Origin: Anthoceros angustus
Taxonomy: Eukaryota; Plantae; Anthocerotophyta
Direction: 5' to 3'
Length of the DNA: 64,000 bases
NCBI GenBank assembly: GCA_010909165.1
Contig: MU008165.1
Coordinates: forward strand, 744,001 to 808,000
Part shown: piece after piece, positions 1 to 64,000 of the stretch
Layout: each line of letters opens with the position of its first letter
How positions within the stretch are numbered: position 1 is the stretch's first letter
Made by a program: the position numbers and the translations under genes
Notes under the pieces: generated by a model
The model's input: only the letters and a program-made list of their open reading frames with translations
What the model was told of the DNA's origin: nothing
Database searches by the model: none

Positions 1-938
1 GTATAATAACTTCTTCACCACAGTCGTGTGCAATAACCGCTCGCCCATTATTGAAAGAGCCGCAAGGTATTGACATGGACACCTTTGTCTTCTTGCTCGT
101 CGGTCACACCCCACCCGATGATGTACTCCGATTATCAAGCCTCCTTGGTCATTGTGCATATTAGTTTTGTCCCAAACAAATGAGACCATGCCTCCACACG
201 CACCACTTCCTCATACTCTCACGACAATGCGGCTCTTCCACACCATGCATTACTATCATTACGATCTCGTCGCACATTGTCATGTCATGGAAGGAATGAA
301 ATATGTTTGCCATTTCGCTCAAGTTTGACATCATACTTCCCTTGTTGAATCCCACAGGGACATCACCAGCGTTGTATACTTGAGCTCAAAGAAACCCTCT
401 CATTTACGCCACATCTCTGCGCACCACTTGATACTTCACTAACTCCTCTGTTTTGGGCACGATGATTGCAGCCCTTCCTCCATGTCCATGTCCATAAGTG
501 CCCTCTGCTCATCCTCCAGCCCTTTCCATGTGTGGACCTCTAATATAAAAGCACGGAAATCTTACGGTAGCTTTTGGTCTTCAACATCTTTAACTTGCTG
601 CAAAATAACACAAAACAAGTGAGTTGCGAAAGTCAGTTGCGGGGACAATAGGGAAAGGGAGGCGCGGCATGCGGCGCCCTCTTATAGTTCTATCTTGGTA
701 GAGCAGTGAAACTCACCTTCCCTTGACGGTGAAATCGGCAATGACTTCATCCGTTGAGTGCAGGTACTCCTTCCTCACCATCTCGAATGAATTGCAGCCT
801 AGATGCCGCCATAGCCACTTGGATCACATGTAGTTTCTTAGAAGAGTGATCTCTTTGGCCATACCATTGAGGTCTATGAGACACGACCTTCTCGGTGACA
901 CGATCAACATTTTTGGTCTCACCCGGTGGAATACCACG

Positions 939-1052
939 AAAACTTCCAAGGCTTCCTTGCATGTCTTTTGGCTTCACAAAACTTTGGTCCAAACTTCGCC
1001 AAGGCTTCCTTGCATGTCTTTTGGCTTCACAAAACTTTGGTCCGACTTCGCC
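939..1052. repeat. ~53-bp direct tandem duplication inside the left ORF
   Basis: AAACTTC(G)CCAAGGCTTCCTTGCATGTCTTTTGGCTTCACAAAACTTTGGTCC occurs twice back-to-back (about 939-990 and 991-1043). Confidence 0.88.
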
Positions 1053-2024
1053 TCATCTGCGGTCTTAGTTTCCCCTTGCTTTTCTTGCTTGTTCCTGCGG
1101 CAACATGTTTGGCTTATTACAGCTCCATGGCCTCCCACTTCGTGAAGATCTTATCAACATTTTCCCACTCTCCCTTCAAGTTTGGCGATGCAAAGGATAT
1201 GTGTGCGATTATCGACCTTGTTTTGCTTGTCTTGCTCATCCTCTCGGCCTCATCATCATCTATCAAGCCTAGCACCTATAGGTTGAACTTCAGTTCATGC
1301 TCATATTGACACCATCTCTCTTTGCAATCAACTCATCTAAAGTACCTTACTTGCTCAATGAAATTCATCTTCCGTTTGTCGGACATAGTGTTGTGGTGCG
1401 GTGGCGGAACCCTCATCTCTGTAAAGTGAGCCCACAATACACATGGGCTTCCATCCATTGGAATCGGCCTTGATGGATATGTACGCGGATGCTTCATGCA
1501 TAGGTGTGATTGCCCGAGCACTCCCATGACATACTTCTTGGCTCTAAACTTATTCGATCTATAGATTGAATGTCGTGCACTCATTGGGTCAATCATGCAT
1601 AGTAGACACACCTTCCTCCACTCTACCTTTCGAAATGACTCGAGCGGTGGTTGGTCCAAGCTTCATCCACAATCCGAATCATGCATCACGGAGAAAGAAA
1701 GGATGCGAGCCTTAAATTCTCTAATTTCGGAAGATTTGGAACCACTTTCTTGGCGTATGCCTCTACGATATTCGCAAATAATCTTCATCACAGATGGAGG
1801 CCTCCGGCCTCTCCCGTCGATCGCGACATGCATAGTCGGGATATCGTTCTTGTCGCGCTCTGCTGGCGCTTGCCTTTCTTCCTTCTCAAATCTCTTTGGG
1901 CTCCACATTTGTTGACGCCCCAAACCAGTGCATATGTCGAACTCGTTTGCGCTTCCACTACTTCCGATCGCCTCCACTATCGCCGGCATCACGGCATGCG
2001 CGCCTCCCTCTGTGTCCCAGGCTG

Positions 2025-2280
2025 GCGGCGGCGGCATGCGGCGCCCTCTCCTTCCCAGGCGGAGGCGGCATGCGGCGCCCTCCCTCTCCCAAGGCCAGCG
2101 GGCGCGGCATGCGGCGCCCTCCCTCTCCCAAGGCCAGAGGCGCGGCATGCGGCGCCCTCGTCCCAAGGCGGGGAGGCGCGGCATGCGGCGCCCCCTCGTC
2201 CCAAGGCCGGGGGCGCGGCATGCCGGCGCCCTCCCTCGTCCCAAGGCCGGGCGCGGCATGCCGGCGCCCTCCCTCCGGCA
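2025..2280. repeat. GC-rich minisatellite, ~7 units of ~36-37 bp, core GCGCGGCATGC(C)GGCGCCCTC
   Basis: Core seen at about 2032, 2066, 2103, 2140, 2176, 2214 and 2250; solo or degenerate copies at about 661, 1990 and 2382. It explains the six-frame open ORFs at 1651-2435. Confidence 0.9.
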
Positions 2281-3559
2281 GGCGGCGCGGCTGGTTCGGC
2301 CGATGTTCAGCTAACGGGTGCCCTCGCACACATCCCATAGTACTTGGATGCCGCCTTCTGCGGCGGTTGTGCCAGGAAGGGCGCCGGCACGCCGGCGCCC
2401 TTCCTCTCCTCCCATGCCTTCATACCCTGATATAAACCAGTCTGCCTGTGGGGTACCCAACTCCATGTGCTCCCTGCCTGCAGGCAATTCCGCTGCCTTG
2501 CTGCGACCCATGTCCTCATCTGGATTGGAAGGAATAGTGGGCACCAGCATGGATGCCCCAGGCATTATGGAAGCAAATTCCATTCTGTCGTCCTCAAGGG
2601 TGTTATCACCGTCCTCCTCCGACATTTCGTCATCTCGTGCGCTCTATAGGGCCATCCTCTTCACGAGGGTCCATACTGCCTCGTCCTCATCTCCTTCCAA
2701 TTCATAGTCGGATAGCCCAGCCACAGTCCTTCTAAAGACATCTCGGCGGTGATTGATGATAGAACTTGTAATCACCTCACATAAGCATCGATAAAAATTC
2801 CTTGCATTACGCCCAAGCGTTAGAAGTGCCGAAAAGTGTTAAGTGGATGCAATGATGTTCCAAAACTTCAAAATCAATGACTTCCAAAGACATACACTTA
2901 CAATCCTCGTGAAGAGCTTCCGGAATTTAAGAGGCATTCGTGGCTCGCACTTTTCTTGTGCAAACTGCTATGCTCAACACGAACACACTGTAGTCTTCCG
3001 ACCCCATTGGCAAAGCTTCAAACCCATAAGGCTTTGAAGTCACCAGCAGCTGAATATCCGGTTCTCCGTCCGCTTCTATCAAAGTTGCCCAGACCACATA
3101 CCCAGCCCTGGCTCTCTGATTCGGCAGAGCACCATTGTGGCCATAAATCCACAATTTCAGCATGGGTGTCCACACCACGTAAAGTCGCGGCCTCGTCTGG
3201 GGCCTCGGCCAGCGCCCGATTAGTTTTCGGGGTAGTGCGGTGAATTTTTAGAGAGAATCGGTCCTTTTACCATTTTCAGTATAGTAAAATTCATTACAAT
3301 ATAGTAGAAAACATGCCAAGTGGGGTGATATGATCTACCATCAAGGTGGAAAATAGAGCACTAGAGTAGAAAACATGGCGACCAAGTGAATACCGGTGCG
3401 TCTAGTAGAAGCTCATTCTAGAAATCCCACCAAAATCGCTAATCTGACAAAAACATTTTCTGTTAAATAATATTCATGCGGATCCGGGATATACAAAAAC
3501 CAACAAAGAACCTTTTCTTTGCGAGTTTCTATATCCGGAATGCATGAAATACAATTCAA

Positions 3560-6500
3560 CTAATGAAGAGTAAATAGATAGAGTGAACTCTGCTTCAACA
3601 AGAACCTACAAACAAAACCAAAATTAGCACCCAAACCGTAATTACGCTGCTAGTAAACACTAAAAATAAAAACATTGATACTCACCTTATTTTGGGAAAT
3701 TTCGTACAATTATACTGATTGAAAATGTAATTTTCACGACCACTTGGCTGATTGGTACTTGTACATTATCATAATTGGCAACCAATTGATGAAGGAGGAC
3801 TTGGGCGAAATTGACCATCTTCCGCAAGGTCACAACCTAAAACAACACAACCATTAATTTTCAATCTAGTAAACTGATTAATAAAAGCATAAAACTTACC
3901 AATCGGGATTTTCGCGAGATAGCGATTGAAATATCTCGAGGCACATCCTTACGCTCTGTCTTTCCCACGTAATCTCCGAACCTCTTGCGCTCTTTTCTGC
4001 GCTTGATTTCTCTTGATGCTTAATATGCTCTTGTCTCCTCTCCATTTCTCGCCTCTGAATCTCAAGGGCTTTCTCTCTTTGCTTAGAGACTCGTAATTCA
4101 AGCGCTTTTCGCCTCTGTCTCTCTATAAGTGCCTCCAAATCCTTTTTTGAAACTCCATTTCTGTTTCAATTTGTCATTCTCCAATTCCGTTCTCGGAGAT
4201 CTCGGCAAGCCGCTCAAAGCCACTTCCATTTCCATTTGCGATCCGCAGTCAATATATCAGGTGCTACCACGGCCACTTACACTGGTTAACCGGATGGTGA
4301 TCACACTCACTCACAATGCCCTCCAACGGAGGGGCCAGCATCAACTTCCTCGGTATCAATGTTGAAATGAGGACGATAAGCACTTACACACTAGTCGAAG
4401 GATTCACAATGCCAAGAAGAACACAATCGAAACTCCAAAATGAATGAAAACAACAAACAGCAAAGAATCAACCTTGTCAACATATGGAATTTTAGTAGAA
4501 CACCACATGGTTGGTCTGGTATCCATCTGGATGCCTTTGCTTTCAAGGTGCGCCAAAAACAAAAACCATATGATTAAAAAACTAACATGGCGGACTACAA
4601 CAAAGCAACTTCACAATACGAACTTCAAGAAAAGTGGACCACATGGTGCGGAAAAACTCGATTCGGTCCAACATTGTTCGTGCCTTTCATGATGAACAGG
4701 AGTGGCCACGAGGAAAGACACAAATCAAACAAGTCGGGACACAGTTTGACACAAGTCCCTACATACTTGATACAAATCTCAAACACTTACATTACTAACG
4801 TGTTGCACTTGCAAGGCGATCTTGGTGACTCGAAAATACTATTTCGAGTTACATTCAACACATTGACGGAAGAACACCCTTAAATCATCCGCATCCGATT
4901 GAGTTCTTCATTTAAAAGCTCGATAAGATCGTTCACGAGAACAAGAACTCTTGCGGTACTGTTTTGCTTGACGAGCGGTCATATCACAAAACATATAGAA
5001 CGTGAGCGAGCATACAAAGACTCAAATGTCACAAGCTTTCACAACATATTACCTTGAAAATCCGGCATCCGTTTTATGGCGGTCACACTTCTCCCATCGA
5101 GGGCACGAGCCATCGTCAAGCGTGTAATCATCGTTACAGCAGCTCTTATTGGTGTAATAGCCAACAAGCCCGGTGCTTGACCATGGTCTTCATAAACCTT
5201 TTGACATTCCTTTTGAAACACGAAGTTTTGCATACCAAGCTAGAACAAAAAAACAAGCGTTAGTAAATACAAACCACAAAACTCAAGCCCAATAAACCAA
5301 AAACTTACATTGATCTTGGGTTATCAATGGTTGAATTGAAGAGAAACCCTGAATTGACAAATTCTTGTCATGTGCGAGACCACTTGGGAGAGTGATCAAT
5401 ACTTTAAAGTTTCGATGGCGTCCACCGTAGATCTTGACCTTTTGAAATGCTCACTCGGTAATTCTTCATATCCACTTTGTAATTTTTGAATCCGTTCTTC
5501 ATACGCAAATGAGAGCGAGCAATCTGATACATCAAAACATCAAACAAAACAAGAAAACAAAGACTACACCTCTTGAACAAAAGGTCCGCTTTGAATCGAT
5601 GCAAATGAGAAGTCCCTAATGAGCGGGTTATGTAACTCTTCACCACCTCGAACTCCAAACTGGTCATGCAAAAATATGCACACACCAAAACAATATAAGC
5701 ATAAGGGCTCCGGGTTTAAGACCATAAATGAACAATCAAAGTGCACCCCAAAACCAACAATATTACCTTTTAGCCCCGCCCAAATGAGCATTGATGATCT
5801 ACGTGTGAGAATCGGTGCTCATCATCATCGAAATCAACTTCACCTCTTTTCGACATGACACAATCCCAAGGTCCTTGGATTTTCATGGGCAACCAACCGG
5901 TGCACAGGACCCATGGAAAATTCCATGAAACATGTTGATCAGGAACATCGAACCAAGCGGCTTTGGTTGGGATGCACTTGTTAAAATCGGTTAAACCCAC
6001 GAAAGAAAGACATCACCTGCACAAGTGAAGATCGCAATCGGTCATGTGAAGGAAAGTCGAACTATCAAAATCAACAAGTAAAAACATCACTACTTACGTT
6101 TACGAGAAAATCTCTGTTGTCCTTGATTCGAACTTGATGGAAAAAGGGTATCGAATAAGATTTAGATCCTTGAGGAATATCCTCAACAGCTATCCCATCC
6201 CTGACCCCACTCACTTTCATAAAGGCCACAGGCGACTTGACACGGTTATTGCCGTTTGGACCTATCCTCCCCACCACTCAAAGCATCATTCACTCCCTCT
6301 CGGGGGAGTCAAATCCTGCTCTCAAAATTTCTTCATCATCAATTTCCTCCATACCCATGGCAAAGTCATCTTGGGACCCGGCACTTTAGCCTCTCAAACA
6401 TATCGAGCACTTCTTGATCGGGGATGACTCGGTCGGGGAACCACAGGCATGGAAAAGCGCCCGGCACTGAGCATCTGTTCAACGGCACACAAATCTCTAG

Positions 6501-6900
6501 ACTCAGACAGGCTTTGGCCTCACAACCATGGGATCGTCGTTATCAAGAAATCATTCTCCCCACAAACCTGGACCTCTCTCGGACATGGGACATAGTTAGT
6601 AATCTCGCAAGAGGACCTTCAACCAATGCCACGGTCAGTGTCCACCCTTCTCCTCTTACACAAAACTCACGTCGAGCATCCTTCTTGGATGAGAAGTGCC
6701 TTGGCGGTTTAGGAATGCCTTTTTGGAACTAAATATGTTCCTTCCACCAACACACCATCAACTTTACCATCATCCTGCGGTGGATGAGTTGCATGTGGAG
6801 CGGTGACACGCTTCAGTGTAGCCATGACGGCCGAGGACCCTTGCTTCCGGTCCAAGGCCCTGGGTTTCCTTTTAGGTGCCATCGCAAGCCACCATTAGAG
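3560..6900 (-). pseudogene. Crypton-like (DUF3504-type) tyrosine recombinase, copy A, intron-containing and frameshifted, with C-terminal coiled-coil exon
   Basis: Motifs in order: 'VEDIP..IPFFHQVRIKDN' (6071-6277), 'QFGVRGGEELHN' (first catalytic Arg, ~5640), 'FKNYKVD', frameshifted 'TNKSCRVTMITRLTMA', 'GRSVTGHKTDAGFSR' then intron then 'YDRS' (catalytic Tyr, ~4980). Coiled-coil exon at 3896-4138. Confidence 0.75.
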
Positions 6901-8809
6901 TGGACAAAAACACACCTAAAGAACAAACAAAACCACAACAAAAAACACACTTACGTGGTGTTAACTTCAAATGAACTTCCTGAAGGGTCTAACTGATTAT
7001 AAAACAATTTAAGACGAAGAGGGTGTGGGGATATAGAGACATTCATTGAATCTACACATTGTTATTGATCCTCCACTTTATGTTAGTAGAGAGAAAACTC
7101 CTTTCCTTATACCCACACACTTAGACCCTTTTGCCAATAATATCAAAAAACAAAAGAAAAAATTAGGCGACAAGAGACACATACTAGGAGATTCAATGGA
7201 CACTCAGCGAAGGTTATCACGATTCACAGACGGACGAGTAGAATGTTGGCGAGCCAACCCTTCACACGATGACAATGCCTACACTTTGATGGATTAGATA
7301 ACTTAAAAGTGGTAGCAAAACACAAACGAAGGCACATGCCATCAAAAAACTCATCAAATTTGTTGACATACCGGATCAAGGTTACAAACAAATTTCCTCC
7401 GGGCCAGCACCAAAACAAAACAAAATAAGAACAAGAATGCACGCTTTGCGGGCTTAAAGACAACGATAAAGAAGCACAAACGTGATGCAAAGGATGATAA
7501 ATGTAAAACAAACAAACTCAGATTCAGACACTGTTTACCAACACTCTTACACTAGAAAATCTTGAAATTACTTCTCGAGCCAAAGACAATGAAAAACTAA
7601 TACTCAAGAATCTAGCGGCATTTTTCAAAAGCGACATCTTCATAAAAAGATTACTAAACAAAGTTCATTGGTAAAACAAAATCCCATATGTCGCCACATA
7701 GACGAAAACATGGCATCAAAAGCAGGCGAAGGTAAGAACACACGAGGAAAGCAACCATCAGACCGAAACTTTACACAACTTGGTCACAAACCATATTAAG
7801 GCGTGAAAAAAAAAGCTACGATGGCGAAACAAATCAAAGTGACTAAGCGACAGAGACAAAATGGCGGCAAGCAAAACAACCAAGCCATGGAACCAGGCAT
7901 CAAGCGAGAGACAAAAAGTCACTTGAATAAACGAACAAGTTATAGCAGCGTTCTGAAGGTGAAAAACAAGCGTGAAGGTGAAAGAATCGCACATAAGCAG
8001 ACCTAAACAAAACTTAGCTTGGAAGTAACACAAGCGAACCTCTCGAGACAAAGCGAATCTGGTCGATTTCAAAAAAAGCAACATACACACGATGGCGTCA
8101 CAAAACAAGTCAACAAGAAGTACAGAAACGAATCACAAGAACCAAGCTTATACAAAGTTAAATGCTTAAACGACACACACATACGAGCGTCACGGCAAAA
8201 CAAGAACACAGAGGTCATCGAGACACACAAGAAAACAAGCGAGATGCAAGCGTGCAAGCCATGACCACCGACAACAAGCGAGCAGATAAAGGTCTTCCAA
8301 CAATCAAACAAGCGACCGTTAAGAAGGTCAAAAAGAACGCGAATCACTCATGGAGACATGACAACCTTCAACTAGATGCAACAATAAGGCTCAAAACGCC
8401 AGATACGCTTGTCGTTTCACAAAACGAAGCAGACTCCGTGGCGGCATCAACAGCAAAACAAAATAAACAAAGACAACCTGACGGCAATCAACCTAGCGAA
8501 ATCGGTAAAACCATCATAGCAAAGTAGTCATTCCTATGATTTAGGAATCGCATACGGAAAAACAACATCAAGCACGCAGAAAAAAAACGCGATACAAAAA
8601 GCCACCCTGCGAAGGTAAAAAAACACTTCGAAGACGGAACAAAAAACACGACCATACAGCGCGACACCATGTAGCAAAACAACACCAAAACCGCACAAAA
8701 CAACAAAGAAAGAAACAATAGGCGAAACAACAGAAAATAACGTAAAAATGGACGGACTTCAAAGAAGGCGGGGCCTTAACCTTTAAGCAGAGAAACCTCA
8801 ACTCGTGCC

Positions 8810-9330
8810 AATCAACCTTGGCCTTGAGAGCAACAAGCCTAACCCGCAAGGACACCTTGACCGGGCTTGGCCTTGAAAGAACCACAGGACCAGCAACACC
8901 TTGGCCTTGAACAATCTCGAGACCTTGGCCTTTGAGCGAAGGTGGAAAGCCTTAGCCTTGAAGGACACGAAAGCATTGGCCAAAACTTACAAAAGCCTAG
9001 AAGCCTAGCCTAGAACACCTTGGCCTTCAAAGAAGGCTACAGACTAAGCGACCCGAGAGAAATCACTTTGGCTGCGAAACTAGAACTAGACAACTCATGG
9101 ACTTGAACAAGCGGAAGCATGCAGGCATAGGCCATGGCCCTCTGACAAGAGACACAGCCTTGGAAGCAGAGAGGAAGACCTTGGCCAGCGAAACTAAAAA
9201 GGCGAACAAGCGCGAGGCTTGGACGAAAGCCACCTCGGCCTCAAAACAGGAATGAAAAGACCTCCGCTTTGGAGAAGCCATTTATATAGGCCACAAACCC
9301 TAAACACTTCTCCCTCTGGCCGCCGTTCTC
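8810..9330 (+). promoter_or_regulatory. Putative Pol II promoter: ~7 CCTTGGCCTT-like motifs, TATATA (9283-9288), telo-box AAACCCTAAA (9295-9304) and pyrimidine patch
   Basis: Motifs read directly. The order repeats-TATA-telo-box-CT-rich is typical of plant promoters; direction toward gene Q is inferred. Confidence 0.5.
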
Positions 9331-10399
9331 TCTACCGGTTGAATTAACCAAACCTCCTAAGATTGGGCGGATTCCAACCTCGTGGGTTCGCCATTCGCCG
9401 CCGCTCTCAACCAAACCTAGGTTCTTGATTCCAAACCTAGCCTAACCGCACCAAACCTAATCTCCGAACCCGGGTGGCACGTTCAACCACGCAGTGCCAC
9501 GCCACGCCCGTCGAACCATCTAAGTTTTGAGTTTCAGCAGCACACGGGTTTGTTCGCCGCCCAACACGCCCGGCCTCGCGTAGGATGTGCGGTCGGTGGC
9601 CGGGTTACGATCGGTGTTCGACAGTGCCTTTGCTCCAAGTTTGGCTCTGTCCTCGGGGAAGGTCGGCGCAATCGGCTCCACTTCCTTCATCTGATCGCCC
9701 ACCACGTACCAGCTGGTTTGATCGCATCGCATAGTTCTTGATTCCATCCCTAGGTGGGTACACCAATTTGCACTCGATCTGCCACAATCGATCACTCTTT
9801 TGCGCTCATCCTGGCATCCGACTTACGCTTAGCTCCACCGCCCATAAGACAACAAAGTCTCTTTTTGGCGTCCTTAAAGTCTGACGTCAAGCCCACTAAA
9901 AGTGTCGGTTCTCCTTACTTTGTTGAAGTCCTTTGCCCACCCACTATCTTGTGGGCTCAACCATTGCTAGTGCATGAGCTATAATCACTGTGAGTTTGCC
10001 ATTGAGAAGCCTTTCACAAGTGATATCATTGTGAAACTCACCAAAAAGACCCTTCAAGTTCCAGCGCCAAAAGAGGTCCTCAGACACATTACGCTCTGGT
10101 AGACAAACTGACCTTATTACCTTGGTTGTTTCCTTTCAAAGTCGGGCTAATGCAGATCACCCGCAAGCTAGCAAGTGATCGACAGTCTTGTCTTTGATCG
10201 TTTATCTTGGATTAATCTCGGTTGCCTTTCACCTAGGTCACCTCGTTTACACGCATGGTGAAGCGGTCCGACCACAAGAACTCCTGCGTAAGTCCTTCCT
10301 TCAAGCGCTCTTGAAGCCATCACGCATGCGAGAATTCCTCATGGCATGGCGTTGCACAACATGACTTGCCATTTGATCGGACGCAAGCGATGCATTTGA

Positions 10400-12690
10400 C
10401 CCGTAAGCGTGTGCGGGCGCTACGCCGCGCTGATCTCAACCTTCGCTGCGATCGTATCGTGCACATCTTCCTTTCTTTTCGTTTCTAGATCGCTTTTGCG
10501 GCGTACCAACAAGCGCTTCCGTTTAATGCGGTTGTCGTTTAATATTGAGCCGCCGCTCTGCGACTTCCGTTTTCATCATCTTCAAGGTAAGATTCGATAT
10601 CAAAAGCTCCTTAAGATCGGCGGTTTGAATTTACTTAGAGTCGCATGTGTCAACGCGTCACATGTTGTGATGAGTTCTAACAAACTAATCACTCCGTGTG
10701 TAGACGGCAAAGAATCTTGAGTAGGCATCACGCCCGCCTCGTACCATAGAACACATCAAGTGGTCGCTAACATTCCGTTTTTGTGTGAAATCAGGTTATC
10801 TGAGGTTGGTATCAATTTGTTTTCCGCTCGTAGAAGTAACAATGTGCATCAAATAATGCCATCTTATGGTGACATAAGCGAATATCACCACATGGTGGCG
10901 TATCACGTGGTGATAGCATGTTGAAGTCACATGCGTGGCTTTGCATGGCCCTTAGCATGCTGCACAACATCGAGCATGTTGCGGGCACTAGATGTTTCAA
11001 AAGTTGAAGCATGAGCATTGTTTGTGTATTGTTGACGGCGATGCTTTTATTTGAGAATGGCATCCGAGAATGAGCAACGATGAAATGGTCGAAATCCAAG
11101 AAGGTAATGATCATTTACGCCTCGCTAAATCCATTTTAGGTTGATAAATCCATGGCTAAAATGATTTTTCTCCGAGCGATCACAATAGTAGACCAACAAA
11201 CCTTAATGGCGATCGAACAATCATGTTCCCACCCATGGGGATCCGGATATGATGGCTGAAGTTGAAATCCCTCTCATTGAGATACGAAAAGTTGAGAAAG
11301 GTAGTACATTGCAATTATAATTGAACTTTCCATCAACATTTCTAATTGGATATATTTGATACAGTACTCACGGAGCACACTATGTTCACATCAATGGACA
11401 AAAAGGACTTGCAGCTCCTTTGCCAGGTGCACCTCAATTGGAAAAAATTAAAAAGGTAAAGACTTGATTCAACTTCTCTAGAACTATAGAACAAAAATAT
11501 AGGTATCAACTTACAATGGTTGTATATGGTTAGGATATTAAGAAGAATCTCCGAACAACTCAATTAGAGTTGGAAACAATGACTCGGTCCGAGGTTTAAT
11601 GGACATCGGATCTCAATTCGATCGATTTTGGAGGTAAACAACAAACATTTATTATATATGTATTTGTTTACATTAGAAGTACTAATATATTTTGTTTACA
11701 GTCTTCTTGAACAAGTAGCTGCAGCTAAGGAAATTAAGGAAAAATAGAAGCAATGGATGATAAAATCAACAACACGACCATCTCACATCGGTAATTGCTA
11801 TTGTATATTTGTAAATAATTAAATATATTTGTAACTAGTATTTTACTAATCATTCTGTTTTCAAAGGACAAAAGAGGAAAAAGGTGAGTCAAGATAATGC
11901 ACCGTATGGACCATCGAAGGAATTTGTCGACTTTGGAAAATGGATGGATAACTTTCGTATCCACAAGTCTTCCAAGATTTTAAAAATAGATATGTTCCCA
12001 TTTGGGAACATAGCCTCAAAGATCGACCAATCTGCAATGAAGATGGGTCGACAACCCTAGAGCGGTACATGGAGATCCGAAAAGTAAGTGTTATCGGTTT
12101 GTATTGTTTTAATAGTTTATTTGAATCGGTTTATGTAGTACTAATGAATATTTTGTGTTTTGGTAATGTAGAAATATCAGCCATTGAAAATAAGGAGCTA
12201 AAACCACGGACTTGTTGACTCGATGGAAGATCCGAAACTACAAAAACATTCAAAAGGTTAGTTGTAACAATTTTGATGTAAACAAGGAAAATATTGATAT
12301 TCGTATTTACCAAATATGCAAATTCTAACGTTGATACCTTTGCGAGCGTCCAATCACATTTCCGTAGTGTGGGAAATCTTCACAGCCATTGCCTCACATT
12401 AGTGAGAAAGGTATTCGAGCAAGATCTTCTTCGACTTGAAATGGAGGTAAAATATTAACTCCTTTTTGTTTGTAGTTATCGAAGAATCAAAAGGAGTTGT
12501 TTGCACTATTTGAGGTTAGTATATCATATTTACGATGGTGAAATTATATATCTACGATGTTGACATTTACCATTGCTGCGAAATATTCCGTTTGAAATTT
12601 TTGAAATGATTAACTTTCTATCTGGACCGTACAATGAACAAAGAAGAAGTATTACGAAGGCAGGATCCGAAATCGCGGTGTACACCCTTC
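10400..12690 (+). pseudogene. Gene 'Q' left copy: multi-exon gene of unknown function with many short AT-rich introns
   Basis: Repeated GT donors (about 10587, 11103, 11301, 11456, 11634, 11791, 12084, 12447) with AG acceptors. Exon peptides such as 'FVDFGKWMDNFRYPQVFQDFKNRYVPIWEHSLKDRPICNEDGS' match the minus-strand 'FTEFGKWMSNFQYPPLFK...IWEHSLKEQVQPILNEDGS' (17408-17656). Confidence 0.55.
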
Positions 12691-12699
12691 AACGCTGCG

Positions 12700-13430
12700 A
12701 GAAAGTTAGAAAAGAGAAATGCCAAAACCACGAAAGACAAGCGTGGCAGTAGTGAAAACTACGAAGTGCGAAGGTGAAAACTACGAAAGAGAGAAAAAAG
12801 ACTTCTAACTTGGTTGCACAAGGCAACAATTCTAAAGATGCGCAGGACCTCGGCTCATACCGGTGCGAAGTCGTGGCAGCGTCTCGGCTGACCTCGGCGC
12901 TCCCTTCGCCCGAGGCGAGCGGCTCGTCGGGCACGGCCCTGAAACGGTCTCGGCCTAGCGGCCTCGACCGTTCTCGTATAACCTTCGGCGTCCGTTCTAA
13001 TGTCTTCTTGACTCTGCGCTCGCTGTCACAAGCAGAGTCCTTCTCCCGGAGAATTGTCTCATCAATGTAGTGTGTGTGCGCAATTGAGCGATCTCCTCAA
13101 ACGTAAGGTGAAGATTAGAATCCGCGGTACGCTTTGTGACTTGGCCATCTCGATTTCCCTCCGCTGCTCCTTTGTACTCACCTTTGACCAGCAGGATCCA
13201 CGAGTTCGAGGGCGCATCCTGTTTGTCCGGGCTCGTTGCTTATGAAAGAATGCTCACAGATTGGAACAAGTGGCTCGAACTTTGGTGTGCATCCACTCCA
13301 CGCAGCTCCTTTGCGTGCACTGCCTTCTTCCTTTTGGTCTCTTACGGCGTTTTGGTTTTGTCTACATGCGGGGTTTCTTCTTCGATCACTGCCAATTCCT
13401 TCTTCTTGCGCCCACTTGCCATAGCTGCTG
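12700..13430 (-). pseudogene. ORF 'Z': ~240-codon minus-strand frame with two internal stops, unknown function
   Basis: Frame reads MASGRKKELAVIEEETPHVDK...LTFEEIAQLRTHYIDETILREKDS...PDEPLASGEGSAEV and joins the listed ORF 12689-12934. A GC-rich promoter-like stretch lies at 13540-13700. Confidence 0.35.
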
Positions 13431-13849
13431 CACAGAAGCAGCGGTTGATTACGGTGACTACGGTTCTCCCTCAATGCAAAAAGGAGGTGAGGATGCCGCA
13501 GCACTTTGCGAAGTCACCCAGCGGCGCAATTGACAAAAATCTGACAAGCGGCGTGGGCGGGCCGTCCGGCGTTCCGGAAGTGGGCGCAACTCGCGAGGCT
13601 TGGTGAACGGTGTAGTCCGTGATGGGCGCTCCATTACGGTAAGGTTGAGGCCTAAAAGGTCGGGGCGGGGTTAAAAGCTGCGAGCGGTGATGGCCGCCAC
13701 GCGTTTAGGGTGTCCATTTTTACGGGAACCTAATTTTCGGCACCGCTTGCTTTGCCATGGTTTCGTAAAGCAGGTGCCCATGTTTTCCAGGCGTGGTGTT
13801 ACGTACTGCCTACATTAAATGATTCCGATACCAGCAGCAAAAGCATGAC

Positions 13850-14860
13850 ATTTATGTCACTTGACAAATGGCCGGCGTGGGATCCGACACTTGATAGGTA
13901 GATCTTCTCCAACGGTGAATGCTGGAAATATTCGGCTGAGCATCCGGTACTTGTTCTCCGATGTCTCATACTAATTTGCCCTCCTCCTTGTTTGTTGCTC
14001 TGGTTGGGTGGCTCGTTCGCGTTCGCGAGGCGTGAACGTCACACCATGCTCCACTCCACCCATACCGATGAGGATCTGAGGTAGCTTCAAAGCGATTGCT
14101 GCTCCTTCAATGTAGTTTGTATCCATTGGAGTCGTTGTTCGTAGTGGGTGTCATGCGGATCGGCAGTGCGGATGGGAGGAACTTGTCCATCTTGGTAATG
14201 TCTTGCACTCAACACGCATGCAGGCGAAAGGAGCATCCGGTGATCTATTTCCCATAAGCTTGCAAACTTTGCGAGCGGTAGGCGACCACATTCGAAGTGC
14301 TCTTTGTTGAAAAGCTACATGTTTCATAATTAAATGCGTGCGACCGGATGTTTTCCCTGTAAAATCAGCGGGGCATGCGGGTTTGCAATGGTAATCATCG
14401 CTGTCGGGCTGGATGACGATGAGCTTCACCTTATTGGCAAACATGCTTGCGAGCTCGAGTGCGAAGGACTCATCACCGCGTGCACCCCCTATGTGCCACC
14501 GGCCTCGGAACTTGAACTTGTATGCGGCTATGGAACTTAGCCCCAAAGCCACGAGGAGATGCCGCCCGCCCTCAGAAGTGAGCCATCAACGGGCAATGAG
14601 AGGTCTCTTTCGCCCTCCGTGTGTAGTTTTGGGTGCATCGGGGGAGCCGGATATTGTTGGCGACGACAACGTTCCCCACCCTCGATTCACCTCACGGGCT
14701 GCGGTGTACATATCATCCGAAGCCAATGGCCAGACATTGCGCCCTATGACGAGCTTGCGTTTCGTGAGAGCGGACGGGCGTCACGGCGAGCAGTCGGCCG
14801 TGAGGCGAGACAGTTCTAGGCGTCGCCCGGCAGCGTCCGTTCCACTGGCGTGGGAGGCGG
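13850..14860 (-). pseudogene. ORF 'P' copy 1, unknown function, frameshifted
   Basis: ORF 14151-14552 (KFKFRGRWHIGGAR...KVKLIVIQPDSDDYHCKPACP...MKHVAFQQRAL); the same peptide recurs in copies 2 and 3. Confidence 0.42.
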
Positions 14861-15055
14861 TAAGTGCAGGGGCGAGGCGTGCGCTCATTGCGGGAGGCGG
14901 GGCCGAGATGCAGTAACTGGGCGGGTGCCTATACCACCCGGCTTATATGTCATTTCTCTCTCTCTTACGATCTTCCACCTTACTGTCATTTTGTTTTTTT
15001 AATCCTTTTACACAATAAAAGGATTATCATCATCCTTGTCGTAATTAGGCTCTAA

Positions 15056-15620
15056 TCAAAATAGTTTTGGTTAAATCACACATATTCTATTGGAGTAGAT
15101 GGAGTGTAATATGGTTACGTTGTCTTCTCTTGAATAGTACTTTTTGAGCTGCTGATTGTATGGTCCGGATAAATGTATAATCATTTTGAATATTTCATCA
15201 AGCGAGAATATTTACGCAATTTAAACCATTGTCGAATTCATATATAAAACTTATCTATTTTTAACTTTAGTACTCACCTCAAAGAGTGAAAACAACTCGT
15301 TTTGATTCTCCGATAACTACAAACAAAAAGTAAAAGTAATTAGTCATTTACCTCCATTTCAATTCGGAGAAGATCTTTCTTTGCATATACCTTTTCGACA
15401 AGCGTTAAACACGTCTTTGTGAAGATTCCCCACCTGCGGAAATGTGATCGTATGTTACGAAGAAACATAAACATTAGAATTTTCTTGGAATGCTTACCTT
15501 TCAAGATGTACCTTTTGAATATTTCTTCCATGAGAGACAACAAGTCTCGTTTTCAACTCCTTATTTTCAATTGCTGCCCCTATCTACGCATTCAATGCAT
15601 AAATTACATTACATAGAATT
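15056..15620 (-). pseudogene. Gene Q, 3' fragment (duplicated)
   Basis: ORF 15340-15543 'CLTLVEKVYAKKDLLRIEMEV' is homologous to left-copy 'CLTLVRKVFEQDLLRLEME' (~12390-12446). Confidence 0.5.
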
Positions 15621-16660
15621 ATATGTCCGCCAAATGGCGTCGGATCCGACACTTGATAGGTAGATCTTCTCCAATGAATGCTGGAAATATTACTAAGGCA
15701 TCCGGTAGCATTCTCCGATGTCTCTTACTAATTTGCCCTCCTCCTTGTTTGTTGCTCGGTTTGGTGGCTCGAAACGTGCGGCCACATGGCCCATGCTCCA
15801 CTCCACCCATACCGGCTGAGGAGAGGTAGCTTCAGGCGATTACTGCTCCTTCAATGTAGTTGTATCCATTTTGCGTTGTTCACGGCCGTGGGTGTCATGC
15901 GGATCGGAGTGCGAGATGGGAGGAACTTGTCCGCATCGGTAATGTCTTGCATTCCAAGCGACACCGCATGCGAAAGGAGCATCCGATCTATTTCCCATAA
16001 GCGCTTGCAAACTTTGCCAGGCAGTAAGGGAGCGACCACATTCGAAGTGCTCTTTGTTGAAAAGCTCTGTGTTTCATAATTCGTGCGACTGTTCCGGATG
16101 TTTTCCTAGCAACTGTTCCCGTCACTGGGGCATGCGGGTTTGCAATGGTAATCATCGCCTGTCTGGCTGGATGACGATGAGCTTCACCTTGTATTCAGCA
16201 AACTTGCTTTCGAGTGAAGGACTCATCACCATTCGCGTGCACCCCCTATGTGCCACCGGCCTCGGAACTTGAACTATGCGGCTATGGAATCCAAAGCCAC
16301 GAGGAGATGCCGCCCTCGAGTGAGCCATCAACGGGCAATGAGAGGTCTCTTTGCCCTCCGTGTAGTTTTGGGTGCATCGGGAGCGGATATTGTTGGCGGC
16401 GACACGTTCCCACCCTCCCGATTCACCTCACGGGCTGCGGTGTACATATCATCCAAGCCAATGTCGGAGACATTGCGACTGAGCGAGCTTGCGTTTCGTA
16501 TTAGGGCCGGACGGCGGGCGTCACGGCCGAGAAACGGTCGGTGAGGCCGGGAGGCCGTCGCCTGCGTCCGTTCCTAAGCGTAAAGGGCGGCGAGTGCGGG
16601 CGAGCGTGCCTCATTGCGAGCCGGCGGGAGGCGGGAGTCTGCTATATAGGTGGTGCCTAT
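15620..16660 (-). pseudogene. ORF 'P' copy 2 with upstream TATA-like CCTATATAG (minus strand, ~16645)
   Basis: ORF 15851-16039 'LWEIDRMLLSHAVSLGMQDITDADKFLPSRTPIRMTPTAVNNAKWIQLH' is shared with copy 3 (18212-18439). Confidence 0.42.
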
Positions 16661-16759
16661 ACCACCCGGCTTATATGTCATTTCTCTCTCTCTTCTGATA
16701 ACTTCCCTTCACTCATCATTTTTGTTTTTCAATCCTTTTACACAATAAAAGGATTATCT

Positions 16760-18100
16760 TAAATCCTTATCGTAATTAGGCTCTAATCAAAATAGTTTTG
16801 GTTAAATCACACATATTCTATTGGAGTAGATGGAGTGTAAAATGGTTCGGTTGTGTCTCTCTTGAATAGTACTTTTGAGCTGCTGATTGTATGGTCCGGA
16901 TAAATGTATAATCATTTCGAATATTTCATCAAGCGAGAATATTTACGCAATTTAAACCATTGTCGAATTCATATATAAAACTTATCTATTTTTAACTTTA
17001 GTACTCACCTCAAAGAGTGAAAACAACTCGTTTTGATTCTTGATAACTACAAACAAAAAGTAAGTAATTAGTCATTTACCTCCATTTCAATTCGGAGAAG
17101 ATCTTTCTTTGCATATACCTTTTCGACAAGCGTTAAACACGTCTTTGAAGATTCCCCACCTGCGGAAATGTGATCGTATGTTACGAAGAAACATAAACAT
17201 TAGAATTTTCTTGGAATGCAAGCGGATATTACCTTTCAAGCGATGTACCTTTTGAATATTTTTAGTTGTCTCGGTTCTTCCATGAGAGACAACAAGTCTG
17301 TTTTCAACTCCTTATTTTCAATTGCTTTATCTACGCATTCAATGCATCTGAATTACATTACATAGAATTATATGTAATGAAAATAATAGAGAAAAGAGTT
17401 ATCGCGCTTACTTGCTTGGATCATGCATCTTGCTTTCGAATGTTGGGTTGGACCCATCTTCATTCAAGATGGGCTGTACTTGCTCTTTTAGACTATGCTC
17501 CCAAATTCGAATACTTATCTTTAAAGTCTTGAAAAGTGGTGGATATTGAAAATTGCTCATCCACTTTCCAAACTCGGTGAACTCAAGTGACGTAAGTTGG
17601 TCCATCCTCCTGAAGTCATCAATTTTCTCTTTTTGCACGATCAAAACCAAAATCATTACTTTCTTAAACCAAAATCATATTAATCCAAATTATATACATT
17701 ATACATTTTGTATACGATTGGAGATGGCTGCGTTGTCAATGTTGTTGTCAATCTTATCGACTTTGTCCTTTATATTTTTGCGGCTTGTTTTCCGGCGTAA
17801 TGCCAGTTATAAGAAGGTAAATGTGAAGCAAAGAAAAGGTATGAATGTAATTTGATTACCTCATCTTGCTGGATTGAACTTTGATATCCCTCAACATTGT
17901 TTGCATTGAAATCGGTGTCCATTAAACCTTTCCACAAGTGTGCGTTTCTCAATTGAAAATTTGTTCAAGGTTCTTTTTGATATCCTGCGAGATAAATTTA
18001 GGGTTAAGATTTTGGATTTGAGCATAATTAGATCAAGTTTATGAAATTAAAAGTGCTTACCTTCTTTATCTTATTCAATCGGGCATCTATAAAGATGCTT
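16760..18100 (-). pseudogene. Gene Q, partial duplicate (middle and 3' exons)
   Basis: ORFs 17408-17656 and 17770-17952; minus-strand donors seen as CTTACC/TTACC/ACTCAC on the plus strand. Confidence 0.55.
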
Positions 18101-18104
18101 AAGG

Positions 18105-18900
18105 TCTTGTTTGTTGCTCGGTTTGGTGGCTCGAAACGTGCGGCCACATGGCCCATGCTCCACTCCACCCATACCGGCTGAGGAGAGGTAGCTTCAGGCG
18201 ATTACGCTCCTTCAATGTAGTTGTATCCATTTTGCGTTGTTCACGGCCGTGGGTGTCATGCGGATCGGAGTGCGAGATGGGAGGAACTTGTCCGCATCGG
18301 TAATGTCTTGCATTCCAAGCGACACCATGCCTGAAAGGAGCATCCAGCGATCTATTTCCCATAAGCGCTCAAACTTTGCACCAGCGGTAAGGAGGCGACC
18401 ACATTCAAGTGCTCTTTGTTGAAAAGCTACCTGTTTCATAATTCGATAAATTTATTCGGATGTTTTTCCTAGCAACTGCGTCAAAGGGCATGCGGGTTTG
18501 CAATGGTAATCGCTGCTTTATGGCGGATGATGAGCTTCACCTTGTATTCAAATAAACTTGCAGGCCAGTGAAGGACTCATCACCATTCGCGTACCCCTAT
18601 GTGCCACCGGCCTGAACTTGAACTTGGCGCTATGGAACAGCCCCAAAGCCACGAGGAGATGCCGCCATGCAGTAGCCATCAACGGGCAATGAGAGGTCTC
18701 TTTACAGCCCTCCGTGTAGTTTTGGGTGCGAGGATATTGTTGGCGGCGACAACGTTTCCCACCCTCCCGGTTCACCTCACGGGAGCAGTGCATATCATCC
18801 CCAATGCCGAGACATTGCGACTGTAATGACTTCGTGGTATTAGAGCGGACGCGGAGGCGTCACGGCGAGCAGTCGTGGTGAGGCGTGGACCGTCGCACGC
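18105..18900 (-). pseudogene. ORF 'P' copy 3 (3'-truncated)
   Basis: ORFs 18212-18439 and 18548-18793 (RHLLVALGLFHSAKFKFRPVAHRG). Confidence 0.42.
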
Positions 18901-19059
18901 GTCCGTTCAGCGTAGGGAGGCGGCGAGTAGGCCGAGCGCTCATTCGGCAGGCGGGCGGGAGTCTGTGAAGTATAGACTGGTGCCTACCACCCGGCTTATG
19001 TCATTTCTCTCTCTCTGATCTTCGCCTTGTCATTTTTGTTTTTCCAATCCTTTTACACA

Positions 19060-20960
19060 ATAAAAGGATTATCTTAAATCCTTTTGTCGTAATTAGGGTG
19101 TAATCAAAATAGTTTTGGTTAAATTCACACATATTCTATTGGAGTAGATGGAGTGTAAAATGGTTCGTTGTCTTCTCTTGAATAGTACTTTTTAGCTGCT
19201 TTTGTATGGTCCGATAAATGTATAATCATTTGAATATTTCATCAAGCGAGAATATTTACAATTTAAACCATTGTAATTTCATATAAAACTTATCTATTTT
19301 TAACTTTAGTACTCACCTCAAAGAGTGAAAACAACTCGTTTTGATTCTCATAACTACAAACAAAAAGTAAAAGTAATTAGTCATTTACCTCCATTTCAAT
19401 TCGGAGAAGATCTTTCTTTGCATATACCTTTTAGACAAGCGTTAAACACGTCTTTGTGAAGATTCCCCACTGCGGAAATGTGATCGTATGTTACGAAGAA
19501 ACATAAACATTAGAATTTTTTGGAATGCAAGCGGATATTACCTTTCAAGCGATGTACCTTTTGAATATTTTCGTTGTCTCCGGTTCTTCCATGAGAGACA
19601 ACAAGTGCATCGTTTTCAACTCCTTATTTTCAATTGCTGCTATCTACGCATTCAATGCATACGAATTACATTACATAGAATTGTAATGAAAATAATAGAG
19701 AAAAGAAAGTTATTTGACTTACTTGCTTGGATCATCTGTCTTTGCTTTCGAATGTTGGGTTGGACCCATCTTCATTCAAGATGAATGTACTTGCTCTTTT
19801 AGACTATGCTCCCAAATTGCGGCATACTTAGTTTTAAAGTCTTGAAAAGTGGTGGATATTGAAAATTGCTCATCCACTTTCCAAACTCGGTGAACTCAAG
19901 TGACCCGTAAGTTGGTCCATCCTCCTTGAAGTCATCAATTTTCTCTTTTTGCACGATCAAAACCAAAATCATTACTTTCTTAAACCAAAATCATATTAAT
20001 CCAAATTATACATACATTTTGTATACACGATTGGAGATGGCTTGTCAATGTTGTTGTCAATCTCATCGACTTTGTCCTTTATATTTTTGACTTGTTTTCC
20101 GGCGTACGTAGTTATAGAAGGTAAATGTGAAGACAAAGAAGGTATGAATGTAATTTGATTACCTCGATCTTGCTGGATTGAACTTTGATATCCCTCAACA
20201 TTGTTTGCATTGAAAATCGGTGTCCATTAAACCTTTCCACAAGTGTATCGTTTCGGCTCAATTGTTGTTGAAGGTTCTTTTTGATATCCTGAGAGATAAA
20301 TTTAGGGTTAAGATTTTGGATTTGAGCATACTTAGATGAAGTTTATGAAATTAAGAGCATTGCTTACCTTCTTTATCTTATTCAAGCTGGCGGGCATCTC
20401 GCAAAGATGCTTAAGGTCTTGTTTGTCCATGAGAGAACATTGTGTGCTCATGAGGCGCAACCCGGGTTTTGTTAGACTCGACCGAGAACATACAGGACTA
20501 ACAATCATTTTTCACGAATACCTTTTCTCGATCTTTCTTATCTCCGGTGGTGGTTCAAACTGCGTTAGCGTCATATCTGGATCCCCATGGGTGGGAAGTA
20601 ATTTGTAGTGGCGCTCACGGTGGCGTCATGTAGTTCTTGTCTGCGGGGGTTGACACAATAAATATTAGTAAAAGTAAAAGCAAAGTAAAAACGTAAATCA
20701 ACAAGTACCTTCTTGGATTTGAAAATCGTTATTGCTTTGTTTCGATTCCATCACATTCAAAGCGAAAGCCATCGAACATGATCAAGTCAAACGCATCAAC
20801 GCGTCGGCGTCAAAAACACAAGGCGCGCCGCGCGCAAAAGCGACATTGAGCAAGGCATTGCTTACGTCCACGAAGCGTTGCTTCACGAAACCAATTGTTC
20901 GTGATCACGCATCAATTTTGTTAAAAATGTTCACCAATCATAAAATAGAAGGAAGCAATA
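19060..20960 (-). pseudogene. Gene Q, most complete right-arm copy
   Basis: Continues 5' past the duplication junction. TTCCCACCCATGGGGATCC and the donor context CCAAGAAG|GT are shared with the left copy (11226, 11103). Confidence 0.55.
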
Positions 20961-21504
20961 AGCGCGAATATGTTTTCAAGACACGCACACAGATTGCATG
21001 CATGTTTTTACGAGGATAGCAAAGTTTTGGCTGACTCAAAGATCGAGACTCTTTTGCACAGACCCCTTACCTTTGCTTTACCCAACAATAGTTTCCCAGT
21101 AAGCCCAACCCTCCGGACACGTCGTTGAAATAAACCATAGAATTATTGAGACGTGCACACTAGGATGGCGCCTTCTTGCGTGACCTTTGCTTGAATTCTG
21201 GAGGAGGAGAGGGCGTGAGTTTATTAAGTGCATGACAAATGTAACACATTGAAAACACTAGCCATCAAAGACTCCATGCGGTTTACCAATCATGCCCAAC
21301 AAATGAGACCAATTTAGATTTACAAACTGGTCCTTTTCGGCATGTAGAAACTTGAGAGTAACCCTCGGCAACACGAAAAAAGGCTTGACGCGTGTAATTA
21401 TGGCAAAAGCAGAAGAGCCTCTCGGCTTACACCTCGGGTAAGCAACCGGTGGAACCCCTACGATCGGATGCACATCGAGACCGCGAAGGAAGAGGATACT
21501 TTCA

Positions 21505-22375
21505 GGACAAACCAGTGAGAAAAGAATAGTGAAACAATGTGAGAAAACAAAAGAGCAACATTAGTAACTCACGGTCACTCGGTAGCGTGCAGGACACAGA
21601 AACAAGCATGTGACGGGCAGGTGGAACAAAGGAGCACCACAACCCACAAGAGAACATTTCCGGCTAACTCCTTGGCGGTGCAAAGGCACAGCGGTCGGAT
21701 CGGACCAAAAGTGGCGGGGCGGAGAGGACGATGTGGGTCGGTGGGCTCAATAGCCACGTGGACGTGAAGGCGTGACACCATAAGAGGCGTGCGTGAGTTC
21801 GAAGGGGAGTCAAAAACCTGAAGTGATGGCTGAATCAACGGAAAGGAGCGAAGGCGTGTGGGTTCTCGAGCTTGAGGTTCTCCAGCGTCGGTTGAGCTTG
21901 AACCCGCTCCCAAAAACTCGAGAAGTCGGGCGCAGCAGGCGGAGGACCCTGTGGATGCCTGAGTGAGAAAGGAAGAGGAGCCAGCGGGACAAACCAGTGA
22001 GAAAAGAATAGTGAAACATTGGAGCAAAACTAGAGCAACATAGCAAGTAACTCTGGCTCGGCGGTAGTGATGAGACAGAGTGGCAGGCGGCAAAAGCACC
22101 ACAACCCACAAGAGGACATTTCAACTCCTGGCGGTGCAAGGCTAAGCGTGGTGGATGGCCAGCGGAAGGCGGGCGGTGTGGGTGTGAAGCTCAATAACGG
22201 TGGACGTGCTGCCCAAGGCGTGACACCATACAGGCGGGTATGAGTTGAAGCGTCAAAAACCGGTGATCTGAATCAAGAGCACGGCGTCAAGGGTTCTGAT
22301 TCGGTTCTCCAGCGTGGTTGGAGCTTGAACCCAGCTCCCTTCGTGAGGCTAAGGACCTTGATGGAATGCGGCGCC
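21505..22375. repeat. ~480-bp tandem duplication between gene Q and the recombinase
   Basis: GGACAAACCAGTGAGAAAAGAATAGTGAAACA at 21505 and 21987; GGTTCTCCAGCGT.GTTG.AGCTTGAACCC at about 21877 and 22303. Confidence 0.85.
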
Positions 22376-24699
22376 ATAGCGAGCGAGATTGGCTCCAGGC
22401 GTTTAGCGCCATAGCGTAGAGATGGGCGGTGTGGAAGGAAGCGGCTTGAGATGCGTCGTGGGAGAAGGGTAGGATCGGCAATAGTTATGTTGTTTAAGTA
22501 GGCCTTAAGGGTTCTTTCTTCTTTGTGCGGCCAGGATGTCGGGCTTGATAGCCTTTGAGGTTCGGAGGCTAGGTTTGGAGGGTCAGCTAGGTTTGGAAGT
22601 AGGCGGCGTTGGCCATCGTGTTCCAGGTAGGTTTGGTATTGAGTTCGAAGTCTAGGTTTGGAAATTTTGAATTAGGTTTGGTGTCGCGAGAAACCTAGGA
22701 TTTCAGTCTAGGTTCTGTTCACTTTTAGCCATTCTTTTCCGCTCTGCTCGCTCTCCCTTAGGTTATTTGCTCATTGTTTGCCTTCTTTGTGGTTTCCGCC
22801 TTCTCTTGTTTGCTCTTGCTGGTGCTCTTGCGTTGTCTGTTGCCATGGTGGTTTGTTTTCACCAGAGTGCGTTCCGTGCGTTTTTGTTTTCTTCTGCGTT
22901 TGCTTACTTGATTTCCTCGTTTTTAAATATTTGTCTTTGTGTCTATGGCTTTACTTTTTTGCTGATTAGTGTCTGTGTTTGCCTTCTTTGTGGTTTCCGC
23001 CTTCTCTTTCTTTGTCATCGAAAACCTCTTACGCTCTTTCTTTGTATGTTTGTCGACCTTTGCTTTGCATTGTGGCGGCGCTCGTTTTGTCTTGGTTCCT
23101 TCTTCGTGTTGTGCTCGATTTCGCTCTAGTTCATGGTTTCCTTTTAGTATTTGTTGGCTTGTTATGTCATTTTGTATGACTAAGGCTATTGGTTGTCGTC
23201 TTGTCGTTGTTTATTTGCATGTGTTTTGGGGCATTGCTTCCTCGTATTAGGTTTGGAGTCGTTCATCGGTTTTCGTTTTCTCATCAGCGTGTATCCCTGT
23301 TCGTTGCCGATGGGAAATAATCAGGAGGAGGTGACCGTGGGAAGACAATGTGCTCGGTTTTGGTAACTTTGTATCCGAGGTTTATCGCTTGCCGTTCTTT
23401 AGTGTTGCTCTCATTGTTTGTCTTTTCGCTTTGTTTGGTCGGTTCCATGTTATTCGTGTTTCTTGATGTTCCTCTTGCTTGTTGTCTTGGTATGTATTTA
23501 TTAGGCTACTTTACGGATATTCATAATGTTTATGGTCTTGGTGTGTGCACGTTGACAATTGGAGTTTGGTGTTGCGTTTGATTTTGGTTGAAGGCGATCA
23601 TGAATTTGGTAGGTGTGTTCTTACATCGTATACATTTATTTGAAGTAAACTTGGTGTCACTCATTGGAGTGTCAACTTGCGATGTCGTCGTCTTACTTAT
23701 TGTGTCTTCATCTATGTATTGGTGTTTTACTCAACCGTGTACCATAAGGTATGATCACTTTTCTGTTATGTTTTTCATTTCTTTGTGGATCGTCAAGGTT
23801 TCTAACTCTTTGTTTTACTCAACGATGTCATGTAGGAGGTGGCATGCACTTAAAGTTCTTATCACCCGTCACAATTTGTTCTTGTTAGCATATAGATAAC
23901 CTCATTTTGATTTTATCTGCTCATCTCTCTTAAGAGTCGTTCTTAGTTGACTTTTTACATTATTGTCGATAATTTGTTGTGTAGATTGCCCCGTTTGCTG
24001 TAGATTTGGTAATCAGCTTATGTGTAATAGTGTGCATTGAAAAGTGAATCTGGATTGGGCATGCTGTATTGTGTGCATGTCTTGGAGCTTAATCTTATAG
24101 ACCGGTTTTTATGTGCAGGTATTGAAGTGTGCAACGTTTCGGAGGGTTTGCCTCCGAACATCTTTGGATGTTTGATTCCAGTCTAGAAATATGTATTGTT
24201 GTGTGGCATGGATGAGCCTGTGTTGTCCAATGAGCAGTTGATTGTTTTACTTGTGTGGTCTGATGTATATGTTGTACATCTAGTGTTGTTTGTACGTCTA
24301 ACTCTTGTTGTACTTGAAAAAAGGGTTTTCACTTTATTTTTCCAATATGTGGTGTATTTTTAGACGTTCTATGTGTCATCCTTAAGAAAGTGGAAGGAAT
24401 AACAACTCTAACAATGTCTAGCCCCAAGTTGTGTTTTGGGGCCATATCCTCTCTTGTCTAGGCACGATAATCAACTTTTAGACCTTCCAGGTTCTCATCC
24501 GGGCCGGTTCAAGGCATGTGAGTTCTTTCTTTTCGTTTATCTCGTTATGTTGTTTGTACATCTCAACGTTGTTCGATGACTTCTCCGGTGTTGCGATGGC
24601 TCTAAAAGAAAACCCTCTGGGAAAAAGCGAGCACCTTTCAAGTCATGTCCAAGCCGTACACTCGACAACGTGTTAAAACAGCCATCGTTCACACCCACC

Positions 24700-27600
24700 C
24701 TCTGCAGGATGATGGTAAAGTTTGATGTCCTTGTGCATAGTGAGGGACATATTTGGTGCCGAAAAGTCCATTCCCAAAGGCACTTTTCATCCAAGGAGGA
24801 TGCCCGTCTTCTGAATTTGCTCGGAAGAAGAAGGGTTGACACCGACCTGCCCTTGGTGGAGGGTCCCTTGTCGAGATTACTAACTATTGTCTGCTTCGAG
24901 AGAGGTTAAGTTTGTTGGTGAGAATGTCCATCGATTACTCGATTCCATGGTCCTTTCGCGGCATGCCTGATCTCGAAATGGGCTGTGGGCTGCTCCGTGC
25001 GAGATAAGTCTCTGAATTCCTTTCACCGTGAGTTTTCCATTCCATGTCGCTCCCCGAACACAGTTATCACGACCGAGTGTATTGATATGTTTGAGAGAAT
25101 GAGGTCTGCTGATCCCGAGGATGATTTTGCTATGGGCATGGAAGAAATTGAAGATGAGGCCCATTTTAGGGACCAAGGGTTTGACCCTCGATTCCAGGGA
25201 GCCTGAATGATGCAATGAGTGGTGGTGAGGACAAGTCCAACGCCAAAATAATTGGTGCCGAGTCGTCTTAAGTCTTTCATGAAAGTGAGTGGTGTGAGGG
25301 GTTGGGATAGTGCAATAGAGGACATTCCTCACAAGGACTTGAACCTTATATTGATACCGTTTTCCACCAAGTTCGAACTTAAAAGACAACTCAAGATTCT
25401 CTCTGAAGCGTAAGTCTTCATCCCTTTCTTATTCCGTTGTGTTTCTTTTCATTTTATGTGCTGATTTCAGATATTGGTGAGTTGATGTCCTTCTTCGAGG
25501 GTTCAATCGCATTTTGATAAGGAAGTGTGTTCGAGCAAAGCCGTCTTGGGTCCGATGTGCCGTGATCAATATGTTTCACGGCGTGTTCAATGGTTGTCGG
25601 TGCACTTGTTGCTTCCATGAAAATCAGAAGACCTTGGTATAGTATCGTGCGAAGGTGGTGGCGATATCGATGATGATGAGGCAATTCTTGCCACGGTGAC
25701 CATCAATGTTCTTTTGGGGCGAAAAAGGTTTGTTCGATTCCTAGCTTCTTGTGTGCATTTTGCACTCTTGTTGTTGCTTCTAACGATTGATGTTTTACGA
25801 ATAGGTGTGCATATTTTGCATGAATCGTTTGAGATGCGTGGCGGGAGGAATTGCACAACTTGTCGAGGACTTCTCATTCTCTTGGATTCGGGCGTTTTAT
25901 GCGATCGTTTGTCCATGTTTTGATTGATGCTTTGTTGTGTGGTAATACTCTCCGTGTATGATACCTTGTTTGTGTTGTAATACCCTCCTTGTGTTGCCTC
26001 GCAGATCGAGGAGCGACATTCAAGAATTACAAAGTTGATATGCGCAACTACGGAGAGCACTTAGGCCAAAAGTGAAAAACTATGAGGTGGATGTTATTCA
26101 AACATTTAAAGCCGTCATTGACCATTGTCCAAAGTGGACTGCAAATGACAAGAATATATCTATCCAAGGGTTTCTTTTCAATTCTCCCATCGATAATCCA
26201 AGATCGAATGTAAGTATCTTTTGATAAGGGTTCTAGGTTTGTGTTCCATTGGACGTGCTAACTTTAATTTTCTCTGTGAGTAGGCTTGGTATGCAAAACT
26301 CCGGGTATCCAAAGGAATGCTCTCAAAATATATGAAGACAATGGCAGAAGCAGCTGGTCTTGATGGGTATTACACGAACAAGAGCTGTCGTGTAACGATG
26401 ATTACGCGGCTGACCATGGCTCAGGTGCCCTCAGATGCTGGCAGAAGCGTCACTGGCCACAAAACTGATGCTGGATTTTCAAGGTAGGATCTATTTGTTG
26501 ATGCCGTCTGTAACTTGTTGATGCCTTCTATTGACATGATGTGTTCTCACAGACTGTGGACTTTGCAGGTATGACCGTTCGGGCAAGCAAAAGCGGTATG
26601 ACGGGGTTCTAGTTCACGTGAAAGAAGATCATACAATGAGTTGCTCAATGAAGAACTCATCGGATGCGGGATGACTTGCGGGTGTGCTTCCGTCGATTGT
26701 TGTCAATGTGACTCGGATATAGTTTTTCCACTGAAGATGTAAGTATTTTCTACCATGAAGGAGTGATTTTTTTGGAGAAGATTATGATTCTACTAAAGGA
26801 TGCTGATGTTAAGAATTTGTTGTGCATAGGCTTGTGCTCAATGTTGCCTACAAGTTCAGAGCGTAAGCATTCCATGAGTCGTTTTGGTTTTACGAAGGTT
26901 TGTTTCTTTTAATCTTTTCTTGATTGGTATTTGATTCTTTTTGTTGCTTTTTGTTGCAGTGTTGCCAATCTACCACCCTGCTATCCACCATGAAAGGGCC
27001 CTTTGTCGACGGTTAGTATCTTCTGTTGTATTTTCGTCCTCCTTGCTGGTTTGCACCCAATATTTCATGCAATGTTTGTTGTTGTTTTGTTCCATTGTGA
27101 AGCTTTGGGTCCAAGTGCGAAGTAGTGTTAAAGATCTTGATTGACAGCAGACCAACTCACAGGTGTATTCAACATCGACATGTTGAAAAGGTTAAGTGTA
27201 AAGGTGGTTTAAGTTTTATCCTTCATTCTCTTATTGTGTTTGTCGATTCTATGTTTCTTTGGCGGTATTAGCCCCACCACTAAAGATCTTTTGACCACTA
27301 GTTTGTGAGCATTTGGTCCTCATTCAACATTGATGGTGCCCGAGTGTGGTGGAGGTGATGCCTCCTCGCTTGGAGGCCTGTGTAAGCATTTTATGAGTCG
27401 TTTTGGTGTCGAAGGTTTGTTTCTTTTCTTCTTTTCGATTGGTATTTGACTTTTTGTTGCTTTTTGTTGCAGTGTTGCCAATTACCACCCTTGCTATCCA
27501 CCATGAAAGCGGGGCCCTTTGTCAAGACTGGACCGGTTAGTATCTTCTGTTGTATTTTGGTTCTCCTTGCTGGTTTGCACCCAATATTTCATACAATGTT

Positions 27601-28545
27601 TGTTGTTGTTTGCGTTCCAGCATTGTGAAGCTGTCAAGTGCGAAGTAGTGTTAAAGATCTTGATTGACAAGCAGACCAACTCGGGTGTATTCAACATCGA
27701 CATGTTGAAAAGGTTTGTAAAGGTGGTTTAAGTTTCATCCTTCATTCTCTTATTGTGTTTGTCGATTCTATGTTTGGCGGTATTAGCCCCACCACTAGTG
27801 TGTGATTTGTGAGCATTTCGGTTCCTCATTTCAACATTGATGGTGCCACGAGTGTGGTGGAGGTGATGCCTCCTCGATTGGCCTGTGCCAAGTCATTGTG
27901 GTGAGACTTGACTGGAAGTGCAGGAAGGATTGTGAGACACCTATAGCTTTGGATATGGTAGAGCGGCATGGGGTTGAGAAGGGTGGTTCAAGCGGGTTTG
28001 AGCGTCTTGAGATTACGAGAAAGGGAGAATGGGGAGAATCGAGAAAGGGAATTTCAACGGCAGATTTAGAATCATTGATTGATTGCAATGCGCAAGGGTC
28101 ATACAACCGAGTTTCCAAGCAGAGAAAGCTTTGGAGATCCAAAGGAGAAAAATGTCGAGGCAAGAGTATTTCAAACAAGAGGAAAAACTCAAGCAAGAAG
28201 GAGCAACAGAAATGCGAAGATTGCGTGGGAAAACGTGACAAACTATTGACAATGTTTACATCCTCAGCCTCCACTTCCATCCATGGAAAACCATATAAAG
28301 TCGTAAGTTGATTTAATTGTTCCCTTGATTTTGATCGCTAATTTTACTTTAGTAGACTAAGACGGTAATGTTTGATTAGGTTCTCAACTTTCGTGAAGAT
28401 GAAGAATTTCTCCAAAGCCCCAGTTCATCAACACGGCAAACTATGATAATGTTGGACAAGTTGCCCGGTTAAACCAAGTGGTCTTGGAAACTATGTCTTC
28501 AATCTCTACAATTATGATCAATTTTCCAAAATAAGGTGGGAATCT
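24700..28545 (+). pseudogene. Crypton-like (DUF3504-type) tyrosine recombinase, copy B, multi-exon, with C-terminal coiled-coil exon
   Basis: 'AIEDIPHKDLNLILIPF' (~25310-25365), frameshifted 'MRGGRELHNL' (~25835), 'AWYAKLRVSKGMLSKYMKTMAEAAGLDGYYTNKSCRVTMITRLTMAQVPSDAGRSVTGHKTDAGFSR' (26284-26483), GT-AG intron 26484-26568, then 'YDRS' with Tyr at 26570-26572. This fits the R...HxxR...H...Y layout of tyrosine recombinases and the Crypton 'WY...AG...TN.S.R.T...L....TGH' pattern. Confidence 0.8.
26865..27890. repeat. ~520-bp tandem duplication in the 3' part of recombinase copy B
   Basis: AAGCATT..ATGAGTCGTTTTGG at 26865 and 27384; CAACATTGATGGTGCC..GAGTGTGGTGGAGGTGATGCCTCCTCG at about 27325 and 27833. 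Confidence 0.88.
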
Positions 28546-28859
28546 TTCTAATGAACTTTTCTTTGCGTCTATTCAATCATCTAATTGGTTACAAGCCTAA
28601 TTTACTTTGTATATGTAGATTTGTAATTTGAATAAGGAGGATCAACTATTCTGGTATTTTCTCTATTTTTTACATTATTTTGAATTCATGCAATTCGGAT
28701 ATGAACTTTGCAAAGATGATATTTCTTTGTTGGTTTTTGTATATCACGGATCCGCATGAATGGTATAATGAAGATGTTTCTTGCCAGATTAGCGATTGTG
28801 TTGGAATTACTAGGCCACCCTGTAGATTACAATCTACCATGGTATTTCAGGCTTCACTT

Positions 28860-29040
28860 GCTATTCACTTGGCTGATCATTCTTTACCCTCTTGTTCTAG
28901 TTTTGATTTGGACGGTAAAATGTTTCCATTCATCAGTCTACGTTTTTTACTCTATATTCATTTGGTTGATCCATTCTTTACCCTCCTATTCTAGTTTTGA
29001 CTTGGATGGTAAAATGTTTCCATCCATCAGTCTATGCTTT
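28860..29040. repeat. ~95-bp tandem duplication
   Basis: CATTCTTTACCCTC..TTCTAGTTTTGA.TTGGA.GGTAAAATGTTTCCAT.CATCAGTCTA occurs twice (about 28879 and 28972). Confidence 0.8.
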
Positions 29041-29140
29041 CTAATCTATTGTTACAATTTTCCACCTTATTGGTAAAAAATTTTTTATCAATGAAAAATT
29101 CTCTCTCTTCGTTTTTACCCTTTTGGCCTGAAAAAAACCA

Positions 29141-30552
29141 TGGGCGTCGAGGCCCCAAGCGAGGCAGCGACTTTACGTTTCAAACACGGTGGTGTCTCCT
29201 TGAAGAAGGCCCGGGGCGGACACTGATTACGGAGGATTTCCGTAAACCGTGTTGCAACAAAGTATGTATTCAACGACTTTCGAGGAAGGTTTCCGGAAGA
29301 GGCAAAGGTTCCTTAGGTTGGGAAGGTGCGGCGAGACATTCCTAGAGACCCTTAAGACGACCATGGTTCGAATGGCAAAGACAAAAGTCTGTACTTTCAC
29401 GAAGGCACGGTTCCAATCAAGTATTGCTAAATCCTTGAAGGTGTATTGCATAGGGTCGGAAAGGTGCGAGAGATGAAGGCTGATACTTGAATTCACCATG
29501 GGATTGTAGCAAGCCAAGCCCCGGGTGAAATCCTCTCATGCATTGGGCGCTATTGCATGGATGGATGCAACATTTTTACGCAATTAGCGAGCGGTGCCTA
29601 ATGTTGAAGTCTACAATCTTCGACACTTTCACCAAACTAGAAGTGTGGACACAATACAAATGTGGCATGGAGCAAAAGGGCTGTATATTTCGTATGCTTA
29701 CTTTACGAGACTATGGGAGGCAGAACTTCAAGCGTGAAGATACCCAAATCAATCGGTTTTCAACATGTTCTCTTTCGCCGGTCTAAGTTCAACATTGGAA
29801 CCTGGATCGGCAGACGGATCAAGGTAAGCTCATCGCTCCACGTTTTTCGGCATGGTATAAAGAGGGTGAAAGGTTAGCGTGGCAATGGTGTAGGCCATCG
29901 ATATCTAACGGTGGGCGTTGTGATAGTGGAGGTTGAACCTTGGTGAGGTACAACCGGTTGACCCTGCGGAGAAGGCGGGCGGTACGACGCCATCGGGTGG
30001 GGAGAGGCGAGGAGGGCGCGCATGCAGCGCCCTCGGGGTCGTGGGAGGGAGAGGAGGAGGCGCCCGTCGCGCCCTCATGGAATTGAGGGTACGTGGGGAG
30101 GCGGCAACATGCGGTGGACCTAAACCCTAAAGGAGCTTGGGAGGCCGGCATGCCACATCCCTAATTGAGGCGGTAGGGGAGGCGGCGGGCAGCCCGCCCT
30201 TACCGATGATTTGCTGGATCGCAGGCCCGCCCGGTGGATCCCTAGGTTGTTGTTAGCATGACCCTTCGAGGGTTGCCATCATGCTATTGCCCCTTTGCCC
30301 CTACGGGTGACGATCGTCTAGACTCCAGCCTGATAGTAGAGTCGACCCCTTCATCCATTGCATCGGAAATGCGGCGTTTGGGGGGAGGCCCGTTGGTTGG
30401 TCCTGGTTATCGCATGACGTTATATTTCATGGATGGACACTGACATGATGTTTGGTTGAAGGGCAGATATATATCGGGACGCGTTGAACAAACATCGCAT
30501 AAAGCTTATGGAGGAGCGGAAGAAGTTGACAAAACATCGAACGAAAGGATAC
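29141..30552 (+). pseudogene. Sola-like (DUF7869-type) DDE/D transposase, 5' part, interrupted by the Gypsy insertion
   Basis: 'CCNKVCIQR', 'YISYAYFTRLW', frameshifted 'VKIPK.NRFSTC', putative intron 29824-30466, then 'IYRDALNKHRIKLMEERKKLTKHRTKGY', which continues in frame into 45803 onward. Confidence 0.6.
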
Positions 30553-31399
30553 TGTGGAACGCCAAATTTTGGGTCCACGGTTAGAAGAGGGGCATATACC
30601 TCTTAGTTTTGTTCATATTAGTTAGGTTTTATTTTTCTTTTTCTTTTTCTCCAACAGACAGCGGAAGACAATGCAAGAAGTTGTGAGTTGAGAAGCGGAC
30701 GATTTGAGTCCCAGGACCGGACGATGTAAAGGAGGAAAACGGATTCAAAATGGGTCAAAGCAGTCGGAGGTCCGAGACGGAGGTCCGGAAAGTTTCTGAG
30801 AGGGAGGTTCGCGGGAACCTGCAGGAAGGAGGGTTGGTGCGGGCCTAGTGGCGGCGCCAGTCACTCCGCCGGGGCAGTCCGACATGGGAGTAAGGTTCTT
30901 ACCTCCAAGACGCGGTGGAGAGGCCTCGTGTTGCGGTCAGCGCGCAAATTCCAGACAGGTGGAGGTTGGAGGTGGCCGAGGCGCAGGCGCGGAGAGGAGG
31001 AAGAGGCGCAAACACTGGGAGGAGCGATGCAAGCATATATAGAGAAAATCATCCTTGGCGCTCGGAGGAGGAAATCAGCGCCTTGGCCTTGAGGGTTTGA
31101 CAGGAAGACGATCGGGGTTAGGGTCATGACGCGCGGCGGGTGACTTTGCATGTCTGCTGATTTTTCTTCCTTGGCTTTGGCAATTGGTGAACAATGGAAA
31201 TTTCTTCCTTGGCCTTCGTGGTTGAGGAATTCTAACGCTTATCAAGGGAAAAGGTCCTTGGCCTTTGGACAGGGAAATTTCGTCCTTGGCCTTTGGGTGT
31301 GGAAAATCCTCCTCACCCTATATATGTGGGGGGAGTGTTTAGCTCATTTGAGTTGGTCGAGGATCAAGGACGAGCGACGGAGGCATCCGGAGGATGCAC

Positions 31400-33776
31400 T
31401 GGAGAACACTTAGAAGAATTTTGAGGAGAAAATCGACCGCATACAGGAAGGATTTTGGAGAAGATCGGCCCAAGTGGAAGATGAAGACGCGCTGGAGGAG
31501 TGCGCAAGGCGCCCAGCAAGAAGGAGGAGCGCACTCAAGGAGAAGAAGAAAGAGAAAGCGGTGAAGGAGAAGCCCGAGAAGGATCCGCCGAGAAGGAGGG
31601 GCCGGATTTTGTAGCCAGTGCAAGTCTCCTCCAGAGACTTATGGGATTTTCGACAGTGGGCTGCTGACGAAAATGTGCAGCTCCAGTGGGTTTACGATAG
31701 GCATTGGGCCTATTCTAATGTGGAATTGGTTGAGTCTTGCTACAGGCAGCTCGAACTGACGGAGGGAGAAACAGAGGACATGACGGAGAGGAACGTGCGG
31801 ATGATCCGGGATGGACCGCCCAAAAGACATTCGAAGGTGTATGGGAGGCCGAAACCGAGAGTGATGGGGTGGCTCTACCGAGAGGAATGAAGATGGAAAG
31901 AGAGCGTGGTGGTGACCTTCCCGAGGAAGCTCTCAAAGATGCTCATCGGAGGGATAGACGCGAAGACGCTGGAATGGCCGGAGATAAGATCCGACCTCAA
32001 GTGGAAGCTTTTACAAGGATAGTTTTGGGCGACTCACCGAACCACCTACTTCAAGGGCATTCTTTCATTTCATGTGGAAGTCAAGCAAGGAGCTCACCGA
32101 CTGGGGACAACCATGTCATGCCTATGAGCATCACCGAGACAATGAGGCCAAACATTGTGGATAATGAGGGGCGAGGCACATTTGAGTACTTACCTTGTGC
32201 GCGGGGCACATGGGTTATCGACGGAAGAAGAGCTGGAGGAATCTTACCACCGTTTGAAGTGGTCCCTCCGAGGGATGCAGGGGTCCCTCTCCCTAAGAAG
32301 GTGAAGAAGGCAGAGGAGGAACCCAAGGTGGAGCAAGGGAGTGCTTCACCTCAGGTGGTGATTCTGGATGATGAGACCACCCCTGGCCCGACGCCAAGGA
32401 AGGAGAAGTGCCCGCCGGTGGACAAGGCACAAGAGGAAGAGGTGGTGCCACCATGTGTGAGGCAACCCCATGGAGCGGTGGTGGTGGATGTAACCCACCC
32501 TGTGAGATGACCGAGTCACGGAGTTCCACCCAACATCGATGGAGTGGAGAGACCGCCACCAAGAGAAAGGCAGAGTCGACCCTGTGAGGGGAATGAGAAG
32601 ACAAAGGCTTTGAAGGATCCGACCATCCGCGCCTAATTGACACTCCATTAGTGAAGCAAGCCTTAAGGTGAAGAAGAGCTGGAGGAGTTGGAGGTGAGAG
32701 TCAGGATGAAGCAAGTACCCCCCGTGGGGAGAAGGATAGCAAGGCTATCAAGGAGATGGCGTTGGCAAAGGGGCGCCTAGTTGACCTGGAGAGGAGGTTG
32801 GGGCTCAGCAAGATTGAAGAACAAAGGCTGAGACAAGAAAGTAGGGAGCGAATGAAGGAAGTGGCTACCCTCAATCAGAAAATTGAGGAGACTGTCCGAT
32901 GTGGGAAGGAGCGGAGCTTTCTCACCCTTGGTGAAGAAGAGAATAGGGACGTGACTCACGGGGAGGCCGGTGCCCAAGCCAAGAATCGAGAACTGGAGGC
33001 CAAGCTCAAGGAGCTGGAGGAGGACAGCCACATGGAGCAAGGAGCGTGAGGAGCTCCTAAAGCAAGCAACGGAGGTCGACCAACGGGAAGGAAGAGGTAG
33101 CCCACCGGAGGAAAATGATGCATCGTGATGGTCCGTCAGAAGCAACGCCCAGCCGATTATGCATGGCGGCAAGGGATACCGGAGGCATGGAAGAGAGATG
33201 CGAGAATGTCACTACAGCCTTCGCTTGAGTGAGGTGACGCTTGAGAGGGATGCGCTATGGTAAGATAGCCTCGGAGAGTGGCCCGAGGAATTTGATGAGA
33301 TTTGCTTGAAGGGCCGTGGAGATGCAGTCCACTTACATGCTAGGGTCAACAAGTTTGCCAAGGAGATGCGTTCCTTGTTGACAAGGAAGTTGTTGGGTCC
33401 CCACGATGACGATGGAGATTTTGAAGAATTGCACCCCGCCCGGAGATTCGGGACTTGGAGAGTGAAATGGATGCAAGGCTCAATGGGAGGAGCCAATGGA
33501 AGAGGAAGAGATTTCAGCAGTAGAGTTGGTGGGGTGTCCGGCAGACAGAGCCGCACCAACACCCAACCGCCTGAGGTAATTGGGGCACAGATGGCTATAG
33601 AGGCCGGCTCTACAAGAGCGCCTGCAAGAGGGGTGGCTCAGTCAACAAGATCGCCGAGACAGTGTGGAGGTTCCCGTCGACGACGAGTGAAGAGATCCGA
33701 CGGGGACACCCCAAGCCAAGAGGAGGAAGATGGTGGTTGGGCCAACACCCAAGAAGAAGTAGGCGATAGTTGGTAG
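31400..33776 (+). pseudogene. Accessory ORF embedded in the 5' LTR (charged/coiled-coil rich, frameshifted)
   Basis: Chain of plus-strand ORFs 31618-31890, 31737-32510 (257 aa), 32756-33049 and 33306-33776, downstream of TATATAT at 31319-31325; duplicated in the 3' LTR. Confidence 0.55.
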
Positions 33777-33906
33777 GGGAGTGAATGGGTCATTAAGACC
33801 CCTAGGGGTTAGTGGGATTGTTAGGAGGTAGGTTAAGAACCTTTTAAGAGGCCACCTACTTAAAACCGTAAGCAACCCCACCTACCCCACCGGACTTAAT
33901 TAATGC

Positions 33907-33953
33907 TAGGGTTTGGGGAGCTCCTATAAGAGGGGAGGAGCTCCCATAATAAA
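33907..33953 (+). promoter_or_regulatory. LTR core promoter and polyA signal: TAGGGTTT, TATAA (33925-33929) between two GGAGCTCC palindromes, AATAAA (33948-33953)
   Basis: Motifs read directly and conserved in the 3' LTR (~44800-44845). Confidence 0.6.
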
Positions 33954-34284
33954 ATGTCATGCCTTGCTCTCGACCAGGTGCTTGTCTTGCTACACAAGCG
34001 CAAGGCGTGCCGACCGTGTGAGGGTGCATGGTGTCCGTAGGGTCTTGAGGTGCGGTGACTGTGGTGAGGCGGGCCCAAACCTTTCTTTCGGAGGTAGCCG
34101 GGTAGTGCTCGAGCGTGAGGAGCGGCATTGTGGTGCGGCATGGCTGATCGGTGGGAAGACCCCTAGCAAAATCCAAAGACGCGGACGCCACTTGCAGCCA
34201 AATGTCTGGCCTAGGTCCGTGAGGGCAATGCCCTATGATCTGAGGCGCTGCCGGGAGGCTGTGAGGGCGCCTGTAGAAGTTAGC

Positions 34285-34512
34285 TAGGAAGAGTGGAAGA
34301 GGTAGATTAGAGAAGAGAGGAGAAGAGAGGAGAAAAGAGAGAAAAGAGAAAAGAAAAGAGAGAGCGAGAGAGCGAGAGAGTGAGAGCGAGAGAGGACGAG
34401 AGAGGAGCTAGAGAGGATAGGGAGCAAGAGAGGAGAAGGGAGGAGCAAGAGAGAAAAGAGAAAAAGACAAAAAGAGAAGAGAGGAGGAAGAAACCTAGAA
34501 AAGAGAGGGAAG
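34285..34512 (+). repeat. GA-rich low-complexity tract in the 5' LTR (copy at about 45168-45385 in the 3' LTR)
   Basis: Nearly pure purine run of GAGA/GAAAA/GAGC units in both LTRs. Confidence 0.9.
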
Positions 34513-34921
34513 GTGAAATTTCAAGGGTCAGGACAAGAGCTTGAGGGGCGGCCCCAAATTTGTCATGAGAAGGGTCTTAGGGAGTGTAGGAACTGGTGGG
34601 AGGATTGCCCATCAGACGGTGATTTGGGGTCCCCGCTGCTGCAGATTGGGCGTGCTCTGACGAGGTCCGCGCCGACGAGTCATCGCGGCGTAGGGTAGTG
34701 TGACTTACCGAGGGTGGGTCACCGCTACCGGTAGGAGGGGCAAGTCACGGGCGCCTGACGGAGCCGGTCGAGAGGTCAGGGAGGGCGCACCCTCCATCCG
34801 GGGAAGGGCTCCCCCACTCCTTCGTGGGAACGAAACCTACTGTACGAACCGACAGTGGGATAAGTGTGGCCGCTACAGGGCTGAGGGTTCCGGGGGTCCC
34901 GGGAACCTCCCACCACATTTT

Positions 34922-34939
34922 TGGCGCCGTTGCCGGGGA
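34922..34939 (+). other. Primer-binding site complementary to the 3' end of plant tRNA-Asp(GUC)
   Basis: TGGCGCCGTTGCCGGGGA, 4 nt after the LTR end; this PBS is known from Athila-type Gypsy elements. Confidence 0.88.
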
Positions 34940-34964
34940 GTGGGTTGTGTTTTTCTTTGTTCGA

Positions 34965-36960
34965 ATGGAGAGTGTGAAGATGTACGTCGATGACCGGAGG
35001 ACGTGGTGAACGAAGAGCATCCGGAGGAAGGTCATCTCCATATATTTCACCAAGAGAGTTGCGAGCGACACGGAGGAATCAACTGCGAGAAAGAAGTCTG
35101 AGAGAACGACGCTACCGAGGGAGGAAGAGGATTTTGTGCCTTCACCGACGCACTTGAAGAAGAAGATTTTGCACTTCATGGAAGGTGAAGAGTTGGAAGA
35201 ACCAAGAAGGGACAAATGATCCGTGAAGTACGGAGTGCGACACATTGGAGAGGACAGCCTACGGAAGTCCTAAGACAAAGAATCGACGCATCCTGTGAGG
35301 CATACGCGTAGGTGTACCAACGGAAGGTCGCGGCGCCAATTGCTCGCTGAGAGACACCCAGGGGTGGTGTCCAGCCTGTCACCGCTGTTGGGAGCGGCGC
35401 AAGGGGTGCAACACCGGACAACAGGCCCAACATGAGTGGAGTTGGTGCAATGAGGCACCACCAGAGGAGGAGGTGGCTCATTGCGCCACATAGTCGGCAG
35501 ATGTGAAGTTTGGAGACAAGAAGAAGGGAGACGATGCGGAGGCTTTTATTCGCACGCTTGAGCATGTCTCTCATGCTAATTTAGAGGATTCAGCGGACCG
35601 CTTTAATTTTTCCGGGTTTGTTAAGAGGACAACAAAGGGTACAAGAGGGACGTATGGGACCGCACCACCGCGATTGGGAAGACTTCAAATCGAGTTCCTA
35701 ACAAGGTTTAGAGGGTTGAGTCATGGACATCATACATTGGCGAGATTGAGGACTCCGCAGGAGAAAGAAGGAAACGATGATTACGTGGAGAGGTTCTACG
35801 CCTACTTGGATCGCTCCAAGGTGTAGACCGCTTGTTCCGAGGAGGTCCTACCAGGCTATCTGATGAGCGATTGGTTTGTAAGTGGGTTGCCCACTAAGAT
35901 GGATGTTTACATCGGAGAGGAACGACTACGCCGCAAGGAGCATTGAAGTTGGCTGAAGATTACGAGGAGCTTGGTCGTCAAGGAAGAAGCGGAGGGAGCA
36001 TGGGAAGCATAAGGAGGCAGATCCTCCTTCTCCTCGTCCTCTCATTCTTCGCCCTCTTCACAGTCAGACACGGAACAAGGAAGTGCTGCATCAGAGTCAC
36101 CCACGGATGAGGAGTCGACAGAGCCTACGAAGGAGAATGAAGAAGGATTTGGAGAAGATCTGTAAGAAGAGAAGAGGCCGAGCGCCAAGCGGAGAAAGAC
36201 AAGAAGGTAAAGGAGCGCACGAATGGAGAGGAGCAACGCCACGATGTGTGGTGGAGGTCTAAACAACCAAATTGAGGCTTTGACAAGGAGATTGACGAAT
36301 TGGAGGTCAGCAAACTAGCCTAGGAGATCTCCTTCACCGCGCTAGTGTATTGTTCGATCCGTCACCAATCGTGCCATACGAATCGAGAGTGTGTCAAAGC
36401 GCCAAGACATGCAACAACTGTAGAAGCCTACACCGTGACTACCGGTATGTTGATGAAGCTTACCAAGTACAAGCGGTGATGGAGGACGACCACCGCAGCC
36501 AATGAGGCCAACTTACCAACCGGCGCCTTCGTGGATGCGCTATAGTTCACGACCAGTTTCACCAGGACCGTGGAGGCCGGATCCTTCACAACGTCCAATG
36601 TCTGTTCCTCAGGGATGTTGTTTTAACTGTGGAATGCCAGGTCACTATGCGACAGACTGTCCAGAACCTCGACGGCAGGTAGGCTATGTGCCCTTCTGCC
36701 AGGTATGCAAAGAATTGGGGCACAAAGTGGGAGATCCAAGGTGCCCAGGAGTGTTACGTACTGTGCCTATACGGCCAGGAGTCAGAATCACCGAACCAGC
36801 AACGGAGACAATCCCCATCAACACGGAGACGGCCATCGCGGTAGCTAACACGCCGGTGTTGACGGGAGGCGGAAGAAGAAGAAGAACCACAAGAGGCTTT
36901 GCAGTCTACTGTGGATTGTGGAGGAGGGATATGCAGGAGAAGTAAGTGATGGAGAAGATC
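34965..36960 (+). pseudogene. gag: Gypsy Gag with two Zn-knuckles, frameshifted
   Basis: 'KFGDKKKGDDAEAFIRTLEHV' capsid-like segment (35503); 'CFNCGMPGHYATDC' and 'CQVCKELGHKVGDPRC' in ORF 36502-36945; followed by a (GAA)n poly-Glu tract at about 37003-37039. Confidence 0.8.
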
Positions 36961-37479
36961 CCTTGGTGGCTAGGGTCACCACACGATCCGAAGGAGAGAA
37001 GGAAGAAGAAGAAGAAGAAGAAGAAGAAGAAGAAGAGGAAGGTGCGCGAGGATTCACCTTGGCCACCGAGATGAGACAAGGGACACCTAATCCGGTGTTG
37101 GAGGAGGATGACCGGAAGGAGAGTCCAACGAGGTTACGAGGCGAGAGGAGACTGAACCACTCGCGGAGGGAGGTGGAGACCCTACGTTTCCACGCATACA
37201 TCGCAAGGAAGTTCGTGATGTTGGAAGATGAATCGAGGAGGTCAATGATCAAAAAGGTCTCTTTGCTGAATCTGCAGTGAGTGACCCGTGGAAGACAAGG
37301 AGCAAGGAGAGGCGCCGAGTGAGGAACAACCAAGAGAGGGCGTTGTTGCGCCTCGCTAGTACCGAGACCGCAAGAGGGGTTCTAGCATCAAAGATTTCTA
37401 GCTGCGCTACTTGATCAAGAGTTTGTAGTGAGCTTGAGACAGCTCTTGGCGGAGTCCAAGATCGAGGAAGATCGTGAAG

Positions 37480-40400
37480 GAGGCGATACGGGGATACCAG
37501 AGCCACTAGAGGTAAGGAGCATGCAAGTGGAAGTTAACGCGGTGGAGCTGGTTGATTGTGGAGCCCCCGAGATTGAGATTGAGATAGCAGGGTGTTTAGT
37601 GCCAGATGTCCCTTTGGACACGGGATCTGGAGTGAATTTGATGACCGAAGAGACAGCACATCGACTTGGGTTTACGGAATTCAGTCCCATTCGTGTCTTC
37701 TTACGAATGGCGGACCAGACCAAGAGAAAGCCTTTGGGGGTGCTGCGTAACATCCCCACGGTGATTGGAGGTATTACCTTCAATCTGACCTACATTGTGA
37801 TGAGACCAGTTACGGACTTGGGGTACAAGGTACTTCTTGGGAGGCCGTGGCTGTATGGGACAGTTTGCATCTTTGATTTTGGGAGGCGTGGAGTTACTGT
37901 CGAGCAGACAGTCCCGCAAAGACACAGATCGTGGAGCGATCACCTTACGAAGGGGAGAGACCGAGTCTCCTGTGATACACTTGAGCAGGCAGAGTTCCCG
38001 GAGTAATTTACCAAGGACCAGCCAAAGCAATGAGATGGTGTATGGGGACAGGGATCCCATGTTTTCATCCGACGCATCGGGAGGAAGAAGATTTGGAGGA
38101 TGAGGAGCACCGAGAGGGTGCCGCCTTTTGAAGGGTCACGCCTACGATCACGACTTTCCGGAGGAAGGATCAGCACGAGTGGGCGAGCCTGAAGGAGTTT
38201 ATGTAGACCCCGACGCAAAGGGAGGACATGGAGTTGAAGCCGGGCAAAAGTGTGAAAGTTTCCAAGTATCTCACCGAGAGCGAGAGAGGAGTTGAAGGCC
38301 TTACTAAGGAAGTACATAGATGTATTTGCCTTTAAGGTCACCGATATGAATTCTGAAGAGCTAGGAATCCATCGCATTGACCTCAAGGAGGGAAGCACGC
38401 TCCGAGTGAAGCAAGACTGCCTCAATCCCAAGTACTCCATGGTTGTGAAGGACCAATTGGACCAAGAGAGGTGATTTATCCGGTTCTCACCGAATGGGTG
38501 GCGCCCATCGTGGTGGTTCCCAAGAAGCAACAAGGCAAGGTTCGTGTTTGTCAAGATTTCGTGAGGCTCAACGGCGACGAAGAAGGACCACCATCCACTA
38601 CCCTTCATGGATAGCGCTTTTGGACACGGTGGTCATGAAATGTACAGCTTCCTAGATGGCTATTCGTTACAATCAAATCACGCCACGCAAGGAGGATCAA
38701 GACAAGACCACTTTCACCACGGATTGGGGACGCTTGCTCACGCCAAGCTTCCATTCGGACTGCAATGCCCCGCAACTTTCCAACGAGTGGTAAACAGATC
38801 TTTAGAGATTTTCTTCGCAAGTTCATGGAAGTGTTTCTTGACGATTTTGTGTCTTTGGGAGGCAACACTCACATTGGGAACATCCGGGCGGTGTTTTCAA
38901 CGCTGTGTGAGACCAACCTAAAACTTCACCTGTGGAAGTGTTTTTCGGGATGACGGAGGGATTCTCCTCGCTCATCGAGTTTCAAAGACGAGACTCCAAG
39001 TGGACATGGAGAAAGTCAAGGTGATCGCAGAGATGGATGCACCTGACAACAAAGTGTCGAGCTTTCATAGGGTTAGTCGGCTATTACAGGAGATTCACAA
39101 AGATTTTGCAAAGAAGGCAGTCCTAACCCAAATTTCACAAAGAAGGACGTAGCATTTGAGTGGACAATGGAAAGAGAAGAAGCGTTTCAACAACTAAAGA
39201 GGAGTTTGGTGAGGCACCCACCTTGAGACCACCAATTGGGAACAGCCATTTCACGTACGTGGATGTGTCACAGATGCGCTTGGGGCTATTCGAGCCGAAG
39301 GACGAAGAGAAGAGGGATCATCCTATCTTCTACGGGCAGTTGATCGACGCGAGAGAAATTACTCTCGAGAGGGAGGCGTTGGGAATCATCTACGCATGCA
39401 AGAAGTTTCGCCACTACCTCTTGGCCCGCAAGGTAACCTTCCACGTTGATCATTTTCTCAAGTACCTAGTGAACAAGCCGGATTTGTCGGGAAGAATTGC
39501 TCGATGGATTCTTTTCGCAAGAGTTTGATTTTGATGTTGAGACGCGAGCGGTAAGAGACACATCAACGCGGATTTCATCTCGAGGTTGAGAACAATCGAA
39601 AGGTCCGGAGGCGGACGATAGGTTTCGACGAGGAGTTGGTCGCGACAACCACCGAGGATGAAGAGGAAGTTACGCAGGGTCGATAGTGAGCCCCGCAGAA
39701 GAGCAGCAGGCGAGGTGTACAGTGTGGTCCACCACCGGATCCTAATCCGGCAGAGGAAGTTCGATCGACTTCGTGGACAATGACGGAGAGACGCCTAACG
39801 GCGAGATAGCGCAGCAGGCGAATCGTGGGAGGACGTGCCATGAGTCCTCAACCAAGATCAGCAAGGAGCCGTGGCCACGGGCGCAACGCCGCGCCTTTCA
39901 AGGGATAGAGAAGGGCGACCGTGCAAGGCGCTTGCTAATGGGAGAAGTTCAAGATTCTGGAGTTAGGAATCATGCCCAATGGATTGAGTAGGGAAGGACG
40001 AGCGCTTTTTTCATAAGGTAGCCTCATCGCTTGAGGAATGGAATCTTGTACAAGATGGGGGCGGATGAGAAGATACGAAGGTGTCTGGAGCTGGAGAGGC
40101 AGTTTTGGTGATTGAGGCTTTACATGCGGAGGAGGCAGGGGGTCATTACTCGGGTCACGATTAAGAAGATTTTGGATACAGGCTTTTGGTGGACTACCAT
40201 GCAACGTGATGTTTGGGATTCTATTAGGAGATGCGACGCGCGGGGGTAGGAGGCCGACATCGCCCACACGGCCATCGACCTACATTCGCCACTCGCCTTT
40301 TGAGAAGTGGGAATCGACTTTGTTGCCCACCTACCGTGGACTTAAGCAATACATATTGGTGGCCACCGACATCGCACCAAGATGGTAGAGGCGGAGGCGA

Positions 40401-41110
40401 CAAGGAAGGATGACGCCCGAGTAAAAATTTTTGTTTGAGAACATCATCACACGTATGGTTGTCCCTTGAGTTGGTGAGTGACCGAGGAACTCACTTCTTG
40501 AACATCATTGAGTCGTTGACCAGCTACTTCAACATACGACACCGCAAGACAACGCCTTACAACCCAAGGCAAATGGCCTCACGAGAAGACCAACGGATTG
40601 TGGGTACCATTTTGACTAAGGTGATCACACATGTATGATCGGGACACGAAGCTTCATTCAAAGACTTTGGGCATATCGGACCGAGAAGGTAACCACAAAC
40701 GAACGCCTACTATCCGACCTACGGATGTCACCAGTTACCAATTGAGTTTGAGATTCCAACACATCGAATCATGGAGGACGTAAGGATGACGTGGAGGACA
40801 CCAAACACAAGCGATTGGAGGCTTTCGCGACTTATGAGGAGGACCGAGAAGAGGCACTTGAGGAGACCTACAAGATCCAAGAACAACGGAAGCATCGACA
40901 TGACGGAAGCTTCAAAGAGAGAAGTGATTGTGGCTGGAGATTTTGGTGTTGCCGTATGACGATACTTAGATTTTCCAGAAAGTTGAGATTGAGGTGGATG
41001 GGACCCTACAAGGTTGAGGAGGTGTATGAGAATGGGTCTCCCACCGCGAGTCTTGGATGGAGACCTCAACGCGAGTGAACTCGGAAGGTCAAGAAGTATT
41101 TTCACTTGAG
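37480..41110 (+). pseudogene. pol: Gypsy Pol: protease, RT, RNase H, integrase (frameshifted)
   Basis: PR 'LDTGSGVNLM' (~37612); RT 'HEMYSFLDGY' and 'FMEVFLDDF'; RH 'EREALGIIYACKKFRHYLL'; INT 'ILVATD', 'ELVSDRGTHFLN', 'TTPYNP'; GPY/F 'RWMGPYKVEEV'. Confidence 0.92.
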
Positions 41111-41132
41111 TCCTTGTTTGCGTGACGCAAAC

Positions 41133-41145
41133 AAGTGGGAAGGGG
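41133..41145 (+). other. Polypurine tract of the Gypsy element
   Basis: AAGTGGGAAGGGG followed by CA and the 3' LTR TG at 41148. Confidence 0.8.
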
Positions 41146-41147
41146 CA

Positions 41148-44100
41148 TGTGGAACGCCAAATTTTGGGTCCACTTGCTAGAAGAGGGGATGCCTCTTAGT
41201 TTTGTTCATATTAGTTAGGTTTTATTTTTCTTTTTCTTTTCTCACCAATGCATCGACGGAAGACAAGAAGAAGTGTGAGTTGAGAAGCGGGACAGATTTG
41301 CGCCCCCAATCGACGGATGAAAGGAGGAAAACGGATTCAAAATGGGTCCAACCTAGAAAGGACGAGGTCCTGGACGGGAGGTCCGGAAAGACAGAGGGAG
41401 GTTCAAGAAGGCCGAACCGCAGAAAGGAGGGTTGGTGCCGGCCTAGTGGCGGCGCCAGTCACCCCCACCCGCATACCGACATGCACGGAGTAAGGTTCTT
41501 ACTCCTGGAAGACGCGCCAGCGAGAGGTCTTGGTCAGCGCAAATTCCAGACAGCGCGAGGTTGAGGTGCAGAGCGGAGGAGGAAGAGAGGAGGAAGAGGC
41601 AAGACTAAGGAGGAGCGATGCATATATAGAGAAATCATCCTTGGCCGGAGGAGGAAATCAGCCCTTGGCCTTGAGGGTTTCGGACAAAGGGAAGACGACC
41701 GGGCGGGTTAGGGTCATGACGCGCGACCTTTGCATGTCTGCTGATTTTTCTTCCTTGGCTTTGGCAATTGGAATGGAGAAATTTCTTCCTTGGCCTTCGT
41801 GGTTGAGGAATTCCTAACGTCAAGGGAAAAGGTCCTTGGCCTTGGACAGGGAAATTTCGTCCTTGGCCTTTGGGTGTGGAAAATCCTCCTCACCCTATAT
41901 ATGGGGCAGGGGAGCGTTTAGCTCATTTCAGTTGGTCAGGAGGACTGAAGGACGGAGCGACAGAGGCAGAGGATGACTGAGAACACTTAGAAGAATTTTG
42001 AGGAGAAAATCGATCGTAAACAGGAAGGATTTTGGAGAAGACCGCGCAGTGGAACGGAGATGAAGACGCGCAACAGCCCTGGAGGAGTGCGCAAGGCGTC
42101 CAGCAGTAAGGAGGGAGCGAGCCCACAACAAGGAGAAGAAGAAAGAAAAGCGGTGAAGGAGAAAGACGGATCCGCCGAGAAGGAGGGGCCGGATTTTGTA
42201 GCAGCAAGTCTCCTCCGAGACTTATGGGATTTTCGACAGGGGTCAATGAAAATGTGCAGCCAAAGGGTTTACGATAGGCATTGGGCCTATTCTAATGTGG
42301 AATTGGTTGAGTCTTGCTACAGCAGAATCGACGGAGGAGAAACGATCGACAAAGGAAGGATTTTTGGAGAAGTTAGCCGCGTAGGAAGATGAAGACGCGC
42401 AATGCCGGAGGAGTGCGCAAGGCGTCCAGCAAGGAGGGAGCGAGCCCACAACAAGGAGAAGAAGAAGAAAGAAAAGCGGTGAAGGAGAAGCCCGAGAAGC
42501 CGAGAAGGAGGGGCCGGATTTTGTGTTTCAGTGCAAGTCTCCTCCGAGACTTATGGGATTTTCGATAAAGGTCACGAAAATGTGCAGCCCAAAGGGTTTA
42601 CGATAGGCATTGGGCCTATTCTAATGTGGAATTGGTTGAGTCTTGCTACAGCACTCGAATCGACGAGGGAGAAACAGAGGACTGACGGAGAGGAACGCGA
42701 CAGATCCCGGGATGGATGCCCAAAGACATTCGAAGGTGTATGGGAGGCCGAAACCGAGAGTGATGGGGTGGCTCTACGAGAGGAATGAAGATGGAAGAGA
42801 GAGCAGTGGTAGACCTTCCCGAGGAAGCTCTCAAAGATGCTCATCGGAGGGATAGACGCCAAGACGCTGAATGGCCGGAGGATGATAAGATTGCGACCTC
42901 AAGTGGAAGCTTTTACAAGGATAGTTTTTGACTCACCGAACCACCTACTTGATTGCATTCTTTCATTTCATGTGGAAGTCAAGCAAGGAGCTCACCGACT
43001 GGGGACAACCATGTCAAGGCCTATGAGCATCACCGAGACAAGCGAGGCCAAACATTGTGGATAATGAGGGGCGAGGCACACCATTTGAGTACTTACCTTG
43101 TGCTTGTGGGGGCACATGGGTTATCGATAAGAAGAGCTGGAGGAATCTTACCAGCCATTTGAAGTGGTCCCTCCGAGGGGATGACAGGGTCCCTCTCCTA
43201 AGAAGGTGAAGAAGGGAGGAGGAACCCAAGGTGGAGCAAGGAGTGCTTCACCTCGTGTGGTGATCTTGGATGATGAGACCACCCCGGCCCCGACGCCAAG
43301 GAAGGAGAAGTGCCTGCCGTCTGTGGGAGACAGTGGCACAAGAGGAAGAGATGGCAGTGCCACCATGTGTGGAGGCAACCCCATGGAGCGGTGGTGGATG
43401 TAACCCACCCTGTGAGATGACCGAGTCACGGAGTTCCACCCAACATCGCCAGAGTGGAGAGACCGCCACCAAGAGAAAGGCGCTGAGTCACCCTGTGAGG
43501 GAATGAGAAGACAAAGGCTTTGAAGGACGACCATCCGCCGCCTAATTGACACTCCATTAGTGAAGCAAGCCTCAGGAAGTAGAGGAGTTGAGGTGAGCCG
43601 CTGCCGTGACATGCCAAGCGATTGCCCTACGTGGGGAGAAGGATAGCAAGGCTATCAAGGAGATGGCGCAGCAAAGGCGCCTAGTTGACCGAGAGAAGGT
43701 TGGGGCTCAGAAGATTGAAGAACAAAGGTGAGACAAGAAAGTAGGGAGCGAATGAAGGAAGTGGCTACCTCAACCGTAAAATTGAGGAGACCGTCCGATG
43801 TGGGAAGGAGTGGCAAGCTCTCGCCTTCAGCCGAGAAGAAAGAATAGGGACGATCAAGACTGCCCCGGGAGGCCGAGGCCAAGCCAAGAATGAAGAATCG
43901 AGGCCAAGCTCAAGGAGCTGGAGGAGGAGCCACATGGAGCAAGGAGCGTGAGGAGCTCCTAAAGCAAGCAACGGAGGTCGACCAACGGTGGAAGGAAGAG
44001 GTAGCCCACCGGAGGAAAATGATGCATCGATGTCGGGTCGTCAGAAGCAACGCCCAGCCGATTATGCATGGCGCAAGGGATGGAGGCATGGAAGAGATGC

Positions 44101-45797
44101 AGAATGTCACTCTGACCGTTTGAGTGAGGTGACGCTTGAGAGGGATGCTATGGTAAGATAGCCTCGGAGAGTGGCCCGAGGAATTTGATGAGATTTGTTT
44201 GAAGGGCCGGAGATGCGTCCACTTACATGCTAGGGTCAACAAGTTTGCCAAGGAGATGCGTTCCTTGTTGACAAGGAAGTTGTTGGGTCCCCACGATGAC
44301 GATGGAGATTTTGGAAGAATTGCGACCCTCAGATTCGGGACTTGAGAGTGAAATGGATGCGAAGGCTCAATGGGAGGAGCCAATGGAAGAGGAAGAGATT
44401 TCCAGCAGTAGAGTTGGTGGGGTGTCCGCGGAGTGAGCCGCACCAACACCCAACCGCCTGAGGTAATTGCGCGGGACAGACACTAGAGAGGCCAAGGCTC
44501 TACAAGAGCGCCACAAGAGGAAGAGGTAGCCCACCAAATATCAAGCCGAGACAGTGTGGAGGTTCCCGCCGCGACGACGAGTGAAGAGATCCGGACGGGA
44601 GCCCCCAAGCCAAGAGGAGGAAGATGGTGGTTGGGCCAACACCCAAGAAGAAGTAGGCGATAGTTGGTAGGGGAGTGAATGGGTCATTAAGACCCCTAGG
44701 GGTTAGTGGGATTGTTAGGAGGTAGGTTAAGAACCTTTAAGAGGCCACCTACTTAAAACCGTAAGCAACCCCACCTACCCCACCGACTTAATTAATGCTA
44801 GGGTTTGGGGAGCTCCTATAAGAGGGGAGGAGCTCCCATAATAAAATGTCATGCCTTGCTCTCCGACTGTGTGCTTGTCTTGCTACACAAGCGCGTGCCG
44901 ACCGTGTGAGGGTGCATGGTGTCCGTAGGGTCTTGAGGTGCGGTGACTGTGGTGAGGGCGGCCCCAAACCTTTCTTTCCGGAGGTAGCACCGGGTAGTGC
45001 TCGAGCGTGAGGGAGCGCATTGTGGTTGCGTGGCGGTCGCGTGAAGGAAGACCCCTAGCAAAATCCAAAGACGCGGACGCCGCAGCCAAATGTCCGCCTA
45101 GGTCCGTGAGGGCAATGCCCTATGATCTCGAGGCGCTGGGGAGGCTGTGAGGGCCAGATAGTTAGCTAGGAAGAGTGGAAGAGGTAGATTAGAGAAGAGA
45201 GGAGAAGAGAGGAGAAAGAGAGAAAGAGAAAGAAAGAGAGAGCGAGAGAGCGAGAGAGTGAGAGCGAGAGAGGACGAGAGAGGAGCTAGAGAGGATAGGG
45301 AGCAAGAGAGGAGAAGGAAGGAGCAAGAGAGAAAGAGAAAAGACAAAAAGAGAAGAGAGGAGGAAGAAACCTAGAAAGAGAGGGAAGGTGAAATTTCAAG
45401 GGTCGTGATAAGAGCTTGAGGGGCGGCCCCAAATTTGTCATGAGAAGGGTCTTAGGGAGTGTAGGAACTGCTGGTGGGAGGATTGCCTTGTCACGGTGAT
45501 TTGGGTCCCAAGGTCGCCACGCAGATTGGGCGGTGCCTCTCATGACGTAGGTCCGCTACCGACGAGTCATCGCGTAGGGTAGTGTGACTTACCGAGGGTG
45601 GGTCACCGTGGTGGCGCCCGTAGGAGGGGCAAGTACCGGGCGCCTGTGACGGAGTCGAGCCGAGAGGTCGGCCGTGAGGGCGCACCTCCATCCGGGAAGG
45701 GCTCTACCCTTCGTGGAACGAAACCTATTGTACGAACCGACAAAGGGGATAAGTGTGCCGCTGGTCGAGGTTCCGGGTCCCGGAACCTCCCACCACG
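41148..45797 (+). repeat. Gypsy 3' LTR (~4.65 kb) with an internal ~335-bp duplication (about 42002-42675) and a second copy of the accessory ORF
   Basis: Collinear with the 5' LTR; the block GAAGATGAAGACGCGC...GAGTCTTGCTACAGC is present twice here and once in the 5' LTR. Confidence 0.92.
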
Positions 45798-47358
45798 TAT
45801 ACACCGAGCCTCACAAGTACATGTTGTTATGTATCGATGGCATGGATCGAAAAAACATCCTTACCGCATACTTAGATGGCCTAAGGAGCTAAAGGAAGAC
45901 CGTGTTATCGTCCATGTGGTGGGGTGTATGATCCACAATCACACGTTCAAGTCGGCGATTCTACCACGCAAATTTGGAATGATGCTAATTTAACCATATG
46001 CATTATCCAAGATGTGATACATACATATGTTGGCTTACTTCCCAAGGTTCTATATTTGCAACTGGACAACACATGTCGGAGAACAAGAATCAACTGCTTG
46101 CTTATCCGAATATGCTCGTGGAGCGGGACTTTGAAAAAGTGAAGGTGGGCTTTCTTCTTGTAGGTCACACACATGACCAGTGGACCAAATGTTCTCGTGT
46201 TTTTCCAAACATTTGAAGCACAAAGAGGCAAAAACTCTTCCGTCATGCGTGATATATTGAGCAAGGCTTTCACGCCAAACCCGTAAGTGAAGGTCCCGAC
46301 CGAGGTTCCGATCCGTTCTTTCGTCGGCCTTTGAAAAAGCCGCACGGAAGTTTAAAGTCGGGTTCGCAAGCTAAACAATCTATCATACCAACACCAATTC
46401 AAAATCACGCGGGAGGAAAAGTCAGGCAGGGGTAAAGTAACCATTATTCGGAGTAAACAGTATTCGACCTCACCGTTATGGGAAACAGAAGATGGGCTGG
46501 AGTTCTTGTCTTTTATTCCAAATGCTGAGATTGGACCTACAACCCTGCTAGCTCTACAGGCCAAGGACAAGAAAGGCAGTGATGGAAGCCTCACAGCACG
46601 AGATGGAGTAGACCACTTAAGGAAGGGTTTGCAAAAACTGTCAACATATCTAACCGCGGTGAGGAGGAGTGGTGGAGTGACTTCTGGGAGGATCAAGAGG
46701 AGATCGCAACTATTGTGGACAATAACATTGGCCTTTGTCTGAAAAGACAGTGGAAGTGGTATGACAGATCTGCAGCAGATGCACTTGTACCACCTGTGCA
46801 GGTTCCGGAGGAGGCTATATTGGACGAAGCCTTATTGCGAGACGTGCCTCAACGGGACATGTACTTGGGTGCTTACCAGAGTGTGGAAAGACGGGAACAA
46901 GAGGTCGAGCGGATGAATGGTGACATCATGGAGATAAAAAGGTATGTTTATTGTCACCTTGTGAGGGGACACTCAGGGCATTCGGGTTGCAAAGGTCTTG
47001 AGTGTGCACATGACCGATGACCCCTACTTCGTGCACTGGTGGCGAACCGAGCACAGATGCATACGAGGGCAAGTATGTCGGAATACTTTGTTAGGACCGG
47101 AGGACAGAACTACCTCCTACCAACAAAGGTGCAAAAGCATGGAAGCCTCCCAACATTCGTTGTTTGTCCATAAGACATCATTGTACTATGGGTTCAATCT
47201 CACTTCTAGGAAACATCAGACGTGGGATAAAAAGCTATCAAAGAGAAGTTAAGTGCCCTCCGTCCCCATCTTCAACCCCGCACTCCTCATCGGTGGACGA
47301 GGATGATGGGGATGACGCAGTCTTGGGCATGGAGAACCCGGCGGTCTCGAGTCGGTGA
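45798..47358 (+). pseudogene. Sola-like (DUF7869-type) DDE/D transposase, 3' part with catalytic core
   Basis: 'EPHKYMLLCIDGMD' (~45833-45847), 'HVVGCMIH', 'LPKVLYLQLDNTC' (~46056-46070), frameshifted 'ENKN', 'FEKVKVGFLLVGHTHD..DQMFS' (~46163-46190). The DGMD / LDN / GHT...D pattern is characteristic of this transposase group. Confidence 0.72.
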
Positions 47359-48059
47359 GGAGTGAATAACCGAACGGCTTCAAATATATTCCACATGGTC
47401 GCTCCTAAGAACTTATGGCGCAACCCTTTGTAACACCCTTTGCGATGGCATGCCGCACTCCTTCCGCACCACATTTTGTGCGTCTATTCCTAGTGGCCCC
47501 TTCCATTGTCACCGGGCCCGCCATGGCTCTGCTCGCTTAGTGGAATTCGTTTAATGGTGGCGCCAACCCAATGTTTCCGTGAAACTTGGCCTTTCCAGCC
47601 AAGATGCCAAATTGTGGTTTTGTTGAGGGTTCACAAGAACATGGTACACTACAAGAGATTTCTCCGCTCACACGGATATCAAAACCATGTTGGACATGGT
47701 GCTGTGGAATGGCTAAGGGCCTTTGCCATAGGTGATGCGATGGCATGCCGCCATCGCTGCGCTGTGTAGTTTCCTCACCTTTCTACCATAGAGGAACCGA
47801 CATTTTCCATACCTTGCCACCGTAAATGTGAACCGGATGCAAAAGTGGCTTCCATTCCCTTCACTATAAGACAATATATTGTAAACAACATCGGGTTTCG
47901 GATCCCAGACAAAGGAGTGTGTGCTAAATCATTGCAAACCCCTGGGGAATGTCCCCACCTGACCCTTTTTGGCGCTGGTGCTCCTGGTAAATTTGAAGTA
48001 GAATGTGATTTTGACCATAATTTTGAACACATTATCCGCGACTACATACATGAACAGCG

Positions 48060-49529
48060 ATTTAGTGACCATCCACAACCCGGTTCAGCGTATATTCATG
48101 CATAAAGCCGCTTGATGTATATTCCGCCGGTTCAAATATTATCGTGTTATTGTGTGGTTGGTCTAATTCATCCACTAAATTATGCTGTGCAGGCGCATCT
48201 AACAACTGATCATTGACAGGTGCTAGAATGGGGACAGCTGCTACTGGTGTGGTTTGGGCTGTAAGATCGTAAGAATTCAACCATATCAAGATCGTAAATC
48301 GCTTGTATTATCAATGGACTGATCTAATGGAAGGTGGCCATACAAGGAAGGTTGTGGAAGAGGCTCATGGCTAGTGGAGGACCGGAGATGTGCATTCGTA
48401 ATAAAACTCTCATTGAAGCTAACACTACGGGCCAAGGTAAGTTGCTTAGTGTAAGGGTTGTAGAGCCTATAACCTTTGGAAGTGTCGAATAGCCGACAAA
48501 ATGTGCTTGGTTGCCCGATTATCCATCTTTCCTCTCTTGTCACAGTACATAAGCATATCTTTGAAAATCGAAGATGGCTGATTCGAGGTTTAGAAGTATG
48601 CCATCTCTCAAAAGGTGTGTGATCAAATAAGGGCTTTGGCGGCATTGTATGAACATAGTTTACAACAATAATACCGCCTAGTATCCTCGGGGTCGCCCGC
48701 CAATGAGTGTAGCCCTGCATCTTTCATGTAACGTGCGGTTGTAACGTTCTGCGAAAGAGTTTTGTGCAGGGTGGTATGGCACAGTAAGTTGGTGGATGAT
48801 TCCTTTCTCCCTCGTAAGGACCGAAAACATGGTCGAGGTACTGCATTGTCATTGCAATCTCTTTAGTGTTTTTCCGCTTGTGTTTCAGCCATGTGCACGT
48901 ATTCTACAAACTTGTCATATGTTTGGTGTCTCGCCATGCAGAAATATAAGGTGCAAAAGTGACTCCATTCATCCGTAAAGGTTAAAAATAGATAGCTCCA
49001 CCAAAGAGCTCGTGGACATGGGTCCACATATATCGAATGGACCATATCGAGAAGGCACGCTTTTGTAGGCTCGGGGTCATTATATGGCTCATGAGCCATC
49101 TTCCCTACTTGACAGCTTCTCACGTAAAAGGTGATCAAGAACTTTAAATGTTAAAGCATCTTTATATAGTTCGCTTACCAACCCGTCGATGTAGGTGATG
49201 TCAGGTGACACATGCGATAGTGCGAGCAAAGTCTTATCCACATCAGTCGGCGTCAATAACTAATGAGCGGTCAAGATACCTCAAACCTATATAGGTCATG
49301 ATATACCACTCCAAAGTAGGAGGGATGTATCATATGTCGATGTAACCATGCACGATAGGTGTAAAACTACTTGTAGCTCATGGTCCAAATAAGCTGATAG
49401 ATAGCAAGTTCTTAGTCATGCTGGGTACATGGAGTACGTTCAAAAGATGTATCTCTTTGTCTCCTCCTGTGGGTAACAGACTTCTCCTAAGCTCGCTACG
49501 GCCAAACCACCGCTATCACGAAAGACAAA
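48060..49529 (-). mobile_element. Ty1/Copia element B, integrase-side fragment (no RT seen), split by Copia A
   Basis: 'VPSMTKNLLSI' (~49410), 'LLDMVHS...FLTFTDEWSHFCTLYF' (48863-49138), 'TPFERWHTSKPRISHLRF...GYRLYNPYTKQLTLARSVSFNES' (48286-48720). Confidence 0.85.
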
Positions 49530-49534
49530 TTGAC

Positions 49535-49820
49535 TGATAAAATACATATAGTTTAGGGCACTATTCACTAGGGCACCTTTACTTATGCTTTAATTTATCT
49601 CTAGGGCATTAAGTAGTTACTTAGTTAGTTGTCCTAGGAGGTTAGTTGTCCTAGGAGGTTAGTTGTTATATTAGTTACAACCAACTGACGGTTATAACAA
49701 CTTATGGTTATAACCGTCTAACCACCTAACCACCTTGCCTATAAATAGGCTTTGTACTTTCTATTATATACATTGTAATGCAAGCATCTTTTATGCTAGA
49801 GCTTAGCATGATTTTCATCA
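49535..49820 (+). repeat. Copia A 5' LTR (286 bp; carries an extra 17-bp GTTAGTTGTCCTAGGAG repeat)
   Basis: Near-identical to 56470-56733; TATAAATA at ~49740. Confidence 0.95.
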
Positions 49821-50819
49821 TGGTATCGAGCAGCTTTTGCTCTTGATGCTAGAGCTACTTTCCTATTTCCTCCTAAGGCATCCATTCTCCTATGCTTCCT
49901 TTCCAATTAGATCTTTAAATGGAACTTCTATCTGGAGATCTCGCCTTTGGCAGCAAATGGATCAAGCTCAAGATCATGCTTTAAGGATGCACAATTTGTG
50001 CATCAAATCCTTGCCCTGCACCATGAATTCACCAAATCCCACTAAACAAGGAGTTTGGAGAAATATCAAGGCAAGGCAAGAGAAGCAAAGAAGGACCACA
50101 AAAACAACAAAGTGCATGGTGTGAAGAGCTTGAAGTAGTCTCTAAACAAGTTGCTAATTTCATTGGATCTATTTTGATTAAGTCACCGGATCAAGGGAAT
50201 TTGATTAGACTTGCTACAAGACCTACTTACCTCTTTTGATTTATTGCAAGTTTCGCAATCCAATTAGCTCTTCAACATATTCCTAACTTGGTTGCTGGCC
50301 CTTCATTTCCGGCTTGAATAATTTGCTAGAAACTCTTGGTTGCATAAAGAGTAACATTAGACTTACCCAAAAATCCAATCATTCTAATTTTGCCTTTTGC
50401 AACAAGAAATTAGCAATATTCGAGATCATCTAGATAGGCTCCTTCCCAAAGGAGATTGATTTTGATGATGAGATGATATTCGTAAATATAGCTGGCCAAG
50501 CCGAGATGATCTGCTCCGAATGCGCATGTCCTTTCTCCGCCCGCGGCGATCGGAAACCAAGTGCGCCTATCGGACAAATTAATCGTCTATTTTGAACTCA
50601 CCTGCGATGGCTGGAGTAAATGTTGACGACTTCGATATTAATCAACTTGAAAAAGTTAAAAGCAGTGGCTAGAGGAGCAGAAGGCCAAATGGCTTGAAGA
50701 TGAGAAGAAGAGTTGGGAAGCCAAAGGCTAAAGAAAAACTCAAACATGATCCAAAGACGCCAACGGGTTCATGGAGATAGCTTTAAGGAAAGGATAGATT
50801 CAATGGAAAAGGATATGAT

Positions 50820-53800
50820 GTATGGAGTATTCGCATGAAAGGAGTATTGCGGCGTGAACTATGGGATATAGTGAGTGGTTCCAATGATCGTCCCATGTGG
50901 GATTCGACTCTAGAAGAATGGGACAATAAGGATCAAGGCCCAAGATATTCTAGTGAGTGGACTTCCAATCCATGGTTCGCCAAGTTTCAAGCCGATTCCT
51001 CCAAGGACATGTGGGACCGCCTTGCCCAATTATATTCATCTAAGGATGTAATGAGCTTGTTGTCACCACCCGCAATTTTCATAATCTCAAGATGAGAGAG
51101 AATGACTCATTGACAATCATATCGATTTTCGAATCGCCAAGTCCAACCTTGAAGCAGCATCCGGCACCAAGTTGACCGAACAATCCTGTTTTATGACTCT
51201 TCTCGCCTCTCTACCACCCTCCTACAGGGCTTTCGTGACTACTCAAAATGCAGTTCTCCGAACTGCTCAGAGAAATCATGAAGCCTCAGGTGATGCCAGC
51301 TTGGATTTAAGCGTCACCGAATTGATTGGAGCAATCATACAGGAGGACCAAAGTCGTCGACATGAATCCAGATCAACCAGACAGCAGGTGATGTTCACTG
51401 GAAGGGGTAGAGGAAGAGGTCGAGGCCGAGGTCGCGGCAGAGGACCTGTTTCTTCACGACCCAATCCCAACCAATATTCACAGGGCGGTGAATACTGCCT
51501 TCTTCAAAGACCGCAAGAGGTAATAAGAAGACGTTATTTGTAATTGGTGCAATCGAACCATATGGAGAAGGACTCCAAGAAAAAGAAGAACGGCGAGCCT
51601 AGGAAGGAGGTCGCCTCTGGAGCGCATGTTGTAGTGAAGAAACAATCTTCCACAACAGCTCTCACTCGCATGGCATCATCAAAGCCATCAAACCAATATT
51701 GGTATTTAGACGTGGAGCTACATCACATATCTGTCACAACAAAAACTCTTTTGAGTCTTATTCGCCACAGGACACCGTGAGTCTCACGGGCGATCACAAC
51801 CTCCCATCTCTGGTGTAGGTTCAGTTGTTCTCAGATGTTCTTCAGGCCAAGTTCTCTCTCTTTCCCATGTCCTTCACGTACCATCCATGTGTAAAAATCT
51901 AGTGTCTGCGCTAGCTTATGTTCCGAACATAGCATGCAAGTCATTCTTCATGCAGATAGTTGTCTTATTTCCCATCTCACAAGTAAGTCACATACTATCT
52001 GCTCCGGCACACTAGAGGACGGCCTATACAAACTATCCGTCCAAGTGGGTCCCTTACATAGCATGAATGTAGCCACCCACAATTCTGCCACCTCCTCCAA
52101 CACCACACTTTGGCATTGCCGTCTAGGTCATCCTAATAGCCAAAAACTCATCCAAATGTCTAAGGGAAATTTTTATAGAACACCTTCCCTATCCAAGATA
52201 GAACCCCTATCCTGGTGCGAAGCCTATGTCACCACCAAAAGGCACCAGGCTCCCTTCCACAACCACTCTCCCCAGCGGGCCACAGCACCCCTTGAGTTGG
52301 TCCACACAGACATTTGCGGCCCTATTTCTGCACCATCCTTTACCGGTTGCAGATATTTCTTAACATTCATAGATGATTATTCTCGTTTTGTCCTCACATA
52401 CATCCTGAAACACAAAAGCCAAGCCTTTCAGTTTTTCAAGGACTACATGATGTGGGCAGAGAGACTTACGCATGAAAACTCAAGACCCTCCGTTCCGACA
52501 ATGGAGGAGAGTTTACATCTCATGAATTTGCTGATTTTTGTCGAGCTGAAGGCATAGCTCAACAACTCACAGTTGTACATACACCTCAGCAAAATGGCGT
52601 AGCAGAGAATAAGAACCTACGCCTTCAAGAGATCACAGGTTGCTTGCTCTCCCAAGCTAAATTATCCAAGACTTATTGGGCAGAGGCCATGCTTTCAGCA
52701 ACCTATCTCATCAATAGACTGCCGACATCTGCAGTCCAAGGTATGACACCTTATGAAGCCTTTATTGGTAGGAAGCCTTCAATCGACCATCTTCGAGTTT
52801 TTGGATCTCCCGCTTATGTCTTTATACCTAAAGCACAGCGAAAGAAGCTAGATCCTAAGGCAGCCAAGTACACTTTCATTGGCTACACAGAAGGCATCAA
52901 AGGATACAAACTATTTGATCCTGCTACCAGGAAGCTCTTATATGCCAGGAGTGTCACTTTTAATGAGTCCCACATACTTTCACCTTCAGTGGGAGCTCCT
53001 GCGGACACTACTCATGATGTTCTTCCTCCTGAGAACACCGAGTATTCATCTTTTGATGATAATGATTTCATAACTCAACATATTGTCCCCGCCCTGCTCC
53101 TGTTGTTGCACCTATCTGCGGAGGAGGAGGAGCTACATATCCTCGACGCCTCCGACCCACGACTCGGATCCCGATATCAAGAACCTCAACACCTTGAGGA
53201 CATCCTCGAGAGGACATCAAGAACCTCTTGAGGATGATTATCGTCGAAGATGAGCCCGCTTCTCCTATATCTGAACCACTCATGAAGAGGTCGCCGTTGA
53301 TGATGAACAACTGCACCAAGGTACAACCCGAGAACTAGACCGATTATTTGGGACTGCAGGATGGAAAGAACCACCCCAGGATACCTTGCTACCTTTGATG
53401 ATCCTATTTCTCCCTTCTCCCTTTTCACCAGTGCCTATAAAGCCACTGATCCCAAGAACCTCGACCTTGAAACAAGCATTTTCCTCTCCTGAGAAAGACT
53501 TGTGGAAAGTAGCAGTAGATTCTGAGTATAACTCATTAGTTAAAAACTCGACATGGGAATTGGTGAAACCACCTAAGGCGAAAAATAGTGACTAGCAAGT
53601 GGGTATTCAAAATCAAACGAAAGGGTGATGGTTCCATTGAGAGATACAAGGCACGATTAGTGGCTAGAGGGTTTACCGGATCCACGGTTTAGATTATCTA
53701 CCCCATGCCACTTATGCACGTTGCCAAGTTTGCCTCCCTAAGAATGATCTTAGCCTTAACCACACAACATGACCTTCACCTCCACATGATGGATGTCAAG

Positions 53801-54975
53801 AACCACCGCATGGACGTCTACAAGAGGAGATCTATATGAGACACGAGGCTATGAGGTCAAGGGAAAGGAAGATTGGGTGTGCAAACTTATTAAGTGCATT
53901 TATGGCAAGCAATCAGCAAAGAATGGAATGTCACATACATGTCAAGCTAGTTAATCGTGGCTTCAAACGAAGCAAAGCCGATGCTAGCATGTACATATTG
54001 AAATCGAAGTGATATAATTTACCTTCTACTTTATGTCGACGACTTGTTTATGGCCTCATCTTCCTTATCCCTCCTGAAATCAAGGCATGGTTACGAAGTC
54101 ATTTTGAGATGATGATCTCGAGAGATGACTTATGCCCTTGGCGTTAATATCATCGGGATAGAGGCAACAAAACTCTAAGCTTAGTTCGGACTAAGTATAT
54201 TAAAGAGAGTTTAACAAAATTTGGATTAGAAGAAGCCAAACCGCCACTACCCCTTTGCTAGTGGCATTAGGCTCACCTCGAGATATGAGCCCTAAAAGCA
54301 GATACGGAGAAGCATGAGATGTCACCATATAGACATCTTGTTGGCACCGATTTACTTAAGTAACTTCACAAGACCCGACATTTCTTTTGAAGTTAGTGCA
54401 TGTTCACAGCCCTAGAGAACCGAAGGAACATTGGCTATCACCAAACGTATCTTCGATACCTCAAAGGAACTATGCACATTGGATTGACTTACAAGTACAA
54501 ACCCGCATACCCAATTTAATCCTAACAAGATATCGATGCCGACTATGTGATCCGGACACCGTAAATCAGATCCGCTATGTTCTACTATTGGGAGGTGCTC
54601 CAATCTCTTGGTCAAGTAAGAAACAACCTACAATTGCTTTGTCATCCACCGAGTCCGAGTATAGAGTCCTAACCTCGGTCTCAAAAGATATAGTTTGGTG
54701 TAGGTTAGCTTTGGGCGAACTTGGTCACCCCAACATAATCCCACACCTTTGTTCGATGATAGTCAAGGGGCCATAGCCTAGCTAGAAATCCGTCTTCCAC
54801 TCCAACAAAGCACATAGCAATTGAATACCACTACATTCGTGAAATGCTAGAAAACAAAACAATAGACATAAATTACATCCAAACTCGGAAAATCCGGCCG
54901 ATATATTAACCAAGTCATTAGGTCGTGATTTACATAGCAAACACATGAAGAGTTTAGGGATACTAGATATCAAGT
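50820..54975 (+). pseudogene. pol: Copia A Gag-Pol (UBN2-type Gag, PR, GAG-pre-integrase, INT, RT, RNase H), frameshifted
   Basis: 'LLASLPPSY', 'WYLD', 'LWHCRLGHPN', 'LELVHTDICGP', 'FLTFIDDYSRF', 'DSEYNSLVKNSTWELV', 'YKARLVARGF', 'LYVDDL', 'ISWSSKKQPTIALSSTESEY', 'ADILTKSL' in Copia domain order. Confidence 0.93.
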
Positions 54976-56469
54976 CTAAACCACATAACTCATAGCTATA
55001 GAGGAACATAAGTGGGCAACTAAAAGTTAACCTTGGCTACAAGCCACAGTTTGTCCAAATGATCAAGTTCCTCTTCTATTTCTAAATAGTCTTCATAGTA
55101 TTCACGAGCTTCGCTCCAATGCCCAGATCCTATTCACAAAATTTAGGAGTCATGTTAATATAAAAATAAATAAATAAATTATTAAATGCTATTTAAGTCA
55201 TAAATGGCATTAGGGTACTTACTATAAGTATGCTTAGTGTCCTTCATACTCAGCACATGGGGCAGCTCCCAACCATACCATTTTGATTCCTTTCTTATGG
55301 CAAACATATTCTGGGGCATGGTAACTATCCTTATCCCGGGGCATATCAAGTGGGTAGCTTTCATCAAACTTCCCATAGGAAGATAGCATCCGTATTGCAT
55401 ATCCTGTCCTTGTTGCTTGAGGACCACTCTTTGTGGGATAGCAATCCTCAAGTGATCCGTGCCACACACTTGTCCATCCCTACAACCACATAGTTTCTTT
55501 TAAGCAAAAAAAAAAAAACTTTGTCCTTATAAATAGGAGCAACCTACTTCCTATTCCTACTTACTTTCTTTTCCACTACTCTGCTACCACCTTGCTCTTG
55601 CCCTTCCACTTTCCTCTTGTGTCTTCGCCATCCATCCAAGTTTTCCGCTAGATCCGCCAATGGATCATCCCATTAGTACACATGCTATCTATCACTTTGT
55701 AGCATATATGCGAGCAGTTAACATACGAGGCTAGTTTGTGGAGATCATTGGCACTTTTGGCCGCCAAATCATCATTGACGACGGAGCATCGCCGCCTGAC
55801 TTCCTTCAACGTGGAGGAGCATCTTCAACATCGGCTTGGGCTCCCACCACGAGTCCTCTTCATCAATGTCGGTCATCACACCATGTCTCGTCAAGAGCGG
55901 GACGGCTCGACGAGACCCCAAGAACCCGCAAATTCTCATCTTCACTCCACCACTCCTAGAAGGCGACGAGCGACAATCTCTTCTCACGAAGAGGAGATGG
56001 GTACCATCTGTTTGAGTTCTAGTGGAGGATCCACTCATCTCCCATTTGGTCTCCTCCCACGTTTGGGCCACGCCGACCACTCCACACTCCCAGCCCACAT
56101 CGCCCGCGTGGCCAGAGCTTTATGCCACACCAGGCCACCCACTTAACGGTGGGCACGGATAATGCCGCATTCCACCGCGGGTGGATCCGTGGGGGTTTGC
56201 ATTATCCACCCCGTTTTTAATTTCGGGATGGGGTTTTGCAATTATCCCCCATTTCTTCAATTTCGGGTTTTTCCTTTTGCTTTTCCCGATTTCTAAAATA
56301 CCTTTTTAACATATCTAAATTAATTAATTATTTAGTTTAGTTTGCTTAAGCTACATAGACTATCAGTTTATTTTCTGAGCTAGTAACTATCTATCTAGTA
56401 GGAGTTTGCTAGTGTATTTAGTCTCATTTTGTAGCTTATTTTCACCCCTACGCTCATAGTGAGTGGGAG

Positions 56470-56733
56470 TGATAAAATACATATAGTTTAGGGCACTATT
56501 CACTAGGGCACCTTTACTTATGCTTTAATTTATCTCTAGGGCATTAAGTAGTTACTTAGTTAGTTGTCCTAGGAGGTTAGTTGTTATATTAGTTAATCAA
56601 CCCATTATAACAACTTATGGTTATAACCGTCTAACCACCTAACCACCTTGCCTATAAATAGGCTTTGTACTTTCTATTATATACATTGTAATGCAAGCAT
56701 CTTTTATGCTAGAGCTTAGCATGATTTTCATCA
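56470..56733 (+). repeat. Copia A 3' LTR (264 bp)
   Basis: Matches the 5' LTR; preceded by PPT, followed by TSD. Confidence 0.95.
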
Positions 56734-56738
56734 TTGAC

Positions 56739-58615
56739 TAGACGGGCGGCGCAGTAAGTGATGAACTTCTCTCATGTGGCATATGGTTTGTTGCGCCGTA
56801 ATCGAGAAACCACATGTCACTATCTCGCTTGTGTTAAGGATAGGCACACCGCCAAAATGGTTGGAGACTTAACACGCCAGGGCTGCTTGTTTGTCCACGA
56901 GTCACTAGGTGTGATTCTCCTCCAAGAGGAGCTTCTCACTGGGTTCCCCGCTTTTTCTACACTCATGCTCAAAATGTCCCGGTATTCGACACGGTGACAT
57001 GTACCTTTAACCTTTCACGCATCCGTGGAAAGGAGGGTGAAGTGTAGGGTCTCTGGATTGGAAAGGTGGCCTATAAGGACCTCGACCTCGCCACGTCCCA
57101 CAGAGGTAAAAAGAACTTGCGAGTTGTGATGTTGAGTACGCCCACTTCTCGATCCCGTCCCCGCTTGACTCCTCCTCAAGCTGTGGCTCCAACAATTTTG
57201 TGCCATCACAGTTGCGCACAGCGACACCTTGCCCGTGATGGAAGTGCGTCTTGACAAAAGCCCTATAGCTGGGTGGAAGTGACGTTAAAGAGCAACCACC
57301 GCCAGTGGTTCAGTCGCCACAAGAGGCGAGCTTGGCTCTCAAGGTGCGGAATTTATGCACATGATGCTCAATGTCGTCAGATCTTTCATACGGAGAGCGA
57401 TAGTAATCTAGTTGCATTAACTAAGGACATGGAGTCCTTAGCTGCGAATAGGTCCGTGAAAACCTTCCATACTTTGCCGATGTAGCTTGGCCTTGGGTAT
57501 GTCTTGAATCATATTCTTGTCCGCGGAAAGTATAATACGCTCGCTTATCCTGCTTTGTTCCAGACTTATCAACATCGATCGGCTTGGCTACTTTTCCAAG
57601 GACCATATCCATTAGGTCATGCTCCAAAGAACGCCTGCAATCCGCATCTCCCAGATGCATCGGTTCCATTAAACCGATCTCGGTCTTTGAAGTCAATTTT
57701 GTGGTATTGTTAATGATGGTACTAGTGCTACCACCTCCTCGTAGCCATGGTTTGTACGTGAGGAAAAGGGACCGGTCTGGAAAACGTGGGATATAATGTA
57801 AAGATCTGTTTGAGGAGACCACATGCAAAATAAGGCTATGCTACAATTAGCCTCACGACCTAATGGCTAAGGGGTCGACAAGATTGGGATCTTCCCAAAC
57901 ATGGTGGAGAGAGACTCTAAGACCTGTTCAATGGGTTCGAGGCATGAGCAAGTAGCCGAGGAGGAATCAAGAGATGTCGTGATTTGTTTGTATGAAGACG
58001 GGTTGCGCAACTAGTTCTAAGTTAGCAAAGTCATGTGACCGTGTAAATTGCTTAGTCAAAACTCCAATTTGTTTGTGCAAAGAGATCAGTTCTTTCTTAT
58101 GATTATGTTTTGCTACATGTGTATTCTGCGTAAGTCTTAAGTGTGATCCGAGGTTCTTAATGGCCGAGTCTGGGTCTTTACTCGACAGGAAAACCGAACT
58201 ATTGCATCGTGTAGGAGTCTGTGTATATCATGATAGAAGTGTATTCACGTCTTTGGCGATTGAAGCTTGCAAAGGAAAAGAAAACAGCAATGTTGGAATC
58301 CTGTCATTCCTCCCGCAAGGCATATTTGTAAGCAAGTCACTTGTGCTTTCTCTCAAAGCACTCCCATTTGCTTTGTGCCGCCAAAATTACTTGCGTGTTC
58401 TAATTTGCGGTCTGGAAGGCGTTTGTCCCGCATCCATCCCTATCAACATCGTGGAGAAAGACGCCTAATTGCGCCTCCGAGACATCGTAGAATATTGAAA
58501 ACAAGCCACCGTTCCCGCTTCCTTGGGTCAATTAAAATTGCGGCCTTGATCCAATGACGCGGGGCATTGGTAATACCAAACGACGACATGATTCAGAATG
58601 GCTATGATACCAATT
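56739..58615 (-). mobile_element. gag: Ty1/Copia element B, 5' part (PBS, leader, Gag, Zn-knuckle, protease motif)
   Basis: PBS TGGTATCATAGC (minus strand, 58601-58612); gag 'LEHDLMDMVLGKVAKPIDVDK' (57421-57828); 'PGHFEHECRKK' (~56950-56985); 'WFLDYGATNHM' (~56790-56820). Removing Copia A rejoins it to 49529. Confidence 0.82.
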
Positions 58616-58906
58616 TGTGATATGGGCATCATACGGACATCATAGATTCAGAAGCATAAGGACCAGATGCTGAGGAGCGCGTGAGCGGAAGAGAATGTCA
58701 TCGTGAATCAATCAAAAGGTACATAAAGAAGAAGTGTAACCGTTTTTCTAAAATAATCCTAGTTAACTAATCAAATGATACTCTTAACTAGAGTTAGGTA
58801 TGAACTAAACAATATTATCCAATATAGAGACCATCCTACCGAGCAAAACCCAAGGAAAAAGCTCAATCCTCAGCCTCCAAGATCCGTGCGCCGGGCTGCG
58901 CCTGCA
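58616..58906 (-). repeat. Putative ~290-bp LTR (TG...CA) between a PPT and a PBS
   Basis: Minus strand reads AGTGGGGGG-T-TGCAGG...CCCATATCACA-AAT-TGGTATCATAGC. No second copy in the window to confirm it. Confidence 0.55.
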
Positions 58907-58907
58907 A

Positions 58908-61859
58908 CCCCCCACTAAGAACTTTCCCAATCAGCTCCCGTGTGTCTTTTGCAAATATAAGCTCATACTCCTCACACAAAAGGCACCCCATCTCGAGTCT
59001 GATCCCCATAGGACGCTTAACTAGAGTTCTTATATCCATATCCAACACACCAAGTTCCTTGTGCATTTGCCACATACATTTTAGTGTCATTATTGAACTC
59101 CTCACCAAGCTCTTCTCCACATTTCTCCTTAGCGAACTCCTTGACCAACTCTCGAATCAGCCTACCTTGCTGCCCAATTCTCCTCGCCACCTCCCTTCAC
59201 ACCTACTTGCAGCCCAAGCGAATTTTGCCTTCATGATGCACACCCATTGCGATTCCTTCACCATATTGCAGCCCATCTGCAATACCGCCTTCTGTGCCAC
59301 CTCCATCTTGCAGCCCAAATTCAGCTTGCCATGAGAGCTCTACCATGGCCTCTCCTAGTTCAACACACGGCCCTATCATGCCATCCTCACATCATTACTC
59401 CACTGCAAGTACTTCCACATGCTTCGGCACTGCCATGGCCTCCTCTTGCAAATGACTAGCATTCGGTGCACCATAACTTCAGCTCTCTTCTCTGTCTTCT
59501 TCATCCTTCGCCTTGTGGCCTTCACCGCAACATGTGCTAGGCACTCCACCCCCTTCCCCTTACCAGGCTGCCTACCTACCCCACTCACCCTTGTACGTGT
59601 TGTTCCTATCACGGTAGGGTGTGCACCTACCATGGTAGGCGTCTCCCTATACACCATTTGGCCCTATCCGGCTGCATCTCTTGAGCTCCTCTGGGGCTCG
59701 CTCATGGAGGTTTCCTCCTCCTCAGAACCCCTGTTCTACCACTTCCTCCTCTTCCTTCGCAGTCCTCCAGCCAGCACTGACGATGCCTCCTCCGAGTCAT
59801 AAAAGGCAATGGTCTTTCCATGCTTGGCCTGAGATGGACAATCTTGAATGGATGCCAAGAACCTTCCAGCTCCTTGCAATTTCCACACACACACCCCGGC
59901 CTTGACCTCGCCCTTGCTCACAATTCCCCTAGCTCTTATACCCTTGCTTTTCCCGCACGAGTTTCCAATTGCTGTGATTTCGAAAGAAGGAATTCTCTAA
60001 GGGCGTTCCACGGATTCTTACATCTTCTCCAGCAAGTTGAGAGTCCCTTCTCCGCAATTTCTCTTCAATTTTGACATGCCTTGCTCTTCCCAACACTCCT
60101 TTGGGCTTGGGCAAGCATTGCCTCCTTCCTTCCACCCCGGCCCTTTCCTTCCTTCTTCTTCTTGTTGCACCCCTACTTGTCTTGCCTATTTTCCTCCTCT
60201 GCTGCCTAGCTTGCGCCCCTCTTCTCTATCCCTGCACAGGCGCACGTACATCGCAATACTGTGTGGGGCTCTTCTACAACTCTTGGTGTGGCGGCGCCTT
60301 CCTGCAGTGTTGGCGCTTCCTCACCTTCAAGTTGTGACCTCCTACACACATGCAGCAGATTATAAAGATAACTTGGGGGTTAGGAATGGTAACTACCAAT
60401 CTACTCTACCCTTGGATATGCACCACGTGGCACCTTTTCCACAGTTGATTGGAGTTTCCCAATTCCTCTTATACTAAGATACTATTCCCCTAGTTTCCTA
60501 ACGCCCAATCTAGCTTTTAATTTCCTATTCTCGACCCATTTATCTAGTCCACTATTGGTGGGCATATAGTGGATATCTCCCTATCCTAATTTCCCTTTAG
60601 TTTAGACGCCTCACTGTAGTCCGCCAAACCCTGCAGTAGTCCGCCTCTTCCTCTCGCCCCACGGCAGTGTGGCAGCCTCACGCGTAGTCTCTGTACCACC
60701 GCCTTCGCTGCCTTCCTGCTTAGGGTCATTTTGACCTGCTTTTCCCCGAGATATCCTCTCCGCCTCCTAACAAGATCCTACAACTCAGCTTCAAGGATTT
60801 TAAAATTCCTAGCATGATCCCCTTCAATCGATTTTTAGCCAAAAAATCAAGTTCGCTCTTCTCCTACTGCTTGGGCTGGTTGCCCAAACTTTTGCATTCC
60901 ACACCACGGCAGGTGGAGGAGCAGGGGGACCGCTGGAGGTGGAAGTGGCACATATGTGGGTGTTGTTGGGAACACATCGTCCTCAAAGGTAGTGACAATA
61001 AGTGGGCGAGGCATCTCGTGTTCGTCTTGGTTAGGATCTGTAGAAAGAGCACCAAGAAGGGAAGCTTCATCAAAAATCACATTACAGGCAAGGGTGAAAG
61101 TCCTGTTTTGGCGATCAAAGAGGCGATAACCCTTCACGCCTGAATCTTCTCCATAGCCCACAAAGGTGAGTTTGATGGAGCGTGGGTCCACTTTCTTCGA
61201 ATCCTCCGTGGAGCATACTTATAAGTCGTGTAATCCAAAGATACGTATGGCTAACAGCTTGGTTTCTTCCCTATCCGTATCTCAAAAGGCGAGTTTCAAT
61301 TGGTAGAAGTCCCGCATGAATTCTGAAGACACAGGGTACAAAGCAGCTGTCACCACATGTAATTTGGGAGGGCAGCCGTAGCAAGAGAACTCTGCACCCC
61401 ATCCACTAGGGATCGATGCCGTCGCTCAGCTTTGCCTAGTTGTTGATGAGAATACGGAACTATCTTCTGATGCTGGATTCCGTGTGACAGGAGATGGCCC
61501 TCAAATAGTGGGGAGGTGAGTTCTCCTGCGTTGTCAATGCGGAAGATCCTAATCTTCTGCCCTGTGTGATTTTCAGCATAGGCTTGAAAGGCTTGAAAGC
61601 TGGGAAAAGCTTCTGGCTTATGTTTCAAGAAATAGAGGTGCGCCCAATAAGTCATCCACAATGAACATGTACATCAATTTGGCCAAAGTGGTCATTCGAT
61701 AGGGGCCACATAGGTCAACATGGACCAATTCAAGCACTCTTGACGTCTGTGTAAGATCGAGGGTAGGGTTGGCTGGTATGTTTGCCAATCACACAGCCAT
61801 GGCAGGAGGTCCCCTTTTAGCAAGTAACCCTAAAACGAGATTTTTGGCATACATTTCGA
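58908..61859 (-). mobile_element. Ty1/Copia fragment C: integrase followed by a non-RT charged ORF region and a PPT
   Basis: 'CHGCVIGKH', 'LELVHVDLCGP', 'FLKHKPEAF...IFRIDNAGEL...VPYSHQQLGKAERRHRSL' (61350-61661), 'FVGYGEDSGVKGYRLFD' (60847-61191). No RT motifs recognised between 60800 and 58908. Confidence 0.75.
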
Positions 61860-64000
61860 TGTTACCAGATATGTTATGTATACCTGTTAAACCGAACGCT
61901 AGTCATTTAGTGGACTAGTTAGGGCTAGACATGTGAATAGTCACATATGAAGTACTTAAACAATTTTTGTATTCAATTAACATTATCAACAATCAAGTTC
62001 AGCTCTCTCGTCTCTACTTGTTCCTCCATATGGTATCAGAGCATGGTACGCATCTTGAGAAAAAACTTTGAAAATGCCAAGGCATGGTAGAAATCGTAGC
62101 GGCCCACGCCGAGGTGAGTCTTCTAGATACAATCATCTAGCAGCACCAAGGCCAGTAGCACCCCTACCTCTAGATACGGTGCTAGACCTCTACGAACATA
62201 ACTACCTTGCCCTCTGGCTACAAAGGTTTGCTGCTCAACGACGTCCTTCATCACCCATGCCTGTGGATTATATTCGAGAAGAAATCAAGAGACCGACCGC
62301 TCTATCGAGAACGCCTGCATGCACTTGGACAAACCCCGATCTCAGACATTACACCTCGACCCGCAAAGATTGGCCTCACCTGCATTTCCTGCTCGCACTG
62401 CTGGAAACACGCGACCTTTTGTCGTTCCAAGGACCGCATAACAGCAAAGAAGAACCACCGAGAGCAAAATGTAATTCAACCCCACACTGAATTAGAGGAG
62501 TTAAGGACAAGACGCAAGAGCTCCTTACCTGTGGAGAGGGTCCGCCCCTTGCTTTCGTGAACTGATTTCTCTCAAGAATGTAATTAGTTTGGATTCACCT
62601 ACGTATCAGCAATTTCTTGCTCAGACCGGCTTCAAAGACATCAACATCACTAATATCTTGCAACAAATGGATCTCAAGCTGGAGGTTCTTGCACAAAATT
62701 GCCTATCTGATAGACCTGGATCCAGCGCTGGAGTTCTGTGAGATCTTCCGCTGCCCGAGAGCGGAGACACCAGAGGCGCAGGGGGAAATTGTTGTTCAGA
62801 TTTGAATCGGTGCAATTTCTGCCTCGCACCTCTTGCTGAATTGTCACCAAACAATCAGATTGGTTAGTGAGTGTCGTTTCACGTGAAAGGGACATGTCAG
62901 TTATTGACTAACCTAATTGAACCGTCATAAAAAAATATAAAGGCATTGTTTTTAGGGTTCCGTCTTGAGTAACGTTTCATACTAGCCTGGAAGGAAAGCT
63001 GAGGAGTTCGACGTGAGCAGAGTATAGCCACCAGCTACCCCCTTCTCTTGTCAATTCCGCCTTCCCTCCTCGTGATACTATGGTCACCCATGAGTACACA
63101 TTACAAGATCCGATGCATGCATACTTACATGTACCGTAAGAGCCATAGCTTTTACTGTCTACCTAAGTGTTCATGTCCAATATTGTAGCATAAACAACGC
63201 CTCAAGAATCAGTGGCAATTAGAACCTAACAACCAGCAGTCATGGCAGCAGCAGTAGTGATTACCCCTTCTTTCACATCAGAACTCAAGGAAAAGACAGG
63301 TTTAAGGGGCATGGCTACCTAGTTTGGAGAGTCCGCATGAAAAGCATGCTAGTAGCACGGGTGTTTGTGGTCGGTCGATGGTACCTCTAAAAGCCGCACT
63401 AAATGCCCCCTACACCTTCACCGCGAAATATCTCTAAATGGATCCGCATAACCAAGATTGGAATGGCCCTTCTCATCGGAGGCCTGGCGTCACCTCGCCC
63501 CTCGGCGGAGTTCTTCACTACTGCACATGAGATCTGGTCCCAACTGGAGAACACGTACAAGATTACCAATGTTCTGACCCTCTGCACAGCTAAACATGAA
63601 TTTTACAGCTTAAGAATGAAAGAGGGGGACAAGGTGGCTCCTTTCTCAAGTAAATTTTGCCACCTGAGGGCACAGATAGCTGCGTTGACTCACAAGCCGA
63701 TGGATGAAGTGGATGCTGTAGCTGAGTTCCTCACTCGCCTTCCTCCTTCATACCAGTCATTTGTTACTAGCCGCAATGCCCCCCGTACACATGCCGCCGT
63801 TTGCTGCTGGTCAACCTGCGGGCCATCACCTCAAGGAGGTGACACATTGTTCCGAGGAGCAAGAGCCGATCTACCGGTGTTCCTAAGAGCAAAGCGGAAA
63901 AGGTGTTAGCTGCGAATTTTGTTCTTCTAACAAGACGAACAAATTCAAGGGGGAGAACAATAATCCTCAAGAGCAAAGAAGTGAATCCTCCAAGCCACTG
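61860..64000 (+). mobile_element. gag: Ty1/Copia element D, 5' part (LTR about 61860-62028, PBS 62031-62042, upstream ORF, Gag); inserted into fragment C and runs off the window
   Basis: TGTTACC...CTCCA then TGGTATCAGAGC (tRNA-iMet PBS); ORF 63403-63909 'AHEIWSQLENTY...KHEFYSLRMKEGDKV...FLTRLPPSYQSFVTS' is a UBN2-type Copia Gag. Confidence 0.88.

Follow-up and report, generated by a model that had tools for sequence, protein, structure and literature searches.

Cryptons have been described without terminal inverted repeats and with short (4-6 bp) direct repeats at their ends, and in some CryptonS elements an additional gene encodes a C48 peptidase (PMC3212892). The Crypton references used here were Goodwin 2003, Kojima and Jurka 2011 (PMC3212892), and the description of Glomhopper elements (PMC13465315); no report of Cryptons from land plants was found in the literature searched. 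The locus analysed lies in a 64-kb stretch of Anthoceros angustus DNA (the window). It resembles Cryptons, especially the DUF3504-encoding CryptonA and Glomhopper (PMC13465315), in having a tyrosine recombinase (YR) without reverse transcriptase (RT), in the possibility of introns, and in that the window and plant proteins are related to DUF3504 plus Phage_integrase proteins. It differs in that the plant proteins miss the Pfam thresholds for DUF3504 and Phage_integrase, and in that the plant relatives carry inverted repeats of 27-35 nt along with a 5' hairpin. Compared with CryptonS elements bearing the C48 peptidase, the second gene here is an orphan located on the opposite strand and 4 kb off.

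Two other YR systems were compared. The Starships of fungi (Captain recombinase, DUF3435) likewise have a YR at one end of a multi-gene unit. The likeness to a Starship-type giant element proposed in a sequence-only reading of this DNA was nevertheless given up: the YR family here had no DUF3435 match (a weak value of 0.0034 was obtained in the DUF3504-type protein P0025 only), the candidate cargo ORFs were not conserved, and the unit does not exceed ~11 kb, has a single companion gene, and shows no sign of cargo turnover. DIRS/Ngaro retrotransposons also use a YR, and DIRS has inverted terminal repeats; the locus differs from them in that no RT, RNase H, or methyltransferase was found in the arms in Pfam searches of the YR pieces, flank ORFs, and the 40 longest spacer and G-unit ORF pieces.

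Layout of the two arms

The window contains two inverted arms (3178-~13870 versus 29177-~13874), each with an intron-rich DUF3504-related YR gene and a multi-exon gene, Q, placed head-to-head 4.0-4.4 kb apart. The order of end motif, YR, A/C-rich tract, motif array, Q, and G is mirrored and colinear in both arms (Table 1). Self-BLAST detected inverted homology of 69-71% identity at 3418-3840 / 28813-28376, 4834-5491 / 26727-26018, and 5779-6789 / 25718-24693, and arm homology extends outward up to the common end motif at 3178 and 29177. Two diverged intron-rich YR copies (3560-6900 minus; 24700-28545 plus) had been recognized in the sequence-only reading with spans that proved about right, and its pairing of each copy head-to-head with the same Q was borne out by matched Q blocks in both arms, though at a distance of 4.0-4.4 kb. 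The two units lie side by side and face away from each other, each copy is ~10-11 kb long, and all four genes (YR and Q in both arms) are pseudogenes. Both units lie in a transposon nest. A search with a copia protein had its best named match in Adiantum, at just 47%. Rfam and tRNA scans found no RNA genes.

Table 1. Coordinates of features in the two arms (positions within the window).
Feature	Position	Strand	Remarks
Left-arm outer end motif	3177..3207	-	ends ...GCGACTTTACGT
Left YR block	3178..7140	-	pseudogene; ATG 6882; C-terminal motif near 3820-3879; ~600 nt 3' flank
Left A/C-rich tract	6950..9300	+	AT skew +0.24 to +0.29; GC skew -0.12 to -0.14
Left array	9411..9459	+	three exact CCAAACCTA motifs, 20 nt apart
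Q, left copy	11226..12650	+	~9 exon-like blocks with GT-AG borders; ATG 11249; pseudogene
G segment after left Q	12651..13873	+	GC-rich; weak colinear similarity to right-arm G units; no Pfam match
Right-arm Q+G units	~13874-15635, 15636-18105, 18106-20598	-	three in tandem; the last one alone has Q from E1
Right array	22570..22681	-	five exact CCAAACCTA motifs; sixth at 23248
Right A/C-rich tract	22700..24500	-	A/C-rich on minus strand; mirror of left tract
Right YR block	24320..29178	+	pseudogene; ATG 24596; C-terminal blocks to ~28540
Right YR exons	~25833-25900, 26004-26057, 26060-26212, 26287-26484, 26570-26640	+	
Right-arm outer end motif	29148..29178	+	counterpart of left-arm end motif

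The spacer of ~4 kb between YR and Q is composed of the A/C-rich tract, the CCAAACCTA array, and then ~2 kb of ordinary sequence. All exact CCAAACCTA copies in the 64-kb window (9/9) fell inside the two spacers, in mirrored orientation. Sensitive BLASTN gave no alignment between the left and right spacers except at the motif-array island, TRF indicated that the spacers are not tandem-repeat based, and the spacer ORFs had no Pfam match and no RT/RNase H or other domain.

The outer end of both arms is ...GACTTTACGT, and a TTACGT end was also found on the Calypogeia elements described below. The terminal 30 nt were 27/30 identical between the arms although neutral sites were saturated, and the end motif occurred only twice in the 64 kb. 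Judged from these matches, the common YR-side end looks like a true element terminus. Neither a second terminus nor terminal repeats in inverted or direct orientation turned up when the window was searched with the 60-nt ends, by fuzzy motif matching, and for shared k-mers. No target-site duplication flanked the outer ends, and no 5' terminus or inverted repeat was visible upstream of the window YR genes.

Local tandem duplication of a 1.7-2.4 kb unit accounts for the greater length of the right arm. A LINE- or Helitron-like common 3' end (5' truncation) was ruled out for the tandem units, since the unit junctions differ. Two further genes, P and Z, had been proposed for the right copy without coordinates, and the long ORFs at 14395-14913 (+) and 14154-14585 (-) were taken as candidates. 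These lie inside the GC-rich tandem unit, are broken by many frame-disrupting indels between units, show flat codon-position differences, and had no Pfam match, so that P and Z were not retained as genes.

Recombinase, gene Q, and divergence between arms

In the left YR the Arg-I exon (5576-5671) is intact, in-frame stops occur within the KNYKVD exon, the catalytic exon (5042-5239) is broken across three frames, and the AG acceptor ahead of the Tyr exon is gone. The right YR has open catalytic and Tyr exons and carries frameshifts after codon 2 and near 25845 (-1), 25859 (-4), and 26058-26062 (-1); inside its block, 0.5 kb is duplicated in tandem (26863-27382 / 27382-27887) and a 94-nt repeat is present twice at 28862-29049. 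The catalytic R...HxxR...H/W...Y signature was present in order, as the RGGEEL box (left, 5576-5671), NKSCR, TGHK, and the Tyr in RYDR, which comes after a phase-2 intron. The His of HxxR is replaced by Lys in the window YR and the fern protein and by Arg in the liverwort protein; R201, H224, and Y233 were invariant in alignment A7.

Of the Pfam profiles named as a check in the sequence-only reading, exon 26287-26484 matched Phage_integrase (PF00589) at E=0.0085, short of the cut-off, and neither the window pieces nor the plant proteins matched DUF3504 (PF12012). The relatives P0005, P0077, and P0025 passed PF00589 in a profile scan, in which P0008, P0006, P0034, and P0073 gave nothing. The DUF3504 relationship was visible through BLAST alone, to the DUF3504 proteins P0077, P0055, and P0070, with E values of 1e-11 to 1e-17 for the plant proteins against P0077. 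A YR family HMM recovered exon 26287-26484 at E=9e-29, an Atlas search matched the YR to Phage_integrase clusters with a score of 0.95, and a search of 1.84 billion proteins returned 97 matches, the best named of which were fern and liverwort proteins. A PDB profile search with the YR found nothing real; an AF2 model of the YR had a pLDDT of 62, and its top Foldseek rows included Tn1549 integrase, Cre, and IntI at non-significant E values of 0.9-3.5. The earlier description of the recombinase as Crypton-like was supported, as a Crypton/DUF3504-like YR in a land-plant transposon nest, linked in both arms to Q.

In the left copy of Q the frame is shifted in E3 by a 4-nt insertion, with further frameshifts in E4 and E6. 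Its right-arm counterpart (20598-19310, minus strand) is accompanied by two further partial tandem copies; in unit 3 the ATG is at 20574 and a stop occurs in E7. No Pfam domain was found in the Q pieces, a word-index protein search gave no candidate homologue, two Atlas searches gave no recognition, and an exact scan of metagenomes for a conserved Q motif gave 0 matches. In the public sequencing run X1, the one DNA-like run detected in a search that turned up no RNA run, 295 contigs were placed on 11264-12642 only, with a depth of ~1.5 at 12840-13233 and essentially none on the spacer or G. This confinement of the contigs to the Q block indicates that Q-like sequence was amplified without the rest of the unit. 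As a guess, the orphan gene Q would act as an accessory or DNA-binding partner, and the array would mark a bidirectional promoter region that Q shares with YR.

Between the arms, YR gave dN 0.18-0.21, dS 1.2-1.4, and dN/dS 0.14, and Q gave dN 0.25, dS 1.2-1.3, and dN/dS 0.20; as a control, reading these blocks in their other two frames gave ratios of 0.76-1.6. Third-position excess was significant for YR (p=2e-6) and Q (p=9e-6), and for Q the value against a best-of-three-frames null was p=0.023. Exon-like blocks were mostly 65-90% identical between the arms, with Q E4 and E5 at just 53-57%, and introns were 33-59% identical, except for one 28-nt intron at 82%, so neutral sites are saturated. 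Because YR and Q diverged equally and mainly at synonymous sites, the codon comparison shows that both genes worked and stayed linked in the ancestral lineages of the two units, with the proviso that the equal divergence may partly reflect saturation at dS 1.2.

Fern and liverwort relatives

The relatives examined, at five loci, were Adiantum capillus-veneris KAI5071645, KAI5063052, and KAI5068402 and Calypogeia fissa CAM6105270. Each element is compact, 3.2-4.4 kb long, and carries a single gene; the elements have sharp ends, a 5' hairpin, and 27-35 nt inverted repeats, the 5' one of which lies 150-370 nt upstream of the ATG. They occur as dispersed copies with common boundaries; Adiantum blocks, in which the copies are open, were 98% identical across three chromosomes and the two Calypogeia loci were 88-94% identical, and from this identity both elements look recently mobile. 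They share with the window YR a catalytic exon that is 41-43% identical, the motifs KNYKVD, RGG-E-L, NKS-R, TGHK, and RYD, introns in the gene, and a TTACGT-type 3' end. They differ in being compact, in having a single gene, in their near-identity between chromosomes, and in having neither Q nor the CCAAACCTA array; tBLASTn with all arm ORF pieces found no Q within 10 kb of YR at the five loci, where YR exons alone matched.

Origin and meaning of the locus

On the comparisons above, the region may represent a two-gene Crypton-like unit that was inserted twice long ago, an explanation to which we assign slightly less than an even chance. The unit would be a two-gene variant of the compact fern/liverwort transposon family and, by analogy with the Crypton model, would have moved by recombinase-mediated excision and integration; it would have inserted twice in the transposon nest before both copies decayed, and the right copy would have been lengthened by local tandem duplication. 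Against this stand the presence of only two copies, adjacent and both dead, the failure to find a second terminus, inverted terminal repeat, or target-site duplication in the window, the single-gene relatives of 3.2-4.4 kb with no Q within 10 kb, and the lack of a detectable homologue or domain for Q. The high copy number of the Q block alone in run X1 also counts against it, as does the fading of between-arm homology ~250 nt upstream of the YR ATG, which would fit a compact element as well. Both observations, the compact relatives with defined ends, and the YR blocks alignable over 4.0 and 4.9 kb speak for two separate repeat families, in which a compact single-gene Crypton-like element of ~4-5 kb was inserted site-specifically, twice, at the same site of diverged, oppositely oriented Q-bearing repeats. 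Tyrosine recombinases are often target-site-specific, which counts for this alternative. We consider it unlikely, however: it would make a coincidence of the equal dS values of the two genes and would require identical insertion sites in repeat copies that are saturated at neutral positions; upstream of YR neither a 5' terminus nor an inverted repeat can be seen, and the Q-adjacent spacer is likewise not high-copy in X1.

An ancient in-place inverted segmental duplication of a YR-derived gene and Q, both long-lived host genes that later decayed, would account for arms that are adjacent and mirrored with no clearly unrelated DNA between them, and a common outer boundary is expected of any duplication. 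This explanation appears improbable, because layout and spacer lengths would have to survive dS ~1.2 within a transposon nest (an in-place duplicate of such age is unlikely to keep its layout), the YR is transposon-like in the fern and liverwort relatives, the outer end matches the transposon terminus in Calypogeia, and four genes would all need to die. The explanation given the least credence, and very doubtful, is a single giant element, 16-26 kb in size, that the recombinase moved whole and that had either long inverted arms or P and Z as fixed cargo. The same motif does stand, inverted, at both ends, which are 26 kb apart. Neutral sites are saturated between the arms, however, which therefore do not represent recent repeats within a single element; P and Z show no ORF conservation, and the ends have no target-site duplication. 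An element of at least 16 kb with a fixed cargo set, as proposed in the sequence-only reading, is not supported: each unit is ~10-11 kb, the extra length is local tandem duplication, and the relatives are compact. As the copies are dead and the giant-element idea fails, the locus itself is without present function.

Under the two-gene explanation, a Crypton-like lineage in a non-seed land plant would have gained the orphan, intron-rich Q, kept under purifying selection and expressed divergently from the CCAAACCTA-array spacer; this is tentatively proposed, with our judgment leaning mildly against it. If true, this would be a eukaryotic YR DNA transposon with two genes, and its relatives depart from described Cryptons by their terminal inverted repeats and 5' hairpin. 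The ends and accessory genes of Cryptons are poorly known in the literature searched. The comparison loci provide the first defined boundaries of the plant family, whose elements are compact, near-identical between chromosomes, and marked by inverted repeats and a hairpin. Three things are new from the locus in the window: a candidate partner gene on which selection has left a clear signature, a motif that is a candidate terminus, and an array that may serve regulation or binding. Together with the comparison loci, these three open mobility and the role of Q to testing.

Layout of the inverted arms

Self-comparison of the window resolved two inverted arms, each carrying a copy of the Crypton-like, DUF3504-related tyrosine recombinase gene (YR) and of the orphan multi-exon gene Q. 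Homology between the arms extends outward to one common motif and ends there, the left boundary being 3178 and the right one 29177. The arms terminate in ...GACTTTACGT, their last 30 nt are identical at 27 of 30 positions despite the saturated neutral divergence, and the 18-nt core of the motif occurs at just these two sites in 64 kb with up to three mismatches allowed; both positions are read as true element termini. The right arm is longer solely through tandem duplication of a unit made of Q and the GC-rich tail that follows it. Because the unit junctions differ from one another, unequal exchange fits better than repeated insertion.

Coordinates of features in the window and of the YR elements at fern and liverwort loci (L001-L005)
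Feature	Left arm or locus	Right arm or match	Remarks
YR-side block	3418-3840	28813-28376	inverted; 69-71% identity across the three block pairs
YR-side block	4834-5491	26727-26018	inverted; as above
YR-side block	5779-6789	25718-24693	inverted; as above
Q-side block	11226-11641	20597-20185	self-comparison
Q-side block	11928-12635	three opposite-strand tandem units between 13874 and 20426	self-comparison
YR start codon	6882 (minus)	24596 (plus)	
YR Arg-I box		near 25833-25900	
YR KNYKVD exon		26004-26057	
YR exon		26060-26212	
YR catalytic-signature exon		26287-26484	followed by phase-2 GT...AG intron
YR tyrosine exon, RYDRSGK		from 26570	
Exact CCAAACCTA array	9411, 9431, 9451 (plus)	22570-22681 and 23248 (minus)	left, three copies; right, five copies and one more
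Q probable start codon	11249	20574	
Adiantum capillus-veneris element	L001:9702-13004; L003:8793-12090; L004:14074-17263		single-gene YR element
Calypogeia fissa element	L002:9477-13857; L005:9454-13023		

The YR and Q start codons are separated by a spacer of 4.0-4.4 kb. The two spacers do not align with each other in BLASTN, and they share one build: an A/C-rich tract of ~2 kb adjoining the YR start, a CCAAACCTA cluster, ~2 kb of ordinary sequence, and then Q. Exact CCAAACCTA is absent from the window outside the spacers, and a Pfam scan of spacer ORFs found no protein domain, hence no reverse transcriptase. A telo-box-like AAACCCTAA lies at 9290-9310, ~100 nt ahead of the left array. Strong, mirrored strand asymmetry was seen at 4000-10000 and 22000-28000, the YR-sense strand being G/T-rich across the gene and the adjoining 2-kb tract; the cause could be C-to-T decay biased to one strand, or a YR transcript with a long, T-rich 5' intron or UTR.

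Scans of the window for Rfam families and tRNAs were negative. Outside the arms the window consists of a transposon nest. It holds a gypsy-type LTR retrotransposon (30553-45796) whose LTR-like direct repeats (30553-34916 and 41148-45796, 82-88% identical) are unusually long and which has an interior encoding zinc knuckle, aspartic protease and RNase H, and a small internal tandem repeat (42000-42675), as well as copia-type fragments on both strands (48289-53228 and 63403-63906) with integrase, SH3-like domain and gag. A GC-rich segment at 1639-2432 has long overlapping ORFs on both strands, without a Pfam match, and includes a 134-nt tandem repeat (1992-2125 and 2143-2275).

Coding capacity and divergence

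A HMMER search with YR against 1.84 billion representatives returned 97 hits, all at 49% identity or less. The named full-length ones come from two ferns, Adiantum capillus-veneris and A. nelumboides, and a liverwort, Calypogeia fissa; they are annotated as hypothetical proteins and guided the mapping of the right-copy exons. The catalytic exon is open, bears an NKSCR...TGHK signature and scores 0.95 against integrase clusters in the Atlas. This exon matched Pfam Phage_integrase weakly (E=0.0085), and likeness to DUF3504 came through the plant relatives, which align with DUF3504 and Phage_integrase carriers over 230-440 residues at 20-29% identity and themselves fall below Pfam thresholds. A PDB profile search gave no real match, and an AlphaFold model (pLDDT 62) gave no significant fold match, with Tn1549 integrase, Cre and an integron integrase recurring weakly among its top rows. 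The HxxR histidine is substituted in the plant YRs, by Lys in the window copy (NKSCR, 26380-26400) and in the fern (NKSLR) and by Arg in the liverwort (NRSGR) in the alignments, whereas the DUF3504 relatives retain NHSLR. Two diverged copies of an intron-rich tyrosine recombinase, as proposed by the sequence-only reading, are borne out by the inverted blocks, mapped exons, signature motifs and fern and liverwort relatives. Both copies are dead. The right has a frameshift after codon 2, two further lesions (-1 and -4) within the Arg-I exon and another -1 near 26058-26062. In the left, stops interrupt the KNYKVD exon in frame, the catalytic exon is broken across three frames, and the splice acceptor ahead of the tyrosine exon is lost.

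The head-to-head placement of a multi-exon Q with YR in both arms also stood. On the left, roughly nine conserved blocks bordered by GT-AG and set apart by AT-rich, poorly conserved stretches occupy 11226-12650 of the plus strand; on the right the same blocks recur on the minus strand between 20598 and 19310, with partial copies in two additional tandem units. Neither full Q copy is open, with frameshifts in E3, E4 and E6 on the left and a stop in E7 of right unit 3. It showed no domain in Pfam and no homologue in a word-index protein search, and was not recognised in the Atlas search.

Inter-arm identity is 67-79% in YR exons and 51-59% in the intervening introns; most Q blocks reach 65-90% (E4 and E5 just 53-57%), and Q introns are at 33-56%, except for one 28-nt intron at 82%. 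Differences by codon position were 27/165, 36/167 and 66/166 in YR (third-position excess, p=2e-6) and 47/211, 46/209 and 85/210 in Q (p=9e-6; p=0.023 against a null taking the best of three frames per exon). Nei-Gojobori estimates were dN 0.18-0.21, dS 1.2-1.4 and ratio 0.14 for YR, and dN 0.25, dS 1.2-1.3 and ratio 0.20 for Q, with ratios of 0.76-1.6 in the remaining two frames of the same alignments. The third-position excess and the low frame-specific ratios thus indicate that Q was a real coding gene and that YR and Q diverged under purifying selection, by about equal amounts. Neutral sites between the arms are saturated.

The further ORFs P and Z had been proposed without coordinates, and long ORFs within the GC-rich portion of each tandem unit were taken as candidates. 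These carry many indels between units that are not multiples of three, their differences are flat over codon positions, and they have no Pfam match; they are not regarded here as genes.

Compact relatives and Q in a public run

In the papers searched, Cryptons are described from fungi, oomycetes, diatoms and animals, and some CryptonS elements bear a second gene, a peptidase (PMC3212892); DUF3504 CryptonA elements were recently reported from Glomeromycota (PMC13465315). No description of land-plant Cryptons was found in the literature searched. The Adiantum element occurs at three loci on three chromosomes as a common block of just 3.2-3.3 kb (98% identity) enclosing YR with 185-300 nt upstream and ~550 nt downstream. 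It has a 27-nt inverted repeat near both ends and a palindrome or 114-nt hairpin at the 5' end; at L004 the 20-nt left-end sequence recurs after the right end, as at a circle junction or tandem site. The element looks recently mobile. The gene model KAI5068402 (P0017; L004:10001-16663) joins PPR repeats to the element ORF, probably an annotation merge across an insertion. In Calypogeia the common block at two loci is 3.6-4.4 kb (88-94% identity), with a 35-nt inverted repeat (ACGTAA.../...TTACGT), a 5' hairpin of ~155 nt and, at L002, an additional ~1 kb insertion. The window arms share its TTACGT end. Unlike the window unit, these relatives are compact and single-gene, and neither Q nor the CCAAACCTA array lies within 10 kb at the five loci.

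X1, a small DNA-like public run, contains 13% of sampled words from 10900-13900. Over 8900-14800 it yielded 295 short variant contigs, which, being contigs and not reads, speak to presence and multiplicity and not to copy number. They are confined to 11264-12642 and span Q introns without splice joints; the spacer has none, and the GC-rich tail next to none (depth ~1.5 at 12840-13233). Q-like sequence has therefore been amplified without its flanks in the X1 organism, seemingly as a tandem array or a repeat family made up of Q alone. No RNA run carrying Q-region words was found among public runs.

Readings of the locus

The giant cargo-bearing YR element put forward by the sequence-only reading is not supported, since P and Z do not behave as genes, the extra right-arm length is local tandem duplication and the relatives are compact. 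A history in which two unrelated repeats inserted four times independently would not fit either, as equal dS, equal spacing and a common motif array are not expected from them. In-place inverted duplication has a low standing: a dS of ~1.2 demands very long retention of the layout inside a transposon nest, and four genes would have been held under selection and then all lost.

Against YR and Q forming one unit stand the compact, single-gene relatives, the fading of arm homology ~250 nt upstream of the YR start, the amplification of Q alone in X1, and a search for a second terminus that found none. A compact YR element inserted site-specifically into a Q-bearing repeat is a serious rival. The best fit is nevertheless one two-gene unit, whose lineages would have diverged while active and two members of which would have landed here in opposite orientation.
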